Origin: a virus | IMG/VR virus record: IMGVR_UViG_3300022937_000008 | Span: 32,001 to 96,000 of that record | Reading direction: 5' to 3' (one strand) | Length of the DNA: 64,000 nucleotides | Shown: in pieces, positions 1 through 64,000 of the stretch | Layout: the number at the start of each line of letters is the position of its first letter | Position numbering within the stretch: the stretch's first letter is position 1 | The notes under the pieces: model-generated | The model's input: only the letters and a program-made list of their open reading frames with translations | Told to the model about the DNA's origin: nothing | Database searches by the model: none | Position numbers and translations under genes: made by a program

Positions 1-419
1 TGTCCGCAGTTCCATAATACAACACTCGACCAGTTCTTTCGTGGATACACAGTTTGTTTTTGTCCATCCATCTTAAATCCTTCTTCAACTTTGTAATCGT
101 GTTGTACACACATAACTGCATATTTGTCATCTGCTTGATCAAACAATTCTTTAATGTCTGTTGTAAGAATCATATCACAATCCATAAACAATGCCCACCC
201 ATTAAAGTTAGCAAGTTCTGGAATAAGAAATCTAGTGAATGTAAATTCTGTTGATGCTAGTTTATCAACAGGGCGGGTATACCATCCTGCTTCTCTTAAT
301 TCGTTTTGTTTTAGCGGGTGTACTTCCGCATTAGGTTGTCTGCTTACAATACTGTGTTTGCATACCTGGTACGCAATATCTTCTCTAGTATCGTAGCCGA
401 CATATACTTTTAGTTCCAT
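1..419 (-). CDS. Glycosyltransferase, GT-A fold / GT8-like (truncated at window start)
   Basis: Hand translation from ATG at 419: MELKVYVGYDTREDIAYQVCKHSI...STEFTFTRFLIP...ALFMDCDM...YPRKNWSSVVLWNCG. Has a DxD motif and overlaps the upstream ORF stop. Not in the ORF track. Confidence 0.85.
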   Translation of the reverse strand, partial: MELKVYVGYDTREDIAYQVCKHSIVSRQPNAEVHPLKQNELREAGWYTRPVDKLASTEFTFTRFLIPELANFNGWALFMDCDMILTTDIKELFDQADDKYAVMCVQHDYKVEEGFKMDGQKQTVYPRKNWSSVVLWNCG

Positions 420-1216
420 TGTTCCTCCAACATCCTTTTGGCTTTGCCGGTTCTTAGTTCGCTTACATGGTATTGACCATATGATAGATGGCAACCCCAT
501 TTAAATACTTCATCCGTGTCCGGATAATATGGTGTTTCTATTTTAGTTATGTCATTACAACCGATCGCAGCAGCAGCACTAGTAGGTGCTAAAGGAAACA
601 CCGGTATACCATGAAATACAGCTTCGACTGCTGCATTACTGTTATACGTAACTAAAGCAAATACATCCTTGTTTAATGCTTCTTCTAACGTATCAGTTAA
701 ACGATTAATTCTTAACTTATCTCTTTGCCTAACTTCGATTGGTCTGTCTGTATAACTCTTTAATGTGTTAACAGTTTTTGAAATCCAATCATCTAAATCC
801 TGTCCGTAAAATTTCATAGGCTTTTCGTCAGGTGCAGCAATTAAAATTTTTCTGCCTCCCTTTTTCATTTTATTAATCTTTTTGTTAAACTGTTTAAATC
901 TATCACTCGGCCTATCAATAATTTTTGAATGTTGAAGATCATTCTTTACAATTCTGTGCCAGTATTTCCATCCGTTAGGATTAGTAACCGAAGGTTCATT
1001 TCCAAAATATCCTGTGTCCATAAAGTAAAAGTTTCGATTGTCTTCCCAGCATCGATGTATAACTTTTTTCTTTAAAATTCCTCTTAAAACAATAGGATCT
1101 TCAGAAGCATCGTAATCAAAATCTGCACTGTCGATAGGATCTACTTTACATCCTCTGGCAAATTCGTTAATGTACGGGTCTTCTAATCCTTTGCTTAAAA
1201 AAATCCAATTACTCAT
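410..1216 (-). CDS. Putative glycosyltransferase, capsule polysaccharide synthesis (KpsC/KpsS)-like GT-B
   Basis: C-terminal VTYNSNAAVEAVFHGIPVF resembles the capsule-synthesis family; located in a sugar-gene cluster. Confidence 0.55.
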   Translation of the reverse strand: MSNWIFLSKGLEDPYINEFARGCKVDPIDSADFDYDASEDPIVLRGILKKKVIHRCWEDNRNFYFMDTGYFGNEPSVTNPNGWKYWHRIVKNDLQHSKIIDRPSDRFKQFNKKINKMKKGGRKILIAAPDEKPMKFYGQDLDDWISKTVNTLKSYTDRPIEVRQRDKLRINRLTDTLEEALNKDVFALVTYNSNAAVEAVFHGIPVFPLAPTSAAAAIGCNDITKIETPYYPDTDEVFKWGCHLSYGQYHVSELRTGKAKRMLEEQWN

Positions 1217-1986
1217 TTTCTCTCAATATCTTCCTCGACACAATCTTCCCCGTATTGTATTTCAACAATACGTAATGGTGTATCGTGTTCGTTTGATAGT
1301 TGATGCCATTCGTTTACTGGAATATGTAAACTTTGGTGTTGTTCAAAAACACCTCTTAATTCATAATCGGTTGCTCGATTAATTGTGTAAACTGTTGCCG
1401 TTCCTTCCGCTACAAACCAGTGTTCACTACGCTTTTGATGTCTTTGCATAGATAACCTTTTACCTGGTTCTACAGTTAATTCTTTTACTTTGGTATGACT
1501 ACCGTACTCATGAATCACTCTATAGTAACCCCATTCTCTTTTTGTTTTTGGTGCTTTCCATTCTTCAAGTATCCAACTACTCGAATTCATTTTGTTCTCA
1601 CCACCAACACCAAATTTAAATCTTACATTTGGCTGGTCTTTGTAAAACTCCATTTCTGGAATATTTTCTGATGTTCGATCTCCACCGTTTGCAAAAATAA
1701 TTTGGGTATTTGAAGATGTTGTTGCCATTGTTTTGTATATAGCGCCAGTAGCACTACCGTCACTGTCGTCAAATGAAATAACTTTGTCTACTACACTTAA
1801 TTCTTTTATAATAGCGACTCTTTCTGCCATAGGCATAAAAGGACGACCTTTTTTATTAGTAAGCCATTCATCAGAATTTAAACCTACCCAAAGTTCGTCA
1901 CCTAGTTTCTTCGCTGCTTTAAAATATTCGATATGCCCTGAATGTAATGGATCAAAACCTCCAGTAACTAATACAATTGTTTTCAT
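1213..1986 (-). CDS. Cytidylyltransferase-family (HxGH) nucleotidyltransferase fused to a mannose-6-phosphate-isomerase-type cupin
   Basis: N-terminal GGFDPLHSGH and GGDR; C-terminal WGYY...LSMQRHQKRSEHW...HQL...EIQYG...EEDIER typical of the ManC C-terminal cupin. Confidence 0.85.
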   Translation of the reverse strand: MKTIVLVTGGFDPLHSGHIEYFKAAKKLGDELWVGLNSDEWLTNKKGRPFMPMAERVAIIKELSVVDKVISFDDSDGSATGAIYKTMATTSSNTQIIFANGGDRTSENIPEMEFYKDQPNVRFKFGVGGENKMNSSSWILEEWKAPKTKREWGYYRVIHEYGSHTKVKELTVEPGKRLSMQRHQKRSEHWFVAEGTATVYTINRATDYELRGVFEQHQSLHIPVNEWHQLSNEHDTPLRIVEIQYGEDCVEEDIERK

Positions 1987-2063
1987 GTTATAACCTTTGA
2001 AATGCTAGTAATATTTATGTGCGTAGTTAATGCGATAAATATTAAAATGGCAGGAAATTTCAA

Positions 2064-2513
2064 ATGAAAATATTAATATGCGGGTTACCCGGAAGTGGAA
2101 AAACAACTTTGGCAAAACCATTTGCTGAATTAATAGGCGGAATACACATTAATGCTGATCAAGTTAGAGAGCATTATAAAGATTGGGATTTTAGTTTGGA
2201 AGGTAGAATTAGGCAAGCACAACGTATGCGTCATTTAGCAGATGGCATTGTTATGGCAGGTAAAATTGCTGTTGCAGATTTTGTTTGTCCTACGAAAGAT
2301 GCAAGATCAGAGTTTGATGCAGATTATACAATCTGGATGGATACTATCAAAGAAGGTCGATATGATGATACTAATAAAATGTTTGTTCCATTAGAGAAAG
2401 GTGAATACAACTATCATGTTTCTCAATGGTTCGATGATACTCATCAACAACTATTAAAAGTAGTAACTAACTACATTAATAACAAAAATGGAAAACATAC
2501 AGAGAGGTTATAA
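2064..2513 (+). CDS. cysC: Adenylylsulfate (APS) kinase-like P-loop kinase
   Basis: GLPGSGKTT P-loop, NADQVR, DFSLEGRIRQ and DFVCP match APS kinase motifs. Confidence 0.75.
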   Translation: MKILICGLPGSGKTTLAKPFAELIGGIHINADQVREHYKDWDFSLEGRIRQAQRMRHLADGIVMAGKIAVADFVCPTKDARSEFDADYTIWMDTIKEGRYDDTNKMFVPLEKGEYNYHVSQWFDDTHQQLLKVVTNYINNKNGKHTERL

Positions 2514-2902
2514 TGTTTGATTTAAAAAAGCCTACAGTGCAGTTATTAGGAAGATGGCAGCCTTGGCATAAAGGACACACTGAATTATTTAGAAAGGCTC
2601 TAGCAAAAACAGGCCAAGTTTGTGTAATGGTCAGAGATGTACACGGTGTTGATGCTGGTATGGGAAATGATGACAATCCGTTCGAACATACCGAAGTTGT
2701 AATTAATATTCAAGCCGCATTACTTGCAGAAGGATATACACACGGTGTAGAATATATTCTAGTTCAAGTACCAAATATAGTTGATATTAGTTATGGAAGA
2801 GGAGTAGGTTATACATTTACTCAACACGATTTAGGTGAAGACATACATAATATCAGCGCAACAGACATACGTGCAGAAATGAGGTCTCAAGGCAAACTTT
2901 AA
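2513..2902 (+). CDS. Small HxGH-family nucleotidyltransferase (candidate minimal ATP sulfurylase)
   Basis: GRWQPWHKGH motif and C-terminal ISATDIR; translationally coupled to both neighbours. Confidence 0.7.
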   Translation: MFDLKKPTVQLLGRWQPWHKGHTELFRKALAKTGQVCVMVRDVHGVDAGMGNDDNPFEHTEVVINIQAALLAEGYTHGVEYILVQVPNIVDISYGRGVGYTFTQHDLGEDIHNISATDIRAEMRSQGKL

Positions 2903-3435
2903 TGGCAATACTTGTTAAAGAACCTAAAAGATTCACATACATACACATTCCTAAAACTGCTGGTACAAGTGTTACAAATGCGTTATTATCTATAGGTGGT
3001 GAACTAATTGGACGTAAACATTCTCCTAGATCTGTATTAAAAGAAGATTTAGGTTTTGTATTCACTATAGTTAGAAACCCGTGGGAAAGAATTGTTAGTG
3101 GTTGGACGCACGATAAAAAAGCATCATGGCGTAGCAAATATCCAATGCTAGAAAAAGAGTTTAACGATGGTATATATGAATATTTGGAAGTAAGAAAAAC
3201 TTTAAAACATTCACAATTAAATTATATCAATAAAGATGATATGATTTTAAGATACGAAAATCTAAATGAAGATTGGCATCATCTACGAAATATCTTATTT
3301 GTTGAGATGCCAGACCTTCCTAGATTAGAAGTAGGATCACATAATCATTATAGAGATTATTATAATCAAAAAACTAAAGATTATGTTTACCAAAAATATA
3401 AAATTGAAATTGATACTTTAGGGTATGAATTTTAA
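2902..3435 (+). CDS. Sulfotransferase (Sulfotransfer_2 type)
   Basis: 5'-PAPS-binding YIHIPKTAGTS, 3'-PB motif VRNPWERIVS, and RYENL. Confidence 0.85.
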   Translation: MAILVKEPKRFTYIHIPKTAGTSVTNALLSIGGELIGRKHSPRSVLKEDLGFVFTIVRNPWERIVSGWTHDKKASWRSKYPMLEKEFNDGIYEYLEVRKTLKHSQLNYINKDDMILRYENLNEDWHHLRNILFVEMPDLPRLEVGSHNHYRDYYNQKTKDYVYQKYKIEIDTLGYEF

Positions 3436-3887
3436 AGTGTTGCATCATCAAGGCCTGCTGTTCTTAACTTAACAATGTTTGATAACTGCCATTGTTTAAT
3501 GTCTAAGCCTTTAATAATACCTAACCACTTATTTCTTAACAAAGCAAATTCGTTGATAATTTTTTCAAAATCAACAACATCGGCTTCGCCGTCTACGAAC
3601 TTCTCAGCATCTCTAGAACTTAATGCACGTTGATAGTTTTCAACATACTTTCTAAAGTGAGTAGAACGTAGTCGACGTAGCTCAATATTTAAATATTCAA
3701 GAATTGCTTCTATTTCTTGTAGTTGATTAAAACGAGTTTCAACAATAGCAGGCATTGTTGCAGAAGCTGTTTCAATTCTGCCTTTGATGCCTGTTTCTTT
3801 TTTTGCTTCTAATAGTTCCGATTCGTAATAAGCTACTGCGTCAGGAATATTAGAAATGTTCTTAGATACTTTATCGTACCAATTCAT
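3432..3887 (-). CDS. uvsY: UvsY-like recombination mediator
   Basis: Helical ~150-aa protein near uvsX with a UvsY-like C-terminus (KQWQLSNIVKLRTAG); start placed at MNWYD. Confidence 0.75.
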   Translation of the reverse strand: MNWYDKVSKNISNIPDAVAYYESELLEAKKETGIKGRIETASATMPAIVETRFNQLQEIEAILEYLNIELRRLRSTHFRKYVENYQRALSSRDAEKFVDGEADVVDFEKIINEFALLRNKWLGIIKGLDIKQWQLSNIVKLRTAGLDDATL

Positions 3888-4123
3888 TAGTCCCACTCGT
3901 CATTATCATCAGGTTCATCATATGAGTCTTCATCGATAACATATTCAACTGCTTCGTCGAGATATGTGTCAATGCCAAATAACCCCTCAATAACTTGTTC
4001 GCTCACACCATAGTCTAACAGTGTATTAATATACTCTTTTGCTAAATCACGTTTTTTGTTTTCAGCAATATGTTCAGACATCATGTTCCAAATATCAGCG
4101 ATTAAATCTTGATTCATATTCAT
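3887..4123 (-). CDS. Hypothetical acidic protein
   Basis: ORF tightly coupled between uvsX and uvsY. Confidence 0.7.
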   Translation of the reverse strand: MNMNQDLIADIWNMMSEHIAENKKRDLAKEYINTLLDYGVSEQVIEGLFGIDTYLDEAVEYVIDEDSYDEPDDNDEWD

Positions 4124-5206
4124 TTATTCTCCACTAGTTGCTACTTCAGCCTCCTTGCTAGTTTCCTCAACAACTTCTTCTTGATCAATGAGTTCTGGTT
4201 TAGCATTAAGGTCTGAGATTATCATATCTAATTTATCTCCAACCCACGCTTTACGATACTCAATATGGTCATTGCCTGCAAGGTCAGTGTATTTAAGTCT
4301 ATTGCCTTCTTTTTTCAAAATACCTTTACCTTCGAATAAATCAACCAGTCCTGAATAAGGATCCATTCCTGTTTCATATGGAATCTTAACCTGTACTGCT
4401 TCAAACGGTTTTGCGTAACGAGTTTTCATTACTTTACAAGCCGCTCTAATACCACGTACATCAGTTACTTTGTTACCGTCTTCATCTTCTTTCAGTTTCA
4501 ATTTACGCATTGCTACTACAATTGAACTTGCATAGATAAAGCCTTGACCACCTGAGATTTTATCATCTGGATCAAACATATCTTGTGATGCATAAGTGTG
4601 ATTAGTTGCTACAAGTCCTACATTATGTGAACCAAACATATTAACCGAATTACGAACAAGTGCTGTTAGTGCTTTAGGCTTACGACCCATATCACCTTTT
4701 AAATCACCCTTGTCAAACTGATCAACATCTGTTGGAGTCAGTAGCATACCTAGTGAATCAATTACAAACAATACTTTCGGACGATCTTCTTCTGCCATTT
4801 CTCTATACTCTTTCATAAATTCTGAAATAGTTTTAGCGACATCGTCGATCATACTCATGTTAAGTTTAAGTAATTTTTCTTCACTTGTATCAACATTAAG
4901 TGCCTGCAACCATTGTTCGTCAAGTGCGTTCTCTGAGTCAATAAGAACTACAAAGATACCTTGATCTTGTGCTGCTTTAACAATATTTGCTGAACAGAAG
5001 TATGATTTACCACTACCTGATTCACCTGCAAATACAGTTACCTTTCCTAACGGAACACCTTTGTGAAAATCTCCACTGATCAAATAATTGAGTGCATAGT
5101 TACCTGTGCTAACCCAATCAGTGGGATCATTAAAACCAATACCAAGTCCGTCAATACTTTTAGTAAGGCTTTTTCTAAATTTACTAATATCAAATGGTTT
5201 TGCCAT
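4124..5206 (-). CDS. uvsX: UvsX / RecA-like recombinase
   Basis: Walker A GESGSGKS, IDSE, VIDSLG and SGGQG motifs; start at MAKPF preceded by GGAGA. Confidence 0.95.
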   Translation of the reverse strand: MAKPFDISKFRKSLTKSIDGLGIGFNDPTDWVSTGNYALNYLISGDFHKGVPLGKVTVFAGESGSGKSYFCSANIVKAAQDQGIFVVLIDSENALDEQWLQALNVDTSEEKLLKLNMSMIDDVAKTISEFMKEYREMAEEDRPKVLFVIDSLGMLLTPTDVDQFDKGDLKGDMGRKPKALTALVRNSVNMFGSHNVGLVATNHTYASQDMFDPDDKISGGQGFIYASSIVVAMRKLKLKEDEDGNKVTDVRGIRAACKVMKTRYAKPFEAVQVKIPYETGMDPYSGLVDLFEGKGILKKEGNRLKYTDLAGNDHIEYRKAWVGDKLDMIISDLNAKPELIDQEEVVEETSKEAEVATSGE

Positions 5207-5227
5207 GTTTATCTCCTTCCATATACT

Positions 5228-5252
5228 ATAGGGAGTGACTAGCACTCCCTAT
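5228..5252. terminator. Stem-loop between gp32 and uvsX
   Basis: ATAGGGAGTG-actag-CACTCCCTAT, a perfect 10-bp inverted repeat; no U-tract on the coding (-) strand. Confidence 0.5.
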
Positions 5253-5262
5253 GTATTTTTTA

Positions 5263-6246
5263 TTAGCCTTGTTGTCTGTTACGAATCATTGCAAGAATAT
5301 CTTGCGCTCTATTTGCGCTGTCATTACCTGCTGTAGATTCTTCAGCCGCTGGTGCTGCTGTTTCAGTTACTGGCTCTGCCGCTGGAGTTGGAGTTGCTGC
5401 TGCCGGTGCAGATGGTGCTGCCTTACTTGTTACATTCGGATCACCTGTCTGCTGTGACATACCTGCTGGACGGAAGTATTGTCCCCAACGTTCCATATCA
5501 TATGCTTCACCGTCTACTGACGCTTCAAACATTTCTTTCATTACTTTAAGTTCAACTTCAGTTGGCTTCTTAGGTAAGAAGTCTGATAAGTTAAACAATC
5601 CATGACTATCAACTGCTGCTTGTTCTTCATCAGTTAATGATCTTTCTCTACGTGACCATTGTGATGTTGAGTAATCAGCATAGCCGCCTTTAGAAGTTTT
5701 CTTAATTCTAAAGTCTACGCCTTTTAGATAATCTGTTGGAAGTTCTTCCAACTCAGGATCCATTAAAGCACTTTTAATAATTTGGAAAATTTGTGGTCCA
5801 ATAATAAAACGTCTAATTGGATTATCTGGGGTAGTTTCTTCGTTTAGTGGATCATCTGAAACAAAGCCTTGGAAAATGTATGAACGCTTTTTCCAATACT
5901 TACGGCCCATATCTTCTAGTGACTTGTCTTTAAACCAGCCACGTACTTCAGATAGGATCGGACAAGTAGTACCGTCATTGTACATTTCCACGCATGGAAC
6001 CTGAACAATTGTTTGACGATTGTCTGACTCGCCTTTAACTCCCGCAAATGGAAGTTTGATCATTGCACGTTCAACCCAAAAGAATGTGTTGGCTGAGTTA
6101 CCATCTGGTAAGAACCTTACCACGGCTTCTTTGCCTTCTTGCATATTCCAATGTGGGTAAACTGCGTTATCGCCGCCACCTGTGTTTCCAGATGTACGTG
6201 TTTGAGCTTCTTGAAGTTTAGCTCGGATTTCTGCTAATGTTGCCAT
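5263..6246 (-). CDS. gp32: gp32-like single-stranded DNA-binding protein
   Basis: VVRFLP, CPI, KKRSY and GYADYSTS motifs; low-complexity C-terminus; adjacent to uvsX. Confidence 0.9.
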   Translation of the reverse strand: MATLAEIRAKLQEAQTRTSGNTGGGDNAVYPHWNMQEGKEAVVRFLPDGNSANTFFWVERAMIKLPFAGVKGESDNRQTIVQVPCVEMYNDGTTCPILSEVRGWFKDKSLEDMGRKYWKKRSYIFQGFVSDDPLNEETTPDNPIRRFIIGPQIFQIIKSALMDPELEELPTDYLKGVDFRIKKTSKGGYADYSTSQWSRRERSLTDEEQAAVDSHGLFNLSDFLPKKPTEVELKVMKEMFEASVDGEAYDMERWGQYFRPAGMSQQTGDPNVTSKAAPSAPAAATPTPAAEPVTETAAPAAEESTAGNDSANRAQDILAMIRNRQQG

Positions 6247-6307
6247 TTTTGTAGCCTCCTTTGTTGCCTAATGTAAAAATGTCATTTATGCCTAATGCAC
6301 AATATGT

Positions 6308-6336
6308 ATTATGTGCTCTTTTATTTATCTTGTCAA
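6308..6336 (-). promoter_or_regulatory. Sigma70-type promoter of gp32
   Basis: TTGACA-17 nt-CATAAT on the minus strand, with a TAAATA inside the spacer. Confidence 0.75.
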
Positions 6337-6368
6337 CAAGATTCTTAAATTTTTTTATTCCAAAGTTT

Positions 6369-6533
6369 TTAAGCGCAGCCGTTTTCTTCCATACAAGGCC
6401 AATCTGTGTCATCTGTGTCGACCTTACACGCTGCTAAAACTACAGGATCGTATGTTTCGCCTCTTTGCCATTCTATGTCATAACCTGCACAGCCTGACAT
6501 AAGTGCAGCAATAAACATCATTCTACCTGTCAT
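6369..6533 (-). CDS. Small putative lipoprotein (54 aa)
   Basis: Hand translation MTGRMMFIAALMSGCAGYDIEW...CMEENGCA; hydrophobic signal plus lipobox-like MSG-C; overlaps the upstream ORF end. Confidence 0.6.
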   Translation of the reverse strand: MTGRMMFIAALMSGCAGYDIEWQRGETYDPVVLAACKVDTDDTDWPCMEENGCA

Positions 6534-6747
6534 AGTCTGATCCTTTATTAAATGATTGTATGTCTATGCAGATTTCTAATTGTATGTTTGATAGTGTTTT
6601 AGGATCTTGATCGCAATGAATAGTACCGTGCTGTACACTTTCATGCATATCAGGTTCTTTACTTATAGGTCCATACCAAATTAAAAATGCAAATAAACCA
6701 ATGATTAACAATAAACCCCAACCGCTTGGGTTTGGTGCTTTATCCAT
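6523..6747 (-). CDS. Small membrane-anchored hypothetical protein
   Basis: N-terminal hydrophobic helix WGLLLIIGLFAFLIWY. Confidence 0.6.
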   Translation of the reverse strand: MDKAPNPSGWGLLLIIGLFAFLIWYGPISKEPDMHESVQHGTIHCDQDPKTLSNIQLEICIDIQSFNKGSDYDR

Positions 6748-6756
6748 TTTTACTTC

Positions 6757-6918
6757 CTAAACGCAGTCGCCTATATCTAATAGTCTTAGATAGACTCCGC
6801 GATCATATTCATCTTTAGATAACCAATTTCCTTTACTAAAGACAGCAAGGTTACCATTTTGATCTAGTGCTTGTTGTCCTTCGAAAGGTTCAGGTATCTC
6901 CCTTACAACAACTTTCAT
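6757..6918 (-). CDS. Hypothetical protein (53 aa)
   Basis: Hand translation MKVVVREIPEPFEGQQ...LLDIGDCV with an AAGGA ribosome-binding site. Confidence 0.55.
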   Translation of the reverse strand: MKVVVREIPEPFEGQQALDQNGNLAVFSKGNWLSKDEYDRGVYLRLLDIGDCV

Positions 6919-6944
6919 AATAATTCCTTTTGAGAATGTTAACT

Positions 6945-6973
6945 AAAAATGCTCCGCTTTGTGAGCGGAGCAT
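6945..6973 (-). terminator. Rho-independent terminator after pqqA
   Basis: 10-bp stem ATGCTCCGCT/AGCGGAGCAT followed by a T-run on the minus strand. Confidence 0.85.
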
Positions 6974-6992
6974 AGTTTTTACGCAAATAAAA

Positions 6993-7064
6993 TTACTTGT
7001 TCATGATGTACATAGTAACTTCAAATCCAAAGCGCATTTCTTCTGCTACTGGCTTAGTCCACAT
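6993..7064 (-). CDS. pqqA: PqqA, pyrroloquinoline quinone precursor peptide (23 aa)
   Basis: MWTKPVAEEMRFGFEVTMYIMNK*: MWxKP start plus RxGFEVTMY with the conserved E-x-x-x-Y; AAGGAGA RBS; downstream terminator. Confidence 0.95.
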   Translation of the reverse strand: MWTKPVAEEMRFGFEVTMYIMNK

Positions 7065-7092
7065 AATGTGTCTCCTTTTCAGATTAAATTAT

Positions 7093-7140
7093 GTAAACAG
7101 TTCATCGGAGATGCTGACCCAAAGTCCGATTTGAGTTCAC
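7093..7140 (-). ncRNA. Putative structured cis-regulatory RNA in the pqqA leader
   Basis: Nested pairings GUGAAC/GUUUAC, AUCGGA/UCCGAU and GAC/GUC immediately 5' of the pqqA RBS. Confidence 0.55.
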
Positions 7141-7144
7141 CTAG

Positions 7145-7175
7145 AAAATAAAAGTGTAGTATTGCTACTACACTT
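7145..7175 (-). terminator. GCAA-loop hairpin with U-rich tail upstream of the pqqA leader
   Basis: AAGTGTAGTA-GCAA-TACTACACTT followed by TTATTTT on the minus strand. Confidence 0.65.
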
Positions 7176-7176
7176 C

Positions 7177-7215
7177 TATTTAACTCTATTATAAATGATT
7201 AATTAAAAAAATCAA
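7177..7215 (-). promoter_or_regulatory. Sigma70-like promoter plus late TAAATA upstream of pqqA
   Basis: TTGATT-16 nt-TATAAT at 7215-7188 and TAAATA at 7182-7177. Confidence 0.55.
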
Positions 7216-7227
7216 TAAAGAAAATCA

Positions 7228-9480
7228 TTAAAACTGTATAAGTGATTTAATACGTTCTAATTCTTCTAGTTCTTCTGCGCCTTGTTCTTGGTGTGGAGCC
7301 ATTCTTTCTACCATTTTACGAGCAATTGTTCCAGCCTGTTCACCAAACTTTTTGTCTACCATTACTGCAACGCCTTCTGGTCCTTTAGGGAATGTGCCTG
7401 AATTTGTATCATAAAACGAATGTACAAATTTTGCAACATCTTCTAGTGTATGTTCTTCACCGTCTGAAGTCTTAAACTTAGTGCCTTTCTTAGCACCCTG
7501 TGATTTTAGGTCCTGAACTTTTTTGCTAAATTCATTACCTTCGGGCATATCATCCTGTCCTACATACTTGTAGTTGCCTTTGTCATCAAAGTCGTTTTCA
7601 ATTGTATCGATGGCAAATTTGATCTCCATCGGATCCGCTTTCTCGCCCTTGATTGCATTAATGACTTCTTGCTTGGACATCTTAAGTCCACTTTCCTTGT
7701 CACCGTCGTTGGTATAGTCTGAAATTAATTCATCAACACCAATCATTATGTCTGACATTCCGCCTTCTTTAGTAACGCCTTCTTCTGCATATGATTCTGC
7801 TTGATAACCTGCTTGTTCTAGAGCATCTAAAATTTTCTCTCTAGGAGTCATTGTATGAATTATAACGCCGCCTTGTTTGGCTTCGTCTGGTTCACAAGCA
7901 GCCTTAATACCTTTGCTTTGTAATTCTTTTTCCATTGATGCACAAGCCTTTTCATCAATGCCTCTATCTTCGTCATAGTCTCCGTCAACATAAATTGCAT
8001 GAGCATATGGCTCTGATTGCCCTTCATATCCTGATGCTTCTTGTTGTGGTTCAACTTCATCTGCACCAACTGCTGGTTCATCAGTCATATCACCGAAATC
8101 TAATTCTTCAGCAACTTCAGGTGCATTTTCATCAATCCATGCTTTAACTAAAGATCTAATATCTGCGTTAGCATCTTCTGAAGCTTTCTTTTTAATGTCT
8201 TGCTCTAATTTTGGATCTTCAATAATGCCTTCTAAACTTTGAATAGCATTAGTACCATCTACGCCTGCTTGGAATTCTTGACCCACTAGTTCATTTAATT
8301 TTTTAATCATGTCAGCCTTTTCTTCATCGTCTGCCATTACTAATGGTGATTCTTCGCCTAGTGCAGTTGCCCAGTTTTCAAATTTATCAAAAATATCTGA
8401 TTTTAATTGTTCTTCTGTTTGAGGTGCTTCAACATCCTTTGTCATTTCGACTATGTCGTCGTAGCCTACTGTTTCTTCTTCTTTCATCAATCTATATAAA
8501 ACTGGAAAGACTTCTGCAATATCCTCTTTGAAATTTTTAACTGTAAATTTTTCTTTAAATTGTTCCATTACATCATCAGGTACTTCATAACCTTGTTGTG
8601 CTGCAAAGGATTCTCTATATGATTCGTAATGTGCCTGTTTCGCTAATTTAGCAACTGTTTCTCTTAGATTATCAAGTTGCATTTTACTACGCTCAACGAT
8701 TGAATTTGTGTCGGAGTTCATTAAATCGTTTCTTACTACGTAATTTGTAAAACTTTTTAGTTGAGCAATTTCTTCACTCATCTTGATAATACTTTCACCA
8801 ATTTCATCGTATGGTAATCCACCATTAGCAACGTGACGTTGCATAGCACGAGCTCCTGCTAAATGGATAAATGGATATTTAAATCTTTCACCTGATGAAT
8901 TTTCTACAAACAACGCAGCGATATTTCTTGATCTATCTCCTGGTCTTTGTTCATGATCATCAGCTAATGTTTTGCTGTGTTTAATAATTAATCTTGTATC
9001 TTCTAGTTTTTGGAAACTTTGCTTCTTCGTTCCATAAAGTGAGCTCTCATTCATTACGTTTTCTCCGACAGGCTTAGTAATTGTATCATTGTCTGCTTTA
9101 GGTGTTGCATACTGACTTAGGAAACTGTAGTCTCTTTTGTCTAGATTGTCTTTTGTAATATCTCTAGTATCAAATGCTAGTAATCTAAGTTTTGCAAATT
9201 GACGAAGTTCTCTTAAAAATTTATACCACCCTGTTTTTTGTTTATCGTCCATACCTTCAGTAATACCACTTGAAAAGTATACTTTCATTGAATTAGGCTC
9301 AGCTAGGCTAATGCTAACATGACCTAATCTTTTGTCATTTTCTACATAATCAAAGTCAAAAAATCTAGCGTCTTCAGGGTTAATTGTAATCGCGCCAGCT
9401 GCTTCACCTAACTTTAAGCCAGTGAATCTACTTCTAATTTTGTAGAACAAGTCTGTTGATATATTACCGGTTGCATCCAT
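7228..9480 (-). CDS. Large acidic hypothetical protein (750 aa), probably virion/head-associated
   Basis: Long ORF directly downstream of the terminase gene with a TAAATA motif upstream; no recognisable catalytic motif. Confidence 0.6.
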   Translation of the reverse strand: MDATGNISTDLFYKIRSRFTGLKLGEAAGAITINPEDARFFDFDYVENDKRLGHVSISLAEPNSMKVYFSSGITEGMDDKQKTGWYKFLRELRQFAKLRLLAFDTRDITKDNLDKRDYSFLSQYATPKADNDTITKPVGENVMNESSLYGTKKQSFQKLEDTRLIIKHSKTLADDHEQRPGDRSRNIAALFVENSSGERFKYPFIHLAGARAMQRHVANGGLPYDEIGESIIKMSEEIAQLKSFTNYVVRNDLMNSDTNSIVERSKMQLDNLRETVAKLAKQAHYESYRESFAAQQGYEVPDDVMEQFKEKFTVKNFKEDIAEVFPVLYRLMKEEETVGYDDIVEMTKDVEAPQTEEQLKSDIFDKFENWATALGEESPLVMADDEEKADMIKKLNELVGQEFQAGVDGTNAIQSLEGIIEDPKLEQDIKKKASEDANADIRSLVKAWIDENAPEVAEELDFGDMTDEPAVGADEVEPQQEASGYEGQSEPYAHAIYVDGDYDEDRGIDEKACASMEKELQSKGIKAACEPDEAKQGGVIIHTMTPREKILDALEQAGYQAESYAEEGVTKEGGMSDIMIGVDELISDYTNDGDKESGLKMSKQEVINAIKGEKADPMEIKFAIDTIENDFDDKGNYKYVGQDDMPEGNEFSKKVQDLKSQGAKKGTKFKTSDGEEHTLEDVAKFVHSFYDTNSGTFPKGPEGVAVMVDKKFGEQAGTIARKMVERMAPHQEQGAEELEELERIKSLIQF

Positions 9481-9493
9481 AGTAATGTATTTA

Positions 9494-11083
9494 TCAATAT
9501 CCTCCGCTAACGAAGATCGGCATTGGGAACTGATCTTCAGTCAATCTTTCAGTCAATCTTTCGTATATTTTTGGATCCCAATCTGCTAATAGATTAGCCA
9601 TTCGTACAATTAACAATACAGCTGACACTAAATCGTCGTGTTCACCGCTTTTGGCAGCATACCCTGTACCGTGCGATACAAATGTTTTAAGTTCTGATAT
9701 AAGCGGTTTGCTGTATATTGTAAGTTTATTCTTTTCAAGTAGATTTTTAAATGAACTACACGCTGTAATTTTTGTTTTATGTGTGGTGTTAAACCCTTTT
9801 CTATAACGTCTTACGTGTCCTTTTCTAATAGGCTCACTTAAAAACAATCCTGCGAAGTTTTCTTCACCAATATCTTTAATTACAACAAGTGCTGCTTCGC
9901 CTAGTGTATTGTTTTCAACACTATAGTAAATAACAGGATTGTCGTTGCCTTTTTCTCTCATTTGTTCAGAGATATATTGACAAAGATCTTTTAAAATTCT
10001 AATTTGTCCTTGTACAGGAGTTGTATTATGACGCCATTCTGCTACTTGAGTTAGACTAGGCATTTCAAATACTTGAATAGCAGCATAGTCACCACCTGTG
10101 CCTAAACTAGGATCTAAACTAATAAGATATGTTGCTCTTGGATTAATATCTTTATACCAACGTGTTTGACCCATCGACATTACAGGTTCAACACCTTCAA
10201 GCTCTGCTAGTTTAACTGAATTAATAAGTGTTTCATCAAAGATCAAGAACTCACAATCAAATTCTCGGCGGAATCTTTCTTCACCAATCTTGGCTTTTTC
10301 TTCTGCCGCCCATGCGTCATCTCTATCTGGATGTTCTTCCCAATGTGCAAAGTAAGGAAAGAAACCGTTAGTTCCTACCTTTTGATCGTTGCCATACTCG
10401 TCGAATTTTTTATTTGCTTCTGTCCATATCATAGCAAATTGATCTTCATCTGAGTTTGGTGTTGAAGTTACAATTGCCTTACCGCCTGTTGATAGTGTAG
10501 GTGAAAGCGCAGTCCAAAACTCTCGAGCTTTTTCAGGAGGTTGCACAAACGCAAACTCGTCACAGTATATTAATGAAAGTGATTTACCACGTCCAGTATC
10601 TTCTGTTGTAGTAGTTGCTTGTATTCTACTACCGTTATCAAATTCAATAGTGTTTCTGTTATAGGTATAGATACCTGCACGAATAAAGTCAGGTAAGTTT
10701 TCATAACCGAATCTATATCTGTTCATGATATCCTGCGCACCTGTATATTTGTGTGCAGCAATTAGTACTTGTGCTTCTGGTGTAAACATACAATACCATA
10801 ATAGATATGCCGCAGCACAAGTTGTTTTACCCATCTGTCTAGGTAACATTGCTACAGTATATCTGTAATCGTGATATGCTCTTAATAATTCTTCTTGATA
10901 ACCGTAAGGAGCAAATTTCATTGAACCTTTAGTTGGGTGCTGGATCTTAATAAAGTTTTTAGCAAAGTATAATGGACCGTCAACAGGATCCATACACTTT
11001 TCTAAGTGATTTAATTCATCAATTGTGTATTTTATCTTACTATGGGCCTTCTTAATTTGAACGCCGTCTAAACTCTTTGCCAT
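9494..11083 (-). CDS. gp17: Terminase large subunit
   Basis: Walker A PRQMGKTT, Walker B IYCDEFAF, TSTPN, nuclease DPSLG and HDDLV. Confidence 0.97.
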   Translation of the reverse strand: MAKSLDGVQIKKAHSKIKYTIDELNHLEKCMDPVDGPLYFAKNFIKIQHPTKGSMKFAPYGYQEELLRAYHDYRYTVAMLPRQMGKTTCAAAYLLWYCMFTPEAQVLIAAHKYTGAQDIMNRYRFGYENLPDFIRAGIYTYNRNTIEFDNGSRIQATTTTEDTGRGKSLSLIYCDEFAFVQPPEKAREFWTALSPTLSTGGKAIVTSTPNSDEDQFAMIWTEANKKFDEYGNDQKVGTNGFFPYFAHWEEHPDRDDAWAAEEKAKIGEERFRREFDCEFLIFDETLINSVKLAELEGVEPVMSMGQTRWYKDINPRATYLISLDPSLGTGGDYAAIQVFEMPSLTQVAEWRHNTTPVQGQIRILKDLCQYISEQMREKGNDNPVIYYSVENNTLGEAALVVIKDIGEENFAGLFLSEPIRKGHVRRYRKGFNTTHKTKITACSSFKNLLEKNKLTIYSKPLISELKTFVSHGTGYAAKSGEHDDLVSAVLLIVRMANLLADWDPKIYERLTERLTEDQFPMPIFVSGGY

Positions 11084-11097
11084 ACTAGTATTTACTC

Positions 11098-11124
11098 AAA
11101 AAAATAGGGCCTTGCGGCCCTATT
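11098..11124 (-). terminator. Rho-independent terminator
   Basis: AATAGGGCC-GCAA-GGCCCTATT followed by a T-run on the minus strand. Confidence 0.85.
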
Positions 11125-11145
11125 GAATAACATAATGAAGCGTTA

Positions 11146-11574
11146 TTATGCTAATTGGAAAGTTGTTTTAACAGTACAAGTAACAGCAGTCATATCAAAG
11201 TTGTTGTTACCGTATGTAGCACCTAATGCTTGAATCTCGTCTTCAATTTGTTCAACAAGTGTTTCAGCGCCTGCTCCGTCCCAATCTAATGAATCGTTTG
11301 GAGTTTCAACTGCGAAACACATTTGAGTGTTTGTGTCAAATAAAGCACCACGAATAACAATAGTAGCATACTTGCCGATAATTTCAACCACTGCTTGAAT
11401 TGCTTCGTTAGCACCTGTTTCAGCATTTGCTGCTGCAACGAAGTCAACGGTAAACATTGTTAAATCTTTGTTACCCATGTAATCAACTGTTGTTACATCT
11501 TCAACACTATTACGATTTGCAGCAACTAGTACTGAGCTACCGCCACCGATTGTTGCTGTTAATAAGTCTGCCAT
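11146..11574 (-). CDS. Putative virion structural protein
   Basis: Ala/Thr/Gly-rich ORF in the head region followed by its own terminator. Confidence 0.55.
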   Translation of the reverse strand: MADLLTATIGGGSSVLVAANRNSVEDVTTVDYMGNKDLTMFTVDFVAAANAETGANEAIQAVVEIIGKYATIVIRGALFDTNTQMCFAVETPNDSLDWDGAGAETLVEQIEDEIQALGATYGNNNFDMTAVTCTVKTTFQLA

Positions 11575-12320
11575 TATTTCGCTCCTTTAGTTTCTGCTAA
11601 TGCTTTTTGTAATTCTGATCTAATTTGATCAACTAGACTAACTTCTTCTTTTACTTTTTGCATTGGATTGTCAGCACCAGCGACTTTAGGATGTGTATCT
11701 TTACGTCTGTTCATACCGCCTGACATTTTGTTAACCATGTAGTCGATATCTTTTTCATCTTCATCTGGTTCGTTAGCCCATGCTTCGTCTTTTTCTTTTT
11801 CATCTTCATCATCTTTTTCCATGTCATGGTCATCCATGTCATGGTCACCGTCGTCATCTCTGTCAACAGTTTTATGAAGTTTTTCTTCTTCGTCGTGATC
11901 TTTTTCGTGAGCGTCTAACTTTCCGTCATCGTCGTAATCGTTATCATCTCCCTTATCACCAAGTGCTTTGATATCAATCATATCTTTTTCGCCACCTGGC
12001 ATATCATCATTATCGCCATCGAAGTCTGGAATTAATTTATTAATTGGTTTAATAGCGATTGGCATTGGCGCTGATGGCATTGGTTCTGGAACCTTTGGCA
12101 TCATGTCTGGATTTACTTTTTGAAAAAGTTTCATCGCATCTGCAATAGCATCACCTTCAGCAGAAATAGTTAAATTCATTCTTGGCTTTTCTTCTGGTTT
12201 AGGTGGCATAGTAGGTGCCATTGGTGCTGGCATTGGATCGCCGCAAGCCTCATCTGTTGGAACATCTACTCTTGCTGTGTCAAGTTCCTGCATTTTGGCC
12301 ACTAATTCTTGAAAGTTCAT
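11574..12320 (-). CDS. Pro-rich, highly acidic protein with DxDxDG-like loops (possible scaffold or internal head protein)
   Basis: PM/PA-rich N-half; DFDGDND, DYDDDGKLD and DRDDDGDHD motifs. Confidence 0.55.
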   Translation of the reverse strand: MNFQELVAKMQELDTARVDVPTDEACGDPMPAPMAPTMPPKPEEKPRMNLTISAEGDAIADAMKLFQKVNPDMMPKVPEPMPSAPMPIAIKPINKLIPDFDGDNDDMPGGEKDMIDIKALGDKGDDNDYDDDGKLDAHEKDHDEEEKLHKTVDRDDDGDHDMDDHDMEKDDEDEKEKDEAWANEPDEDEKDIDYMVNKMSGGMNRRKDTHPKVAGADNPMQKVKEEVSLVDQIRSELQKALAETKGAK

Positions 12321-12321
12321 A

Positions 12322-12906
12322 TTAGTTACTCCCTACAGGACTTTTTACGCCTGCTTTATCTGCTTTAATCTTAGGAACATCTTGATAAACATCAGCTTTT
12401 AATTTGTCAGTCCCTAACTCTTTACGTCTTTCTTTTGATTCCTTAGAAAGACTCTTTAAAAAATCTTTGTTGAAGTCGTCACCGAAGTAATCTTTATGCT
12501 TAGGCTTTAATGCTTCTTTATATTGATTATCGTGTAAAAGAGCACCTGTCATTTTGCTATCACCAACTGCTTGATCTTCTTCGCTAGGACTTGCGCTATT
12601 ACGTACTTTGTAATAACCTGAATCGCAACATCCCATTTCGAAGATTTCTTTTTCAATTTCAGTTGTTGTTAATGGATACTCAGTTACAACATTAAAAGTA
12701 TGAACTTCCACATTTTTAAGCGTAGGAAATTCCATAGGTGATTCTGTAACTGGCGTTGTTTTCATTTTTTCAAAATTAACAACACTTCTGCTTTCCAGTC
12801 TTGCTTTTAATTCGTCAGCAAAACTTTCTGGCACGTCGCCAGCAATCTTCACATTAAAACTATATGTTTTCTTGCTTTCAGCTAGATATTCTTTAAACGT
12901 CTTCAT
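12322..12906 (-). CDS. Putative internal head protein
   Basis: N-terminus MKTFKEYLAE resembles the T4 capsid-targeting sequence; TAAATA upstream. Confidence 0.55.
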   Translation of the reverse strand: MKTFKEYLAESKKTYSFNVKIAGDVPESFADELKARLESRSVVNFEKMKTTPVTESPMEFPTLKNVEVHTFNVVTEYPLTTTEIEKEIFEMGCCDSGYYKVRNSASPSEEDQAVGDSKMTGALLHDNQYKEALKPKHKDYFGDDFNKDFLKSLSKESKERRKELGTDKLKADVYQDVPKIKADKAGVKSPVGSN

Positions 12907-12914
12907 ATGTATAT

Positions 12915-13412
12915 TTATTCCTTTTCGCTCAATTTCTTGATTAATTCATTGCGATCAAGCATAACATACCCTTTTCCGTCCAAAATATCGTCTTGATCAC
13001 CGCTGTCTTTATCTATTTTAAGTTTTTTTAATTGTAAATCAACAGCTTTTAACTTCTTATCTACCTTAGCTGCTTTTGCTTCTATAGCATTTTTCATCAT
13101 ACTACTAGCAACTTCAAATATTCTACCACTGTATCTTACTTCTACGTTCATACCTAAATCCATTAAATCGTCATATGCTTTTTCTGCTTTTGTAGACAAA
13201 TGATCTAGCTCTTCTTCTCCTAAAGAATCAAGTTCTTTAACTTGTGGTAAATCTCTTGTAATTTCTGCAACTTTGTTATAACTGTCTTCGGCGTTTTTAA
13301 CAACTTTATGATTTTCTTCGACAGCCATAGGATCAACAACAATTTCAGTAGCTGTTTCTACTGCTTGTTCTTTATCTTCTAAATTAAACAGTTCTTCTAA
13401 TTTCTTTGTCAT
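12915..13412 (-). CDS. Terminase small subunit-like protein
   Basis: Helical 165-aa protein; RIFEVASSMMK resembles the gp16 core; near gp17 and gp4. Confidence 0.55.
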   Translation of the reverse strand: MTKKLEELFNLEDKEQAVETATEIVVDPMAVEENHKVVKNAEDSYNKVAEITRDLPQVKELDSLGEEELDHLSTKAEKAYDDLMDLGMNVEVRYSGRIFEVASSMMKNAIEAKAAKVDKKLKAVDLQLKKLKIDKDSGDQDDILDGKGYVMLDRNELIKKLSEKE

Positions 13413-13420
13413 AATACTAC

Positions 13421-13861
13421 TTATCTACGTTTGGTACCTTGATAAAAAATATCTTCTTCACTAACAACTCTAAATCTAACACCTTGTTGTTTACACCATT
13501 TATTAGCAGCTTCCCACTTTGCCATATTTTTTACATATTGTTCTTGATTGTATCTGCTCTTTCCAACATTTTCTCTTAGTGTCTGATTCTTAGGTTTTAC
13601 TTCAACTACTTCTGCGTGTTTCTTTCCATTTTTATCATTATACACTATAAAGAAATCAGGAACATAAATTGTATACTTTCCTGTTAGCGGATCTCTGTAA
13701 GGAATCTTAATACTTTCACTAGCCCATTGAGAAACGCCAGGGTGCTCGTCTAGTAATCTCATAAAAACAGTTTCCCAACTTGATCTTGCAAGAGGTCTTC
13801 TAGTCCCGACATACTTCTCGGGGTTCTTCATGGTAAATCTTCCTTGTGCAAACTTTGGCAT
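13421..13861 (-). CDS. gp4: Head completion protein (TnsA-like PD-(D/E)xK nuclease fold)
   Basis: RSSWE, WASE, IPY, YVPDF, EVKP and KWEAA motifs. Confidence 0.9.
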   Translation of the reverse strand: MPKFAQGRFTMKNPEKYVGTRRPLARSSWETVFMRLLDEHPGVSQWASESIKIPYRDPLTGKYTIYVPDFFIVYNDKNGKKHAEVVEVKPKNQTLRENVGKSRYNQEQYVKNMAKWEAANKWCKQQGVRFRVVSEEDIFYQGTKRR

Positions 13862-14238
13862 TACGCCCTCACGTTTCTTTGTTTGCTCACATCAGATAAG
13901 GCTTCTCTGAATCCTAAAGTAGAAATACTAGATCTATTATTGTTTAAAATTTCTGCAACCAAAGCACTTAAATTTAAATTGTCAAATCCTTTAATCTCAT
14001 CTAAGATTTTAAAGATAGGTACTTCTTCGTACTTTGCTTGTTTTAATAAAACTGATGCTGCTGTTGTTGCTGCTGCTCTTTGAAAACCATTCTTTTCAAA
14101 AAAGTTTACCGCTGCATCGACTTCAGTAGGATTATATGATATAGGATCTTCACCATATGTATCAAAAAATAATCTAGATCTTGCAGCACTGTCTTGTACT
14201 TGTTTAGCTGGAAGATTTGAAGTTGTGTTTACTGGCAT
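13861..14238 (-). CDS. Hypothetical protein
   Basis: ORF coupled to neighbours in the tail/head operon. Confidence 0.65.
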   Translation of the reverse strand: MPVNTTSNLPAKQVQDSAARSRLFFDTYGEDPISYNPTEVDAAVNFFEKNGFQRAAATTAASVLLKQAKYEEVPIFKILDEIKGFDNLNLSALVAEILNNNRSSISTLGFREALSDVSKQRNVRA

Positions 14239-14241
14239 ATT

Positions 14242-15324
14242 TTATAATCCTTCTGGCACCATATTTTTCGGCGATGCATTTGTGCCTTCGTCGCCTGTAT
14301 TATTCTTAGGAGTAATAATACCTGCAATGCCGCTTACTGTATTAGCAATTTTTTGTGTACCTGCTGGACTTGTTAGAATATTAATTGCTTCTTGTTTAAG
14401 ACTTTCTTTCGATAGTCCTTTAATATTTCTTGCTGTATTAATTGCACCGATTGCTGTAGATAAAAATCCTGCTGGAGAATTAAATGCTGTTCCGTCACCA
14501 ATTGCACCAAACACCTGTTCTAATCCATCAAGCACACCACCTTCTCCAACGAGGTTACTCACGCCGCCACCCGCAACACTTAATGGTGAAGGTGTATTGT
14601 CGTAGTGTAGTGTAGCAAACCCTTTAGGATTGCCTTCGCTTACTGTTCCTGCTGTGTATTGAACTGCTTCATATTGCAATGTCATTTGACTTTCTGCTGG
14701 CTCACTTGATGCAGTATAATCCATACTACCGTGAGACCAAGAAGTAATTTTAGGATTAACTAAAGTATAACCTATAAATCTTCTTCTACCCATAGTATAA
14801 ATTGTTACGCTTTTAAACAACGGTGCAGTAACGTTATTGTCTAAGCCATATCTAAAATGTAAATTTTCTGTTGTTTGTCTGTATGCATTACTTTCCCATG
14901 CAGCATTAGGCAATGCTCTATCTTTAATATAGTATCCATAATATATTGCCCATAACGCTGACACTACACCTTGATTATCATCGTGGAATGTTAAGTTAAC
15001 AGGATCATAGCTAATCATTTTATAAAGAATACGTTTTCTGTTATACTGATTTAAAGTTTCAGTTTCAAATGTAAACTTAGGTAAGTCTGCGGTTTTAACT
15101 AGCAGGCCAAATTCTTCACTATGTTTTTGTGAAAAGTTTGCAGCACCGTGTGCTGACTTATCTATTTCAAATCTAACATAATAGTTAAATTTAGTTTTAG
15201 GGGCTAATCTATATCCGTCGTCAAGGAATAGTCTTGTAGCGTGTTGATAGTTCCCTACAAGTCCTTTAGGATTTGTTAACCCTGAAAAAACATCTGTTAA
15301 AAATCTTGTAAATTTGTTGGCCAT
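14242..15324 (-). CDS. Tail tube-like protein (gp19/gp54 family, possible tube initiator)
   Basis: VKTADLPKF...NQYNRKR...YDPVNLTFHDD tube-fold pattern; directly downstream of gp19. Confidence 0.7.
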   Translation of the reverse strand: MANKFTRFLTDVFSGLTNPKGLVGNYQHATRLFLDDGYRLAPKTKFNYYVRFEIDKSAHGAANFSQKHSEEFGLLVKTADLPKFTFETETLNQYNRKRILYKMISYDPVNLTFHDDNQGVVSALWAIYYGYYIKDRALPNAAWESNAYRQTTENLHFRYGLDNNVTAPLFKSVTIYTMGRRRFIGYTLVNPKITSWSHGSMDYTASSEPAESQMTLQYEAVQYTAGTVSEGNPKGFATLHYDNTPSPLSVAGGGVSNLVGEGGVLDGLEQVFGAIGDGTAFNSPAGFLSTAIGAINTARNIKGLSKESLKQEAINILTSPAGTQKIANTVSGIAGIITPKNNTGDEGTNASPKNMVPEGL

Positions 15325-15340
15325 ACTATTATTTAGCCAT

Positions 15341-15371
15341 AAAAAAAGCCCGGAAAAAATCCGGGCTTTTT
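15341..15371 (-). terminator. Rho-independent terminator after the tail tube gene
   Basis: AAAAAGCCCGGA-aaaaa-TCCGGGCTTTTT inverted repeat with A/T tracts on both sides. Confidence 0.85.
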
Positions 15372-15393
15372 AATTCTATTACTAGTACTAGTA

Positions 15394-16035
15394 TTAGCCT
15401 TGAGCAGCAGTAGCACCAGTTGTTGCTTCGCCGAGTGTTCTTTCGACAGCAGCACCAATACCAACTCCAACTCCTTGCTCTCCAGCACCCCATTGTACCA
15501 TGTTATCAAAGCGGATTGTTAGTGCAACCTGCATTGGTTCATTAGTACCATAGTTTGCATCTCCGTAATCAACGTTAGTTAGGAAACAACCGTACATTAC
15601 TTGAGTTTCAAGTACGTTTACACCTGATGGGTTGTTACCATTACCACCGTCTAATACTTCGATCTTAGTAGTAAATTTGTAGTCAATACCTGATCTTGCA
15701 GAAGCCTGTTCAACAAAGTCAAATTGTTTCTGTACCTGTTGACCTACAAGTTTCTGTACTTCTCCACTTGCATCGTCACGTAAGTTTAGAGCTAATGTCT
15801 CAAATGTATACTTACCTGCAAGGTATACACGTGAGTTGTAAATCTCTAACGGCATTTCTTCAAAACCAACTTTTGGTCTTGAAACATCAACAACTTGTTT
15901 TGTTAACTCAGTTGCAGCAGTAACTCCAAATCCTAATAAAGTAACGCGGAAGCGATACTTTAATTTAGGCATCAAGAGCACTTGGTTGCCTGCGTCTGTT
16001 GGTACTGAGAAGTTATTAAGTGATGTAATAGGCAT
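15394..16035 (-). CDS. gp19: Tail tube protein
   Basis: PKLKYRFRV, SRP, YLAGK, LNLRDD, YGCF and IRFDN; follows the sheath gene. Confidence 0.9.
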   Translation of the reverse strand: MPITSLNNFSVPTDAGNQVLLMPKLKYRFRVTLLGFGVTAATELTKQVVDVSRPKVGFEEMPLEIYNSRVYLAGKYTFETLALNLRDDASGEVQKLVGQQVQKQFDFVEQASARSGIDYKFTTKIEVLDGGNGNNPSGVNVLETQVMYGCFLTNVDYGDANYGTNEPMQVALTIRFDNMVQWGAGEQGVGVGIGAAVERTLGEATTGATAAQG

Positions 16036-16037
16036 GA

Positions 16038-19000
16038 TTAAATTTCTCCTGTGTTCTTGACACGCAATGGAATGTAGATGAATTCAATCGCCTTAACTGG
16101 TTCAATCGCAATATCAACATATAGTTCGTTGCGGTCGATTCTAGCAGGAGTATTATTTGTTTCATCACACACTACCGCGAAATCATACAGAGCTCTCAAA
16201 CCAACCAACTCAAGTAGTAATGATTCTACCGCTTGTTTGATTTCGTCTCTTGTGATTTTATCATTTGGTTCAAAAATGTAAGGACGAGCCAATTTATTAA
16301 GCTGACTACGTAAGTACACTACCAAACGTGCTACGTTAATTCTATCTAGTGCAGAAGCATTTCTACCTCTAGTTTTCTGACCGTAGTTAACTAAACCAAC
16401 ACCATTAAAGAATGTAATTGGATTAATCTTTAGGTCATATAACGTATCTCTTTGTCCTTCATTAAGTGCAACAGTTTGGAATTCGCCAGTTGCAGCATCA
16501 ATGTATCCTACTGCTGTAGCGTTTGAAATTCCACCACGTCTTGTACCTGCTGGTGCAAACCATGGATAAGCAACTTGGTCACTTAGTGCAACTGTTCTCA
16601 TCATCATGTGTGTAGCAGGAACAACTGCGTTTGCTCCACCTAAATCAGTTGTAAATCCGTTTGGATAAAACACTGCCAAGTATTCGTCGAATGTAACAAG
16701 ACCATCGTCACTGTTATCTACAACAAGGTTAGCATTTGAACCGTAGTTGGTCAATGAAGTAGCATTTGCTGGAAGTCTTAAAGGTGTGTCACCTAATACA
16801 AATGCTGTTAAACCTCTGTCAATGTTTAGGTTAACAAGGTTTGACATTACTTCAGTGTATCCTGGAGCAGCAATAATGTTGAAGTTTCTACGTTCTTCAT
16901 CTCTAATCTGCTCACTTGTATCAATTACAGATTTCATAGCCTGTACTACAACCATACGCTGTGCTTTACGTCCGAAGCTACCTGAACCATCTTCTTGGTT
17001 GCCTGACTGTGTTACCCAACGATCAGTTGCATAACCACTCATTGCTTCGTCGCCGTTGCGTGGGTTGTCTGCTGTTACATCAATGTAGTTGTTAGCATAA
17101 CGTTTAACGTTACCGCCACTTCTACGTAAGTTCCATAACAACATTCCTTTCGGATATAGTGCTGGATCTGGAGCATCTGGGTCTAGGTAATTGTTTGTAA
17201 GCAAGTCTTTGATAGTTGCCTCTGTATTACCTGTTGCACCTGATAAACCATAACGTGCATCAGCAAAAAGAACGCCTTCTTCTGTTGTTTGATCAGTTTT
17301 ATCTAACTGTACCCATTCTAGTAATAAACCATTCCAACGATAAATTGTTGGGAAGTTTTCTAGATCAGCTGTTGAAATCCAAAGATCTCCATCAACTAGT
17401 GCAGTACCGTCGCTTTGTCCTGTTGTAGCACTTGGTGCTGTTGCAGAAACAATTGGACCTGCTGGACTTGCACTTGCGTAAACATTATGATATCCAACCC
17501 AATCACTGCCATTATGTACCATAATGTCAACTTCACTAAATTCTGGGTTGTACCATAATTGTCCATCAGCTGGTTCATTTTCTGGATTATTTGAACTTGC
17601 TTTAAAGTCTGCTGCTGCAAGTGGTTGCCAGTTAGAAGCAACATAATCTTCATCTGCACCTGATGGAGCAGTGTAGAAGTTAGATGTTCCAATTAAAGTA
17701 TTAATACTAAATGGTGTAAACACTCCACCGATTGGTGTGTTTGTACCGTCAGTAATTCTAAAGTCGCCGCCTAAGTTGTGTGAAATAACAACTTCGTTGT
17801 CAGCTGTAATAGAAGCTTGAATGTTTGTAAATCCTGCGGAGTTAACAGCATTTGCCATTAATTCAGCATCATCTGCATTACCAGCAGCAGTAAAGGATAC
17901 TTCAACACCTGCGTTTAGTGTTGCTGAAGTTTTTACTGATTCAGCAATTGTAAAAGTGTTTGATCCTACTGTAAATGAGCTACTTGTAATTTCATCTGAA
18001 GTAATTGATGTTGCTTCAGTTGCATTACGTCTCCACACTCTAAACGTTGCTGTTGCAGGAGTTGTATCATTGTTGCTGTTTTCGTTTGCATTTGATTGTA
18101 CAAACAATGTATCAGCTGCAATGTTAACACCGCCACCGCTTCTATCTAATGTGTAAGTTGCTGTGCTACCGTTAGCATAAATCGGAGCATCAACTGCGCC
18201 CCATGATTTAGTAGCACTTGACCACTGATATGCTCTCCATCTTGCACCATTGTTAGGTTCTGTAGTTTTAATCCATACAGAGCCTGTTGGGCGTGGTTCG
18301 CTATCATCTACTTTCCATTCTGGAACAGATGTGTGTGCTGACTGTTGCAATGCTGGACCATAGTATGTTGCTTTTGCAATACCTAGTGCATCAAAGTCCA
18401 TGTTTGGTAAAGTATTACCGTCACCAATAACAATTGCATTAGCAAGTGAACTATCACCTACTGCATCGTCTAATGTGCCATCGCTGTAAAGATAAAGTTT
18501 ACCGCTAACGTTTCTAGCAACAACACCTTGTGTTGCTGTAATAGCACCGTTAATTGCTGTAACTAAGTCATCTAATGTACCTGTTACTTCAAAGTCTGTT
18601 CCGTTAATTGTAAAGTGGCCTGATGTTGCTGTAAATGTTGAGCCTTGTACTGTTGGATTACTAGCAGTCCAATCGTTACTACCTACTAATACCCAACTTC
18701 CTGAAGTTACTGTTGAACCGTTACCAGATGATTTATAGTAAATTCTAGCTGTTTCTTTTGAAGCAGTAAATGATCCACTTCCGTCAACAGTTTCAAAAAC
18801 TACTGCATATTCGCCGATTGCACCAACTGACCCTTTTGGCACTCCGTTGTCAATTTTGGTTGTATCGTCATCTGTTAAAACTATTGGTGTTTTTGCAGCA
18901 AACTTTTGTCCACCGCTTGTTGTTACTGCTGCACCGTTCCATTCTTGAATACCGAATGTAGTGCCTCTAGTATCAATCCACCAAGTTCCATTGTCAGGAT

Positions 19001-19385
19001 CCGCTCCCGGAGCCTCTGATGTACCTGCTAGTTGTGATAAGTCTACATCGGCTCTAGTTACAAACGCTGCGTTAGAAACACCTAGCAAACTATATGCTGC
19101 TAGAAGTCCGTATTCATTTAATTCGCTACCGTGAATCGGTGTATTACTTGCTGTCTTTTCAAAGTTTGGTACTCCAAAAAGATCTACTAATTCTTTCTGT
19201 GAAGTTACTTTAAATGCTGATCCAGCATTTGCTTTAGTTGTTGCCGCTGCTGTGCCTGTGCCTGCGGCGTTTTGTTTATCTTGTGCAGTTGCTACAATAA
19301 TAAGTGGAGTTGTCCCTGGTTCTGCCGGGGTATAAAAACTCTCATCAATTACCGTAACTTCTACTCCTGGTGATTGTAGTGCCAT
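16038..19385 (-). CDS. gp18: Tail sheath protein (1115 aa)
   Basis: SPGVEVTVID N-terminus; WFAPAGTRRG, INPI, RINVARL, FEPND and EFIYIP C-terminal sheath motifs. Confidence 0.96.
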   Translation of the reverse strand: MALQSPGVEVTVIDESFYTPAEPGTTPLIIVATAQDKQNAAGTGTAAATTKANAGSAFKVTSQKELVDLFGVPNFEKTASNTPIHGSELNEYGLLAAYSLLGVSNAAFVTRADVDLSQLAGTSEAPGADPDNGTWWIDTRGTTFGIQEWNGAAVTTSGGQKFAAKTPIVLTDDDTTKIDNGVPKGSVGAIGEYAVVFETVDGSGSFTASKETARIYYKSSGNGSTVTSGSWVLVGSNDWTASNPTVQGSTFTATSGHFTINGTDFEVTGTLDDLVTAINGAITATQGVVARNVSGKLYLYSDGTLDDAVGDSSLANAIVIGDGNTLPNMDFDALGIAKATYYGPALQQSAHTSVPEWKVDDSEPRPTGSVWIKTTEPNNGARWRAYQWSSATKSWGAVDAPIYANGSTATYTLDRSGGGVNIAADTLFVQSNANENSNNDTTPATATFRVWRRNATEATSITSDEITSSSFTVGSNTFTIAESVKTSATLNAGVEVSFTAAGNADDAELMANAVNSAGFTNIQASITADNEVVISHNLGGDFRITDGTNTPIGGVFTPFSINTLIGTSNFYTAPSGADEDYVASNWQPLAAADFKASSNNPENEPADGQLWYNPEFSEVDIMVHNGSDWVGYHNVYASASPAGPIVSATAPSATTGQSDGTALVDGDLWISTADLENFPTIYRWNGLLLEWVQLDKTDQTTEEGVLFADARYGLSGATGNTEATIKDLLTNNYLDPDAPDPALYPKGMLLWNLRRSGGNVKRYANNYIDVTADNPRNGDEAMSGYATDRWVTQSGNQEDGSGSFGRKAQRMVVVQAMKSVIDTSEQIRDEERRNFNIIAAPGYTEVMSNLVNLNIDRGLTAFVLGDTPLRLPANATSLTNYGSNANLVVDNSDDGLVTFDEYLAVFYPNGFTTDLGGANAVVPATHMMMRTVALSDQVAYPWFAPAGTRRGGISNATAVGYIDAATGEFQTVALNEGQRDTLYDLKINPITFFNGVGLVNYGQKTRGRNASALDRINVARLVVYLRSQLNKLARPYIFEPNDKITRDEIKQAVESLLLELVGLRALYDFAVVCDETNNTPARIDRNELYVDIAIEPVKAIEFIYIPLRVKNTGEI

Positions 19386-19510
19386 TCTAATCTCTCCTGG
19401 TAATGTTAAAAGTTCATTACGTAACTTATGCTAATGTATTTAGCGTAATCTTTTAAAAATGGTGCTTTAAGGTGCATATATAAAGGGATTGAAAAGGTGT
19501 AAATAACATT

Positions 19511-19849
19511 ATGAGACCACTATGTAAAGGGTGCAATAAACGCCCACGTGCAGTTAATTATAAGAAAGGTACTAAAACGTACTATCGCAAACTATGCGAA
19601 GGATGTTTAAAGTACGGCACTAACTATGGTATCACTATGTGGGAACAGTCAGGGTACAAGAAGAAGAAATCTTGCGACAAGTGCGGTTTTAAATCAACAC
19701 ACGATGACATATTCAAGGTATTCCATGTAGATGGAAACTTGAACAATTGTAGACCAACTAATTTAAAAACAGTGTGCTCGAACTGTGCTGTAATAATATC
19801 AAAAGAAAATGTTACTTGGAAGCAAGGGGATCTTGTAGCAGATTTTTAA
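19511..19849 (+). CDS. Zinc-finger / HNH-like protein
   Basis: Four CxxC pairs and FHVDGNLNNCRPTNLKTVCSNC. Confidence 0.7.
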   Translation: MRPLCKGCNKRPRAVNYKKGTKTYYRKLCEGCLKYGTNYGITMWEQSGYKKKKSCDKCGFKSTHDDIFKVFHVDGNLNNCRPTNLKTVCSNCAVIISKENVTWKQGDLVADF

Positions 19850-20444
19850 CCTTATCGTACATCTCTTGAATAGTTCCGTCATTGTCTATTTCATGATCAA
19901 ACTCAGTACCTACCCAAGCCCATTCTGAAGCATGGATTCCGAGTTGCTTCATAGCATTCATTGAAACATTAATACCAGCATTCGCTCTTTTAGCATCTTC
20001 GTACCAAGGAGGAAGATCACCTCTTTTAACCCAAATTATAGTGCCGCCGGCTTGTTTAATACTCTTAATTTCGTTAGGAAATCTACAGTCGGAGATTACA
20101 ATGTTATCTTCGCTTTTTCGTAATTTGTTTTCTAAACTAGCAATCCAAATATCATCATGAAAGTTTTTACGTGCTACTTCTGTACCCCAATACTGCAATA
20201 CCCATCTCGGTGTAAGTGTAGGCATATGTAATCTATCTGCCCACCATTTGTCTACCTTTTCACGCCAAGCTCTTGCTTCTTTTGAACGTCCTTCTAATAG
20301 ATCTCTATCCCAACCAAATACAGCCGCCACTGCATCTTTAAGAGTATTGGCATAGCTCTCTCGTCTAAACTCGTGGAAATTAACAAGATAGTCCGCAACT
20401 GTATCTTTGCCAGAACCGATAAATCCACAAACACCGATAATCAT
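19812..20444 (-). CDS. gp1: Deoxynucleoside monophosphate kinase
   Basis: GFIGSGKDT, TPRWVLQYWGTE, SDCRFPNE and HASE. Confidence 0.92.
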   Translation of the reverse strand: MIIGVCGFIGSGKDTVADYLVNFHEFRRESYANTLKDAVAAVFGWDRDLLEGRSKEARAWREKVDKWWADRLHMPTLTPRWVLQYWGTEVARKNFHDDIWIASLENKLRKSEDNIVISDCRFPNEIKSIKQAGGTIIWVKRGDLPPWYEDAKRANAGINVSMNAMKQLGIHASEWAWVGTEFDHEIDNDGTIQEMYDKVKNLLQDPLASK

Positions 20445-20471
20445 AATAAAACTCTCCTTAGTATGAGTATT

Positions 20472-20500
20472 ATTATAACTGCTTATTTGCTAAATGTCAA
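20472..20500 (-). promoter_or_regulatory. Consensus sigma70 promoter for the dNMP kinase gene
   Basis: TTGACA-17 nt-TATAAT on the minus strand. Confidence 0.85.
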
Positions 20501-20503
20501 GTG

Positions 20504-20842
20504 TTAATAATAAGGTTTTGGCTGACCAGCTTTGCCCGTATTGAGTTTACGAGCCAATACACTTGCTGTATTGATTGCTTTTGTACGCTGTTGACGTCTT
20601 GCTTGTGTAGGTGCTGTTCTAGCACGAGTACGCTTCATACGTTGTGCTTTAGCAACATCGTATTGCTGTACACATTTGGAAGGATGACTTACTTGTCTAC
20701 CTGCTCTTGGTCCTGTTGAACAACGAAAACGCAGTTTGGTTTGTCCGCCACGCTGATTGTGTTTACCAACACCCCAAACCATTTTAGCGACTTCGGTGTA
20801 CATTTGTTCATGTTCTTCTGTGATGAAATCTGATGCTTTCAT
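20504..20842 (-). CDS. Basic hypothetical protein (possible internal head protein)
   Basis: Start MKASDFITE coupled to the gp13 stop; Arg/Lys-rich. Confidence 0.6.
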   Translation of the reverse strand: MKASDFITEEHEQMYTEVAKMVWGVGKHNQRGGQTKLRFRCSTGPRAGRQVSHPSKCVQQYDVAKAQRMKRTRARTAPTQARRQQRTKAINTASVLARKLNTGKAGQPKPYY

Positions 20843-21600
20843 TATCCAATAATCCAACTGTATCCTTGGCCGCCTGGAACTTGTGTTACCAATTCGGCTG
20901 TTAATCTATCAATATCTGCAAATCCTTCTTGTTTCATAGAAGCACCATTAAGAGCTGTGCCTCCTTGTGGACCTGCAATACTTGCAAACTTTTCTCTTGC
21001 TTGTCCTAACATAACTTTACAGTTTGCAAGAGTATAATCTCTAACCCACTGACTTGCATATACATCTTGTAAAATAACAAAGTCGGGTTTATTGTTGTAG
21101 CACCAAAGCAATACATTTTCATCTGCTCTCGGTCTCTGCATAATTGTTAATTTTTTGCTTTGCGGATGCCATGTAAAGTTGATAAATGAACCAAACATCT
21201 TTCCAACAAGTTCTTGATATTGTGCAAACAATTCATATGTTGCTAGTCCGCCCATATTAGTGGAACTTAACAAATAGGTATTTGTGTAAGCGAGGTTAAA
21301 TGGTTCAAACACTGTACCACCGGTTCCGCCGCCTGTGCGTGACCCTACAGATCTTCTATAAATCTGTCTAACTTGCTGTATTTCGTCTGGTAAGATATAT
21401 TCGTTTTTGTCTACTTCTAATGCAAGAGTAATATAACTTTCTTCGACAGCATTGTCGGATCTTTGCTTAAAAACTCCAAGTGCTTTAGATAATGCAGTTT
21501 CGTAGTGTATAGGATCGAGCTCAACGTCGATCATGCCATCGCCGAGAAACGCTTTACAATAATCAAAAACTTTCTGTTTTTCTTGTTCAATTTGGCTCAT
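20842..21600 (-). CDS. gp13: Neck protein
   Basis: LGDGMIDVEL...KVMLGQAREKF...GPQGGTALNG pattern typical of gp13. Confidence 0.88.
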   Translation of the reverse strand: MSQIEQEKQKVFDYCKAFLGDGMIDVELDPIHYETALSKALGVFKQRSDNAVEESYITLALEVDKNEYILPDEIQQVRQIYRRSVGSRTGGGTGGTVFEPFNLAYTNTYLLSSTNMGGLATYELFAQYQELVGKMFGSFINFTWHPQSKKLTIMQRPRADENVLLWCYNNKPDFVILQDVYASQWVRDYTLANCKVMLGQAREKFASIAGPQGGTALNGASMKQEGFADIDRLTAELVTQVPGGQGYSWIIG

Positions 21601-21644
21601 ATAACTATTTATGCCTTAAGCTAGAAACGGTAAATAAGTATACT

Positions 21645-22964
21645 ATGCCAAGATTAAGTTTATATCGTCCAGAAAAGGGCAAAGATTACAGTTTCATTGA
21701 CAAAACTATTTGGGAAATGTTCCAGGTGGGTGGTACTGATATCTACCTACACAAATACCTAGGGTCAGGTGCTGCAATACAGGGTGATACACCTAGTACA
21801 CCTGCATATTCTACTTTAGATCCTACGAATATACAAGATATGCTATTTCTGGAAAACAGAGACAGAAAATATGACTCTGATGTCCATGTTATGCGTGGTG
21901 TTTACAATGTTCAAGATATAGATTTCAATCTTAGTCAATTTGGTTTATTTCTACAAAACGATGTATTGTTTATTACCTTTCATATTAACGATACTATTGA
22001 GCGTTTAGGAAGAAGAATTATATCAGGCGATGTTATAGAATTGCCTCACTTAAAAGATTACAATGCAACAAACAATTTACAATTTGCTTTAAAAAGATTT
22101 TATGTTGTAGAAGATGTTAACAGAGCAGCAGAAGGTTTTTCAGTAACTTGGTATCCTCATTTATATCGTGCAAAATGTAAACCACTAGTTGATTCACAAG
22201 AATTCAAAGATATACTTGATCAAATTGCTAATCAAGAAGGTTTCAAAGGCGAGTTCAATCAAGGCAACACATACTATCCGGGAGATGTTGTTTCATATAA
22301 CAATGAGAAGTACGAAGCAACTTGCGAGACAACAGATGCTCCTCCAGGAGAATGTTGGAAACTTGCTGACACACTTAAAGACATCATGTCTACATACGAA
22401 AAAGAAATGCAAATTACACAGGCAGTTCTTGATCAAGCAGAAGCCGATACACCTCAAAGTGGATATGATACAACTAAACTGTTTACGCTACAAAGAACAG
22501 AAGATGGCAAACCTGAATTAGTATCAGCAGATGATACTATTAATGATGCAGATATTGATACAATCACTGCTGATACGGTATATGCTAATGCTGAAGCTAA
22601 TGGATATGCAGGTTACATACTAGGCGACGGACTTCCACCTAATGGTGCTCCGTTTACACAAGGCATAGCGTTCCCATTGGGAGCATCAGAAGGGCAGTAT
22701 CATCTTAGAACTGATTATAAACCAACAAGATTGTTTATCTATAGAAAAAATAGATGGGCTAAAGTAGAGGATGATGTGAGAACAAATATTACAAATCTAA
22801 GTGACAACGATGTTGCAGTAGGTGCTGACTTCGCAGGAAAAGTTACTAGAGAAACACAAAAAACTTCGTTTATTAATAACAACAACGAACAGGTCATCGA
22901 CGGACAAACTGTTAAAGAAAAACAAAGTCTATCTAAAGCACTTAGACCGGAGGCAGATAATTAA
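21645..22964 (+). CDS. gp14: Neck protein with inserted carbohydrate-binding-like repeat
   Basis: GTDIYLH, LFLENRDRKY, LSQFGL and GDVIELP; lies between gp13 and gp15. Confidence 0.75.
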   Translation: MPRLSLYRPEKGKDYSFIDKTIWEMFQVGGTDIYLHKYLGSGAAIQGDTPSTPAYSTLDPTNIQDMLFLENRDRKYDSDVHVMRGVYNVQDIDFNLSQFGLFLQNDVLFITFHINDTIERLGRRIISGDVIELPHLKDYNATNNLQFALKRFYVVEDVNRAAEGFSVTWYPHLYRAKCKPLVDSQEFKDILDQIANQEGFKGEFNQGNTYYPGDVVSYNNEKYEATCETTDAPPGECWKLADTLKDIMSTYEKEMQITQAVLDQAEADTPQSGYDTTKLFTLQRTEDGKPELVSADDTINDADIDTITADTVYANAEANGYAGYILGDGLPPNGAPFTQGIAFPLGASEGQYHLRTDYKPTRLFIYRKNRWAKVEDDVRTNITNLSDNDVAVGADFAGKVTRETQKTSFINNNNEQVIDGQTVKEKQSLSKALRPEADN

Positions 22965-23143
22965 TGCGTATTGAAGAAATATTTGGTTTTACAACTAGTC
23001 GTCCAAAAAAAGTTTCGATAAAAAGACGTCCACAAAAAGACGATGACGAACCTCTTGCAATTAAATTACAGCAAAGAAGAGCCGCTGCGGCAAAAGGTGA
23101 TAAAACAGCGTTTACACACGATTTCAAAAAGGCAAGTAAGTAA
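22964..23143 (+). CDS. Small basic protein (59 aa)
   Basis: Hand translation MRIEEIFGFTTSRPKK...DFKKASK; TAATG overlaps at both ends. Confidence 0.7.
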   Translation: MRIEEIFGFTTSRPKKVSIKRRPQKDDDEPLAIKLQQRRAAAAKGDKTAFTHDFKKASK

Positions 23144-24606
23144 TGGATTTTTTCTACGACGGACAGCTTAGAAGATACGTAACACAGTTTATGAGAATAT
23201 TCATAGGCTTTAAGTATCAAGCCGGTAATGGTGATCAACAGACTATTCCTGTTATGTATGGTGATCTAACAAGACAGGTAGCAAATATTATCCGTGAAAA
23301 TTCAGAAAACAAAATGCCTACAGTTCCAAGAATGGCTTGTTATATTACAGGCCTAACTATGGACACAACAAGATTAACTGATCCCACTTTTGTTAGTAAG
23401 GTAAACATACGTGAAAGAAAATATACAGTAGACGAAAGTGGAAATAGAACTTATACAGGTGCACCAGGTAAAAACGTAACAGTTGAAAGATTGATGCCAA
23501 CACCATATAAGCTCACAGTAAGAGCTGATTTATGGACATCTAATACAGATCAAAAATTACAAATACTAGAACAAATTATGGTGTTGTTTAATCCTGCCTT
23601 TGAAATACAAACAAATGACAACTATATAGACTGGACTAGTTTGAGTGTTGTTTACCTAACAGGAACAAACTTTACATCTAGATCTATTCCAGCAGGAGCA
23701 GATTCAGATATTGATATTTGTAGTTTAGACTTTGAAATACCAGTATGGATTTCGCCTCCAGCTAAAGTTAAAAAATTAGGAATTGTAAGAAGTATTATTG
23801 CTAATATCTTTACTGAAGAAGGCAATGTAAAAGATCTTTCGCAATTAGTATTCAACAGTTCAAATCCAAATGCTGTTGCATACGTAAATGCAAGATATCC
23901 TGTGTTATTGTTCAAAGCAAATAATGGTCAAGATTATGATTATGAATTAACAATATTAGATCAAACTGCTGCTATACAATCATTAGGATTAGATGTTAAA
24001 GAATTTTCAGACGGTAAAAAACTTGACTGGAACGGTGTAACAGCTATGCTTGGCGGATTTACAACAGGCACAAGTATGGTACATTTCAGACAACCTAACG
24101 GAAATGAAATTTCAGGAACGTGTGCAATACACCCAACAGATCCTTTCATAATGTTAGTAAGTATGGACCAAGATTCATTACCTGCAAACACAGCAATAGC
24201 TTCATCGAATAGATCAGCAAGTAGTCTAACTACAATAGATGCTGTTATTGATCCTACTACATTTAATCCTATCGAAGCATGGGGAGGTTTAAGTAGTATT
24301 CCATTAGGAACTCGTTATCTATTACTAGAAGAAATTGGATACGAAGGAAATGTTGACGGAGCGGAAGCATGGAAGGGCAGTGATGGTTCTAGTCAAACAT
24401 CTTATAAATTAAAACAAAACAGCATTGTTGAATGGGACGGATCTTCGTGGGAAACTGTAATGGATCCTGATACTTCTGTTTCGATCATCTACATAACCAA
24501 TCTTAAAACTGGCATCCAATATAAATGGGATGGCATCCAATGGCTCAAATCATTCGAAGGAGAGTATGCCCCAGGTTTTTGGAGATTTGATCCAGAAGGC
24601 GCATAA
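23143..24606 (+). CDS. gp15: Tail sheath stabiliser / tail terminator with C-terminal extension
   Basis: FFYDGQLRRYVTQF, IPVMYG, PRMA, PTPY and QILEQIMVLFNP. Confidence 0.88.
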   Translation: MDFFYDGQLRRYVTQFMRIFIGFKYQAGNGDQQTIPVMYGDLTRQVANIIRENSENKMPTVPRMACYITGLTMDTTRLTDPTFVSKVNIRERKYTVDESGNRTYTGAPGKNVTVERLMPTPYKLTVRADLWTSNTDQKLQILEQIMVLFNPAFEIQTNDNYIDWTSLSVVYLTGTNFTSRSIPAGADSDIDICSLDFEIPVWISPPAKVKKLGIVRSIIANIFTEEGNVKDLSQLVFNSSNPNAVAYVNARYPVLLFKANNGQDYDYELTILDQTAAIQSLGLDVKEFSDGKKLDWNGVTAMLGGFTTGTSMVHFRQPNGNEISGTCAIHPTDPFIMLVSMDQDSLPANTAIASSNRSASSLTTIDAVIDPTTFNPIEAWGGLSSIPLGTRYLLLEEIGYEGNVDGAEAWKGSDGSSQTSYKLKQNSIVEWDGSSWETVMDPDTSVSIIYITNLKTGIQYKWDGIQWLKSFEGEYAPGFWRFDPEGA

Positions 24607-24614
24607 GTAGTTTT

Positions 24615-25001
24615 ATGCAAAAACGTGCAGGTTTGTTATATCTATCAGCTGATACTCGACGAGTCCTTCTTATTTTAGAAAATGAGAAATGGACTGTTCC
24701 TACATTTGTCAGATCAGAAAATGTATTAGAAGATTCAAAAAATTTACAAGAATCTTTTGCAAAAGGTAAAATTCTTCCTATTGAATTATATCTATCCAAA
24801 GATCAAGGATTTGAATATAGCACCTATATTTGCTTAGTACACGAAGAATTTCTACCTACAGATGTTTATACATTTTGTTGGGCTACATTAGAATATCTAC
24901 CCAAGAATATTCATGTAGGTTTAAAGAACACATTAAATAATAATCTAATAAGAACAAAGATAGAAACAGTTTTGGAGTTAGAAAATGCATCGTTTACTTG
25001 A
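24615..25001 (+). CDS. Possible degenerate NUDIX-fold protein
   Basis: AGLLYLS..TRRVLLI..W N-terminus and W...LP...H tail, but no Nudix box. Confidence 0.4.
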   Translation: MQKRAGLLYLSADTRRVLLILENEKWTVPTFVRSENVLEDSKNLQESFAKGKILPIELYLSKDQGFEYSTYICLVHEEFLPTDVYTFCWATLEYLPKNIHVGLKNTLNNNLIRTKIETVLELENASFT

Positions 25002-25263
25002 TCAACCAAGAGTTAAAGAAGAACTTGCTAGTTTTAGAGAAAGAATCGAAAACGTTAAGAGCGAGTCGTTAAAACAAGAATGTGGATCTTTATTAACACA
25101 ATTAGTCGGCGAGATTAAAAACCTCGATATGTATCATGATCAACTATTTGTAAATCCACAAAAAAAATTATCAGGAATGTCTAACGACAGTAGAGAAAAC
25201 GTTTCTATTTTACGTAGAAAATTAGAAAGTAAACTTAAAGATATTAAAAGAGCTAAACTATAA
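24985..25263 (+). CDS. Hypothetical coiled-coil protein
   Basis: ORF overlapping the upstream gene. Confidence 0.6.
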   Translation: MHRLLDQPRVKEELASFRERIENVKSESLKQECGSLLTQLVGEIKNLDMYHDQLFVNPQKKLSGMSNDSRENVSILRRKLESKLKDIKRAKL

Positions 25264-26139
25264 AGTTTGGAAACTTTTTACAGTTATACTGCCAACCATT
25301 GCGGCATGACTTGAACATTGATATCTGTAACCGCCTGATATAGACTCAGGAACCTTCCAGTATAAAACACCACCATAAGCAGCATTAGCAGAAGCACCTG
25401 TTGTTACAGTACCATTATCTAATACATGATACAAACCTTCATCATAGTTCGAACCTGCTGCTGTTTGTATCTGGAAAGGATGCGAAGCACTGACTCCAGA
25501 TAAATCAAAGGCTATAGTTGTTCCTGAAATACAGTAAACTGTAGGATTGTCATTTGCTGCACCATATTGATCGAATCTATATGCTACTGTTCCATTTACA
25601 CTAACGCTTAACATTGTAATTGCAGGTAGATAAACTTTGTCAATGGTTAAAGATGCATTGCCAGCATCTTGTAGTGTAGAAAAGTTTGCTGCGCCGCCGC
25701 TTTGTGTATTAGTGATTGTAACGGTATCAGTTCCAGGAGTAGTTGTAATTTGTATTCCTGTTCCTGCTGCAAGAGTTAAAGTATCAGTTGCAGAATCAGC
25801 AGTAACATCAGTTTGTCCGCTTACCGCTATAGTAGAAAAAGCATTCTGATTTGCTTCGCCACCACCTGCACCTACAGAGCTAATTGTAACTGTATCTGTT
25901 GTTGCATCTGTAGTGAGTGTTACATTAGAACCAGCAACTAATGTTAATGTGCCAGTTGGACTATCTGCAACTACATTGTCTTGTGTTGCTACAGCAATTA
26001 CTCCAAAACTACTAGCTTGTCCAGCACCTCCGCTGGTAAGAACGTTCCACACTCCGGCAGTGGCATCATATTGCCATGTGGTTCCGCTCTGTGAAAACTG
26101 TTGTCCGTTTGTTGGACTGTCTGGATAATTAATTGCCAT
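25258..26139 (-). CDS. Fibre-like virion protein with C-terminal cupredoxin (blue copper) domain
   Basis: Two F..IAV..Q..V.ADS.T.TLTL.AG repeats; C-terminal HPF...YQCSSHAAM. Confidence 0.7.
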   Translation of the reverse strand: MAINYPDSPTNGQQFSQSGTTWQYDATAGVWNVLTSGGAGQASSFGVIAVATQDNVVADSPTGTLTLVAGSNVTLTTDATTDTVTISSVGAGGGEANQNAFSTIAVSGQTDVTADSATDTLTLAAGTGIQITTTPGTDTVTITNTQSGGAANFSTLQDAGNASLTIDKVYLPAITMLSVSVNGTVAYRFDQYGAANDNPTVYCISGTTIAFDLSGVSASHPFQIQTAAGSNYDEGLYHVLDNGTVTTGASANAAYGGVLYWKVPESISGGYRYQCSSHAAMVGSITVKSFQTL

Positions 26140-26158
26140 TTATGTACCTCAGTAGTAT

Positions 26159-28231
26159 TTAGTATTTCTTAACTCTTATATTTAAACCGTTTCTAGTGTT
26201 TAAATTTGACATAACTTTTCTAGGCCCGATCTTAAATCTCGCATCAACAGCACCCTGATATAGAACTCTTGGAGATCCACCTTCTAAACTTCGATAGTCA
26301 GTCCAATTCGCATCGTTAGGAGTGGTTGATTCAGTACCATAATAAAAGTCCGAACTGTCTTGGGCTGTAAGTCCAAGGCACCATTCTTTTAATTCTTTCC
26401 ATGTCCAGTCTCTGTTGTGTTCCATAATTGTTGCTAAAAATCCACAAGCAACAGGACAAGCAGCACTTGTTCCACTGAAAGCACAATCATATGCAGTTCC
26501 ACCGTTATATGTAAATCCACTGTATGTAGCAGGATACTGTCCTTGATTGGTATAAGCCTTGTTTGCTGCTAGTGTGCCATCAGCAGCAGCATACACATCT
26601 ATACCTTCACCTCTATCGCTATAACTTACTTTAGTTTCAAGACTACCATTATAATCATCATCTAATGCTCCGATGTTTATAGTTTTATAGTCAGTGGTTC
26701 CATCTTCTTTAATGTATCTTCCACCTTGTTGTGGAAATCCTGTTCTATTTGTTGTTCCGTATACAGCAACACCAAATTCAAACATTACTGAACCTTCTAA
26801 ACTTCCGCCGTCGGTTGTTGTAATGTAATTGTTGTAATCAGGATGACCTTCTTTAACTACCTTTTGGTTAGAATTTCCAGCTGCACCTATGAATATCACA
26901 CCTTCTTCTATCATCTCGTCCTCAGCAGTAGTCAGTGAATTATCAATCATTTGACTTTTCCAACGTCCGCCGTCCCCCTGTGTTCCCATATGACTTAACC
27001 AAGCAATTCCAGTTTCTGTTGTATAGGATACATTGGCAGTTGCACGGTGAGTATAATATAAGGTTGATGCATTAGAAACATTGGCATTGGATCCGCTTGG
27101 AGCCTTGTTTGATCGAAACCCCCAACTGTTAGAACTTAGTGTTGGATCTTTTGCACCAAAGAGAGGATTAACAGGTTTTAGTCTATGAAATAGTTTTTGT
27201 ATATCAAATCCTTCTTCAATACCTGAACCATAAGCTCCATAAAGATCAAGCATCCATTTATTAGCATTGTACGCCCAGCCCTGTGTTCTTCCGAATGTTA
27301 ATGCACCACAAGGTGTGCCGTGTTCTCCATCAGTGCCTGATGGTCTAATAGTATTATCGCCACTTGTATTTAATCTGGTATAAGTTGCGCTAACTGTTAC
27401 TGTTCCTTCGTTCGCAAACTTTGCGCTTCGCGCACCGGCATTCCCCCACCAATCTCTTGCCACACTCTCCACAGGAACAGTTGTACCGTCCCAGCGTGTG
27501 GTTAATCTTGTACCTGGATCAGCATCAAACCATTCTGGATCAATATAATAAGGTGCATCAAGAACAAGATCCAATACATCACAAGTACCGTTTCCTGGAA
27601 GTAAATTTCCGCCTGTATATCCTGTTGGCTTTTCAACTTCTGTTACTCCATCTGAAAGTAATACACAATTGTTTTGGAATTCGGGATGTCCTATCCACAT
27701 TCCTTCGTCACATACAATAACATCAATATTTTTTCCTGTTCCGTACTGAGTAGGATTTATTTCAGGGATAGCATTATCTGCTAGTGAATTATCTACCCAA
27801 GGATCTAAAAACTGTTGATGTCTATAAAGTGAATAACTTGCACGATTAGAATCTGCTGCTGTAGGTATTCCACCTGGCAATGTATTAGAAACTGAAAACT
27901 CTCTATAGTTTTTAATTGTTCCGGAATAACGAGCTACTAATTCTGGACGGACTGCTTGTAGTTCATCCTGTGGTGGTTTAAATTCTTCTGGATATTTAGA
28001 ATAATCGATATTAATAAATCTTATTCTAGGATCATTTTTAAGTTGATCTGCTTCTTCTTGTGTAAGTAGGTATGTACCGCGAGTTGAACTATGTAATTTA
28101 TCATCATCACATTCAATACAACGTTCCGGTACTTCGTCACAATTATGGCCATCGTGTACAAGTTCGTGATGTAGTTCGTCCCATTGTTCTTCGGTATACG
28201 TACCAAGTTGGTAATATTTTTCCTCAGCCAT
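26159..28231 (-). CDS. Subtilisin-like serine protease (S8)
   Basis: Catalytic triad VCDEG / HGTPCG / SGTSAACP; oxyanion AAGN. Confidence 0.9.
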   Translation of the reverse strand: MAEEKYYQLGTYTEEQWDELHHELVHDGHNCDEVPERCIECDDDKLHSSTRGTYLLTQEEADQLKNDPRIRFINIDYSKYPEEFKPPQDELQAVRPELVARYSGTIKNYREFSVSNTLPGGIPTAADSNRASYSLYRHQQFLDPWVDNSLADNAIPEINPTQYGTGKNIDVIVCDEGMWIGHPEFQNNCVLLSDGVTEVEKPTGYTGGNLLPGNGTCDVLDLVLDAPYYIDPEWFDADPGTRLTTRWDGTTVPVESVARDWWGNAGARSAKFANEGTVTVSATYTRLNTSGDNTIRPSGTDGEHGTPCGALTFGRTQGWAYNANKWMLDLYGAYGSGIEEGFDIQKLFHRLKPVNPLFGAKDPTLSSNSWGFRSNKAPSGSNANVSNASTLYYTHRATANVSYTTETGIAWLSHMGTQGDGGRWKSQMIDNSLTTAEDEMIEEGVIFIGAAGNSNQKVVKEGHPDYNNYITTTDGGSLEGSVMFEFGVAVYGTTNRTGFPQQGGRYIKEDGTTDYKTINIGALDDDYNGSLETKVSYSDRGEGIDVYAAADGTLAANKAYTNQGQYPATYSGFTYNGGTAYDCAFSGTSAACPVACGFLATIMEHNRDWTWKELKEWCLGLTAQDSSDFYYGTESTTPNDANWTDYRSLEGGSPRVLYQGAVDARFKIGPRKVMSNLNTRNGLNIRVKKY

Positions 28232-28239
28232 AGATCACC

Positions 28240-29778
28240 TTATACTAAGTTTACCCAAGAACCGTTTTCATAACCTTGAAATTTATTAGTTGTTGTATTG
28301 TAAATTAAATCACCGTTTTGTGCAGTTAATAGATCTCGTTGAGCGGTTGTAAATGAAGCCATCTTAATAGGAGATGATGTTACTTCTACTCTGGTTCCTG
28401 CTGTTAATTGTATTTCATTATCTGAAAATAGTTCAGGTACACCCGAACCTTGTGATATAACACTTCCTTGAACAGTAAGGTTATTGCTTACTGTTAAATC
28501 GTTGTTAACTGTTACATTGTTTTCAACAGTTAAATCACTGTTCATTATTACTGCTGGAGTAAAGGATATTGCCGAACTATCACCTGTATCGATTATGTTT
28601 CCTGTAAATGTAAAGTTACCTACAGAAGCAGCGGATGCTCCGCCAGTAAATACACCACCAGTTGTAAATGCAGTAAAGCCTGTTCCGTTTACAGGTGTAG
28701 TTAATGTTGAATCTGAATAAAGTGCAAATGTTCCACTTGTTAAAACATCTGCAAAATAATCATTACCGTTAAGTTCTGTCATACCACCGACAGATGAAAA
28801 TGTTACCGGTTGTCCTTCATATAATCCATGATCACCAAAGGAAGTAATTACTACCGGGTTGGCCTGTGTTGCACCATTGACCACTCCTGATACGCCTGCT
28901 ACTGAATCGTCTCCTGCAGACCATTGTGATCCATTCCATTTTAAAACTTGATTAAGTGCCGGCGACATTGCTGAATCAACATCTGATAAACTCTTAATGC
29001 TTTGAGAAGTTATAGCAGTTAAGTATCCTGACAACGCATGATTACCCCAACTGTATGCTGAATCCCATTGAGAAGAATTTGCTGTTGCAGTTGTTAGTGC
29101 TGTTGTTGTTGCGTAATCTGCTAGTGTAGTTGTTAGTGCTGTTGATGTAACGCCATCAGTAATTCCATATCCGCCTAGTGTTGTTGGTGTTCCTGTTAGT
29201 GATGAAAATGCACCATCAAATGTACTTGCATCAGTAATTCCATAACCTGCTAGTGTAGTCGGAGTGTTTGATAATGAACTCCATTCGCCATCAAATCCTT
29301 GTGGTGCGTCTTCAAATGTAAATGTTCCAGAACCGTTTGTAGTGAGTATCTGCCCATTTGTGCCATCACTGATACCTAAATCTAAAATCGAAGTAACTAA
29401 AGATTCTAATCCACTTACTGGCTGAACCCATTGATTAGAACTTCCATCACTAGTATAAACATACAGTCTGGCGTTAGATGTGTTAAACCAAATTGTACCT
29501 GTTTCAGGAGCACTTGGTGATGTATCACCTAATTCTATACTACCACTGCCGCCACCAACTCCTGCTAATTCTGCTTTTGCAAGAAATGCAGCATTTGAAA
29601 CGTTCGATAAATCCACTTTAACAAGCGGCATTCCTCCAACATCTTCGGCGTTAAAAACTCTTAGTGTATTATTTGTTTGATCGTAAAAAATCTCGCCTTT
29701 GGCGCCGGTTTTTCTGTCAAGAAAATCAGCATCTCTAGGCGATATTCGTAAGTTATTAATAATCGGTAATCTAGCCAT
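28240..29778 (-). CDS. Virion structural / fibre protein
   Basis: GEIFYD and GTIWFNT modules, PTTLxGYGITD repeats, ANPVVIT..HGL..GMTELNG module. Confidence 0.7.
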   Translation of the reverse strand: MARLPIINNLRISPRDADFLDRKTGAKGEIFYDQTNNTLRVFNAEDVGGMPLVKVDLSNVSNAAFLAKAELAGVGGGSGSIELGDTSPSAPETGTIWFNTSNARLYVYTSDGSSNQWVQPVSGLESLVTSILDLGISDGTNGQILTTNGSGTFTFEDAPQGFDGEWSSLSNTPTTLAGYGITDASTFDGAFSSLTGTPTTLGGYGITDGVTSTALTTTLADYATTTALTTATANSSQWDSAYSWGNHALSGYLTAITSQSIKSLSDVDSAMSPALNQVLKWNGSQWSAGDDSVAGVSGVVNGATQANPVVITSFGDHGLYEGQPVTFSSVGGMTELNGNDYFADVLTSGTFALYSDSTLTTPVNGTGFTAFTTGGVFTGGASAASVGNFTFTGNIIDTGDSSAISFTPAVIMNSDLTVENNVTVNNDLTVSNNLTVQGSVISQGSGVPELFSDNEIQLTAGTRVEVTSSPIKMASFTTAQRDLLTAQNGDLIYNTTTNKFQGYENGSWVNLV

Positions 29779-29864
29779 TCTGTATTTGCACCATATTTGT
29801 TACATAGTATTTATCTAATGCCATATCTTTCACTATCACGCTTACAGCGCCTATAAATATGCAT

Positions 29865-30443
29865 ATGAAACTCTTAAAAGACATTGGAATATTCGAGAGC
29901 GCAGTAACTGACGAAACCTGTGATAAATTGATTGAATATTATGATCAACTAACAGATTTAGGTATGTCACATACTAGAATTAGCACTAACGATTCTCCCG
30001 GGCACCTAAAAAAGGACTCTGCTGCATTTTTATTCGAACCTCCAGCACTTAATCTTTCCACAGAAAACCCTGCGGTTAGGGACAGTGTCCAGCAAATTAT
30101 TTATTGTTGGGAACAATATATAGATCATTACAGTGTATTATCATCTGTCGATCCACACAGAATTTACTATATGAAACTGCAAAAAACCCTACCAGGAGAA
30201 GGTTATCATGTATGGCATTACGAATCTGATAACCGAGAACGTTCAGGTAGAGTTGCTGCGTGGGGGTTATATCTTAACACTGTCGATGAGGGAGGAGAAA
30301 CCGAATGGCTTTATCAGTCTGTAAGGGTTCCTGCTACAAAAGGTACATTAGCAATTTGGCCAGCCGGTTATACTCATACACATAGAGGTAATCCACCTCT
30401 AAGTGGTGAAAAGTATTTGTTAACAGGTTGGATCGAATACTAA
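29865..30443 (+). CDS. Fe(II)/2OG oxygenase (prolyl-hydroxylase-like)
   Basis: WHYE...YLN...GGET...HRG...KY; start placed 5 nt after TATAAATA. Confidence 0.9.
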   Translation: MKLLKDIGIFESAVTDETCDKLIEYYDQLTDLGMSHTRISTNDSPGHLKKDSAAFLFEPPALNLSTENPAVRDSVQQIIYCWEQYIDHYSVLSSVDPHRIYYMKLQKTLPGEGYHVWHYESDNRERSGRVAAWGLYLNTVDEGGETEWLYQSVRVPATKGTLAIWPAGYTHTHRGNPPLSGEKYLLTGWIEY

Positions 30444-31069
30444 TGAACAAAATTAAACTTTTTCCTATAGAATTATTCGAATTTAAAAAAGAATTTGATT
30501 TTGATCAAATTATAGTAGACTGCGAAAAATATGCTGATTTGATTAAACATTCTGATGTTATTTCATCAATGAGAAATCTACACGATAAGCCTGAATTGAA
30601 AGAATTATTTGATTGGTTTAGACAGTGTTTAGATGAAATTAGATTGAAGCAAAAATATGACTGCGATAGTTTTGAAATAACAAGTAGTTGGTTTAACAGA
30701 TCATTACCTCAATCTCAAATGTCATTGAATTTGCATAGACATAGTATGAGTTTCTTTAGTGCAGTTTTTTATCTTACTGAAGGATCTCCTACAGTGTTTG
30801 AAGATCCGGTAATACATCGTACACAAGCACAACTTGAAGTTTTAAGAGAACTAGATAAAGATTCAAGCCCGCATCAAAGTATAGAAGCAGAACCAGGAAA
30901 GTTAATTATTTTTCCTAGTTGGCTTTTTCACTTTAGTGCTCCACACATAGGCGATAAAGATCGTTACGTTATTAGTTTTAATACTATGCCGCAGGGGCTT
31001 GTAAATTATAAATTAGCAACAGATAGCGTTGCCTCTATTAAAATATTGAATAAGGATAAAGGATGGTAA
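30443..31069 (+). CDS. Fe(II)/2OG oxygenase (HxH type)
   Basis: SWFN, HRH, SAVFY, FPSWLFH and RYVISFN. Confidence 0.85.
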   Translation: MNKIKLFPIELFEFKKEFDFDQIIVDCEKYADLIKHSDVISSMRNLHDKPELKELFDWFRQCLDEIRLKQKYDCDSFEITSSWFNRSLPQSQMSLNLHRHSMSFFSAVFYLTEGSPTVFEDPVIHRTQAQLEVLRELDKDSSPHQSIEAEPGKLIIFPSWLFHFSAPHIGDKDRYVISFNTMPQGLVNYKLATDSVASIKILNKDKGW

Positions 31070-32547
31070 AAGACCTAATTGTGTTAGGCGGCGGCAATGC
31101 TGGTCTTATGACAGCATTATACCTTAAAGAAAGTATTCCTAATCTTAACCTAACTGTAATTAAATCATCCAAGATTGGAACTATCGGTGTTGGCGAAGGA
31201 TCTACTGAACATTGGAAAATGTTTGCTTCTGCAACTAGAATTTCAATCGTAGATATGATAAGAGAGTGCGGTGCTACATTTAAGATAGGAATTAAGTTTG
31301 AAAATTGGCATGGTGATGGAACTAGTTACTATCATAGTTTGCCTGAAGCTCTAGTAGACACAGATAGTTATACAGGTATTCCGTATGCTATGCTTAAACT
31401 TATTGCAGATGGTACAGGCACAGAAAATCTGCACTGGCAATTGCCTATGGACGGATATATTAGAGAACCGTTAGATCAATACTATCAGTTTCATTTTGAC
31501 AGCGAAAAATTAAACACGTATCTTCTAAAAAAGTGTGATGAAAGAGATATTAAAGTTGTTGATGCTGAGATCAATAATTGTGTATTAGATAACGAAGGGT
31601 TTATTTCCTCTATAGTCGATGACAATGGGCTATCATATTCAGCAGATTTCTTTATAGACAGCAGTGGATTTAAAAGAGTACTTGCATCAAGACTTGGAGC
31701 AGAATGGGTTGATTGGTCAGAGTACTTACCTACAAACAGTGCGTTGGCTTTTCAAACACCATACGAAGAAAATATTCCTCCATATACACTATCTCGTTCT
31801 ATGAATGCTGGATGGATGTGGAGAGCTCCTGTACAGGATAGATTCGGTAACGGATATGTTTATGATGATAGATTTATTTCAGAAGAAAATGCATTAAAAG
31901 AAGTACAACAATACTTTGATTTTCCTTTAAACATAGGACGTAGAATCAAATACACTTCAGGAAAAGTAAACAAAGCATGGATTAAAAATTGTGTTTGTAT
32001 TGGATTAAGCAGTAACTTTGTTGAACCGTTAGAAGCAAGTAGCATATCAACTACTATACAACAGAGTAGACTACTAGCAAGTTCTCTTTGGAATTGGAAT
32101 AGATCAGATCAAGGAACAATTAACAAATATAATGAAATTGTTGATGACATGATGTTTAATATTTTAGACTTTATACAATTACATTATTATACTCAAAGAC
32201 AAGACACTAAGTTTTGGAAATGGTGTAAGAATGAAATGAAGATTACAGATTTTAATAAAGAGAATTTATCAAACTTTAAAAATAATTTTATTAGTCAAAC
32301 ATTATTACCAGAAGACGGAACGTTCGGAACCTATAGAATTTATGATTGTTTAAATTGGATTCAAGTAATGCACGGGTTGCGTATGTTTAATATAGAAAAT
32401 ATCAAGAAGATATATAATAGTCATACCCATTTAAAAAATATAGAATTAGAATTTTTGCAATTGCCAAGTCAACCAGATGAAACATGGATTACTTGTCGTG
32501 ATGCTGTAAATTTAGTCAAGAACAGTGTAACGGAAATTAAGTTATGA
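31063..32547 (+). CDS. Flavin-dependent halogenase (tryptophan halogenase family)
   Basis: GGGNAG, GVGEGS, ATFK with the catalytic-position Lys, WMWRAP and FVEPLEAS. Confidence 0.9.
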   Translation: MVKDLIVLGGGNAGLMTALYLKESIPNLNLTVIKSSKIGTIGVGEGSTEHWKMFASATRISIVDMIRECGATFKIGIKFENWHGDGTSYYHSLPEALVDTDSYTGIPYAMLKLIADGTGTENLHWQLPMDGYIREPLDQYYQFHFDSEKLNTYLLKKCDERDIKVVDAEINNCVLDNEGFISSIVDDNGLSYSADFFIDSSGFKRVLASRLGAEWVDWSEYLPTNSALAFQTPYEENIPPYTLSRSMNAGWMWRAPVQDRFGNGYVYDDRFISEENALKEVQQYFDFPLNIGRRIKYTSGKVNKAWIKNCVCIGLSSNFVEPLEASSISTTIQQSRLLASSLWNWNRSDQGTINKYNEIVDDMMFNILDFIQLHYYTQRQDTKFWKWCKNEMKITDFNKENLSNFKNNFISQTLLPEDGTFGTYRIYDCLNWIQVMHGLRMFNIENIKKIYNSHTHLKNIELEFLQLPSQPDETWITCRDAVNLVKNSVTEIKL

Positions 32548-34052
32548 TTAGATCATTATGTGTACTAGGTGGAGGAACTGCTGGATTAATTTCTGCATTA
32601 ATGATGCGTAAAGCATATCCTACTTTAAAAATTACAATATTAGAATCGTCTAAGATAGGTATTATTGGTGTAGGTGAAGGCAGTACAGAACACTGGAAAC
32701 CTTTTATGGAATATATCGATGTTGATGTTCCTACAATTGTAAGAGAGTGCGGAAGTACATTTAAAATAGGTATTAAATTTACAAACTGGAACGGCGACGG
32801 AAAATCTTATTGGCATAGTTTAACAGAACAGTATAACACTTTACATCAAGATAACGATGCCCCATTAAGTTGGTTTAGATACACAGGCGAGAATTGGGAT
32901 CCTGAAGAAACTGCTTGGGATTTATCAAGAAATAGCAAACATCCTGAGCCTTTCCATGAAATTATTTCTCAATATCATTTTGATACATTTAAATTAAACA
33001 AATTTTTTCATAAGTTATGTGCAGAAAGAAACATAGAAGTTATTGACACAGATATATCTGATGTAATCGTTGATAAAGATGGCTATGCTGATTACTTAAT
33101 AGATGAACACGGTAAACAATATAAAGCAGACTTTTACATTGATAGTAGCGGCTTCAGAAGAATTATAAGCAGTAAATTAGGTGCTAAATGGGTTGATAAA
33201 CAAAAACAATTACCAATGAATAGTGCTATTGCATTTCCAACAGGTTACACTGAAAACATTCCTTCCTATACTGAAGCAACAGCATTAAGTAGTGGATGGG
33301 TATGGAGAATTCCAACACAAGAACGATATGGAAATGGTTATGTTTTTTGTGACAACTTTATCAATGAAACACAAGCATACGATGAAGTTTCAAAGCATTA
33401 TAAAGAAAATTTAAAAATTACTCAAGAATTAGAAATAGGTAGAAAAGTAAAATTTAGTGCAGGATATTTAGATAAATTCTGGATTAAAAACTGTTTAACA
33501 GTTGGGCTATCAGGTATGTTTGTTGAACCATTAGAAGCAAGTAGTATAGGTTCTACAATACAAGAAATTAGATTAGCTATTCCTAGTTTCCATTACTGGA
33601 CTCGAGGAGAAACAATAACAGAAAATGTTTTTAATGATAGAATGATTAGAATAGCTGAAAATATTGTAGACTTTATTCAATTACACTATATTACTAAACG
33701 CAATGATACTGAATTCTGGAAATGGGTCAACAAAGAAATTGTTTATACAGATTTTATTAGAGAAAATTTAGAATACTTTAAAAAGAATGGTGTTAATTCA
33801 CAAATGTTCGGAATAGAACCATTGTATATGTTTTCTTATCTAAATTGGAGTCAAGTAATGCACGGTCTATCATTATTTGATTATGATGCTCGCAAGAAGT
33901 ATTGGGAAGAATTTTGGAGTAAAGAACATTCAGAAAATTTGGATAATTTATTTAAACACGGCAATGCAGTAGATATGAGTACTGTTCGAACACATAGAGA
34001 AGCATTAAATATTTTAAAAGAAAGATATTTGGAAGTACGTTATGAATTATAA
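32544..34052 (+). CDS. Flavin-dependent halogenase (tryptophan halogenase family)
   Basis: GGGTAG, GVGEGS, STFK, WVWRIP and FVEPLEAS. Confidence 0.9.
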   Translation: MIRSLCVLGGGTAGLISALMMRKAYPTLKITILESSKIGIIGVGEGSTEHWKPFMEYIDVDVPTIVRECGSTFKIGIKFTNWNGDGKSYWHSLTEQYNTLHQDNDAPLSWFRYTGENWDPEETAWDLSRNSKHPEPFHEIISQYHFDTFKLNKFFHKLCAERNIEVIDTDISDVIVDKDGYADYLIDEHGKQYKADFYIDSSGFRRIISSKLGAKWVDKQKQLPMNSAIAFPTGYTENIPSYTEATALSSGWVWRIPTQERYGNGYVFCDNFINETQAYDEVSKHYKENLKITQELEIGRKVKFSAGYLDKFWIKNCLTVGLSGMFVEPLEASSIGSTIQEIRLAIPSFHYWTRGETITENVFNDRMIRIAENIVDFIQLHYITKRNDTEFWKWVNKEIVYTDFIRENLEYFKKNGVNSQMFGIEPLYMFSYLNWSQVMHGLSLFDYDARKKYWEEFWSKEHSENLDNLFKHGNAVDMSTVRTHREALNILKERYLEVRYEL

Positions 34053-35580
34053 TGCAGTGATTTTAGGTGGCGGTTCCGCTGGCTGGTTAACAGCACTATG
34101 GGTTAAGAAATTTTGGCCTAATCTCAAAATTGCTATCGTTGAAAATCCTAAGAAACCTCCTATTATTGCAGGAGAAAGTGGAACGACTACGTTTGTAGAT
34201 CTATTAAGAAAGATTGACATAGACAAAGATGATTTTGTTACAAAGGTGTTTGCTACACCTAAGTTAGGTGGAAAATTTACAGACTGGAACGGTGTAGGGA
34301 CAGAGTTCATACATTGTTTACAAACAGATTATGCACCTTGGTTAGATGGATGGAGCGATTATTACGATACTCCGGAGTCTCAGCCTTTACTGTTTGGTAA
34401 TATGCTAAACATCATGCAACGAGAAAGAGAAAAAGATACATATCTAAAAACATTAATAGCAAATAATGTTCCTTTGTCAGATGCATTCTATGCAAATCAA
34501 TTTATAAAAAATAATAAAGTTCCTTTCGGTTCTAGTACACACAACCTGCCTGTTATTCCTATGTGGCATTTTGAAAGTAGATCAGCTGCTGCTTATTTTA
34601 AAGAAATAGGACTATCAAGAGGAATAGAACTTATCGAAGGAGAGTTTCAAAGTGCAAAATTAAAAACTGACGGAAACTGTGAATCAATCTTACTAGATGA
34701 AAATAGAGAAATAACAGCAGATTGGTTTTTTGATTGTAGTGGTTTTGCTAGATTACTTTTAGAAAAAACCATGAAGGAACCTATTTTAGATTATACAGAT
34801 TACTTTCCAGCTAGAGCAGTAGTTGCCTGGTGGGACGATCCTTGTTACTGTGTTACAACAAATGCTATTGCAATGAAGTATGGCTGGAGTTGGAACATTA
34901 ATCTAAGACATAGAAGCGGAAACGGTTATCTATATGATCCAGATCATTTAACATTAGATCAAGCAATACAAGAAGCGGAAAAACGATTTGATAAAAAAAT
35001 AGAACCTATAGCAAACTTTAGTTTTCAACCTGGAATGATGAGAAACACTTGGAAAAACAACGTCATAGCTATTGGTTTGAGCAACGGATTTTTAGAGCCG
35101 TTAGAAGCAAACGGGGTTGCTGTTATTATAGAAAGCCTATATGCACTACAAGATCATTGGCACCCTGAAAGAAAAGGATATGTATCTAACAGATTTAATG
35201 ACAGAGTTTGGTCAGTGAGTGAAGATATTAAAGATTTCTTAGCGTTACATTATAGAGGAAAACGCAAAGACACTGAGTTTTGGCAAAGTCATCAAAACGA
35301 TGAATTTAGAATTCCGGAAACTTTAAGATTAAAATTAGAGGACTGGAAACAATGGTATTTGCACGGAGGTGCAGAACCACTTTATAACGGGTATAGTCCA
35401 ACAGCATGGCTGATGGTATTACAAGCACTACAGGTATATGATCATAGCATACTTTCAGCTAGATACGAAAAACTGCTAACAATATCCTCAAATGTGCTAA
35501 ATAATAATATACAACGTTACAAACAGCTTGTTGCTCCATTTTTAACCATTGAGCAATGGGTGGATAATTATGCTAAATAG
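34042..35580 (+). CDS. Flavin-dependent halogenase, divergent
   Basis: GGGSAG, AGES, ATPK, WSWNIN (variant of WxWxIP) and FLEPLEANG. Confidence 0.85.
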   Translation: MNYNAVILGGGSAGWLTALWVKKFWPNLKIAIVENPKKPPIIAGESGTTTFVDLLRKIDIDKDDFVTKVFATPKLGGKFTDWNGVGTEFIHCLQTDYAPWLDGWSDYYDTPESQPLLFGNMLNIMQREREKDTYLKTLIANNVPLSDAFYANQFIKNNKVPFGSSTHNLPVIPMWHFESRSAAAYFKEIGLSRGIELIEGEFQSAKLKTDGNCESILLDENREITADWFFDCSGFARLLLEKTMKEPILDYTDYFPARAVVAWWDDPCYCVTTNAIAMKYGWSWNINLRHRSGNGYLYDPDHLTLDQAIQEAEKRFDKKIEPIANFSFQPGMMRNTWKNNVIAIGLSNGFLEPLEANGVAVIIESLYALQDHWHPERKGYVSNRFNDRVWSVSEDIKDFLALHYRGKRKDTEFWQSHQNDEFRIPETLRLKLEDWKQWYLHGGAEPLYNGYSPTAWLMVLQALQVYDHSILSARYEKLLTISSNVLNNNIQRYKQLVAPFLTIEQWVDNYAK

Positions 35581-35600
35581 TATGCAAGGAGTTAATTGTA

Positions 35601-35759
35601 ATGAAAACTTATAAGATTATTTTAAGAGTGGCACACGGAGTACTCGAAGTTAGAGAAGACACTTGTCAGGCAAGAAACGCTGAAGAAGCACAAAAAATCT
35701 TCGAAGAAAGACACGGTGTAGAACTAATTGTTGCTGGTCCTTTGCCAGTTAGCAATTAA
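35601..35759 (+). CDS. Small protein (52 aa) at the junction of the convergent operons
   Basis: Hand translation MKTYKIILRVAHGVLEVREDTCQARNAEEAQKIFEERHGVELIVAGPLPVSN; AAGGAG RBS and TAAATA upstream. Confidence 0.7.
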   Translation: MKTYKIILRVAHGVLEVREDTCQARNAEEAQKIFEERHGVELIVAGPLPVSN

Positions 35760-36382
35760 CGATCAAACCCCATTTCTTTTCTAGCAGATTCAAGCTCGTC
35801 TTTAATAGCTTGATTAACAAATTCCGAAGGTAAACCTAAACAAGGCCTAGTATCCCATTTTAAATGTGCATACGGGCCTTTTTCATCTACATACTGTAAA
35901 AATGCCTGTATTACTTTTTGTCCAGTATACGGCTCTCTCCAATGTTCGTGTCTACGACCACTGTAGATAACTATGTCTCCAACATCTAAGATTATTTCGT
36001 GAATGTTGCCTTCTTCATTTTTAATGTATAACGGCCAGTCTTGATCTTCTTTTGTAATAGAAACACTTACAGATATTTCAGAACTGCTACGATCAAAGTG
36101 CTTTCCTAGTTCAGATCCGTTGTAATATATGCGAGCATAACTGTAAACAGGTACTAATTTCTTTCCTACTTTTTCACTTACTAATGGTGTAAGTTTTAGC
36201 ATTAATGCTTCAAACATTAAAGGAGCATATCTTGCAAATGTATTTTCACACATATCTGATAAGTTTGCACCAGGATATAATACTTGACATACATCGTTTT
36301 GCATTTCATATTCTAATGCCATAAACTCGCAAAGCTCTTTGCTTACGGCATTTTTAACAATAATATAATCTTCTTTCATCAT
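35756..36382 (-). CDS. Fe(II)/2OG oxygenase
   Basis: YARIY, KHFDR, GDIVIY, EHWR and FLQY. Confidence 0.8.
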   Translation of the reverse strand: MMKEDYIIVKNAVSKELCEFMALEYEMQNDVCQVLYPGANLSDMCENTFARYAPLMFEALMLKLTPLVSEKVGKKLVPVYSYARIYYNGSELGKHFDRSSSEISVSVSITKEDQDWPLYIKNEEGNIHEIILDVGDIVIYSGRRHEHWREPYTGQKVIQAFLQYVDEKGPYAHLKWDTRPCLGLPSEFVNQAIKDELESARKEMGFDR

Positions 36383-36930
36383 ACTAACGGAATCATACTC
36401 ATGTTACCAAAAGGTCTTTCTACATAGTTTCTAATAAACTCATTATTAGGAATAGTATGTATATCAAAACCTAGTGTAGTTCTATAACCTTCGTAAGGTT
36501 CTAGTACTTCTACTTTGTGTTTTACAAATCCAGGACCAAAATATATTTGTCCGGGTTTATTTTCAATAGTCCAATTTTCAAACACTGTGTTTGTTTTTTT
36601 AGGATCTATTGATATATAGCCATGATAATCAAACTCATGTCCGTGCCAATCTAATACTTCATCGTGTTTATGATAGTTGATCCAAGATTGCAACCATAAA
36701 GGTCGATCATCGCCAAGTTCTTTTCTTACAAACTCTCTTAATTCAACATATAAAGAATACCATGCTGTACTAGGAGCAGTTAGTGTAAACACATTATACT
36801 TGTTATAGGACCATGTACTATCTTTGTCAGGAAAGACAGTTTCAAATACCTTATGTGCTTCATTAAGGCTGTGAACTATTTCGTCGTAGTTTTCTAAAAT
36901 AGTTTTAGATGTTATGAGTTTGTATTCCAT
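36379..36930 (-). CDS. Putative Fe(II)/2OG oxygenase (HxH type)
   Basis: SWIN, WHGH, KHKV and RTTLGFD. Confidence 0.65.
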   Translation of the reverse strand: MEYKLITSKTILENYDEIVHSLNEAHKVFETVFPDKDSTWSYNKYNVFTLTAPSTAWYSLYVELREFVRKELGDDRPLWLQSWINYHKHDEVLDWHGHEFDYHGYISIDPKKTNTVFENWTIENKPGQIYFGPGFVKHKVEVLEPYEGYRTTLGFDIHTIPNNEFIRNYVERPFGNMSMIPLV

Positions 36931-37532
36931 ATGTTTCTCAAATTCATGTTAATCACCATTCTAAATTTAGAATTTCTTGCCCATGAAGAACTATGATAAT
37001 ACTTTCCAGGAAATATTAGTATTCTTCCTTTTTTAGGTGTTACTCTTTGCTTAACTGTAAAATTATTTTCTTTTATTCTAATAATATCATCTTGACCGCT
37101 ACTGTATGTGTCGTTGGTTTCGTTAAAAATAACAGTGTCGCCATCGCTATCATTGACATAATATATTGCATTCCAGTGTTCAAAAAAACTATCTATATGC
37201 GGCATATGCCAGTCTAATTTACTTACTTTGTTAGGTAATGTTAAGTTTGCTCGCATTCTAATTAACTGATTAAAAGAAACATTGGCTTGACTTGTGATAC
37301 TTAACACTAAAGGATACATTACATTGAAATGCATACTTTTAGGTTCATTATGTTCATAGAAAAAATGATTAAACCCTGCATGATTGTCTTCTTGTGTTTG
37401 AAAATCTTCATCGCCTGATACCATTGATTGATTGAATACCCAACCAAAATCCCAACCAGTCATTAAATTTAAAATGTGGTCTTGATAGTCTTTAGGTATA
37501 ATATTATCAATTACAATTATATCATTAGTCAT
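36912..37532 (-). CDS. Fe(II)/2OG oxygenase
   Basis: PHID, YYVNDSDGDT, YHSS and RMVIN. Confidence 0.85.
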   Translation of the reverse strand: MTNDIIVIDNIIPKDYQDHILNLMTGWDFGWVFNQSMVSGDEDFQTQEDNHAGFNHFFYEHNEPKSMHFNVMYPLVLSITSQANVSFNQLIRMRANLTLPNKVSKLDWHMPHIDSFFEHWNAIYYVNDSDGDTVIFNETNDTYSSGQDDIIRIKENNFTVKQRVTPKKGRILIFPGKYYHSSSWARNSKFRMVINMNLRNIWNTNS

Positions 37533-38046
37533 GTACTGCTACTCCATAGAAGTTTATAAACAAACTACTATCTTCTTTAGTTTCTCCGTAAAATTTTTCA
37601 ATCTTATGAGGTTTTTCAGGTTCAAATATAACACATCTATTAAACACATTTTCTACTTTAATAGAAGGAACAATAGCATTTGATACTTTACTATAGAATG
37701 TTATTCCTGAATTTTCAGGAGGATTAGGATTTAAAAATATTGTTCCTGCTATATTGTACATTCCATTTAATTCAACTATTTCTGATGTATGTTTACTATC
37801 AACTAAATTAAAATCACAATGCACAAAATTAAATCTATATTTGTTAGGCACATGAACTATTAGTTTTGCAAGAATTGTATCAAACAAATTAAAGTTTATT
37901 TCGTCAAGAGTTTTTGAACGCAATCCGTAATACGCATCATTATCTTGTTCTAAATAATCTAATTTTAAAGCACTGTGTCTAACAAGTGTAGGTGCTTCAA
38001 AAAAATCATCTATAACTTTTACAGGTTGTTTAACGTCTTTGATCAT
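37525..38046 (-). CDS. Degenerate Fe(II)/2OG-oxygenase paralog
   Basis: Resembles the neighbouring 38043 ORF (IDDFFEAP, GLRS, FNRCVIF) but lacks HxD. Confidence 0.6.
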   Translation of the reverse strand: MIKDVKQPVKVIDDFFEAPTLVRHSALKLDYLEQDNDAYYGLRSKTLDEINFNLFDTILAKLIVHVPNKYRFNFVHCDFNLVDSKHTSEIVELNGMYNIAGTIFLNPNPPENSGITFYSKVSNAIVPSIKVENVFNRCVIFEPEKPHKIEKFYGETKEDSSLFINFYGVAVHD

Positions 38047-38750
38047 ATTGCTTTAACAAAAAACACTTGTGTTAATCGGTTAGTGTCTTTACTGTTCCCA
38101 AAAAATTCTTCTGCACTGTGCCATGCTCGTGTGTCAAACATTATACATCTATTGTAGACACTCTCCATAGTTACTGTTTTTTTAAAAAGTTTTGTTTGTT
38201 CTTCTCTGTATTTTTGATATGGTTTTCTTTCTTCTTCAGTATCAGATAATACATCTTTCATAAACTTGTCTGCATATTCATCTAAATTTAGATTATCTTT
38301 ATCTTCATACACAACAGTTCCACTTCCTAGTGGAGCTTCTTTGTTAAGATAAATTACTCCTGCAATATTAAGTTTTGGATCATCGTCGTGTACCCAACCT
38401 CTTCCATATGTTTCATCTACCATGTGGAATGCTGTTTGAAATTCAGAGAAAGATCTATAACCATAATCTCTAATCCAGAAAAGTAATTTTTTTCCGAACA
38501 TTTCAAACAACGGTAAATTATTTTCATGAAATAACTTAGTTCTAAGACCCGGCCAACTACCTCGCTTTCCTTTAAAAAATTCTTGATCTAGTGCAAATTC
38601 TCTCCATAGATCTGGCTCGTCGTAGAAGTTATCTATAATAGTTGTTGGAAAGTAAGGATACAGATTTCTATCTTTAATTTGATTATTAGAGATATACTGA
38701 CTAGAAGCCTTATCGCTTTCTATCAAACTATTAATATAATCGTTATCCAT
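38043..38750 (-). CDS. Fe(II)/2OG oxygenase (DUF6445-like)
   Basis: IDNFY, PGLR, VHDD, IYLN, WHSA and RLTQVFF. Confidence 0.8.
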   Translation of the reverse strand: MDNDYINSLIESDKASSQYISNNQIKDRNLYPYFPTTIIDNFYDEPDLWREFALDQEFFKGKRGSWPGLRTKLFHENNLPLFEMFGKKLLFWIRDYGYRSFSEFQTAFHMVDETYGRGWVHDDDPKLNIAGVIYLNKEAPLGSGTVVYEDKDNLNLDEYADKFMKDVLSDTEEERKPYQKYREEQTKLFKKTVTMESVYNRCIMFDTRAWHSAEEFFGNSKDTNRLTQVFFVKAI

Positions 38751-39348
38751 TCTTTTGACCTGCTGTAAAATTCATAGTAAGTACAATTCTTTGGTTATGC
38801 ATCTTAGGACAAGTACTTGCATGAAAGTGCCAACCATTGAATACAAGAACTTTTCCTTGAAGAGGCTCGCTTTTAAATTTACGATGATACTTTTGTCCTG
38901 TTAATAAAGGTTGATCTTTCTCGTGAAAAATTACAGTATCACCATCGCTTGAATTAACATAATAACACGCTGTAAAATGTTCCTGTTCATAATCTCTATG
39001 CGGAGTATTATATTCATAAGGTAAATGAGGGAAACTATACTTTGTGTTTAACAAAAATCCTAATCTCATTCTAAGTAATGTATGTAATTCTAATCCTGCT
39101 TTTTCACAAGTTGCATTTAACAATGGCATAAAAAAATCTAAGTGAGGATTATGTTGATTATTAGGATGATATATTAAATGAGCAAAACTAGGTGTTGAAT
39201 GTCTTGGATCTTGATCTAAACGATCTTCATATGTAGTATCGTTCATAAAATGCCAGTCAAACTCAATATTAGTAACTTTATTTAAAATTTCCATAGAGTA
39301 ATTGTAATCAATTACATCATATATTTCAATTGGTTCAAAATCAGTCAT
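38743..39348 (-). CDS. Fe(II)/2OG oxygenase
   Basis: PHRD, YYVNSSDGDT and FHAS; paralog of the 36912 ORF. Confidence 0.85.
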   Translation of the reverse strand: MTDFEPIEIYDVIDYNYSMEILNKVTNIEFDWHFMNDTTYEDRLDQDPRHSTPSFAHLIYHPNNQHNPHLDFFMPLLNATCEKAGLELHTLLRMRLGFLLNTKYSFPHLPYEYNTPHRDYEQEHFTACYYVNSSDGDTVIFHEKDQPLLTGQKYHRKFKSEPLQGKVLVFNGWHFHASTCPKMHNQRIVLTMNFTAGQKNG

Positions 39349-40060
39349 GTTGTATCCTATAAAAATTTCTATCAATACTTCCTGTTGCATCTTCAGTTGG
39401 AAGTTTCTGCCAACAAGGAATACTCATAGACAATCGCTTTCCTTTAGGATATGCACAATGATACATTCTTGAAGGAATATATAAAACGTCTCCTGGTTTA
39501 AGTGTAACGTCTATTGCTAGTTCTAAATCATCTTCTTTAAGTTTATTGTTTAGCAAACCAGTTCTATGCATATAAGTTATTCTATTATTAAAAATTTTCC
39601 AGTGTGTTTCGCCTTCAACTTGAATAATAAAATTAGCAGGATAGTCTTCATGTATATTAAAACTTTTTGCATCTTGTAAACCAAAGTAAACATGAATAGC
39701 TGAATTTACACTGTACATACTTTCAAACATTGCAAGAAGTTCCATAGTTTTTTTACTATAGAATGCATAATCTAAATTAATTAAACCGCAACCTTCGTGT
39801 AGTTTGTCAAATAAAAATTGTTTATCTTGAACAGGCCTATTCCATATCCACGATTTATTGTATGCTGGTACTTCTATTTTAGTACCTGTAGGATCAATAA
39901 CTTCAAAATTATACTGTGCTGAATTATTCATAGTCCATTCAACATCGTCCCACGTACAATATATACTAGGATCAGAAATAAGATTTTCCCAATAATGCGG
40001 AGCATCATTGATCATTAAATCTGTTTCTTTAAGAATTCTTTGGGAAATATCTGTCATCAT
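39341..40060 (-). CDS. JmjC / cupin-4 (ribosomal-oxygenase-like) protein hydroxylase
   Basis: SFNIHED, FIIQVEGETHW, LKPGDVLYIP, YH and RLSMS. Confidence 0.85.
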   Translation of the reverse strand: MMTDISQRILKETDLMINDAPHYWENLISDPSIYCTWDDVEWTMNNSAQYNFEVIDPTGTKIEVPAYNKSWIWNRPVQDKQFLFDKLHEGCGLINLDYAFYSKKTMELLAMFESMYSVNSAIHVYFGLQDAKSFNIHEDYPANFIIQVEGETHWKIFNNRITYMHRTGLLNNKLKEDDLELAIDVTLKPGDVLYIPSRMYHCAYPKGKRLSMSIPCWQKLPTEDATGSIDRNFYRIQHD

Positions 40061-40655
40061 CTGTCCTAAAATATTTAACATTCCAAGAAATAGAAATTCT
40101 ATCTTCGTCGGTACTATTTCTTTCTACACCGTGCGGTAAGTTTCCAGGGAATATTAAAATTTTTCCTGTTTCTGCTTCATATCTTATTGCACTTGCACTT
40201 ATTGCTGTGTGTTGCTCAATCGGTGCTCTCGAAGCAACTATAAAATCTGCATTGTAATCTTTATAAAAAATTATTCCACCTTGGTCTGGAGTTGCTTTAA
40301 CATAAAAGGCTCCACTAATAAAAGAATTATCGTGGATATGAACACTATTTGTATCGCCTTTTTTATTAATATTGGCCCAAAGATTTTCAATTACAATAAA
40401 TCCTGCATCTTGATTATAACCATAATCAATTATGCATCGTTGCGCTTGTTCTAATATTAAATCTTCTAAAGGTTTCATTTCAGGATAAGTTCCTGGACGG
40501 AAATCCATTGACTGCCAGCCGCCTTGATTACTTAAATATCTACCTTTTGTATCTTGTTCGTATAATTTATAAACAAGTTTTTCAATACTATCAGTATCAA
40601 TATTAGTTGTTGTCCACCATACTGGAGTAGGAAAGAAATGATCAAAGTGCCACAT
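40029..40655 (-). CDS. Fe(II)/2OG oxygenase (HxH type)
   Basis: FPTP, GGWQS, WANIN, HIH, SGAFYV, PHGV and RISISWN. Confidence 0.88.
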   Translation of the reverse strand: MWHFDHFFPTPVWWTTTNIDTDSIEKLVYKLYEQDTKGRYLSNQGGWQSMDFRPGTYPEMKPLEDLILEQAQRCIIDYGYNQDAGFIVIENLWANINKKGDTNSVHIHDNSFISGAFYVKATPDQGGIIFYKDYNADFIVASRAPIEQHTAISASAIRYEAETGKILIFPGNLPHGVERNSTDEDRISISWNVKYFRTDDDRYFPKNS

Positions 40656-41455
40656 TATCTAATAACCTCCCCAAACGTTTTAGGTGGAGATAAATGTGAA
40701 AATGCAAATGCATGACTCCATCTAAAGTCTACGTTTTCAGAAATCACTGCACTGTGACAAATATTAGCATGATACATAGTCATTTTACCTTTAATACTTG
40801 GTGCTTGTCCTTTATATTCAAACCCCCATTCTGCTAATTCTTCGTCTTTCATATTAAACCAGCTCGGTGCTCTAAAAGGTTTTTCAGCCATTGCTCTCCA
40901 TTTTTCAAACATAGGATGTGTTTGATCTGTTTGAAAATCATATACACTATCCTTTAATACTCCATTATACTTATAAAGTTTTGTACTGCTATCTTTAATA
41001 TCGTGATCTGTAAACCAAAGGTTAGCAACTAATCCTTCAGGGTAATCAACGTGAGGTATTCTCCAACATGAAATAGGTCGTGCTCTATCTTTGTAATAAA
41101 CATTCCCCCATTCATGTATCTGTGGTTCAAATATATCAGGATTAGAATGCTGAATATAGAAATCTCTAATTAACACACATATATCTTGATAAACCCAATT
41201 AGGAAGATGTACAGTGTCAAAAGGATTAGGATCAAAATTATCAGGATGATTATTATCTTTTACAATAGGAAAACATTTAATTAACTCTTGAAAAGTTTCA
41301 AAACCTTCTTCTGTTTTAAAAGGATGATCAGCAATCCAAAACCCTATTCCGTCACCTAGGTCTGTGTATTCAGCATTTAATTCGTAAGGTTTTTTAAATT
41401 TAAAAACTTTATGAAAGTTATTTGCGTCAGGATTACAAACTTTAAAATCTATCAT
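40655..41455 (-). CDS. Putative Fe(II)/2OG oxygenase
   Basis: PHVD, NLW, CHSA and distal Arg. Confidence 0.65.
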   Translation of the reverse strand: MIDFKVCNPDANNFHKVFKFKKPYELNAEYTDLGDGIGFWIADHPFKTEEGFETFQELIKCFPIVKDNNHPDNFDPNPFDTVHLPNWVYQDICVLIRDFYIQHSNPDIFEPQIHEWGNVYYKDRARPISCWRIPHVDYPEGLVANLWFTDHDIKDSSTKLYKYNGVLKDSVYDFQTDQTHPMFEKWRAMAEKPFRAPSWFNMKDEELAEWGFEYKGQAPSIKGKMTMYHANICHSAVISENVDFRWSHAFAFSHLSPPKTFGEVIR

Positions 41456-42033
41456 TTTATATTAAACGTCATTACTATTCTTTCTTCGTTGGTATTATTA
41501 GGCTGTACTCTATGCTTTAACCAACCAGGAAATATTAATACATCATTAGTTTCAACAGGCAATTCGGTATAGTTCCTTTCTCCGATAATAGGAAAAGAGG
41601 TTTTATGATATTCCAGAGGATCTCTAAATTCGATATTACCGGAGTTAGGAGGACATTTAACATAACAACTTGCTACCCAAGTAGCAAAGTTATGTTGATG
41701 TTCTAGTGTATAACCTGTTTTAAAGTGTCTATTAAACCAAGAACCTTGCACCATAGACTGTCTTTCATAGAAGTTATGGTCGTCTTTTATTTGTGTTAAC
41801 CTATCCCCGAGCCAGGCTTGAAAGTCGGAGAGTTCCATCCAAGTGTGAGGTTGCAACATTTCATCATTAGAAACAGTAGATATTGCATCTCCTGCTTCTA
41901 AACTAGAATTCTGATCAACGTGTGATATTGCTTCTTCTATTCTTGGACGTAGTGATTCGTAATTAAACTCGTAACTATACTTGTAAATGAATGGCAAGAA
42001 TAAATGAACACCGCCATTATTCACTGCTTCCAT
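41452..42033 (-). CDS. Fe(II)/2OG oxygenase (HxH type)
   Basis: SWFN, HQH, FRDP, FPGWLKHRV and RIVMTFN. Confidence 0.88.
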   Translation of the reverse strand: MEAVNNGGVHLFLPFIYKYSYEFNYESLRPRIEEAISHVDQNSSLEAGDAISTVSNDEMLQPHTWMELSDFQAWLGDRLTQIKDDHNFYERQSMVQGSWFNRHFKTGYTLEHQHNFATWVASCYVKCPPNSGNIEFRDPLEYHKTSFPIIGERNYTELPVETNDVLIFPGWLKHRVQPNNTNEERIVMTFNIK

Positions 42034-42277
42034 CGTTTTGACCCTGTTCCTCAAGCAAATCGACAGCTAATTGTATACCCATCATTGTACCTTCCATCTT
42101 TAGTACATCTTGAGACAGTTCTTGTCTTTTGCTAAAGTCAATTGATGTAATGCCGTATGGATTCAATTTAACGTTTGCAAAATCTTCTTCTAGTTTTGCG
42201 AGTTCTGCTTCTGCTGCTGTTTTTTGAATTTTTACATTCTCAATAGCACCTAACAGTTTTCCTTTTACTTTTTCCAT
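42017..42277 (-). CDS. Hypothetical coiled-coil protein
   Basis: ORF with GAGGA RBS inside the operon. Confidence 0.65.
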   Translation of the reverse strand: MEKVKGKLLGAIENVKIQKTAAEAELAKLEEDFANVKLNPYGITSIDFSKRQELSQDVLKMEGTMMGIQLAVDLLEEQGQNDGSSE

Positions 42278-42282
42278 TGTTA

Positions 42283-43065
42283 TTATCCTCTGTGTTTATA
42301 CTTAGTTAGAATTTTAGAAGCTCTTTGCAGTCTTGAAGACAGTTGGTCCGTTTCTAAAAATATAGAATTGGCTGCAAAGTTATATGCTCTTTCTTTTTGG
42401 TAATCTAACTCATCTGCATTTTCAATACTAACATCAAACGAATTATATTGCAAGTCTTTTCTTTTGATTGGTATGTATTGGCAAAGTGGAGTTCCTGCTC
42501 GAATTAACGTTTCTCCATTTAGTTGTTTCCAAAATAATTGCACGTTAACAACGTGTGAATATCTTGGATCTAATATTCCAATAGCTGCTTGGAATCTGCT
42601 TTCATTGTTATATGTTACAGGTAATTGCATAAAAACAATGTCATCACTACATTCAACTCTCCACGGAGTTTCAACTTTAATTACTGTTCTTAGTGTATCT
42701 TCTGCACTGTCTAAAATAGGATCAGTTTGTGACGAATCGTGTGAAGCAATATAAGATTCAGTTCCAGGCATTCCTTTGTCAAATTGAATTGGTTCTCTCC
42801 AACTAAAACTTGCTCCGTCACCAGTAGTTTGAATTACAAAATCTGCTGGAGCCGTAATAATCCATCCTGTTGAAGCAATTTTTAAAATGCCCGGGCATTG
42901 CTTAACTGGTCTTACATTTGGCGGAGTTTCTGATTTGGTAAAAGGTCTCTTTAATTCTACACTTCTAATAGGAGGATATAAATCCATAACACCTGGAAAT
43001 GTAGAATAAAATCTTATATAAGGCTTCTTATCAAAATTAAACCAATTTTTAATCTTGTTAAGCAT
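42283..43065 (-). CDS. Hypothetical protein (DUF6065 / dUTPase-fold-like)
   Basis: KQCPG...GWII.AP, PW, GILD and IRAGTPLCQYIP pattern. Confidence 0.55.
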   Translation of the reverse strand: MLNKIKNWFNFDKKPYIRFYSTFPGVMDLYPPIRSVELKRPFTKSETPPNVRPVKQCPGILKIASTGWIITAPADFVIQTTGDGASFSWREPIQFDKGMPGTESYIASHDSSQTDPILDSAEDTLRTVIKVETPWRVECSDDIVFMQLPVTYNNESRFQAAIGILDPRYSHVVNVQLFWKQLNGETLIRAGTPLCQYIPIKRKDLQYNSFDVSIENADELDYQKERAYNFAANSIFLETDQLSSRLQRASKILTKYKHRG

Positions 43066-43066
43066 A

Positions 43067-44689
43067 CTACTCACTATCGTATTCGTCTTTTCCGCCATAT
43101 ATATTTTCTTTTAGGTACTCATAATGTGTTGGTAACTGAGCAATATAATCTGTTATGAATTGTTTATATTCTTCATGTCTGCGTCTAGTATAACCAATTT
43201 GTTCTTCGCGAAGTTCTTGGTCCATTCTATCGCCTGTATTATAAACTAGTTCTGGAGTTCCCATTGGTCTAATTCCCATACCTGCGGCAATAAACATATT
43301 ACCGGTATAATCTAATACATAAGAACTATTACCCATAATTGCATCCATCATATGAGAATACTGTGTGTGTCGAAGTAAATACTCTCCTTGCATCTCAGGA
43401 TCATAATCATTTATTTCTGTACACCAATTCCAGTAAGGTGTATCTTGACGCATACTCCATGCATAGTGTTGTGACACAAAATCTCTAAACTTAGTAACAT
43501 CGTAATCACAAGCCATATTAAAGCCTTCTCTTTCCATACGTGTTACATAACCTTCTCTTCTGTTTAATGCTTCAACTAGTTTAACAATGTTTTCGTGTGT
43601 TGTCAATAACCCAGTAGACTCAAGAGGTTCTACAAAGCCATAACTTAATCCAACACCAACAACATTTCCTTTCCATGCTCTATGACGTTTACCGTGTTTA
43701 ATTTTAATCATAAAAGGTTCAGCATTTTCAGCAACTTCAGGACTATGATATTTTGCAAGGTAATCTATAAATTCTTTTTTAGCATCTTCTTCTGTTGTGA
43801 ATCTAGTAGAGAAAACATAACCAGTTCCTATTCTATTCCACAATGGTATTGTCCAAACCCAGCCATTATCTAATGCATGACAATCAGTAACATTATGCAT
43901 TTGTGTTTTTCTGTCCGTATAAGGAATTCTAACTGCCCATGCTCTATCGTTTGCTAGATGTTTGTTGAAAGGAATAAAGTGAGATCCCATCCAATTTTCT
44001 AACATTATAGATCTAAATCCAGTACAGTCAATCCATAGATCTGATTCTAATATAGTTCCATCTTCGCAAAACACTTGTTGAATATATGTATGTGTGTTAT
44101 CTTTTTTGTGAGAATGAATATCTGCTTTAATGTGTTTAACGCCATTTGGCAAAGCAATATTATCTCTTAGATATTGACCAAACAAACTAGCATCCATATG
44201 ATATGCTGTGTCGTACTTAAAATCAAAATGTCTAATAATTTTATCTTCATTTCTAGTTTGTTTATTATACTTTGCTAGTAGTGTATTACCAGTAGCAAAG
44301 AATTCAGCGAAAGATTCAGGACCAAATTCTTTAGGATAAAGTGCAGAAAGATAAATCCAATCACTGATTCCATTAGGTTTATCTGTAAAGTCTAAGCCGT
44401 TACTAAAAGGATATTCAAAAAATGTACCGTCTTTTTCTCTAAAGTTTGTAAATCTAATAGAATTTTTGTATGTAGCATTACAAGCTGCCATCCAATCTTC
44501 ATCTTTTAAATCTAATAAGCGTAAAAATTTATTAATGTGTCCAAGTGTGCTTTCTCCGACACCTACTGGCCCTACGAACGGAGATTCTACCAGTGTTATA
44601 TCTAGATGTGGGCAAAGTTTTGAAAGTGCTGCCGCTGTCATCCAACCACTAGATCCGCCGCCTACAATGGTAACTGTTTTATATTTCAT
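43067..44689 (-). CDS. Flavin-dependent halogenase (tryptophan halogenase family)
   Basis: GGGSSG, GVGEST, ATYK, WVWTIP and FVEPLESTG. Confidence 0.92.
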   Translation of the reverse strand: MKYKTVTIVGGGSSGWMTAAALSKLCPHLDITLVESPFVGPVGVGESTLGHINKFLRLLDLKDEDWMAACNATYKNSIRFTNFREKDGTFFEYPFSNGLDFTDKPNGISDWIYLSALYPKEFGPESFAEFFATGNTLLAKYNKQTRNEDKIIRHFDFKYDTAYHMDASLFGQYLRDNIALPNGVKHIKADIHSHKKDNTHTYIQQVFCEDGTILESDLWIDCTGFRSIMLENWMGSHFIPFNKHLANDRAWAVRIPYTDRKTQMHNVTDCHALDNGWVWTIPLWNRIGTGYVFSTRFTTEEDAKKEFIDYLAKYHSPEVAENAEPFMIKIKHGKRHRAWKGNVVGVGLSYGFVEPLESTGLLTTHENIVKLVEALNRREGYVTRMEREGFNMACDYDVTKFRDFVSQHYAWSMRQDTPYWNWCTEINDYDPEMQGEYLLRHTQYSHMMDAIMGNSSYVLDYTGNMFIAAGMGIRPMGTPELVYNTGDRMDQELREEQIGYTRRRHEEYKQFITDYIAQLPTHYEYLKENIYGGKDEYDSE

Positions 44690-44745
44690 ATTATATCCTT
44701 TATTAAGTACGTATATTATTTAGCTGAAGTTTTATGGTGTGATCA

Positions 44746-44779
44746 GTAAAAAAGGCACTTAAAGAAAGTGCCTTTTTAC
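44746..44779 (-). terminator. Rho-independent terminator ending the fibre operon
   Basis: AAAAAGGCACTT-aaaga-AAGTGCCTTTTT inverted repeat. Confidence 0.85.
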
Positions 44780-44798
44780 CGTAATAGGGAGTGAGTAA

Positions 44799-45299
44799 TT
44801 ACTGTTGGTTGCCCCACCAACCTCTGTAGCGTCTCCATGCTGGAATTTCCGGAGTACCTGGCATATTTGCTTTATCTACACTAGGTTCTTCGACAGCAGC
44901 TTTCGCTTGTAATTCTTCAAGTGTCATTGGTGGTTCTGGTGGTAGTGGTTTATCAATTAGAGCTTTTACATTTGTAATGTGTGTAGCCCAAGGACCATTA
45001 ATCGAAATGGTTCCTGTTGCTTTTAGCTCGTCATAAATCATACCTAATTGAGCGCCAACTTCACCGTATGCAACTTTTCTTGCTACTTCGTTAGCATTTG
45101 GTGAATAAGGCATATCTCTTTCAACCCAAATCATCTCTTGTCTAGACGGAGACCATTCTAATGTCCAATCTAGTGTGATTTCATCAGGTGCATCAACCCA
45201 TTGCATATTCGCATCTGGGCCGTTGTAAATCTCATACTCTTCGCCGGGGTTTCTAATTTCGGATACCCAGCCTTGATAACCGATAAGTGCTTTTTTCAT
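44799..45299 (-). CDS. Putative tail-fibre assembly/chaperone-like protein
   Basis: R..AY.....QL..IY...W...I..VK pattern; directly downstream of the fibre paralogs. Confidence 0.5.
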   Translation of the reverse strand: MKKALIGYQGWVSEIRNPGEEYEIYNGPDANMQWVDAPDEITLDWTLEWSPSRQEMIWVERDMPYSPNANEVARKVAYGEVGAQLGMIYDELKATGTISINGPWATHITNVKALIDKPLPPEPPMTLEELQAKAAVEEPSVDKANMPGTPEIPAWRRYRGWWGNQQ

Positions 45300-45303
45300 A
45301 ATG

Positions 45304-46158
45304 TTATTTATACTCCTCTATTACGCAAAGTCCTGGTCTTCCATTTGAACCGCGGTGTCCATGGAAGTATCCACCTGTTCCTCCTGTACCTGGAGCAGAG
45401 TGTCCTTGATGGTTGTGAGCAAAGTGTCCTCCCTGTGGGTGACCGGAAGGTGCTGCACCTCCAAAATATGTTGTTCCGCCTGGTCCAAAACTATCGTGAT
45501 GGGCGCCGCCACCACCTTGGTGAATATTTAAATTTCCTCCACCGGCACTGCCGCTTACGCCGCCCGAGTGGTTGTTCTGTCTATTAGCACCGTGGCCGCC
45601 TTGAGCGGACATATATGGTCCAAAACTAGAACCGCCGCCATTGCCAGCTCTACCGTTATAGTAAGTTCCGCTGGATTCTCCTGAAATACTTACTGATACT
45701 GAACCGATGCTTGTTACATCCATAATTCTTTCTGAGTATCCACCAGCACCACCTGATTCTCCGTGACCTGATCCGCCACCTCCACCAGCAACTAGTTTAA
45801 CTCTAATATATCTTACACCAGATGGTCTATTCCAAGTGCCACTACCTGTAAACACTTGCATTCCACTAAAACCAACTTGTGCATATTCTAGTGCATTGTT
45901 AGCAGAGTTAGTTCTTAAAACTGTGTTATTTCCGCCAACACTTGTAAGTCCTGTACCACCTTTTGTTACCGGAATAGTACCTGTTACAACAGATGAGCCT
46001 AAATTTACTGCATTATTTGCTAGTTTACCAGCTGTAACTGCTGTGCCTGCAACATCGTCAGCAACAATACTAGTATTTGCAATTTTTCCTGTCTGAATAG
46101 TACCGTCGACAAACGATACCCCAGTTAGTTGTTTTAGTGTTTGATAATTAAATGCCAT
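45304..46158 (-). CDS. Gly/His-rich fibre or adhesin protein, paralog 3
   Basis: MAFNYQTLK; GGTG shaft motif; FTGSGTW..P.GV glycine-rich domain; HPQGGHFAHNHQGH. Confidence 0.75.
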   Translation of the reverse strand: MAFNYQTLKQLTGVSFVDGTIQTGKIANTSIVADDVAGTAVTAGKLANNAVNLGSSVVTGTIPVTKGGTGLTSVGGNNTVLRTNSANNALEYAQVGFSGMQVFTGSGTWNRPSGVRYIRVKLVAGGGGGSGHGESGGAGGYSERIMDVTSIGSVSVSISGESSGTYYNGRAGNGGGSSFGPYMSAQGGHGANRQNNHSGGVSGSAGGGNLNIHQGGGGAHHDSFGPGGTTYFGGAAPSGHPQGGHFAHNHQGHSAPGTGGTGGYFHGHRGSNGRPGLCVIEEYK

Positions 46159-46180
46159 CTTTATTTCCTACTCATATTTA

Positions 46181-47038
46181 TTAATAGAACTCGGTAATAA
46201 CTACCAAACCAGGACGTCCATTTGAACCTCTATGTCCACTAAAGTATCCTGATGTTCCACCAGTTCCTGGTGCTGAATGTCCTTGGTGATTGTGAGCAAA
46301 GTGTCCACCTTGTGGGTGTCCTGCTGGTGCTGGGCCTCCCCAAAAACTCGATCCGCCCATTCCTGACGAACGTTGTTCGTGACTACCACCTGCACCACAG
46401 TAAATATTTAAATTTCCACCTGATCCTACGCCAGGTAATCCACCATTATGCTGGTTGTGTCTATTGGCACCATGACCGCCACTTGCAGAGCAGTAAGGTC
46501 CAAAACTAGAACCTCCGCCATTTCCGCCTGCGTTAGAATAATATGTTCCGCCACTTTCTCCTGATACACCAACTGATACTGAACTTACACCAGTTACATC
46601 AACAATTTCTTCTGAGTATCCTCCAGCAGCGCCTGACTCTCCGTGGCCTGAACCACCTCCGCCACCGCCTTGTACTTGTACATAAACATAACGTACACCT
46701 GCTGGTTTGTTCCAAGTGCCGCTACCTGTAAAAACTGTCATTCCTCTAATACCAATTGGTTGGAATGTTAATCCGTTATTTGAACTGTTTACTGTTAAAC
46801 CTCTATAAGCACCTGCAAAACTTGTAATTCCAGTACCACCTTTAGTTGTTCCTAGTGATCCTGATGTTGTTGAACTTCCTAGGTTAACAGCACCTGTTCC
46901 TAATTCTGTTCCTGTGATTGTATTATCAGCAAGTTGAGCAGTATCAATAGCACCAGTAGCAAAGTCACCGCTATTAACAGTTAAGTCTAATAACGATTCG
47001 TTTGTTAATTTTTTAAGTGTTTGATAATTAAATGCCAT
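46181..47038 (-). CDS. Gly/His-rich fibre or adhesin protein, paralog 2
   Basis: Same architecture and the HPQGGHFAHNHQGH motif. Confidence 0.75.
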   Translation of the reverse strand: MAFNYQTLKKLTNESLLDLTVNSGDFATGAIDTAQLADNTITGTELGTGAVNLGSSTTSGSLGTTKGGTGITSFAGAYRGLTVNSSNNGLTFQPIGIRGMTVFTGSGTWNKPAGVRYVYVQVQGGGGGGSGHGESGAAGGYSEEIVDVTGVSSVSVGVSGESGGTYYSNAGGNGGGSSFGPYCSASGGHGANRHNQHNGGLPGVGSGGNLNIYCGAGGSHEQRSSGMGGSSFWGGPAPAGHPQGGHFAHNHQGHSAPGTGGTSGYFSGHRGSNGRPGLVVITEFY

Positions 47039-47051
47039 CTATTTCTTGCTC

Positions 47052-47903
47052 CTAATAATAATTTGTTACTACAACCATACCTGGTCTTCCGTCTGAACCT
47101 CTATGTCCGTGGAAGTGTGCGCCTGCACCACCTGTACCTTGTGTACAATGGTTTTGGTGATTGTGAGCAAAGTGTCCACCTTGTGGGTGATTTCCAGGTG
47201 CGCCTCCACCAAAGAACGTATTAGCACAACTCTGAGCACTTCTTGCGTGATGACTAAATCCGCCGCCTTGGTGAATATTTAAGTTACCGCCGCCTGCGCC
47301 ACCACTAACACCACCTGAGTGTTGATTTTGTCTATTAGCACCATGTCCTCCTTGTGCAGAAAGATATGGTCCAAATGATGATGTATTACCATTACCGCCT
47401 CGGTTAGCGTAGTATGTTCCGCCACCTCCGCCGCCAATGCTAATACCTACTGAACTAATTCCAGTAACGTCTAAGAATCTTTCACCGTAGCCACCGGCTC
47501 CGCCACCTTCTCCGTGACCTGATCCACCACCACCGCCACCTTGTACTTGTACCTTAATGTATCGTACACCGGATGGTCTGCTCCATGTACCGTTACCTGT
47601 CCAAACTTGTATACTAGCAACACCATGATTATCTGTTGTTAAGCCACTTCCAGTACTTCTTACAATTCTGTAAGCACCGCTAGTACTAGTTAAACCAGTA
47701 CCACCTTGTGCAACACCAGCTGTGCCTGTAACTTTTGCTCCGCCTAAATCAACAGAGCTAGGAGCCATCTTTGCAGCTGAAATTTCACCTGCACCGATTT
47801 TTCCTGCTGTAACTTGCAAGTTACCAATATCTTGAGAAGCTATTGTACCGTCAACAATTGCCTGGTTAGATATCTTCTTAAGTGACTGATAATCAAATGC
47901 CAT
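47052..47903 (-). CDS. Gly/His-rich fibre or adhesin protein, paralog 1
   Basis: Same architecture; HPQGGHFAHNHQNH. Confidence 0.75.
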   Translation of the reverse strand: MAFDYQSLKKISNQAIVDGTIASQDIGNLQVTAGKIGAGEISAAKMAPSSVDLGGAKVTGTAGVAQGGTGLTSTSGAYRIVRSTGSGLTTDNHGVASIQVWTGNGTWSRPSGVRYIKVQVQGGGGGGSGHGEGGGAGGYGERFLDVTGISSVGISIGGGGGGTYYANRGGNGNTSSFGPYLSAQGGHGANRQNQHSGGVSGGAGGGNLNIHQGGGFSHHARSAQSCANTFFGGGAPGNHPQGGHFAHNHQNHCTQGTGGAGAHFHGHRGSDGRPGMVVVTNYY

Positions 47904-47914
47904 CTAATAACTCC

Positions 47915-48367
47915 TTAAATGTTCTCTATTAACCAACCTTCTGTAGCAGTTGAATACACTAATTTAAATGCTGCGCCTTCTGTAGTAACTGTCATTGCAT
48001 CAGAGGTTCTCATAATAGGATTACCATTGTTTGCAATTGTCAATGTATTTGTATCAAATGTTCCTTTTAAGTCAAAAATCTGAATAATTTCACCAGTTGA
48101 AGGAGAAGCAGGTAATGTTAATGTAATTGGACCACCACTGGTATCTACCCAATAAGCAGTTCCAGATACTGCTGCTGTACTGGAGGTAATAGCTACTCTA
48201 TTCAATCCGCCGACTGGTAACCAAGCAGTTCCGTTATAGAACTCTAAATGATTACTATCGGTGTTATAATATTGAACACCAGCGTTAACTGTAGCGGGCC
48301 TTTCTGCTGTCGAGCCCATCAACATTCTTGGCTGTATTTCAATACCGTTATTAACTACTCTTCCCAT
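47915..48367 (-). CDS. Tail fibre / baseplate connector-like protein
   Basis: GSTAERP...YYNT...EFYNG..W and YWVDTSGGPITLTLPASP..G modules seen in T4-like fibre and baseplate proteins. Confidence 0.65.
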   Translation of the reverse strand: MGRVVNNGIEIQPRMLMGSTAERPATVNAGVQYYNTDSNHLEFYNGTAWLPVGGLNRVAITSSTAAVSGTAYWVDTSGGPITLTLPASPSTGEIIQIFDLKGTFDTNTLTIANNGNPIMRTSDAMTVTTEGAAFKLVYSTATEGWLIENI

Positions 48368-48381
48368 AGTATTATCTCCCG

Positions 48382-48702
48382 TTACGCTGTAGCAGTTTCA
48401 ATACCAAACACTACCGCTGAAACGTTAATCGCATTTGATCTGACCACAATTTTCTTACCAGCATCTAACACGATACCTGTTCTTTCTAGAACACCGTTTG
48501 CTGAAATCAGTGAATCATATTCAATGTATTCTGCATCAGTTGGTGTGTCCGCAGCCGCAGCAGCTACTCTAATTTCACTTGCCGTTCCGCCTCTGTTACA
48601 CACCGATACTGTTACTACAGCAAATGTATCAGCAGGGACGGTATATAGAGTAGTGAGTGTGGCTGCACTTAAATCACCTGACCCTAATATTCCTGTTGCC
48701 AT
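48382..48702 (-). CDS. Small virion structural protein
   Basis: TTLYTVP...VCN beta-rich pattern; resembles the 62284 ORF. Confidence 0.6.
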   Translation of the reverse strand: MATGILGSGDLSAATLTTLYTVPADTFAVVTVSVCNRGGTASEIRVAAAAADTPTDAEYIEYDSLISANGVLERTGIVLDAGKKIVVRSNAINVSAVVFGIETATA

Positions 48703-48721
48703 TTTATTATATCTCCATTTA

Positions 48722-51700
48722 TTAGTTTAAGAAGTAACTCCAAGCCAACGGATAACCATCCACTGAGCCTTTGAAGTTCATATTAGCATTAATACTTATC
48801 GCCGCGCCTGTCGTTGTTGTAATTTGTGTTCCAGCAATGTAAATGAAACCTGCTGTAACACTGTTAACGTTCAACGATGCACCACCGCCACCAATTTGTG
48901 AACTAATGTATGCTTTAATAGCACGTTGAGTAGGTACAACGCTATCGCTATCCGCTGTAAAGAATGGGTCTGTACTAAACTCTTCAATACTTGCAGATCC
49001 TCCACCTAGTGTAACTTCACCAAGTGTAAGTTCTTGTAGTCCTGCAATGTTAAATGCATCAGCATTCAATGTTGCAACACCAGTACTCTGTTCAACGTTA
49101 AACAATCCGCCAACTCTAAAGTTACCGTCTTGGTCTGTTGAAGTAAAGAATACTCTACCACCGTTTCTTTCTCTAGTTTCTTGTGCAGGAATCGGATCTT
49201 GTGTTGGTGCATTAGGATAGTTTGTTTCTGCAAAACTACCTGTACCAATATCTAAGAAGTCATGTCCTGTCAATCTAACCTGTGAGTATCTAATTCTAGT
49301 TGTTACAGTTGTTCCGTGAGTTGGAACATTGTACAACTTCATTTCAGGTGAAACTTGGAAGAAACAAGTGTAAGATCCATTGTCATTACCTAGCAATGTG
49401 TAGATGTTAACTAGTTTGAATGTTTCGCCTGGTAGGTGTCCAAACACAACGTTTGATCCTGCTACCGGAACTTCTGTTAGTCTTCTAACAGCAATAAACG
49501 AACCACTCTGATAGTAATCTGCATAACCATCCCCTGTACCATTAATTAGATCAGCGGATGCAGAAACATATCCAGTTCCTCTACTTGTAAATGTTGGTGT
49601 AGCAAGTGTTCCTGCCGAAGCAATTCTAACATCTGCTGGTACAGCGTAGATTTCGCTTGGATCAGTAATTGTCATTGTTGGAGCACTTGTGTAACCACTG
49701 CCTGGTTCAACAATAGTAATCTTAAAGATCTTATTCTCTGCAACGTATGCTCTACCTTTAGCAGTAGCACCTGTGTAAATTGCAATTTGCTGATCACTAC
49801 CTGCATCGCCAACAATTACACTAAACACACCGCGTCTAGTTTTGTTAACACCAAATGCAATTGCAATACCACCACTACTTGAGCTTATTTCACCGTCACC
49901 GTATCCTGTCCATGTCCAGTTAATACCGTCTTGTGAATGTGCAACATAGTCATATCCGTTAACAGCAGCGTTGTATGCTGTTGCCATAAACAGACCTTGA
50001 CCATATTCAACTTTTTGTATGCCTGCAGGTGTAGTTGAGTCAGGTGAACCAATTGTCATTGCTGACCATGTAGCACCGTCTAAACTAAATGCTGCGTTAT
50101 CGCTGTCTGTAGCTGTTGCAACAAACTTACCATTACCCCAAGCAACACTGCTCCAGTTTGAACTTGCTGGAAGTGAAACGTCTGTCCAATTTTCGCCACC
50201 ATCAGATGACCATGCAGCAGTTGTACTACCGGCTTTAACAGCTACAAGTCTGCCACGTCTTGCTGTGATTGCAGTAAATCCTGTGCTGTTTAATGTACCT
50301 GTAACGTCCCAAACTATACCATCTAGTGAAATAGCAACTGTTGTGCTGTTACTTGCAATAGCAATAAAGCGTCCGTTGTCATAAGTAACTCCGCACCAAT
50401 CAGCACTTGCTGGTAATGCTGAAGCTACCCAAGTAACACCGTTATCTGAGTATGCAGCACTTGTTCCACTGTCTGCAACTGCAACAAATCTTCCTTGTTT
50501 TGCAAGTGTTGATCCGTCTTCAATTAAGCCGTGTGCAACAGCAGTCCAGTTAGATGTTGAAGGCATTGTGTTTGCTACCCAGTTAGTGCCGTCCATTGAG
50601 TAAGCACCTGCATTTGCAGCGGTTTTAACTGCTACAAATACACCTGGTTGTCCGTAACCCTCTTCGTCATATACTAATACTGCACCATTACTATCTACTG
50701 ATGTAATTGTTATTGTTAAATCGTGTGTTCCGTCAGTACCACCAAGTGCAGAACCTAGTACCGTAACGTTTTCAAGTCTTGCATAATTTGCACCGCCACT
50801 TACTAGTGTAGTTTTATATTTCCAACCATTCTTGGTTACAGTAATACTTAAACCACTTCCTGATCCGCCTGATGGACTTACAACATAAACTCCTGTTGTT
50901 TCACCAAATGCTGAATCTTTCCAAGTACCTGTAGTTGGAAGTGTTTGTAGTGAACTTCCAAAGCCTGGGCTTGTAAATTGAACTCTTGGTTGAACAACAT
51001 ATGTTGATGAAGCATCAGGTGAAGCAATAGTAGTTCCTGCAACTACGTGATCCCATCCTGACCCACCTGTTGATTCTTTTGTAACTGTAGCAATCTTAGT
51101 ACCTGCGTTGTATGTTGCAATAACACCGTATTGTCCAACACCTGTACCACCGGTTACATAAACTACCATGCCTACATATGCTGAACTTGTTTCAGCATCA
51201 GTAGCTGCAAGTGTAATACTTGTTGAAGTACCACCCTGTGCAGTGTTAGCGTTTGAAACATAACCAAAGCCACCGAAGTTTCCTGCTGCTTCTGGAGCAT
51301 CAGTACTATCGTCAACTAGATCTTTTAAGAATACTTGATGTACAGCACCGTTTCTAAATTCATCATTGTATGATGATGCACCAGTACCTGCGCCTGAAAT
51401 TAATGTATCAACTTCAGTGTATTCTTGACCTGCGTTTTCATATTCAAAGTTGTAAACTTGTTGAGCACCGTCGGTGTTTACTTCGGAGATAATAGCTTCG
51501 AACTGGAACTTATTATCAACAATCGCAGTGTTTGGAGTTTCAGTTGAATCAAATCCTTCTGCTACTGAACCAAAGTCACCGTATGAGTTGTTACCGTTTG
51601 TACCTCTAATTCTACCACCGTCTGTTGACAAGTAACCAATGTGTGAGTAGTAAGTAAACACAGAAACAAGTTCTGCTCTACCATTGTTTGCTACCCAAGC

Positions 51701-54700
51701 ACCGATACCGTCTGATATAACCTGTGTAAAGTCGTTACTAACAATCGAATCGTTACCACCTGCGTGTAATGCACCGTCAATTTTCTGACCAATTGCAGCA
51801 TAACCAAATGTTGTAACACCTTGTACATATGGTGAACGTGAAGTGATCCATACTCTGTAATCTTCTGGACCCCAACCTGGATCAAGTGAACAATATGCTC
51901 CTGCTGTAACTCTTGAAGTTCCATATGAGTTTGGAGGAGTTAAATCACCACTTAGTCCATCAAGTGTTTGGTTTCTAATACCTGTTCCGTTTCTTAGATA
52001 GTACATATCTTCTTCTAAGGAACCTTTTACTGAGTTACCATACCATCTTGCTGCTAATAGTGTTTTGTAATTTCCTTTGTAGTCAATGTCATATTTTAGA
52101 GCATTGATAACTTCACCCACATCACGTAAGCAGAATGTTTTATCGTATGCAAGTTCAACTCCCATCGAACCTGTGTCTGTATCTAATGACATTGCGTCTG
52201 CTACATTACGCATTTTTGCAACTGTAAATGTTGTGCTACTTAAAATTGAATGTACATAATAAGTATTGCCTGCAACAATTCCGTCTCCGCCTGTTGTTAC
52301 TGGTGGACTTAAAACAGTTCCATTAAATTTAATTGCTAAGCCGCGTTGTAACCAGCTAGTATCACTAATTGTAATTGCATCTGTACCAGCATCTGTTGCT
52401 GTTGCAGTGTCGTTCCATGTGTTAGCAATATAAGCTTCAGCTTCAGCAACAATAAATGCTCTGTTTCTTTCTAGTTGCTCTCTTGCATGATGTGCGTTTC
52501 TGTATTCTGTAGAACATCTTGAACCTTCAGTTGTTCCACTGTAAATAATTGTATCAATATTATCAAACAATGTTGCAAATCTTGATGCTGCTGTTGTGTC
52601 ACCGTTTAAGTAGGTAGCAGTATCGCCAGCAACTGTTTCTGCAACAAATTGATATGCTGCTCTAGTTGCTGCTTTCTGTCCTAAATCATAAACATCACTA
52701 GCAGTAGATCTTAGATATGCGTAAGCATTTTTAATTGTTTGCCAGTTGCTGTTAAACATAAAGTCAAACATTGCACCTTCTAACAACAATCTCATATCTC
52801 TCTTACATTTGTCTGCATTGTAAGTTAAGTTTGGATAATTGTCTGCTAGATAGTTAGACATTGCGCTTACAAGGGCCTCTTGCTGCGCATCTAAGGTCTC
52901 TGCAGCGGTGATCAATGCGGTTGTACTAGTTACACCATTCGTTGCAATAGGATAGTCAATTTTATCAACTACAAGTCCTAAACCAGTACCGTTTGATAAT
53001 GACAGTGTTGAACCGCCGTATGTTTGTGAAACAGTAAATGTATTAGAAGCTGCTGTATTATTAACCCAGAATGTAGTATCAGCAGTTAAGCCATTACCGC
53101 TTGTTCTCGGAATAATTTTATCACCAACTTGTAAACCGTGTGCTCCACTTGTTGTAATAACATTTGAAGAAATACTATCAATTGTTAAATTAGGTCTAGT
53201 ACTTACATCAGTGATTGTATTAATGATAACATCTAGTGCTGCTTCAATATGTGCAATAGCAGCAGCAGAACCAGCTGTAGCTGATCTATACTGAAGTGTG
53301 TTTCCTAATTTAGTTAATACTGAATTGCCTGCAATTGCTGAAAGTTGAGTTTTCATCTCTCCGTATGCAGCAATTGTTGCTGTTTTTTCTGTACTATCAA
53401 TAGCAAGTGAGCCAGCAATACCATCATAGTATGCTGTAGCAGCATCAACAGTTGCTTTATAACCGCCATATGTTAAATCATATGCAATAGCATCTACAAT
53501 GTAACCAATGTCTTGTTTACATTTTGTTTTGCTGTACTTGATATTAGGATAGTTAACACCAATCCAAAGAGTAATTTCTTCTTGTAAGAACGCTTTGTTT
53601 TCTTCGATTAAATGTCTAGCATCGCCATAACCAACTAGATATGATGAATTATATCCTGTTGGATCAGTACGTGTCATAAGATCTAAACCTCCAACACGGA
53701 AGTCGATGTTATGAATCATTGTTTCAATTAATTTATCTACTTCTGCAGATTCAACTGTGTCTGCAAAAGGAACTGCAATATCTTGTACTTCTGTATTTCC
53801 TGTTGTAGCTGTTACAGTAGCACCTGTGATTACATCTTTAATAACACCTTTCAAATGCTGATAAGTGTTTAAAGTGTAATATGTATCTGTATGGTGAGTT
53901 GTGCCAACAGCAGGACCTGCATTAGTTGCACGAATTTCATCACCGATTACACAAGTATGTTCTGGTACTAAGATCGGAAGTACTTCTCTATAACGTCCAG
54001 TTTTAACTTTAATAATGTTGTTTGGCTGTACACGCTCAGGAATTCTAGTTGTGTCGCCATCTTCAAGTGCGTTGTTAATGATTGTAACTAAACTAGATAC
54101 AACAGCATCAACTCCTGATTCAGCAATAATATCACTATCTTTCCATTGTGCAACAACAGCAGTTGAAAGGTCACCGTTTGTTGTTTGATAGTTAACTGTA
54201 GGATCTGTTTGTGCTAATACATTGCTTACAACTGTTAACATATAGTTGTTTGCAGCAATATCGTTTGCAGATTCTGTAGAAAGTCTTGTGTATTCTTTAA
54301 CACCTGCGTTTTCACTTTCTTCAAGACCGCCGACATATGCATTAGCAGCACCTCTAACTTTAACGTTACCGCCGTGTCTTAAGTCAAAGATAACAGCATC
54401 GACAATCCAACCAATGTCTCTGTAACATTTGTTGTCGTCATATGTAAAGTTATACCAAATACTTGTAGCATCTGGTACTGTAACTGTGTTGTATTCAATT
54501 TGATAATTAATCCATTCAGTTACTTCTTTCTGAATGAATGTTCTGTTTAATTCAAGAAGTTTTGTTGCATTAGGAAGTCTTGGTCCGTGTTCAACTTGTT
54601 GACAAGCATATCTAATGCTGCTCCAAGGTTTATCTAATGTTCCACCAAATACTGGGTACGGATTGTTTGTACCGTGTGGTGCAACAAAGTAAACGTGATC

Positions 54701-56269
54701 TGAGGAACCTAATGATCTCCATTGAGGATACTCAGCACCTGCCATAAGTACTTGACCTTCTACACCGATTGGTAATCTAGTTACACCAGCACCGCCATAG
54801 TAAACAAGGTCACCTTTAGTAGTTAGAATATCTGTTTCTGAACCTGTAATTAACTGGTTCCAATAAGTACCTGTTAAGTCTTGATCTGGACGAGAGTTAT
54901 CTGCTCCGCCACCTTCGGCTCCAATTGTTGAACCGTCATCGCCTTCTGATCTGTGTCTTGATACACAAACATATGCGTTTGCACCAAATTTAACAACATC
55001 GCCAATTTCATAATCTGTATCGTCAGTCCAGTCACCTTGCCAACTAAATCCTTCGTTTAGTCTTCCCCAGTAGTTAGGTTCTGTAGGATGAGCAGCAACT
55101 CTTGCTGTCATCGAACCTGTAGCTGTGTCAGGTTCAAATACTGTTCCACCGTGTACTGTTGAAATTGTAAATTGTGTACCGCTGTCTACAGTTTTAACAA
55201 AGTAAAGTGCATCTGAATTAACATTACCAAATGTTGTTCCACTAAATTGTACTGACTGACCAACAGTCATTCCAGTTGTGTCAGCAGTTGTGAAAAGATT
55301 TGTTCCGTTAGTAGATGCTGTTACTGTAAAGTCATTACTTGGTGAATCAGCAATTGCAACATAGCTGTAACCGTTGTTTCTTACAACCTGACCAACTTTA
55401 TAGTCTGTTGTGTTGACCCAAGCACTTTGGAAATCAAATCCTTCGCTGAATAATCCCCAGTCTGAACCGTTGTCTGGTGGAGTTTTTGCAGTGTTGTGTG
55501 TTTTTGCAACGTAACTGTTACCACCGTACTTAACAACATCACCAATTTTATAGTTTGCACTGTTGTTCCAATCGTTGGAAAATTCAAAACCTTCAACAAA
55601 GGAAGCCCAGTTAGCAGTGTCGTTGGTAAACGATGTAACATCTGATGTGTGGTATGTTGTACAAATATAAAGATTTGCACCATACTTAACAATATCGTTA
55701 ATTTTATATCTTGTTGCGGCTACCCATGAGCCTTTGTACTCGATGCCTTGGTTAAAATAATCCCACTTGGCTTGATCATTTTCAAGACCTAGTGCATTTG
55801 TTGCAGCTGATGTGTGTCCAGTGTTACAAACATATGTTACACCACCATACTTAATTAAATCATTAAGTTTATATCTAGTCGCTGCGACCCAAGCGCCTTT
55901 CCAATCAAATCCTTCAGCATATACATCCCACTTGGCAGTATCTAACTCTAACCCATCGGAAGTAGTAGCGGCAGAAGTGTGGGCAGTGTTACAGATGTAT
56001 AAGTTGCCACCGTATTTGACAACATCGTTTAATACATAATAAGTTGCTGTTGACCAATCACCTTTCCATGATTGACCATCAGTCATTGTGTTCCATTTAC
56101 TAGGAACATCGTTGAAATTTACATAAAAATCTGGGTCTGAAGTATGTCCTACAGCACATATAAATGTTTTACCGCCGTATCGGACAACGTCATCTTTATA
56201 GTATGTCGTGGAACCTGCCCAGTCCCCTTTCCATACAAATCTAATTCTACCAAGTTTAAATTCTGCCAT
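48722..56269 (-). CDS. Giant tail-fibre / adhesin-like virion protein (2515 aa)
   Basis: N-terminal W..Y..D.V.YGG repeats, beta-helix-like core (RSPYVQ), SxDGxxW propeller repeats; paralog of the 56302 ORF. Confidence 0.85.
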   Translation of the reverse strand: MAEFKLGRIRFVWKGDWAGSTTYYKDDVVRYGGKTFICAVGHTSDPDFYVNFNDVPSKWNTMTDGQSWKGDWSTATYYVLNDVVKYGGNLYICNTAHTSAATTSDGLELDTAKWDVYAEGFDWKGAWVAATRYKLNDLIKYGGVTYVCNTGHTSAATNALGLENDQAKWDYFNQGIEYKGSWVAATRYKINDIVKYGANLYICTTYHTSDVTSFTNDTANWASFVEGFEFSNDWNNSANYKIGDVVKYGGNSYVAKTHNTAKTPPDNGSDWGLFSEGFDFQSAWVNTTDYKVGQVVRNNGYSYVAIADSPSNDFTVTASTNGTNLFTTADTTGMTVGQSVQFSGTTFGNVNSDALYFVKTVDSGTQFTISTVHGGTVFEPDTATGSMTARVAAHPTEPNYWGRLNEGFSWQGDWTDDTDYEIGDVVKFGANAYVCVSRHRSEGDDGSTIGAEGGGADNSRPDQDLTGTYWNQLITGSETDILTTKGDLVYYGGAGVTRLPIGVEGQVLMAGAEYPQWRSLGSSDHVYFVAPHGTNNPYPVFGGTLDKPWSSIRYACQQVEHGPRLPNATKLLELNRTFIQKEVTEWINYQIEYNTVTVPDATSIWYNFTYDDNKCYRDIGWIVDAVIFDLRHGGNVKVRGAANAYVGGLEESENAGVKEYTRLSTESANDIAANNYMLTVVSNVLAQTDPTVNYQTTNGDLSTAVVAQWKDSDIIAESGVDAVVSSLVTIINNALEDGDTTRIPERVQPNNIIKVKTGRYREVLPILVPEHTCVIGDEIRATNAGPAVGTTHHTDTYYTLNTYQHLKGVIKDVITGATVTATTGNTEVQDIAVPFADTVESAEVDKLIETMIHNIDFRVGGLDLMTRTDPTGYNSSYLVGYGDARHLIEENKAFLQEEITLWIGVNYPNIKYSKTKCKQDIGYIVDAIAYDLTYGGYKATVDAATAYYDGIAGSLAIDSTEKTATIAAYGEMKTQLSAIAGNSVLTKLGNTLQYRSATAGSAAAIAHIEAALDVIINTITDVSTRPNLTIDSISSNVITTSGAHGLQVGDKIIPRTSGNGLTADTTFWVNNTAASNTFTVSQTYGGSTLSLSNGTGLGLVVDKIDYPIATNGVTSTTALITAAETLDAQQEALVSAMSNYLADNYPNLTYNADKCKRDMRLLLEGAMFDFMFNSNWQTIKNAYAYLRSTASDVYDLGQKAATRAAYQFVAETVAGDTATYLNGDTTAASRFATLFDNIDTIIYSGTTEGSRCSTEYRNAHHAREQLERNRAFIVAEAEAYIANTWNDTATATDAGTDAITISDTSWLQRGLAIKFNGTVLSPPVTTGGDGIVAGNTYYVHSILSSTTFTVAKMRNVADAMSLDTDTGSMGVELAYDKTFCLRDVGEVINALKYDIDYKGNYKTLLAARWYGNSVKGSLEEDMYYLRNGTGIRNQTLDGLSGDLTPPNSYGTSRVTAGAYCSLDPGWGPEDYRVWITSRSPYVQGVTTFGYAAIGQKIDGALHAGGNDSIVSNDFTQVISDGIGAWVANNGRAELVSVFTYYSHIGYLSTDGGRIRGTNGNNSYGDFGSVAEGFDSTETPNTAIVDNKFQFEAIISEVNTDGAQQVYNFEYENAGQEYTEVDTLISGAGTGASSYNDEFRNGAVHQVFLKDLVDDSTDAPEAAGNFGGFGYVSNANTAQGGTSTSITLAATDAETSSAYVGMVVYVTGGTGVGQYGVIATYNAGTKIATVTKESTGGSGWDHVVAGTTIASPDASSTYVVQPRVQFTSPGFGSSLQTLPTTGTWKDSAFGETTGVYVVSPSGGSGSGLSITVTKNGWKYKTTLVSGGANYARLENVTVLGSALGGTDGTHDLTITITSVDSNGAVLVYDEEGYGQPGVFVAVKTAANAGAYSMDGTNWVANTMPSTSNWTAVAHGLIEDGSTLAKQGRFVAVADSGTSAAYSDNGVTWVASALPASADWCGVTYDNGRFIAIASNSTTVAISLDGIVWDVTGTLNSTGFTAITARRGRLVAVKAGSTTAAWSSDGGENWTDVSLPASSNWSSVAWGNGKFVATATDSDNAAFSLDGATWSAMTIGSPDSTTPAGIQKVEYGQGLFMATAYNAAVNGYDYVAHSQDGINWTWTGYGDGEISSSSGGIAIAFGVNKTRRGVFSVIVGDAGSDQQIAIYTGATAKGRAYVAENKIFKITIVEPGSGYTSAPTMTITDPSEIYAVPADVRIASAGTLATPTFTSRGTGYVSASADLINGTGDGYADYYQSGSFIAVRRLTEVPVAGSNVVFGHLPGETFKLVNIYTLLGNDNGSYTCFFQVSPEMKLYNVPTHGTTVTTRIRYSQVRLTGHDFLDIGTGSFAETNYPNAPTQDPIPAQETRERNGGRVFFTSTDQDGNFRVGGLFNVEQSTGVATLNADAFNIAGLQELTLGEVTLGGGSASIEEFSTDPFFTADSDSVVPTQRAIKAYISSQIGGGGASLNVNSVTAGFIYIAGTQITTTTGAAISINANMNFKGSVDGYPLAWSYFLN

Positions 56270-56301
56270 TTAATTAACTCCGTTGTACTTATTTACCTTA
56301 A

Positions 56302-59300
56302 TTACCTCGAATTGTTTTTATCGAAGGATCTGTGGAACATTGCTTGTGCCAATATAGATCCTTGGACACCTGCTTCGTCACCAACAAATTTTGTTTTAAC
56401 AGGAATTGTAACTCTAAGTCCTGCTGAGTTTCCAATTTCTCCTGGTCCTACTTTAACAGTACCAGCAATAAAGCTGGCTGTAAGCAAGTCAGCACCACCA
56501 ACGTTCAATCTATTTTGTAGGTATGCTTTAATTGCTCTCTGTGTAGGAACAATATTATTTGAGTCTGCTGTGAATAGTGGGTCTGTCGAGAATTCTCTAA
56601 TAACAGTTCCAGTACCACCAACTCTAATACCACCTAGTGCAAGTTCTGTCAGTCCGTTTAGATCGAAGAAGTCTGCACTAATTGTAACAATACCAGTGGC
56701 CTGTTCAACAGCAAACAACTCACCAACTCTAAAGTTTCCTGATTGGTCAGTTGATGTATAGAACACTCTACCACCGTTCTGTTCAATAACTTCGTTTTCT
56801 GGATAACTTACATAGTTTCCTGAATATAATTCAGGATAGTTACTTTGTAAGAAGTTTCCAGTTCCAACATCTAAGAAATCGTGTCCTGTAATTCTACAGT
56901 TTGAATATCTTAATCTAATTTCTACTGCGTTACCGTGGAAGTTACTTGGATCGTCCTCAATTTTTAACTCAGGTGTGACTCTAAGTCTAAGTGTAAACGT
57001 TCCGTTGGACTCTTCACTTTCTTTTTCAATTAACACAACTGTGTATAATTCAGGATTACCACTTAATCTTAACTGGGCACCTGGACCAATAACTGTATTA
57101 ATGTCACTAATTGTTAAGAATTTACCAACAGCAACAATATCAGCAAAACCATCACCTGTTACAGTAACTTGGGTGGTACTTGTTTTGTAAGCATTTCCTC
57201 TGTTTATCCAGCTAGGTTGTGCTAACACTCTATCACCCATTCTATTTAAATCTAATTCTAAATCACCTGTGTTGTTAGGATCAACAATTGTAAATGTCGG
57301 AGGTGCAGCATAACCACTACCTGGCTCCCACAATCTTACTTCACTAATTCTACCACCACCAACTACAACTCTACCTAATGCTCTAGCACCTGTGTAGAAA
57401 CGTTTGTGTGTAAATGTGATATCTCTACTAATTAATATCCATTGACCTTTTCTGTTATCGCCGCCATCGTCTGTTGTAACATCTGGATTACCAAATGCAA
57501 CTGGTCCCCAGTAGCCGTTGTCAACAACAGATTTAAGTTCCCAATTAATTCCATCATATGATTGATAGATATAATTTACAGGTCCTGCTGTTGGATCATC
57601 TCCTGAAATATCAACGCCGCCTGTATCCATAGTAGCTATAAACATACCGCCACCAAATTTTAGATCACGCCATGTCATTCTAGTTGATCCATCCGGTGTA
57701 GGCATTGTGCCTGGATACCAAAAATCTCCATCAAAGCTGTAAGCAATATCACCAAATTCTGAAATAGCAACAAATCTATTGTTACCATATGCGATCTTAA
57801 TCCAGTCTTTCTGTGAACTGTCTGCAATAACATCCATGATCACAGGAGTTTCCCATGTAAATGTATCTGTTACTGAATCATATGCACCTGAAACTGCAAA
57901 GTTATTACTTTGAGCAACTGCAACAAATTTTCCTTTACCATAAGCAACTGATTTCCATTGGTTAATTGTAGAATCACCAAATGCTGGAATGTTTGCAGCG
58001 GTATAATTAATACCGTCTGTACTGTAACAAGCATTGTTTCCATCACTTGCTACAGCAACATAAACTCCGCCGCCACTAGTGATTGATTCCCAATTAGCAC
58101 TTGCTGGTAATGCTTTGATTCCCCATGTATTTCCGTCTAATGTATATGCAAGATTATTACTTCCATATTTTACAGTAGCAAGTACATAGTTTCCGCTTAA
58201 TGCGTGACCGCCTGTTATACTAATCCAATTACCTGTTGAAGGTAAATTATTTGTTGTCCAAGTAGTACCGTCTTTAGATATGTTAGCGGTATTACCAATT
58301 GCCGACACTACACAGAATATTCCGCTTGTAGCAGTTCCTGCATATTCAAATGTTACAATTTCGTTGATACTATCGTCACTTGTTGATAATACAGTAATTA
58401 CAAGATCGTTATCAGGTGAAACACCTCCTAGATCTGTACCAGGAATAGTAATTGTATCGCCTGTTGTATAACCTGCGCCTCTTCCTCTAATGGTTACAGT
58501 ATAGTATTTTCCGCTTCTCTTAACATCCCAAGATGCAGTTGCAGGTAAAACATCAATTGTTGAACCATTTTGATCACCTGTTCCTGTAATACTTGTGTAT
58601 GTAAATGTAGTTTCGTTATATGCTATTGAAGACCATTGTGTACCAGCGTCAAGTGTAATATTTTCCTGTGAAAATTCTGGTGCTGAAAATGTAAGTCTTG
58701 GTTCAATCAAGTATCTAGCACTAGTGGTTAAACTAGTTTTAATAGGATAACCTGGAATTACATGATCCCATCCTGGTTCACCTGTTGATTCTTTTACAAC
58801 ATTTAATACTTTAGTTGTTGTATTGTAAGAAGCAACTTTTCCGTACTGTCCTGTACCGTCACCTGATGTAATAATAATTCTACAACCTAACAAATATGCT
58901 TCTTCATTATCATCGTTAGTTGCAAGAGTTATTGATGTTTCATCGCCAGACTGTGCTTGGTTACCAACTTGAATATAACCGCCACCGCCAGCTGCTCCTG
59001 AACTTGCGCCTGTTACAATTCTTGCTTCGAATAATGAATCATCTCTAAATTCTTCTTGAATGACTTCAGCGTTTGTACCAGAACCAATTACAGTATACTC
59101 AGCAGTTGTATAATTTTGTCCACAGTTTGTATATTCGAATAATAAAATTTCATCATTTACTTCACCTGCAAATGCTGAAGCAATTTTAGCGTGTTCTGTT
59201 CTTCCGTTAACTGTTGCAGTAAGTGGTGTTTCTGAAGGATCATTACCATCAGCTAATGCACCAATATAACCATAAGAGTTGTTACCGTTTGTTGCACGAA

Positions 59301-61902
59301 TTGTTCCACCAGTTTCTGCTAGATATCCAACCTGTGAGTAATATGTAAACACAGAAACAAGTTCTGCTCTACCATTATTTAAAACATGGGCACCAATACC
59401 GTCACTGATAACCTGTGTAAAGTCGTTGGACACCATTGACTTGTAGCCACCGTTGTGTAATGAACCGTCAATTTTTTGACCTGTACAGTTATCGCCAAAC
59501 GTTGTTACGTTTTGAATATATGGTGAGCGTGTTGCAATCCAACATTTTTCATCAGCTGGTCCCCAGCCTGGATCAAGTGAACAATATGCAGGCCCTGTTG
59601 GTCTTTGATATAAATCAAATACGTTAGGTGGATTTAGTGTACCTGTTAAATTTTTAACTGTTAAATTTCTAACGCCTGTTGCATCTCTGCAATAGAACAT
59701 ATCTTCTCTTTGAGATCCATTAATTTGATTAGCATAGTATCTTGATTCAAGAATAGTTCTATAATTTCCTGTATATCTTAAATCATAAACAAAAGCATCT
59801 ACATAACGTTGTACGTCTTCAACATAAAGTGCTTCTGGATATCCAGTATAATCTGGATAATTTACCTTCATGTATGCGTTAACTTCGTGTGCCAAGAACT
59901 TAGCATTTGCACCAATTGCTCTAGCACCATTAATTCTAGCACTATCGCTACTTAGATCATTAGTTCCTGTTACGTCTACATCTGTTCCTACAGAATTAAT
60001 ATGGAAGTTAACGTAATCAATAAAGTCTGTTACTCTATTATCTATTTGATTTGCTGTTGCATCATCGCCATAGATCGGAACATCATCATAAATTGGTTGT
60101 CCAGGCTGAATAATTTCTCCGCCTTCGCCAACAACTGCTGCTGTGTATTCTCCTGAAAATACAGAGTCGATAACATACACTTGTTCTTCTTCGTTGCCTG
60201 CTGTTCTTGTAACTGAATTGTTTAGAATAATTGTTCTGGCGACGTTCTTCAAATGATTTAATGCTGCAAATCTATATACTGTATCACCTGATAAAGCAGT
60301 ATTAGCTTCATTTGGTCTAACAGTAGTTGAACGTAATTCGTCACCTAACAATGAAGTTTTTGCTGGAATAATAAGTGGAAGAATTTCTGTATAATCACCA
60401 GTGCTTAATTTAACTGTAGTAGTTCCAGTGTATTCATCATTTGCACGTTCTAGTGCATATCTAATAGTTTTTAAAGGTTTAAATGGATCAATACCTGCAT
60501 TTGGATTGTCTCTATCGTCAACACCATTATAAGGATCTACATAGAAAAATCTAGACGATAAACCAAATTTATCATATCCAAGTGTTTGTTCTGATTGTAC
60601 TGTTAATAATTCGTCTTGGTTACCAATTGGCACGTTTGCTGCACCAAGTGTACTTTGGTCACCGGCTAATGTTCTTGTTAAACCATAAGTTAACAAGTCT
60701 CCAGGGTTGATCATACCAATTTGATCATCACCTAAGAGTAATACATCCCAATATACAAATCCTGACCCGTTGTCTCCAGGAAAATTTTCGGCTGTAGCTT
60801 CGTGTTCATAGTTACATGAATATGCAGTACCTCTGTAAATAATAACATCATTTACAGCATAAACTGTACCTTGTACCCAAGAACCTTTCCATGCCTGGCT
60901 TTCTACAACAACTTCCCAGTTACCTGCATCTAAATAATCTAAACTCGAACCGTCATCTGTTGAATCAAGTAACGCAATATAAAGATTGCCGCCTCGTTGC
61001 ACAACATCACCTGTTTTATAATTACCAGATGCTGCCCAAGGGCCTCTTAAATTAAATCCTTTTTCAATAATAGCCCAGTAAGTACCACCATCTGGTTGAT
61101 AAATTGAGTCACCTGGTGTTCTACCATAGCTATTTGCCGACGCTCTATAAACATATCCGCCGTGCTGTACAACATCACCAATTGCATAGTAAGTTGTTGA
61201 ATCCCATGTTCCTTTAAGTTTATGTCCAGCGATATAAACTGTAAAGTTTGAATCTGTAATTGACGATCCAGAGACGTGTCCAATCAACACTCTCATTAAA
61301 GTGCCGCCGTATTCTACGATATCGTTGGCTTTATATTTTGTATCTGAAGCCCATTCGCCTGCATAGTGAATATTTGTGTATGCAGTACCCCATTTTACTT
61401 GATCTAATTCTAAACCTTCTGCTGTTGTAGCAGCTGATGTATGACCTGTAATACATCTATAAACAATACCATTGTATCTAACTTGATCGCCAACACCGTA
61501 TCTTGTTGATGTAGCCCAATCACCTTTCCACCCTACTGCCTGAGCAATAACTGTCCAGTCAGAAAGGTTATCGTCAAAATAAGTTCCGCTAGTATGTGCA
61601 GTTCCGACAAGCCAAACGTTACCACCATAGGATACTACTTCGCCTGGGAAGTAATCGGTAGCTGTTGCCCAACTTCCTCTATAATAAACACCGTCGGTGT
61701 GCTTTTTCCATGCTGGTTGTGATACAGTGTCACCTGGTGGAACAAATGTAAAATCTGCATTGAAATTACTTGAAGTATGCTGTCTAATACAAATCCAAGA
61801 ACTACCTGCGTATAATACAACATCATCTTTGTTATATGATGTAGAGGTAGCCCAGTTGCTTCTCCAGGTATACCTAATTCTGCTTATCTTAAACTCTGCC
61901 AT
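56302..61902 (-). CDS. Giant tail-fibre / adhesin-like virion protein (1866 aa)
   Basis: Same architecture as the 48722 ORF: MAEFK, GHDFLD.GTG, GGRVF.TSTDQ.GNFRVG and VPTQRAIKAY. Confidence 0.85.
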   Translation of the reverse strand: MAEFKISRIRYTWRSNWATSTSYNKDDVVLYAGSSWICIRQHTSSNFNADFTFVPPGDTVSQPAWKKHTDGVYYRGSWATATDYFPGEVVSYGGNVWLVGTAHTSGTYFDDNLSDWTVIAQAVGWKGDWATSTRYGVGDQVRYNGIVYRCITGHTSAATTAEGLELDQVKWGTAYTNIHYAGEWASDTKYKANDIVEYGGTLMRVLIGHVSGSSITDSNFTVYIAGHKLKGTWDSTTYYAIGDVVQHGGYVYRASANSYGRTPGDSIYQPDGGTYWAIIEKGFNLRGPWAASGNYKTGDVVQRGGNLYIALLDSTDDGSSLDYLDAGNWEVVVESQAWKGSWVQGTVYAVNDVIIYRGTAYSCNYEHEATAENFPGDNGSGFVYWDVLLLGDDQIGMINPGDLLTYGLTRTLAGDQSTLGAANVPIGNQDELLTVQSEQTLGYDKFGLSSRFFYVDPYNGVDDRDNPNAGIDPFKPLKTIRYALERANDEYTGTTTVKLSTGDYTEILPLIIPAKTSLLGDELRSTTVRPNEANTALSGDTVYRFAALNHLKNVARTIILNNSVTRTAGNEEEQVYVIDSVFSGEYTAAVVGEGGEIIQPGQPIYDDVPIYGDDATANQIDNRVTDFIDYVNFHINSVGTDVDVTGTNDLSSDSARINGARAIGANAKFLAHEVNAYMKVNYPDYTGYPEALYVEDVQRYVDAFVYDLRYTGNYRTILESRYYANQINGSQREDMFYCRDATGVRNLTVKNLTGTLNPPNVFDLYQRPTGPAYCSLDPGWGPADEKCWIATRSPYIQNVTTFGDNCTGQKIDGSLHNGGYKSMVSNDFTQVISDGIGAHVLNNGRAELVSVFTYYSQVGYLAETGGTIRATNGNNSYGYIGALADGNDPSETPLTATVNGRTEHAKIASAFAGEVNDEILLFEYTNCGQNYTTAEYTVIGSGTNAEVIQEEFRDDSLFEARIVTGASSGAAGGGGYIQVGNQAQSGDETSITLATNDDNEEAYLLGCRIIITSGDGTGQYGKVASYNTTTKVLNVVKESTGEPGWDHVIPGYPIKTSLTTSARYLIEPRLTFSAPEFSQENITLDAGTQWSSIAYNETTFTYTSITGTGDQNGSTIDVLPATASWDVKRSGKYYTVTIRGRGAGYTTGDTITIPGTDLGGVSPDNDLVITVLSTSDDSINEIVTFEYAGTATSGIFCVVSAIGNTANISKDGTTWTTNNLPSTGNWISITGGHALSGNYVLATVKYGSNNLAYTLDGNTWGIKALPASANWESITSGGGVYVAVASDGNNACYSTDGINYTAANIPAFGDSTINQWKSVAYGKGKFVAVAQSNNFAVSGAYDSVTDTFTWETPVIMDVIADSSQKDWIKIAYGNNRFVAISEFGDIAYSFDGDFWYPGTMPTPDGSTRMTWRDLKFGGGMFIATMDTGGVDISGDDPTAGPVNYIYQSYDGINWELKSVVDNGYWGPVAFGNPDVTTDDGGDNRKGQWILISRDITFTHKRFYTGARALGRVVVGGGRISEVRLWEPGSGYAAPPTFTIVDPNNTGDLELDLNRMGDRVLAQPSWINRGNAYKTSTTQVTVTGDGFADIVAVGKFLTISDINTVIGPGAQLRLSGNPELYTVVLIEKESEESNGTFTLRLRVTPELKIEDDPSNFHGNAVEIRLRYSNCRITGHDFLDVGTGNFLQSNYPELYSGNYVSYPENEVIEQNGGRVFYTSTDQSGNFRVGELFAVEQATGIVTISADFFDLNGLTELALGGIRVGGTGTVIREFSTDPLFTADSNNIVPTQRAIKAYLQNRLNVGGADLLTASFIAGTVKVGPGEIGNSAGLRVTIPVKTKFVGDEAGVQGSILAQAMFHRSFDKNNSR

Positions 61903-61912
61903 ATCTTATATC

Positions 61913-62284
61913 CTAACCGTTTGATGAATGTCCTGTTGGATATTCATAGTTTTGATTAATTCTTTGTACTAACATACCTTCGTTGTCTACATAATAAAGT
62001 ATACTTCTTTCATCCCAACGATATTGTGTATAATACATATTTGTATAATTTTGTTCATGATCTGCTGCAATTCCGTCAAAGAAATCAACACCTGGTTCAA
62101 AATCTTCAAATGTGTCTTCTGGTGCTCCTGGAAGGTTAATATCAATAGTATCTTTGTCTTTTAAATTATCAACACGTCTTAGATATAATTCACCATCTGC
62201 ATTTCTGCGAATAGCATAGAAATATCTAGGACTGTCTCCTAATCCTCTTTCAGGATCTTGACCAAAGTAATAAGGACTCGCCAT
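61913..62284 (-). CDS. Hypothetical virion-associated protein
   Basis: ORF coupled in the fibre operon. Confidence 0.6.
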   Translation of the reverse strand: MASPYYFGQDPERGLGDSPRYFYAIRRNADGELYLRRVDNLKDKDTIDINLPGAPEDTFEDFEPGVDFFDGIAADHEQNYTNMYYTQYRWDERSILYYVDNEGMLVQRINQNYEYPTGHSSNG

Positions 62285-62616
62285 TATGAAATCTCCACGT
62301 AACTGACAGTAGCATCAACACTGTCGTCTGTATCAGATGCAATTCTTAAACCGGCAGTAGCAGGCAAAACTAATCTTTCACCTTGTGTAATAACCTTAGC
62401 ACTCGACCCCGGAGGAATCGGTACCTGTCTAACATAATTTCCTTGAGTAGAGTTTTCATCAACTACATAAACATCTACAAGAACTGTGTCATAATCTGAC
62501 GTGTTAGCAAGGTTACAACCAATTATTGTAGCTCTAACACCTTCTGGAATCTGTACGATATCAACCGGTGTTGTTCCTACTTGTGTTACCACTGACTGTT
62601 TAAATACTGTTGGCAT
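62284..62616 (-). CDS. Small virion structural protein
   Basis: Beta-rich 110-aa protein resembling the 48382 ORF. Confidence 0.6.
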   Translation of the reverse strand: MPTVFKQSVVTQVGTTPVDIVQIPEGVRATIIGCNLANTSDYDTVLVDVYVVDENSTQGNYVRQVPIPPGSSAKVITQGERLVLPATAGLRIASDTDDSVDATVSYVEIS

Positions 62617-62622
62617 CTTTCT

Positions 62623-63687
62623 TTATCCTAACATTAATGCAAATGATGCTGCAATGTCATTTGCTGTAATTTCAGAAACAGCACCTGAAGCACCTGCTGG
62701 TGAACTCCATGCAGCGCCGTCCCAAGTTTCCAACGCCTTAGACGTTGTGTTATATCTTGTCATACCTAATACTGCATAAGCAGTAGGTCTTTCTGCATCA
62801 GTTCCTCTTGGAGGAACAAATCCGTTGTTTGTATCAATTCTAAAATAACCAGTACCTGTTTGTGCAATTTGTGTAATTGCATTATTAGAAACGTTAGTAA
62901 TTGTGTTGTCAACAATTTCAAAGTTTCCTAATCTAACACCGCCTGCGCCTGCGCCGTCAATGTATAAATCTAATCCTGGTTGAGTTGTTATTTCGTTATT
63001 TCTAAATATTAAATTTCCGATATCAAGTGTCGGAACATTCAATGTGTCTGCATATAAATCGCCAACGTGTACTGTTAACCATCTTTGTGTTGCTGAGCCT
63101 AAACTGTAAGTTAAGTTTGTTTCTGGAATTAAATCAGAAGCAATACTTGCATTAAAAATAATTTCGTCTGTTAGTGCATCACCAATGGTGATGTTTCCGC
63201 CTAGTGTGATGTTTCCGTCTGCATTGATGCTTCCTGTAACATATAAGTTACCGTCAATATTGGTGCTTGAAAATACTTCTAGTGTTCCTGAAGCGTTAGG
63301 GCGAATTTCTAAATTAACATTACTGTTAATGGTTGAAATTACATTGTTATGAATTTCAATATCATCAACTTGTAATTTAGAATTGTAAACTACTGGGTCT
63401 GATCCTGAAGGTGCAAAAGATAACGTAGTATCACTTGAAATAGTGTTACCGGTAAAATGAAGATTACCAACGTCAAGTTGATTATCTACTGTTAGTGTTG
63501 TTGATCTTGTTGTTCCTGAAACGTGTAAATCAGTCGATGGCGAAGAAGTGTTTACACCTACACGAGCGTTGTTTACATCTAGGTATAATATGTCAGGGTC
63601 TGTTGCTCCATTTCTAAAGGTTAAATCCACACCATCACGTATGAGATTTGCCTTTAAGAGCGGCCCACTGATACGTCCAACTGCCAT
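62623..63687 (-). CDS. Virion structural / fibre protein
   Basis: Start at MAVGRISGP with an AAGGAGAG RBS; RVGVNTSSP, N.I repeats and GTDAERP...RYNT module. Confidence 0.75.
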   Translation of the reverse strand: MAVGRISGPLLKANLIRDGVDLTFRNGATDPDILYLDVNNARVGVNTSSPSTDLHVSGTTRSTTLTVDNQLDVGNLHFTGNTISSDTTLSFAPSGSDPVVYNSKLQVDDIEIHNNVISTINSNVNLEIRPNASGTLEVFSSTNIDGNLYVTGSINADGNITLGGNITIGDALTDEIIFNASIASDLIPETNLTYSLGSATQRWLTVHVGDLYADTLNVPTLDIGNLIFRNNEITTQPGLDLYIDGAGAGGVRLGNFEIVDNTITNVSNNAITQIAQTGTGYFRIDTNNGFVPPRGTDAERPTAYAVLGMTRYNTTSKALETWDGAAWSSPAGASGAVSEITANDIAASFALMLG

Positions 63688-63689
63688 TT

Positions 63690-63789
63690 GCTCTCCTTTA
63701 CACGGGGATCCTGTCCCTCCAACTACCTTACATTGCGAGTTGACCACAGTAATAGATCAACGCATGGACTACGTTGACAATTGTATTTA
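63690..63789 (-). promoter_or_regulatory. Late promoter and structured 5' leader
   Basis: TAAATA near 63785 followed by a ~90-nt leader with three possible hairpins before the RBS. Confidence 0.45.
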
Positions 63790-63803
63790 TGCCAAAAGGA
63801 GAA

Positions 63804-64000
63804 TTACCCTAACATTAGGTCATATACGACAGCTAATTGTTCCATTAATGGTTCGTTTACTTCTTCACCACCACCTGTTGAACGTCTATATCCGTCGCCA
63901 GTTTGAGACCCTACTGTGATAGTAATATCGTTGAGTGGACTAGCACCACCTACAAACACAGTTCCTGGTATTAGTAGAGTATCGCCTACGTTGTAGCCAA
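63804..64000 (-). CDS. C-terminus of a virion structural protein (partial)
   Basis: Hand translation ...GYNVGDTLLIPGTVFVGGASPLNDITIT...LAVVYDLMLG*; ends in LMLG like the 62623 ORF. Confidence 0.7.
   Translation of the reverse strand, partial: GYNVGDTLLIPGTVFVGGASPLNDITITVGSQTGDGYRRSTGGGEEVNEPLMEQLAVVYDLMLG

Follow-up and report, generated by a model that had tools for sequence, protein, structure and literature searches.

The cofactor PQQ is made from a peptide, PqqA. PqqD and PqqE cross-link a Glu and a Tyr of this peptide, after which a peptidase, PqqB and PqqC complete the molecule, so that each PQQ uses up one PqqA. Methylophilaceae depend on PQQ methanol dehydrogenases. Viruses can carry the peptide gene: PqqA was described in the Lake Baikal T4-like population VP_266, predicted to infect Methylophilaceae (Coutinho et al. 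2020, Microbiome; PMC7678222), and viral pqqA is also listed in a 2026 reservoir study. In VP_266, as at the locus analysed here, the PqqA gene belongs to a large T4-like virus with a low G+C content (about 35% in VP_266, about 37% in our record), and it was read as helping PQQ supply and methanol oxidation (PMC7678222). A difference, judged from the published description, is that a methanol dehydrogenase was reported in VP_266 and none is found in our 114-kb record. Other known parallels are psbA of cyanophages and mazG and phoH of the methylophage Melnitz, i.e. genes of host origin that lytic phages retain in order to maintain a host process that is limiting for phage production. Here, the product is neither an enzyme nor a structural protein, but a substrate consumed one-for-one by a peptide-modification pathway of the host. 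Since viral PqqA was published in 2020 (PMC7678222), our locus is one more example and establishes no new principle. What we add is a PA5oct-like jumbo lineage in which synteny around the gene is conserved, an estimate of selection on codons 6-23 that is free of ascertainment bias, a quantification of the covariation in the leader, and the restriction of this leader, among Methylophilaceae, to small genomes.

The window, i.e. the whole stretch of 64,000 nucleotides that we analysed, spans bases 32001-96000 of a viral IMG/VR record of 114,291 bp, which is 32% complete according to CheckV. The features relevant for the analysis are the following, in positions of the window.
4124-5245: UvsX-like recombinase (phrog_97, E = 2.2e-70), downstream of pqqA, after the gp32-like gene.
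5263..6246, minus strand: gp32-like single-strand DNA-binding protein (phrog_1192, E = 7.7e-65), downstream of pqqA.
6944..6973, minus strand: intrinsic terminator after pqqA, with a 10-bp GC-rich stem, a CACAA loop and a T-run.
6993..7064, minus strand: pqqA coding sequence, 23 codons and a stop, matching PF08042 and TIGR02107.
7072..7077, minus strand: ribosome-binding site (RBS) AAGGAG, 7 nt before the ATG, as read from the sequence.
7093..7140, minus strand: 5' leader, with an outer stem GUGAAC/GUUUAC around an inner stem AUCGGA/UCCGAU and conserved flanks CUCAA and GAnCUG.
7146..7181, minus strand: hairpin with a GCAA-type loop, an A-tract and a U-tract, between the promoter-like site and the leader.
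7177-7182, minus strand: late-type TAAATA, after the sigma-70-like site.
7188..7215, minus strand: sigma-70-like candidate promoter TTGATT-16-TATAAT, a consensus match only (10/12).
7228..9480, minus strand: 750-aa putative virion structural protein, the upstream neighbour outside the cassette (phrog_13484, E = 1.6e-9, a weak match).

The pqqA gene is flanked by phage genes on both sides: UvsX, gp32, the virion protein and the large terminase (TerL), besides four small ORFs for which no match was found. TerL shares 54.6% identity with its homologue in the 287-kb Pseudomonas phage PA5oct and 44-52% with those of the jumbo phages Phosso, CBB and GAP32. Given this kinship of the terminase, the record is a fragment of a PA5oct-like jumbo phage, a myovirus with a genome of roughly 350 kb. 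The average G+C content of the record is about 37%. It falls to 0.32 at positions 32001-40000 of the window, over a run of about twelve minus-strand ORFs of 170-270 aa (35756-42054). A megablast search with the 7-kb neighbourhood of pqqA gave no match among GenBank phages. Two collinear contigs were found in IMG/VR, G118 (16 kb) and G119 (44 kb). Most of the proteins that they share with the window are 55-89% identical, and both have pqqA at the same site, adjoining the homologue of the 750-aa virion gene and following it. A three-way alignment of the window with two related loci (L042 and L044) shows that the coding region, the RBS and the leader are all conserved.

The pqqA ORF runs on the minus strand from the ATG at 7064-7062 to a TAA that ends at 6993, and its product is MWTKPVAEEMRFGFEVTMYIMNK. 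This peptide scores 38.1 bits with Pfam PF08042 (gathering score 21.1) and 35.8 bits with NCBIfam TIGR02107 (cut-off 20), and it was retrieved with 35.9 bits in a search of the genome with the PqqA profile. PqqA peptides have about 20-30 aa, their own start signals and a protein sequence under selection; the ORF has 23 aa and shares the other two traits. Residues Glu15-Val-Thr-Met-Tyr19 contain the Glu-x3-Tyr pair that forms PQQ. The MRFGFEVTMY core is nearly exclusive to Methylophilaceae, Methylophaga and a few methanotrophs, and the ...V/IMNK tail is the Methylophilaceae form. The window thus encodes a genuine phage-borne pqqA. A sequence-only reading of this DNA, made without database searches, had recognized the 23-codon ORF as PqqA, likened it to the Methylophilaceae form and noted that the window has no other pqq gene. 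The two curated models now establish the identity, the core and tail agree with the proposed family, and the absence of companion genes extends to the whole record. Indeed, profile searches of the 114 kb gave no match to PqqB, PqqC, PqqD or a PQQ-dependent alcohol dehydrogenase, and no true PqqE. The one match resembling PqqE, which we rejected, is a radical SAM protein of 377 aa: with 27.5 bits it stays far below the PqqE cut-off of 381, and it combines a Radical_SAM domain with an N-terminal zinc ribbon of the HMPTM type. Its gene lies 4 kb before the window (L002 886-2019, about 27060-28193 of the record, G000:C1) and adjoins an FkbM-type methyltransferase. The window pqqA is therefore not part of a pqqBCDE operon. 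Such an operon is no hallmark of the family in Methylophilaceae, most of whose pqqA copies are orphans.

Is the peptide made for an enzyme of the phage? About 32% of the genome is in hand, and a PQQ-dependent enzyme (e.g. of the XoxF type) encoded in the missing two thirds could use the PQQ, in place of host enzymes alone. Coutinho et al. indeed reported a viral population with both methanol dehydrogenase and PqqA (PMC7678222). We regard this explanation as unlikely. The 114-kb record encodes no PQQ-dehydrogenase, nor do 49 of the 50 viral records bearing pqqA, nine of which are at least 90% complete, and small complete methylophages carry pqqA alone. The sole record with both genes looks bacterial, which led us to discard the pairing of pqqA with a PQQ dehydrogenase in viral contigs. 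This record (G123, L252-L255; IMGVR_UViG_3300025120_009955, 72,356 bp) has a full-length XoxF/MxaF-type PQQ methanol/ethanol dehydrogenase at 33989-35863 (608 bits) and a pqqA near 41886 whose protein is identical to a host copy. It also encodes DnaK, GroEL, the alpha subunit of formate dehydrogenase, a ribonucleotide reductase, a curlin-repeat protein and a CHASE2 cyclase, and shares nothing with the phage of the window. From its gene content, it looks like a fragment of a Methylophilaceae chromosome filed as viral. Reports of viral methanol dehydrogenases deserve the same check for this reason.

We then compared the gene with those of other methylophages. A tblastn search of GenBank phages retrieved the peptide, at 83-87% identity, in Melnitz (4 strains), Venkman, P19250A, MEP301, MEP401, MEP402 and an uncultured podovirus from Manatee Spring. 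In the cultured phages, as in the window, the peptide has 23-24 aa, an RBS of its own and no pqq genes nearby, and Melnitz has the same PVA(Q/E)EM...YIM variant as the window. These phages differ in that they belong to other lineages (sipho-, podo- and myoviruses of 37-141 kb) with other neighbours around the gene, and in that pqqA is often antisense to its neighbours in the small ones. The gene is not annotated in the GenBank records of Venkman, P19250A, MEP301 and MEP402, whereas in Melnitz-1 (L003 3961-4056) and in the Manatee Spring podovirus (L005 2067-2195) the opposite strand bears a 'hypothetical protein' annotation. Neither the Melnitz paper nor the MEP401/402 paper mentions pqqA. Two matches labelled "Acinetobacter phage" were rejected, as they are bacterial pqqABCDE contigs. 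Further methylophages are listed in the taxonomy and were not among the matches (HIM624-A, phiMB624-A, MEP431-434, MG-MTP1, RSA-MFP1 and Venkman EXVC038S); we therefore do not claim that all cultured methylophages carry the gene.

Metagenomes extend this distribution. A broad degenerate DNA pattern, which would also match PqqA of Pseudomonas, Acinetobacter and Klebsiella, occurs in at least 120 IMG/VR stretches. Among the matches listed, about 90% of 119 IMG/VR peptides are of the Methylophilaceae type ...EMRFGFEVTMYVMNK, and none of the 119 loci has pqqB-E nearby; among 120 bacterial loci, each of pqqB-E had a match at 25-35. At least nine pqqA-bearing viral records are genomes of 32-66 kb that are 94-100% complete. 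We also searched for the lineage with a string spanning the RBS to the start (AAGGAGAnACATTATGTGGACnAARCC), which includes the spacer of the window, AAGGAGAnACATTATG. It was found in 77 viral contigs and at least 120 metagenome contigs, against 0 of 120 bacterial loci. Two of the metagenome contigs with the string are very long and might yield the nearly complete genome of a jumbo phage with pqqA: Ga0255174_1000011 (L323, 207,869 bp) and Ga0255782_10000034 (L325, 117,987 bp).

To estimate selection on the peptide, we used 194 viral and metagenomic copies picked by the RBS and codons 1-5 only, which leaves codons 6-23 unbiased. All ORFs in this set that are not cut by the end of a contig have exactly 23 codons, and Arg11, Gly13, Glu15, Thr17 and Tyr19 are invariant (194/194). 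Among the 78 unique coding sequences, pS is 0.69 and pN is 0.16, for a dN/dS of about 0.09. The window pqqA is under purifying selection. A second set, picked by a peptide pattern and thus biased towards conservation, gave a dN/dS of 0.10 for viral copies and of 0.11 for bacterial ones, with third codon positions about three times more variable than first and second positions. The closeness of the two dN/dS values bears on the idea that the peptide is a decoy or a regulator, which would occupy the host PqqD and PqqE or act as a signal and so alter metabolism rather than raise PQQ. The N-terminal half of the peptide is unlike the commonest host forms at positions 6-8, and nothing more direct speaks for such a role. 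However, all residues that are invariant in bacterial copies are kept (Trp2, Pro5, Arg11, Gly13, Glu15, Thr17 and Tyr19), selection is as strong as in these copies, and many phage peptides are identical to those of hosts. A decoy or regulator is accordingly quite improbable.

The same data speak to whether pqqA is a passenger without function, brought in as chance host DNA, an assembly chimera or the remnant of an attachment site. The very small size of the gene and its likeness to host copies speak for this, as does the fact that some records filed as viral are bacterial, G123 among them. Yet its best match to any bacterial copy is 59 of 69 nucleotides, which argues against a recent capture, an attachment-site remnant or a chimera, and the peptide has been preserved although synonymous changes approach saturation. 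Independent contigs of different samples have the cassette in one and the same position, and homologues of the window neighbours are present at 56 of 193 RBS-anchored loci. Finally, the stems of the terminator and of the leader carry compensatory changes. We thus give the passenger explanation very little credence.

The signals around the ORF suggest that it is transcribed on its own. The RBS is present in 113 of 118 viral pqqA copies, and across 45 aligned leaders its AAGGAG columns show little or no variation. The terminator hairpin (6949-6973) starts 19 nt past the stop and, with its T-run, folds at -18.1 kcal/mol (z = -5.2 versus shuffles); none of 200 shuffles folds as well. Its stem shows compensatory changes in L042 (GCTCCGC/GCGGAGC against GCCCTG/CAGGGC in the window), and L044, which is devoid of the small ORFs that follow pqqA in the window, has another hairpin and T-run at this position. 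More generally, 80 of 101 unique cassettes have a hairpin and T-run within 70 nt of the stop, where 1.2 are expected from shuffles. The sequence-only reading had described a stand-alone cassette with an RBS, a dedicated terminator and upstream promoter motifs. The first two elements hold. The third does so in part: TTGATT-16-TATAAT is present, but the pqqA region has 5 promoter-like sites for 4.6 expected from shuffles, so the motif is a candidate promoter only.

Between this motif and the leader, the hairpin at 7146-7181 is also stable (-18.1 kcal/mol, z = -6.65). It is kept with altered stem letters in L042 and is missing in L044. The simplest reading is that it is probably the terminator of the upstream 750-aa virion gene. 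Among the relatives, the hairpin and its U-tract are present in one subgroup and cleanly missing from another. Relatives without it have TTGACT-N16/17-TATAAT directly before the leader. Since a canonical promoter-like site abuts the leader in the latter, the two subgroups may differ in the timing of pqqA expression. As a whole, the arrangement is best explained if pqqA in the window is a tiny transcription unit of its own, with a host-type leader, a strong RBS, 23 codons and a terminator. We consider this likely, and the unit would then be expressed during infection.

The 5' leader has a nested fold that sits between the 7146-7181 hairpin and the RBS. Three pairs of the inner stem vary among the 45 distinct leaders that were aligned, and they covary without a single unpaired cell. 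Their counts are UA 19, GC 15, CG 10 and UG 1 for one pair, GC 21, UA 13, CG 6 and AU 5 for another, and GC 33 and AU 12 for the last. The covariation score of 0.50 exceeds that of shuffles (0.23), and shifting the partners by 1-3 columns brings it down to 0.11 or less. G-U pairs are frequent, which favours a structure in the sense-strand RNA over a DNA palindrome. Taken singly, the sequence folds with no exceptional stability (z = -0.6), and it is thus the covariation that supports the structure. The motif occurs once in the 114-kb record. A scan of positions 6700-7400 against Rfam (Rfam 15) gave only sub-threshold chance matches and no family, and a literature search did not find the motif. 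The idea that its CUCUCC acts as an anti-Shine-Dalgarno was dropped, as the host versions (AUCUUC) pair poorly with the RBS.

This leader is not specific to phages. A strict regular expression had suggested so, with 0 matches in 122 upstream regions of bacterial pqqA, but it demanded CTC before the 3' half of the stem and was hence too narrow. A covariance model (R1) overturned this result. It found the leader at the bacterial loci L193 and L183 and in 10 of 151 Methylophilaceae genomes, all ten of 1.2-1.4 Mb and with one copy each, and in 10 of 10 cases the match lies in front of the first of two tandem orphan pqqA genes, which are away from pqqB-E. One such locus (L193) is from a Tara Oceans marine MAG. 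The leader is therefore of host type, which points to small-genome Methylophilaceae as the source of the cassette and probably as the host. It may be a previously undescribed cis-regulatory RNA of one pqqA paralogue of these bacteria, captured with the gene by several phage lineages, which would give the phage copy the same response to a signal, or the same mRNA stability, as the host copy. We put this forward tentatively, at somewhat less than even chances.

The pqqA repertoire of Methylophilaceae was compared with the window gene. All 101 genomes searched have pqqA, in 1-12 copies; those of 1.2-1.4 Mb have 2-3 copies, nearly always three. In the latter (L453-L462, L193, L183), the two orphan genes of the tandem pair are about 200 bp apart, away from pqqB-E, and only the first of them (MWTQPTATEMRFGFEVTMYVCNK) has the covarying leader. 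This first gene resembles the window pqqA in its family, its length, the core EMRFGFEVTMY, the covarying leader and its position away from pqqB-E. It differs by 3-4 residues, the window having Val6, Glu8 and Ile20. The peptide type, the leader and the G+C content of about 37% together suggest that the host is probably a small-genome Methylophilaceae, possibly of the OM43 type. Such bacteria would be able to use the peptide: PqqC and PqqE score above the cut-off in all five small genomes searched, the leader motif is present in four of these, and the rest of the pathway is in this respect present in the candidate hosts.

We propose that the phage pqqA is an auxiliary metabolic gene that feeds the PqqBCDE of the host. 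The host PqqD would bind the phage peptide, PqqE would cross-link it at Glu15-Tyr19, and the peptidase, PqqB and PqqC of the host would finish PQQ, with one phage peptide used per molecule. PQQ, and with it the PQQ-dependent methanol dehydrogenase that provides the energy of the cell, would thereby stay available while host gene expression declines. This function fits the purifying selection, the repeated carriage by unrelated methylophages, the hosts with PqqC and PqqE and the 2-12 pqqA copies that these hosts keep, several of them dispersed even in genomes of 1.2 Mb. Several unrelated lineages infecting one host family keep the gene under strong purifying selection, which suggests that it pays for the phage. 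It is consistent with the observation that orphan pqqA copies are among the most highly expressed in a PQQ-overproducing methylotroph (PMC9851590), and overexpression of pqqA alone reportedly raised PQQ in Gluconobacter oxydans (as cited in PMC7936290). PQQ being a stable cofactor, the benefit of extra precursor within one infection is not certain. On balance, we hold the helper role to be probable; the peptide would be expressed and processed by the host, and may bring a gain in PQQ or phage yield.

These results have practical uses. Gene callers routinely miss pqqA, which makes a handy marker for Methylophilaceae phages in metagenomes. Host assignments could be narrowed to the small-genome Methylophilaceae with the help of the common leader RNA, which may itself be a regulatory element of small size. 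More broadly, the phage carries the consumable substrate of a host cofactor pathway, not an enzyme, which would point to the supply of the PQQ precursor as a limiting step in obligate methylotrophs.

Follow-up and report, generated by a model that had tools for sequence, protein, structure and literature searches.

The question raised by this locus is how a phage controls its copy of pqqA, and what the leader in front of the gene contributes to that control. The window, by which we mean the whole 64,000-nt stretch that was analysed, is part of a 114-kb IMG/VR virus record (IMGVR_UViG_3300022937_000008, positions 32,001-96,000), and its gene content is T4-like. In our preferred reading, to which we give a probability of roughly 0.55, the leader would be a host-derived pqqA control cassette, in which a promoter, a 5' stem-loop and a conserved RNA motif work as an ON-type translational switch. 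The gene and its immediate signals are as follows.

7077-7072, minus strand: Shine-Dalgarno sequence AAGGAG, 7 nt upstream of the pqqA ATG
7064-6993, minus strand: pqqA, 23 codons, ATG at 7064, with EVTMY as the E-x3-Y crosslink motif
6949-6973, minus strand: strong intrinsic terminator closing the one-gene pqqA unit, with a stem of 10-11 bp, 6 GC pairs and a T-run

The 23-aa ORF matches the Pfam family PF08042 (PqqA) with an E-value of 1.4e-9 and 38.1 bits, compared to a curated cut-off of 21.1, and it contains the Glu-x3-Tyr crosslink motif that is required of PqqA, a peptide of about 23 residues. The ribosome-binding site named in an initial annotation of this DNA is confirmed as AAGGAG, and the terminator folds with -18.1 kcal/mol (z -5.4). 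The upstream neighbour of pqqA on the minus strand is a 750-aa ORF (9480-7228), for which a Pfam search found no family at a significant E-value. Just downstream of the pqqA unit lie a UvsX-like ORF (4124-5245) and a gp32-like ORF (5263-6246), both identified by eye.

As an auxiliary gene, pqqA is of a known kind. Viral PqqA was reported in 2020 for the Lake Baikal population VP_266, likewise a case of phage-borne pqqA in Methylophilaceae viruses, and was read there as an auxiliary metabolic gene supporting the PQQ-dependent methanol dehydrogenase (Coutinho et al., PMC7678222); that paper covers the gene only and describes no promoter box, leader RNA or switch. The pqqA coding region of the window shows 80-84% DNA identity to the cultured OM43 Methylophilales phages Melnitz, MEP401/402, MEP301 and Venkman. 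All five cultured OM43 phage genomes carry an intact but unannotated pqqA, and the papers on these phages, including the Melnitz paper (Buchholz et al. 2022, PMC9004378), do not mention it. The MEP402 copy is known from the DNA match of the window coding region, and the other four are located as follows.

L001:2995-3069: unannotated intact pqqA of Melnitz-1
L002:1018-1089: unannotated intact pqqA of MEP401
L003:1513-1584: unannotated intact pqqA of MEP301
L004:1504-1575: unannotated intact pqqA of Venkman

At the Melnitz locus, an opposite-strand 'hypothetical protein' is annotated across pqqA and a tRNA-Leu gene adjoins; the promoter box and the -10 described below are kept there, in a short leader that lacks the RNA motif. 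A degenerate pattern on the peptide core finds intact pqqA in at least 120 IMG/VR contigs, and in bacterial data with one genome per species the degenerate pattern shows that the same PqqA peptide type is nearly confined to Methylophilaceae.

The centre of the leader is a nested fold, which the initial annotation suggested as a possible cis-regulatory element. It is a linear stack of three stems with two internal loops.

7140-7093, minus strand: conserved pqqA leader motif of 48 nt, GUGAAC/GUUUAC enclosing AUCGGA/UCCGAU, -12.3 kcal/mol
7140-7135/7098-7093, minus strand: stem P1
7134-7131 opposite 7103-7099, minus strand: internal loop 1, UCAA opposite GAACU
7130-7125/7109-7104, minus strand: stem P2
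7124-7122 opposite 7111-7110, minus strand: internal loop 2, CUU opposite UC
7121-7120/7113-7112, minus strand: stem P3, with a 6-nt loop

Folded alone as a single sequence, the motif reaches a z of only -1.8. The comparison of leaders gives a different picture. Leaders of unrelated contigs have CUCAAG...GAC...CUCUC...GAnCUG in common, while the intervening stems change compensatorily. In a MAFFT alignment of 12 sequences, 87.5% of the cells are paired and 9 of 12 pairs are changed on both sides, and RNAalifold independently predicts the same two stems from this alignment. A covariance model (R1) was searched against 245 fetched loci plus the window, 120 metagenome loci and whole genomes, and gave 82 matches, 68 of them distinct, in phage contigs, metagenomes and host genomes. 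The window motif scores 57.4 bits (E 3e-11) and is the sole match both in the window and in the 114-kb record. Alignment A3 of the 68 distinct sequences has 90.8% of its cells paired and shows changes on both sides in 12 of 14 pairs. Its covariation score reaches 0.617, while shuffles score 0.235 and slid controls 0.15 or less; A3 was fitted to the model and is hence biased towards it, but the independent MAFFT and RNAalifold result agrees. P3 emerged from a mutual-information scan; 31 sequences close it with U-A and 30 with G-C.

The loops are as telling as the stems. Eleven loop bases are invariant in the 68 distinct sequences, comprising UCAA opposite G-A-x-x-U, the A that tops P2, one U within CYU, and the UC facing CYU. 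G-U pairs are frequent, occurring in 48 of 68 sequences at one P2 pair, so the fold is read on the sense RNA strand. These comparisons show that the nested fold is a genuine RNA element, acting in cis and conserved in the pqqA leaders of both phages and bacteria. The suggestion of the initial annotation is thus upheld, with strong covariation in all three stems and abundant compensatory changes across phage and bacterial leaders. Two other readings of the fold were dropped: an attP site or DNA-level palindrome is ruled out by the strand-specific G-U pairs, and the strand order of the internal loops does not suit a k-turn or loop-E.

Rfam 15 cmscan gave no relevant match for the window leader at E-values up to 10, and nothing relevant for two host versions and one phage version at E-values up to 1. 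A 'pqqA RNA motif' that the initial annotation mentioned is absent from Rfam 15 and from the searchable literature, where no relevant work joining PQQ and riboswitches was found either. The leader motif is an uncatalogued cis-regulatory RNA family.

The motif is tied to one gene. In 82 of 82 R1 matches a pqqA start lies 23-43 nt past the end of the model match, and 31 of these loci have a second, tandem pqqA. Two scans of IMG/VR with patterns independent of pqqA gave 38 matches, of which 2 are cut by contig ends; all 36 complete ones precede pqqA, 35 by automated count plus L390, whose pqqA was accepted by eye as an FGFEITMY variant. The possibility of a chance fold in AT-rich intergenic DNA can be weighed here. 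It would fit the weak single-sequence z and the promoter-like matches, which occur at chance rate (see below), but the covariation, the invariant loops and the exclusive linkage to pqqA over more than 100 loci refute it, and we regard it as next to impossible.

The motif is also tied to one group of hosts. Among 151 Methylophilaceae genomes there are 11 strong matches, one per genome, each at pqqA and all in genomes of 1.2-1.4 Mb, together with one weak extra match (E 0.002) away from pqqA. These strong matches all belong to one streamlined genus, none being found outside it among the 151 genomes, and within the genus 33 of 42 species have exactly one motif per genome; most of the motif-free genomes are smaller than 1.1 Mb. 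This genus-limited, single-copy occurrence indicates that the motif is a host element captured by phages. Many phage pqqA copies, including that of Melnitz, do without it, indicating that it is dispensable. The distribution points to this OM43/Methylopumilus-type genus as the host of the window's phage. A host MAG (L247) has tandem orphan pqqA copies about 125 nt apart (L247:1591-1662 and L247:1789-1860), which are not followed by pqqB and of which only the first has the leader motif.

Upstream of the motif lie the signals from which the leader would be transcribed.

7230-7213, minus strand: promoter-upstream box TAATGATTTTCTTTATTG, an imperfect palindrome just upstream of the -35
7215-7188, minus strand: sigma70-type promoter, -35 TTGATT (7215-7210), 16-nt spacer, -10 TATAAT (7193-7188), 10 of 12 consensus matches

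The initial annotation, whose span of 7065-7215 omits both this box and the strand at 7067-7057 that is discussed below as the partner in an anti-start helix, had proposed the sigma70-like TTGATT-16-TATAAT, and the proposal stands. By themselves, promoter-like matches occur in the window at chance rate (6 found, 5.8 expected); the support comes from the conserved box, which keeps a fixed spacing to the -10 in relatives. Of 348 distinct pqqA leaders, 109 have the box in the form TAATGATTTTC-nn-TA. Strong -10 hexamers of phage and metagenome leaders lie at +37 from the box start in 30 cases and at +36/+38 in 12, and the -10 of the window is at exactly +37, like that of about 40 other phage leaders. 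In bacterial genomes the strong -10 hexamers peak at +58/60. By phylogenetic footprinting, then, the predicted sigma70-type promoter is real, and the transcript would start near 7181-7180.

The window and 5 host genomes each have a single copy of the box, and it is always located at pqqA; a role as a regulon site was rejected, since in the 5 host genomes it is found solely there. The first three box bases double as the TAA stop codon of the 750-aa ORF upstream. The C-terminal ...ELEELERIKSLIQF end of this ORF is kept in five relatives (L300, L310, L340, L301 and L097), and in these its stop codon is also fused to the pqqA promoter box. The host boxes (L247:1431-1446 and equivalents in L380-L384) are 21 bp farther from the -10 than in the phage cassettes, a shift of two helical turns that would keep the box on the same DNA face. 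Its centre would be near -41.5 in phages and about -62 in hosts, like class II and class I activator sites, respectively. At some bacterial loci the box is a near-perfect palindrome, CTAATGA-TTT-TCATTAG.

Between the promoter and the motif there are two further elements.

7183-7176, minus strand: TTAAATAG, with TAAATA at 7182-7177; both a weak second -10-like element and the A-tract partner of the hairpin U-run
7181-7144, minus strand: 5'-proximal stem-loop, with a 10-bp core (7175-7166/7161-7152), a GCAA loop and a U-run (7151-7144)

From these elements the initial annotation derived a temporal switch, in which early sigma70 transcripts stop at the GCAA hairpin and a late transcript, starting inside the stem about 5 nt after TAAATA, weakens the hairpin and can reach pqqA. 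TAAATA is indeed present, but its role as a late promoter is not supported. A T4-type late promoter (TATAAATA, with an ATAAATA core) was looked for at the site and not found, the site reading GTTAAATA. ATAAATA is depleted in the window, with 12 copies compared to 27.6 expected; 10 of the 12 are on the coding strand, and 9 of these 10 are intergenic, most of them 5-30 nt before ORF starts. Judged by this placement, ATAAATA is the putative late-type signal of the phage. In contrast, TTAAATA is scattered inside long ORFs (12 of 14 copies) and has no promoter-like placement elsewhere in the window. Four ATAAATA copies (45312-45305, 21612-21606, 12918-12912 and 9494-9488, minus strand) are only 5-7 nt before an ATG and sit between Shine-Dalgarno-like purines and the start codon; if ATAAATA is the late -10, those late mRNAs would be nearly leaderless.

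Relatives show what the -10-like element corresponds to. In leaders with a box-to-motif distance that is 10 nt shorter, TTAAATAG aligns with the true -10, TATAAT or TTTAAAT (alignment A4). This counterpart is the only -10 of the shorter relatives and is an ordinary sigma70 -10 at +37 from the box, which places the start within the first bases of the hairpin stem.

The 10-bp GCAA hairpin with its U-rich tail was correctly described. Pairing between the A-tract and the U-tract lengthens it to 16 bp, with -17.7 kcal/mol and a z of -7.5, and the inferred transcript start is at the base of its stem. Across 16 relatives 92% of the cells pair and 4 pairs are changed on both sides; the window's phage lineage keeps the hairpin, usually with a GNRA loop. 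The stem and UUUUAUUUU are present, while the U-run is not universal among relatives and is missing in the hairpin-bearing L265, L286 and L269. In L053 and L061 unrelated hairpins, which lack a U-run, occupy this position. No such hairpin exists in the syntenic relative L301 or in the hosts, where the motif's own P1 is at the 5' end. A terminator scan did not list the GCAA hairpin, probably because its stem extends into the U-run.

The temporal switch is not supported, although some features speak for it. A hairpin with a U-run is terminator-like and is conserved with compensatory changes, the -10-like element beside it is conserved as well, and the start of the shorter relatives falls in the first stem bases. 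However, the late-type motif of this phage is the other heptamer, the element is an ordinary -10 in relatives, and the U-run, or in L301 the whole hairpin, can be lost. Efficient termination at the hairpin and U-run would also halt transcripts from the pqqA promoter itself, and a conserved host-type promoter running straight into a full stop would be pointless. We consider an early-stop/late-start switch quite improbable. In phage T4, gene e (lysozyme) and soc are under early/late control by a hairpin inside which the late transcripts start. The pqqA leader resembles them in having a hairpin near tandem -10-like elements and, in the shorter relatives, a start within the stem, but it differs in that there is no canonical late motif, the ribosome site lies outside the hairpin, and a separate helix, in competition with the motif, hides the AUG.

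With either the hairpin or P1 at the 5' end throughout the relatives, the common feature is a stem at the 5' end of the mRNA. In this lineage the hairpin most likely protects the 5' end, and it is likely to have a second role in stopping read-through from the late gene upstream. Stem-loops at the 5' terminus that stabilise an mRNA are known from the ompA 5' UTR. The pqqA leader is similar in that a stable stem begins no more than a few nt from the inferred start of the transcript, and different in that the stem is followed by a U-run and comes directly after another gene, so that it may also terminate upstream transcription.

The element that links the motif to translation is a second pairing of P1.

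7098-7088 with 7067-7057, minus strand: anti-start helix, GUUUACAUAAU pairing with AUUAUGUGGAC, -11.2 kcal/mol, z -3.9

The strand GUUUACAUAAU starts with the whole P1 3' strand and AUUAUGUGGAC takes in the AUG, with the Shine-Dalgarno sequence in the loop of the helix. The anti-start helix is found in the whole-leader minimum-energy fold of the window; the two alternative states are predicted to be only about 1 kcal/mol apart, the fold with the hidden AUG being the more stable. P1 and the anti-start helix have six P1 3'-strand bases in common, an overlap that is smaller than in host-type leaders. The P1 5' strand GUGAAC is similar to the start region GUGGAC, as expected if both strands compete for one partner.

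This arrangement is general. A partner for the P1 3' strand exists downstream, at the start codon or Shine-Dalgarno (SD) region, in 70 of 71 distinct leaders; it lies over the AUG in 28, over the SD in 9 and next to the SD (at most 4 nt away) in 33, and the alternative helices have a median z of -2.4 compared to arm-shuffled controls. For 69 of 71 leaders, P1 is missing from the minimum-energy fold of the full leader, in which the SD or AUG is paired, and enforcing P1 has a median cost of 4.5 kcal/mol. In 31 of those 69 the SD has the P1 5' strand together with the invariant CUC as its partner. In the 33 leaders whose alternative hairpin merely abuts the SD, occlusion needs a second predicted pairing, that of the SD with the invariant CUC. 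Occlusion of the ribosome site is thus achieved in three ways that vary by lineage. RNAalifold found no consensus for the host-type leader tails, whose hairpins are in different registers, and these tails were therefore folded sequence by sequence.

A stem that is under selection, is not in the ground state and competes with occlusion of the ribosome site is the signature of an ON-type switch. On these folding predictions, the leader is probably an ON-type translational switch for pqqA. It combines a conserved, covarying, aptamer-like structure in a 5' UTR with a predicted mutually exclusive pairing at the ribosome-binding site, as in the expression platform of a riboswitch, and the motif is a good candidate orphan riboswitch. 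The add adenine riboswitch of Vibrio vulnificus, a translational ON riboswitch, has a three-way junction aptamer. The pqqA leader is like add in that P1 closes a conserved aptamer-like fold, that the 3' strand of P1 can pair with the SD/AUG instead to give a repressor helix, and that the ribosome site is predicted to be hidden when no ligand is bound. Unlike add, its motif is a linear three-stem stack with two internal loops and no counterpart in Rfam 15.

The same leaders bear on a simpler explanation, in which the 5' stem-loop and the motif are stability elements only and shield a short, abundant mRNA from 5'-end-dependent decay without any switching. In hosts and many phages, P1 or the added hairpin starts within a few nt of the inferred start site, and 5'-terminal stems are generally known as stabilisers in decay that involves RNase E and RppH. 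Generic protection, however, has no need of 11 invariant loop bases, and it leaves unexplained why the P1 3' strand has a partner at the ribosome site in 70 of 71 leaders, in three ways. We judge it unlikely that protection is the whole function.

The product of pqqA is the precursor peptide that PQQ synthesis consumes. In the mechanism that we propose for the ON-type switch, the sigma70-type promoter, together with the box, would start transcription near 7181, and the RNA would open with a long stem-loop that may protect the 5' end and block read-through from the upstream late gene. The three-stem motif with its two invariant internal loops, which is common to pqqA of the host genus, would come next. 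According to sequence and folding, the P1 3' strand has two possible partners, the P1 5' strand, with which it forms the motif, and the start-codon region, where its pairing hides the AUG. Because the fold with the hidden AUG is computed to be more stable, we propose that P1 is kept closed by a ligand, by a factor or through co-transcriptional folding, which would free the ribosome-binding site. The phage would thus produce PqqA under the host's own logic.

What holds P1 shut can be read in two ways, each of which we regard as possible but put forward only tentatively. The motif may be a new riboswitch class that senses PQQ or a methanol-oxidation signal, such as PQQ itself, an intermediate, a lanthanide or another metal ion. 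Alternatively, a host protein or small RNA may dock on it, or it may act as a thermosensor or kinetic timer, in which cases it would be no small-molecule riboswitch. The small size of the motif and its restriction to one gene, in one genus, once per genome suit the latter, and the ON-type logic suggests no obvious ligand for the control of a biosynthetic precursor. On the other hand, nothing separates this reading from a metabolite sensor, and the motif is kept by phages of several backbones, which is simplest with a ubiquitous small molecule or ion as the trigger.

Host-type regulatory RNAs on phage genomes have precedents. Cyanophages bear glutamine riboswitches, and in these, too, a cis-regulatory RNA of host type sits on a phage genome. 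Glutamine riboswitches are also present in the Methylophilales phage Melnitz (Buchholz et al. 2022, PMC9004378), and they differ from the pqqA motif in belonging to another RNA family, with a known ligand and other downstream genes.

In OM43/Methylopumilus-type bacteria, which abound in both the sea and lakes, the flow of carbon and energy is driven by the PQQ-dependent methanol dehydrogenase, and a single-copy structured leader with a switch-like platform offers a testable handle on pqqA regulation in such streamlined genomes. Many phages have captured the motif and a box that is unique in the host genome, indicating that viruses can import a metabolic gene together with its sensor and promoter. 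If the motif is a new riboswitch class, translation of a consumable PQQ precursor would be switched on by it in a very abundant ocean and lake methylotroph genus, and, with motif and box captured by phages of several kinds, the viral supply of PqqA would obey the host sensor. The data on the motif and cassette also provide a host-prediction marker for uncultured phages. Finally, the viral contig L053, which carries the pqqA cassette, also has a match to ROSE_3, a heat-shock RNA thermometer, at L053:4506-4572, with 51.7 bits compared to a gathering score of 43.

Follow-up and report, generated by a model that had tools for sequence, protein, structure and literature searches.

A late-type halogenase and oxygenase island beside the tail-fibre tip genes of a marine T4-like phage

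The large uncultured marine T4-like phage has an island of halogenase and oxygenase genes next to its fibre genes within the window (the whole 64,000-nt stretch that was analysed). The island is a known cluster, the Syn9 gp41-gp54 array of Iyer et al. 2010 (PMC2938197), in an enlarged form. That publication, which reads the Syn9 neighbourhood as a secondary-metabolite system, was not mentioned in the sequence-only reading of this DNA. To the published cluster we add an invariant gene order, co-occurrence with the adhesin and g40 genes, and a conserved terminator and late-promoter motif ahead of the halogenase. Because of these features, modification of the fibre-tip proteins by the enzymes is a plausible, although tentative, explanation. 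Since the enzyme cluster always travels with the adhesin-type fibre-tip proteins, these are a testable candidate target.

Enzymes and small proteins of the island

The island consists of two convergent gene runs, one on the plus strand (29859-35580) and one on the minus strand (44689 to 35756), which meet at 35580/35756. The plus-strand run has five genes with overlaps of 4-16 nt, and the minus-strand run has 13 genes that overlap or are separated by a few nt. The ORF coordinates and the overlaps of neighbouring genes therefore agree with the convergent, coupled runs described from the sequence. The genes encode four flavin-dependent halogenases, 12 Fe/2OG-type oxygenases, a dUTPase-fold protein and small conserved proteins.

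The sequence-only reading had claimed four halogenases, and all four have both a Pfam Trp_halogenase match (PF04820, E 4e-84 to 3e-103) and the catalytic motifs; the GxGxxG, catalytic Lys, GW.W and F.EPLE alignment columns are present in 4/4. HAL1 (31063-32547, E 7e-101), HAL2 (32544-34052, E 1e-91) and HAL3 (34042-35580, E 4e-84) are on the plus strand, and HAL4 (43067-44689, E 3e-103) is on the minus strand. HAL4 is an orthologue of the Syn10 iodinase VirX1 and matches its structure (6QGM) over the full length with an E value of 2.4e-191 (phmmer). HAL2, the only one of HAL1-3 that was searched against solved structures, is closest to Trp 5/6-halogenases and matches VirX1 only at E 5e-37. HAL1-3 form a subfamily apart from VirX1.

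The claim of about twelve Fe/2OG enzymes also stood; the count is 12, nine supported by Pfam and three by orthology and motifs. On the plus strand, oA (29859 or 29865 to 30443) is a prolyl-hydroxylase-like 2OG-FeII_Oxy_3 protein (E 9.5e-09) and oB (30428-31069) is an Oxy_5 protein (E 1.4e-14). The first ATG of oA (29859) overlaps the late-promoter-like TATAAATA, so the start is probably the ATG at 29865. The minus-strand tandem of ten oxygenase genes (35756-42054) is orthologous to Syn9 gp45-gp54. Pfam assigns the genes at 41452-42054, 40029-40655 and 36912-37532 to Oxy_5, those at 38043-38750 and 37525-38046 to DUF6445, 38743-39390 to 2OG-FeII_Oxy_3 and 39341-40081 to JmjC_2. The remaining three have no Pfam match and are positional orthologues of Syn9 gp46 (40655-41455, with an Atlas lead to DUF6445), gp47 (36379-36930) and gp54 (35756-36382), which Iyer et al. 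classed as dioxygenases (PMC2938197). All three retain the HxD/HxH...H columns, and the gene at 36379 scores 74-86% against the Oxy_5 genes in hhalign. Each oxygenase family keeps its metal-ligand columns. The JmjC profile matched the protein hydroxylases NO66 (E 7e-11), MINA53 and YcfD in the PDB; a protein-modifying kinship had been expected of this enzyme, and its nearest solved relatives are indeed of that kind.

The gp43-like gene (42283-43098, minus strand) overlaps HAL4 by 32 nt. Its AF2 model (pLDDT 85.7) resembles dUTPases (Foldseek prob 1.0, TMt 0.6-0.72), and Cys68, Asp86, Asp177 and the motif-3-like GILDP and motif-1-like APADF columns are invariant in an alignment of 36 sequences. 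A second gp43-like paralogue lies ahead of a second halogenase run in 3/4 relatives checked. S-WAM1, S-SZBM1 and P-RSM6 lack the gene, although all have the cassette. Weak haloviral relatives adjoin thymidylate synthase and DNA polymerase genes. The next gene (42017-42277, minus strand) encodes a g44-like small helical protein (86 aa) in which an NPYG motif is conserved. The g44 HMM matched behind the halogenase or gp43-like gene in five of six isolates and in nearly all of 80 loci, with no match in S-SZBM1 and weak ones in P-TIM40 and P-RSM6. A 52-aa ORF (35601-35759) is the last in the plus-strand run. Its counterparts at the equal position in relatives occur in 36 distinct forms and retain Y/W4 and a VAGP motif.

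Flanking fibre genes, promoter-like motifs and co-inheritance

Fibre genes had been reported on either side of the island, and PHROGs and Pfam matches confirm them. On one side, all on the minus strand, are a baseplate-fibre connector (25258-26139, phrog_677), an S8 subtilase-domain protein (26159-28231, phrog_9158, PF00082) and a tail-fibre-like protein of 512 aa (28240-29778, phrog_9729). On the other side, also on the minus strand, is a g40-like protein of 166 aa belonging to the Syn9 gp40 family (44799-45312 with TATAAATA at 45305-45312, phrog_1787). It is followed by three Gly/His-rich gp38-like adhesin paralogues (45304-46158, 46181-47038 and 47052-47903; phrog_863, PF21722 Gly_rich_2), a gp9/10-like protein (47915-48367), a 106-aa ORF (48382-48702) placed as in relatives, and two giant tail fibres with CBM5/12 repeats (48722-56269 and 56302-61902). 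The g40 protein is Trp-rich, and its C-terminal tail has an invariant P-[A/C]-W, a motif seen in six isolates. Its fold matches Syn9 Gp40 first and then, weakly, tail-fibre assembly proteins. Among 146 distinct relatives of the adhesins, Gly makes up 23.6% and His 4.5% of the residues on average, His-rich loops are conserved, and the Trp content is very low (0.5%).

The published cyanomyovirus late promoter is NATAAATA (PMC2984593). The late-promoter-like TATAAATA heads the plus-strand run at 29852-29859 and is retained at the equal place in the relative L095. It occurs twice in the window against 8.2 copies expected, both directly ahead of a gene start. The sequence-only reading had a late motif at the head of both runs. 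This holds for the plus-strand run, but the minus-strand run is headed by the variant CTAAATA (44717-44723, minus strand) and not by TATAAATA. The variant lies 28 nt ahead of the HAL4 ATG, after a terminator hairpin and T-run predicted at about 44748-44777 (minus strand), and an AAGGA Shine-Dalgarno follows it. In about 40 diverged relatives the spacer upstream of HAL4 keeps the terminator and a [T/A/C]TAAATA at -29 to -49, which upholds the view of the island as a unit headed by late-type motifs. CTAAATA also stands ahead of the tail sheath, a tube-like gene and the baseplate connector, and on the plus strand (35573-35579) it lies 22 nt ahead of the 52-aa ORF. Of 12 copies of the related ATAAATA, 10 lie no more than 60 nt ahead of a gene start on their own strand, one of them (29808-29814, minus strand) 30 nt ahead of the 28240-29778 gene; the genes it precedes that have a family match are virion structural or fibre-module genes. 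The motifs suggest that the island is expressed late.

The order fibre, 106-aa ORF, g9, two to three adhesins, g40, halogenase, gp43-like, g44 and oxygenases was found in 80/80 IMG/VR loci where the flank is present. Six isolates, among which five named genera are represented, share this order: Syn9, P-TIM40, S-CREM1, S-WAM1, S-SZBM1 and P-RSM6. Across the 80 loci the genes are one-to-one orthologues in fixed order with 47-72% identity, and cassettes differ in their number of oxygenases (about 3 to 12). In a set of 50,697 phage records, g40 was found in 20 and the adhesin in the identical 20, all of which are also in the match list of the VirX1-type halogenase; this halogenase is directly behind g40 in 6/6 isolates inspected. 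The main fibre upstream was found in 459 records, and its carriers include close kin (80-85% identity) without the cassette. Syn19 has different genes at the cassette site. Therefore, the adhesin, g40 and the enzymes are gained or lost together. The enzymes are linked most tightly to the Gly/His-rich adhesins and g40, which the sequence-only reading had not picked out, and less so to the giant fibres. P-RSM6 and the loci L062, L065-L067, L075 and L084 have oxygenase genes within the run of fibre genes, and the distant contig L100 joins a Tail Collar protein to three gp43-like paralogues and two dioxygenases. Linkage to fibre genes in relatives, which had been set beforehand as a test, holds without exception in the loci, isolates and records examined.

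Possible targets of the enzymes

In the reading that we favour, the fibre tip is the target, the island would be the enzyme half of one conserved, late-transcribed cassette, and the distal tail-fibre tip would be the other half. The enzymes would add hydroxyl groups and halogens to side chains of tip-complex proteins made by the phage during virion assembly, with host flavin reductase, 2-oxoglutarate, O2 and sea-water halide supplying the chemistry. We infer a protein substrate, and the modified residues may be the invariant tail Trp of g40 and, in the loops of the adhesins, His, Asn, Arg or Pro. The match of the JmjC profile to protein hydroxylases and the unusually large and open active site of the VirX1 trimer (PMC8407142) are in favour of this reading. 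Peptide- or protein-acting flavin halogenases exist, such as a leader-guided brominase of a C-terminal Trp (PMC10286304). However, the adhesins are nearly without Trp, the dUTPase-fold protein has no obvious part in protein modification, and VirX1 halogenates small heteroaromatics in vitro (PMC8407142). Other halogenase subfamilies in related phages are in sugar islands, between terminase genes or beside recombination genes, and the co-inherited genes may have stayed together by descent after a single ancient insertion into a permissive site. No flavin halogenase is known to act on folded structural proteins. In a published virion-proteome table, the entries for S-SM1, S-PM2 and Syn9 list fibres and no enzyme; the table gives no information on modifications.

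A small-molecule target is somewhat unlikely. The enzymes would successively decorate an amino-acid- or host-derived metabolite, for example a halogenated secondary metabolite or siderophore-like ligand, which might serve the infected cell or bind the His-rich fibre tip. For such a product, Iyer et al. 2010 cite the analogy to cephamycin-type pathways as well as bacterial gene neighbourhoods uniting halogenases, JmjC proteins and TonB receptors (PMC2938197). The many small aromatics converted by VirX1 in vitro and the S-SSM7 halogenase and 2OG genes within a sugar/carbamoyltransferase island also fit. However, the cassette encodes neither an enzyme that would form a scaffold nor a ligase, methyltransferase or exporter. 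The absence of an NRPS/PKS scaffold and flavin reductase noted in the window extends to the whole 114-kb contig, only about 32% of the genome, which has no Flavin_Reduct, AMP-binding (adenylation) or ketoacyl-synthase domain. It would be unusual for twelve oxygenases of several families to work on a single small molecule with no enzyme for its backbone, and late-type promoters would leave a metabolite little time to act. Nor does this reading predict strict co-inheritance with a single type of adhesin, unless the product is an adhesin ligand. Modification of host proteins is improbable. Here the JmjC and prolyl-hydroxylase-like enzymes would hydroxylate translation factors or proteins of the ribosome or envelope of the host and so adapt the cell to late protein synthesis, the fibre adjacency being a historical accident. 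Among solved structures the JmjC enzyme is closest to ribosomal oxygenases, and Oxy_3 is the prolyl-hydroxylase family, but the phage protein has 246 aa against 373-489 residues in the solved ribosomal oxygenases and matches only the core. The halogenases and the co-inheritance with adhesin and g40 would be left unexplained.

It is quite improbable that the genes form no single system. A hyperplastic site could gather accessory oxygenases and halogenases with separate or redundant roles, such as drawing down 2-oxoglutarate in nitrogen stress. Sullivan et al. 2010 proposed 2OG modulation and found 2OG oxygenase genes scattered in 14/16 cyanophages, and the varying oxygenase number is in line with this. 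On the other hand, the fixed-order orthologues across the 80 loci, the operon-like overlaps and the metal-ligand columns conserved in each family do not fit, and a 2OG sink would need neither ten distinct families nor halogenases. Nucleotide or DNA modification is very improbable. The dUTPase-fold protein with its invariant Cys would bind a pyrimidine nucleotide and cooperate with the neighbouring halogenase in making a 5-halogenated base, and the oxygenases would behave like base hydroxylases. The fold, the invariant GILDP and APADF columns, the haloviral neighbours, the overlap with HAL4 and the second paralogue favour this. However, control is of late type, the genes are in the fibre module and not among replication genes, and no match to TET/JBP-like or AlkB families was above threshold. 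In addition, three isolates have the cassette without a gp43-like gene, and L100 links three such genes with a Tail Collar protein.

Comparison with known systems

Syn9 gp41-gp54 has the same families in the same order: a VirX1-type halogenase, a conserved-Cys dUTPase-fold protein, a small protein and ten tandem dioxygenases, with a MINA/NO66-like JmjC among them. The Gly-rich gp38/gp39 and gp40 precede the cassette, as they do here. Unlike Syn9, the present lineage possesses an additional convergent run, which encodes three halogenases from a different subfamily, two further oxygenases and a short conserved ORF. It also has three adhesins instead of two. Its halogenase is preceded by a terminator and a separate late motif, where a short spacer is found in Syn9-like loci, and genomes of its clade measure about 370 kb against 177 kb.

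HAL4 is like VirX1 (Syn10, PDB 6QGM) in all catalytic motifs and in its genomic neighbour. The activity of VirX1 is known only in vitro on non-natural small aromatics. HAL1-3 are on another branch, VirX1 being a distant match for HAL2. The phage JmjC enzyme shares the catalytic core and the HxD...H triad with the protein His/Arg hydroxylases NO66, MINA53 and YcfD; the extra domains of these enzymes seem to be absent from it since the match covers only the JmjC core.

In gene layout the island resembles RiPP systems with leader-guided halogenases (for example the Trp brominase, PMC10286304) in two features: the halogenase gene adjoins a gene for a small protein with a conserved near-C-terminal Trp, and a terminator separates the putative substrate gene from the enzyme genes. 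g40 is expressed separately and probably strongly, to judge from its own late-type motif and the terminator behind it. In contrast to a short leader-core peptide, g40 is a folded protein of 135-221 aa, and the maturation protease and exporter of RiPP systems are absent here. Iyer et al. 2010 also describe bacterial operons in which 2OG hydroxylases accompany tail-collar or collagen-like proteins. These operons have sulfotransferases and no halogenases, unlike the present island. In them the fibre-type proteins are co-encoded as the proposed substrates, and L100 is arranged likewise, with gp43-like proteins.

Gene content of the island

The window corresponds to the structural region of a T4-like phage, with genes for the large terminase, tail tube, sheath and neck proteins as well as UvsX and gp32. 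The 114-kb source contig, of which the window is bases 32001-96000, has a CheckV completeness of 32%. Relatives (G001, G004 and G005; loci L096, L097 and L098) reach 278 kb at an estimated completeness of 75%; therefore, the genomes of this clade are probably near 370 kb. The tail sheath gene (16038-19385, minus strand) encodes 1115 aa, and its best full-length matches are jumbo-phage sheaths (Phosso, PA5oct, Atu_ph07) at about 40% identity. Cyanomyovirus sheaths are far shorter, at roughly 750 aa.

The island (29859-44689) consists of overlapping genes in two convergent runs. Gene coordinates, Pfam matches and orthology confirm the sequence-only reading of four halogenases and twelve oxygenases set between fibre genes. 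The left flank holds a baseplate-fibre connector, an S8-domain protein and a 512-aa fibre-like protein. The right flank holds a g40-like protein (44799-45312, minus strand), three Gly/His-rich gp38-like adhesins (45304-47903, minus strand) and, beyond a gp9/10-like protein, two giant fibres (2515 and 1866 aa). The S8 subtilase-domain protein (690 aa; 26159-28231, minus strand) is encoded at the island's left edge, between the baseplate connector and the fibre gene. In phage S-B64 a 691-aa 'peptidase' (L091 8633-10708) sits directly behind the halogenase. An unannotated 52-aa ORF (35601-35759, plus strand) closes the second halogenase run, and its 36 distinct forms among relatives keep an aromatic residue, Y or W, at position 4 together with a VAGP motif. 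The minus-strand run includes g44 (42017-42277), which encodes a helical protein of 86 aa in which an NPYG motif is conserved.

The halogenases HAL1-HAL3 (31063-35580, plus strand) and HAL4 (43067-44689, minus strand) match PF04820 over their full length at 283-347 bits, against a curated cut-off of 21. None of the four departs from the GxGxxG flavin motif, the GW.W and F.EPLE motifs or the catalytic Lys column. The full WxWxIP is found only in HAL2 and HAL4, since the last two positions differ in HAL1 and HAL3. By these matches the four genes are members of the flavin-dependent (tryptophan-type) halogenase family, with predicted halogenating activity. HAL4 aligns with VirX1 (6QGM, from Syn10) over its full length (residues 2-533, E 2.4e-191). 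The next gene after HAL4 encodes a gp43-like protein, and the gp43-like matches in Syn9 and Syn10 likewise abut or overlap a halogenase. Judged by similarity and gene order, HAL4 is a VirX1 orthologue. VirX1 itself is an iodinase that forms a trimer; its active site is large and open, and its natural substrate is not established (PMC8407142).

Nine of the oxygenases have Pfam support, in the 2OG-FeII_Oxy_3, Oxy_5, DUF6445 and JmjC_2 families. The genes beginning at 35756, 36379 and 40655 are not matched by Pfam. By position they are orthologues of Syn9 gp54, gp47 and gp46, and they keep HxD or HxH and a distal His in 45-sequence alignments. In addition, hhalign places 36379 with the Oxy_5 genes at 74-86%, and an Atlas look-up, which is a lead only, groups 40655 with the 'Gp46 family' and DUF6445 clusters. 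These three genes are therefore counted as oxygenases, and the total comes to twelve, in line with the earlier estimate.

The HxD...H columns are conserved in the JmjC enzyme and in the oxygenases labelled oL, oI, oJ, uF and uN. The Oxy_5 genes oG, oE and uM have HxH...H in place of HxD...H, and RxS is kept in oG. A short DUF6445 paralogue (37525-38046) has no conserved metal triad across 16 sequences. Profiles of the gp46-like, Oxy_3 (38743) and DUF6445 families had no match in the PDB, and the Oxy_5 profile found only two uncharacterised structural-genomics entries there. A Pfam search at E up to 10 returned nothing useful for g40, g44, the gp43-like protein, 36379, 40655 or the 52-aa ORF. 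RefSeq labels several of the oxygenases in related loci L006, L008, L092, L094 and L101 (Syn9 gp46, gp51-gp54 and others) as 'DNA endonuclease V', 'minor coat protein' or 'ferrochelatase'; these look like misannotated DUF6445 or 2OG family proteins.

The JmjC enzyme has 246 aa, and the PDB profile search matches only its core (query 88-207), compared with 373-489 residues in solved ribosomal oxygenase (ROX) chains. The solved enzymes closest to it act on ribosomal proteins, in which they hydroxylate His or Arg. The JmjC enzyme is not filed as a ROX because it appears to have the catalytic core only, versus the core, dimerisation and winged-helix domains of that class. It may work like a protein hydroxylase.

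The gp43-like protein (271 aa; 42283-43098, minus strand) has a predicted dUTPase fold (AF2 pLDDT 85.7, Foldseek probability 1.0, TMt 0.6-0.72). Cys68, Asp86 and Asp177 are invariant in a 36-sequence alignment, and its coding sequence overlaps that of the halogenase. Three of the four long relatives carry a second paralogue ahead of the run formed by the oxygenases oA (29859-30443) and oB (30428-31069) and the halogenases; the window has the 512-aa fibre gene there. The gp43-like gene is absent in S-WAM1, S-SZBM1 and P-RSM6. Among bacterial genomes it occurs in two MAG contigs only, one of which is plainly the same phage cassette. A distant 6-kb MAG contig (L100, CAZTFG010000127.1) encodes at 679-5910 a Phage Tail Collar protein followed by three tandem gp43-like paralogues. 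This trio faces a prolyl-hydroxylase-like oxygenase, a gp54-like oxygenase and a carbamoyltransferase, and there is no halogenase within the 6 kb. A complex prediction for HAL4 and the gp43-like protein, both given as alignments, scored 0.00; it was run without controls and has no weight either way.

Late-promoter-like signals

The motif TATAAATA occurs twice in the 64 kb versus 8.2 copies expected from shuffles, and both copies are directly ahead of gene starts, those of the first plus-strand oxygenase and g40. Ten of the 12 copies of ATAAATA lie within 60 nt upstream of same-strand starts. Where the genes behind them have a PHROGs or Pfam family match, they are virion structural or fibre-module genes; UvsX and gp32 are not preceded by any of the 12 copies. 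CTAAATA stands ahead of the genes for the sheath, a tube-like protein, the baseplate connector and HAL4, and ahead of the 52-aa ORF, which thus has its own copy. The spacer between g40 and HAL4 contains, in order, a GC-rich hairpin with a T-run, CTAAATA, AAGGA and ATG. Its sequence varies among about 40 diverged relatives, which keep the hairpin and T-run, [T/A/C]TAAATA at -29 to -49 and the Shine-Dalgarno. In Syn9-like loci the halogenase spacer is only 16-40 nt and is without the motif.

The published cyanomyovirus late promoter is NATAAATA (PMC2984593). The claim that late motifs head both transcription units is upheld, since TATAAATA-like motifs stand just upstream, lie mostly close before gene starts and are kept in relatives. 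From these motifs and their match to the published promoter, late transcription of the cassette (adhesins, g40, halogenase and oxygenases) is a well-founded inference. The main text of the P-HM2 and field-transcript papers does not include the cassette genes. Because g40 has its own TATAAATA and a terminator, this layout would give more g40 than enzyme message.

Several late-type motifs (9488-9494, 12912-12918, 21606-21612, 45305-45312, 15330-15336 and 29852-29859) end 5-8 nt before a start codon. If transcription begins about 6 nt downstream of the motif, as in T4, the resulting late mRNAs would have no leader or hardly any. The motif at 29852 also argues that the real start of the first oxygenase is the ATG at 29865 and not 29859.

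Linkage with the fibre tip and candidate substrates

A set of 80 IMG/VR loci (47-72% identity) was fetched with the 36-sequence gp43-like alignment, and their ORFs were labelled against the window proteins. Where the flank is present, the order is fixed: fibre, 106-aa ORF, gp9/10-like gene, two or three adhesins, g40, one or two halogenases, gp43-like gene, g44 and oxygenases. Loci of the window's own clade continue past the oxygenases with a small convergent ORF and a further two or three halogenases. The same order is found in six isolates, five of which are placed in five different genera. The core that all six keep consists of two or three adhesins, g40, a halogenase of the VirX1 type, oxygenases of the Oxy_5 type and the JmjC enzyme; five also have a match to g44, which is weak in two of them. 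The halogenase is directly behind g40 in all six isolates inspected. The sequence-only reading had listed a lack of enzyme-fibre linkage in relatives among the results that would count against its fibre interpretation, and that linkage holds in the 80 loci and the six isolates. An Oxy_5-type oxygenase gene is intercalated within the fibre/adhesin run, or between g40 and the halogenase, in P-RSM6 (L094 6623-7366) and in L062, L065-L067, L075 and L084.

The phyletic pattern is stronger evidence of linkage than adjacency. The g40 gene occurs in 20 of 50,697 phage records, the adhesin (S-WAM1 copy as query) occurs in the same 20, and all 20 are among the VirX1-type halogenase matches. The main fibre just upstream (Syn9 gp34) occurs in 459 records, 296 of them at full length. 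The fibres of Syn19, S-RIM2 and ACG-2014a are 80-85% identical to that of Syn9, yet these phages are without the cassette, and Syn19 has another gene set at the site. The shared presence and absence across records, with fibre kin that are free of the cassette, suggests that the adhesin, g40 and the enzymes enter and leave genomes as a single unit. Related phages also carry halogenases of other subfamilies at other sites: S-SSM7 within an island of sugar and carbamoyltransferase genes, HTVC008M between the terminase genes and S-B64 behind gp46/47. The link with the fibre tip is therefore specific to the VirX1-type cassette.

The g40 protein belongs to the Syn9 gp40 family (phrog_1787) and is predicted to be well folded (pLDDT 85.8). 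Against BFVD its fold matches Syn9 Gp40 at E 5e-19 and then, weakly, proteins named tail fiber assembly at E 0.02-0.5; its best PDB match, the cyanophage Pam3 fibre, is also weak (probability 0.25). A role as a general cyanophage fibre chaperone was rejected, since only 20 of about 460 main-fibre records have g40. The protein is Trp-rich, and behind its globular part is a Pro-rich tail with P-[A/C]-W. All six isolates inspected have this motif, and it does not vary across an 18-sequence alignment of metagenomic g40 forms. The adhesins contain 23.6% Gly, 4.5% His and only 0.5% Trp, and their His-rich loops are conserved among 146 distinct sequences. Strict co-inheritance with one adhesin type and a Trp-tailed g40 narrows the substrate search to a handful of proteins, and g40 and the adhesins are concrete candidate substrates. 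In the S-SM1, S-PM2 and Syn9 virion proteomes of Table S8 of Sullivan 2010, fibres are listed and no enzyme is. The S-SCSM2R virion proteome includes a 2OG oxygenase, which may or may not belong to this cassette.

Possible functions and relation to known clusters

The role of the 2OG oxygenases and halogenases of marine cyanophages has been in question since the first genomes, and the published guesses are that they make antibiotics or secondary metabolites, repair DNA or control 2-oxoglutarate. The cassette is tentatively read here as tailoring proteins of the fibre tip, at somewhat less than an even chance. The linkage, the promoter-like motifs and the enzyme families fit the modification of fibre proteins proposed from the sequence, and this support is indirect throughout. 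Flavin halogenases that act on ribosomally made peptides or proteins exist (for example PMC10286304). A more specific version, in which VirX1 and its oxygenase partners naturally act on the phage's own fibre-tip proteins, with the Trp of P-[A/C]-W in g40 halogenated and the His-rich loops of the adhesins hydroxylated, is rather doubtful. If true, it would be the first halogenated virion-associated protein, and phages would have a new means of tuning receptor binding, by way of sea-water halides. If proteins are targeted at all, a component of the virus particle would be enzymatically halogenated and VirX1 would have a native substrate. Otherwise, tailoring of a small molecule becomes more likely, and the linkage would have to be explained in some other way.

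Tailoring of a small molecule was the proposal of Iyer et al. for the Syn9 cluster, as halogenated secondary metabolite synthesis (PMC2938197). The lack of a flavin reductase, NRPS or PKS first noted for the window extends to the whole contig, as no flavin reductase, adenylation or ketosynthase domain was found in its 114 kb (32% complete). The small-molecule reading has a modest chance of being correct. Modification of host proteins would recall the ribosomal targets of the JmjC enzyme's relatives and would leave the co-inheritance with the adhesins unexplained; it is unlikely. That the genes form no single system is slightly less probable still. Sullivan et al. 2010 tied the 2OG oxygenases to nitrogen stress and DNA repair. 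The dUTPase fold would suit an action on nucleotides, and weak haloviral homologues of the gp43-like protein adjoin thymidylate synthase and DNA polymerase; in the phages compared here the gene sits in the fibre-tip order, and nucleotide modification is very improbable. The value of the cassette analysis is that it names testable substrates, and these candidate proteins are carried by at least six isolated phages (Syn9, Syn10, P-TIM40, S-CREM1, S-WAM1 and S-SZBM1).

The cassette resembles a RiPP locus in gene layout only, as g40 is predicted to be folded and the cassette has no protease or transporter. The closer comparison is Syn9, in which Iyer, Abhiman, de Souza and Aravind described exactly the same neighbourhood in 2010: ten dioxygenase genes in tandem, drawn from five or more families and with the MINA/NO66-like gp49 among them, together with two tryptophan halogenases and a protein of dUTPase fold in which a cysteine is conserved (PMC2938197). 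By HMM comparison, the ten oxygenases at 35756-42054 in the window correspond one-to-one with Syn9 gp45-gp54, including the MINA/NO66-like JmjC enzyme. The dUTPase-fold protein with its invariant Cys68 is also shared and is likewise beside a halogenase. On this correspondence of genes, the island is an expanded variant of the published Syn9 cluster.
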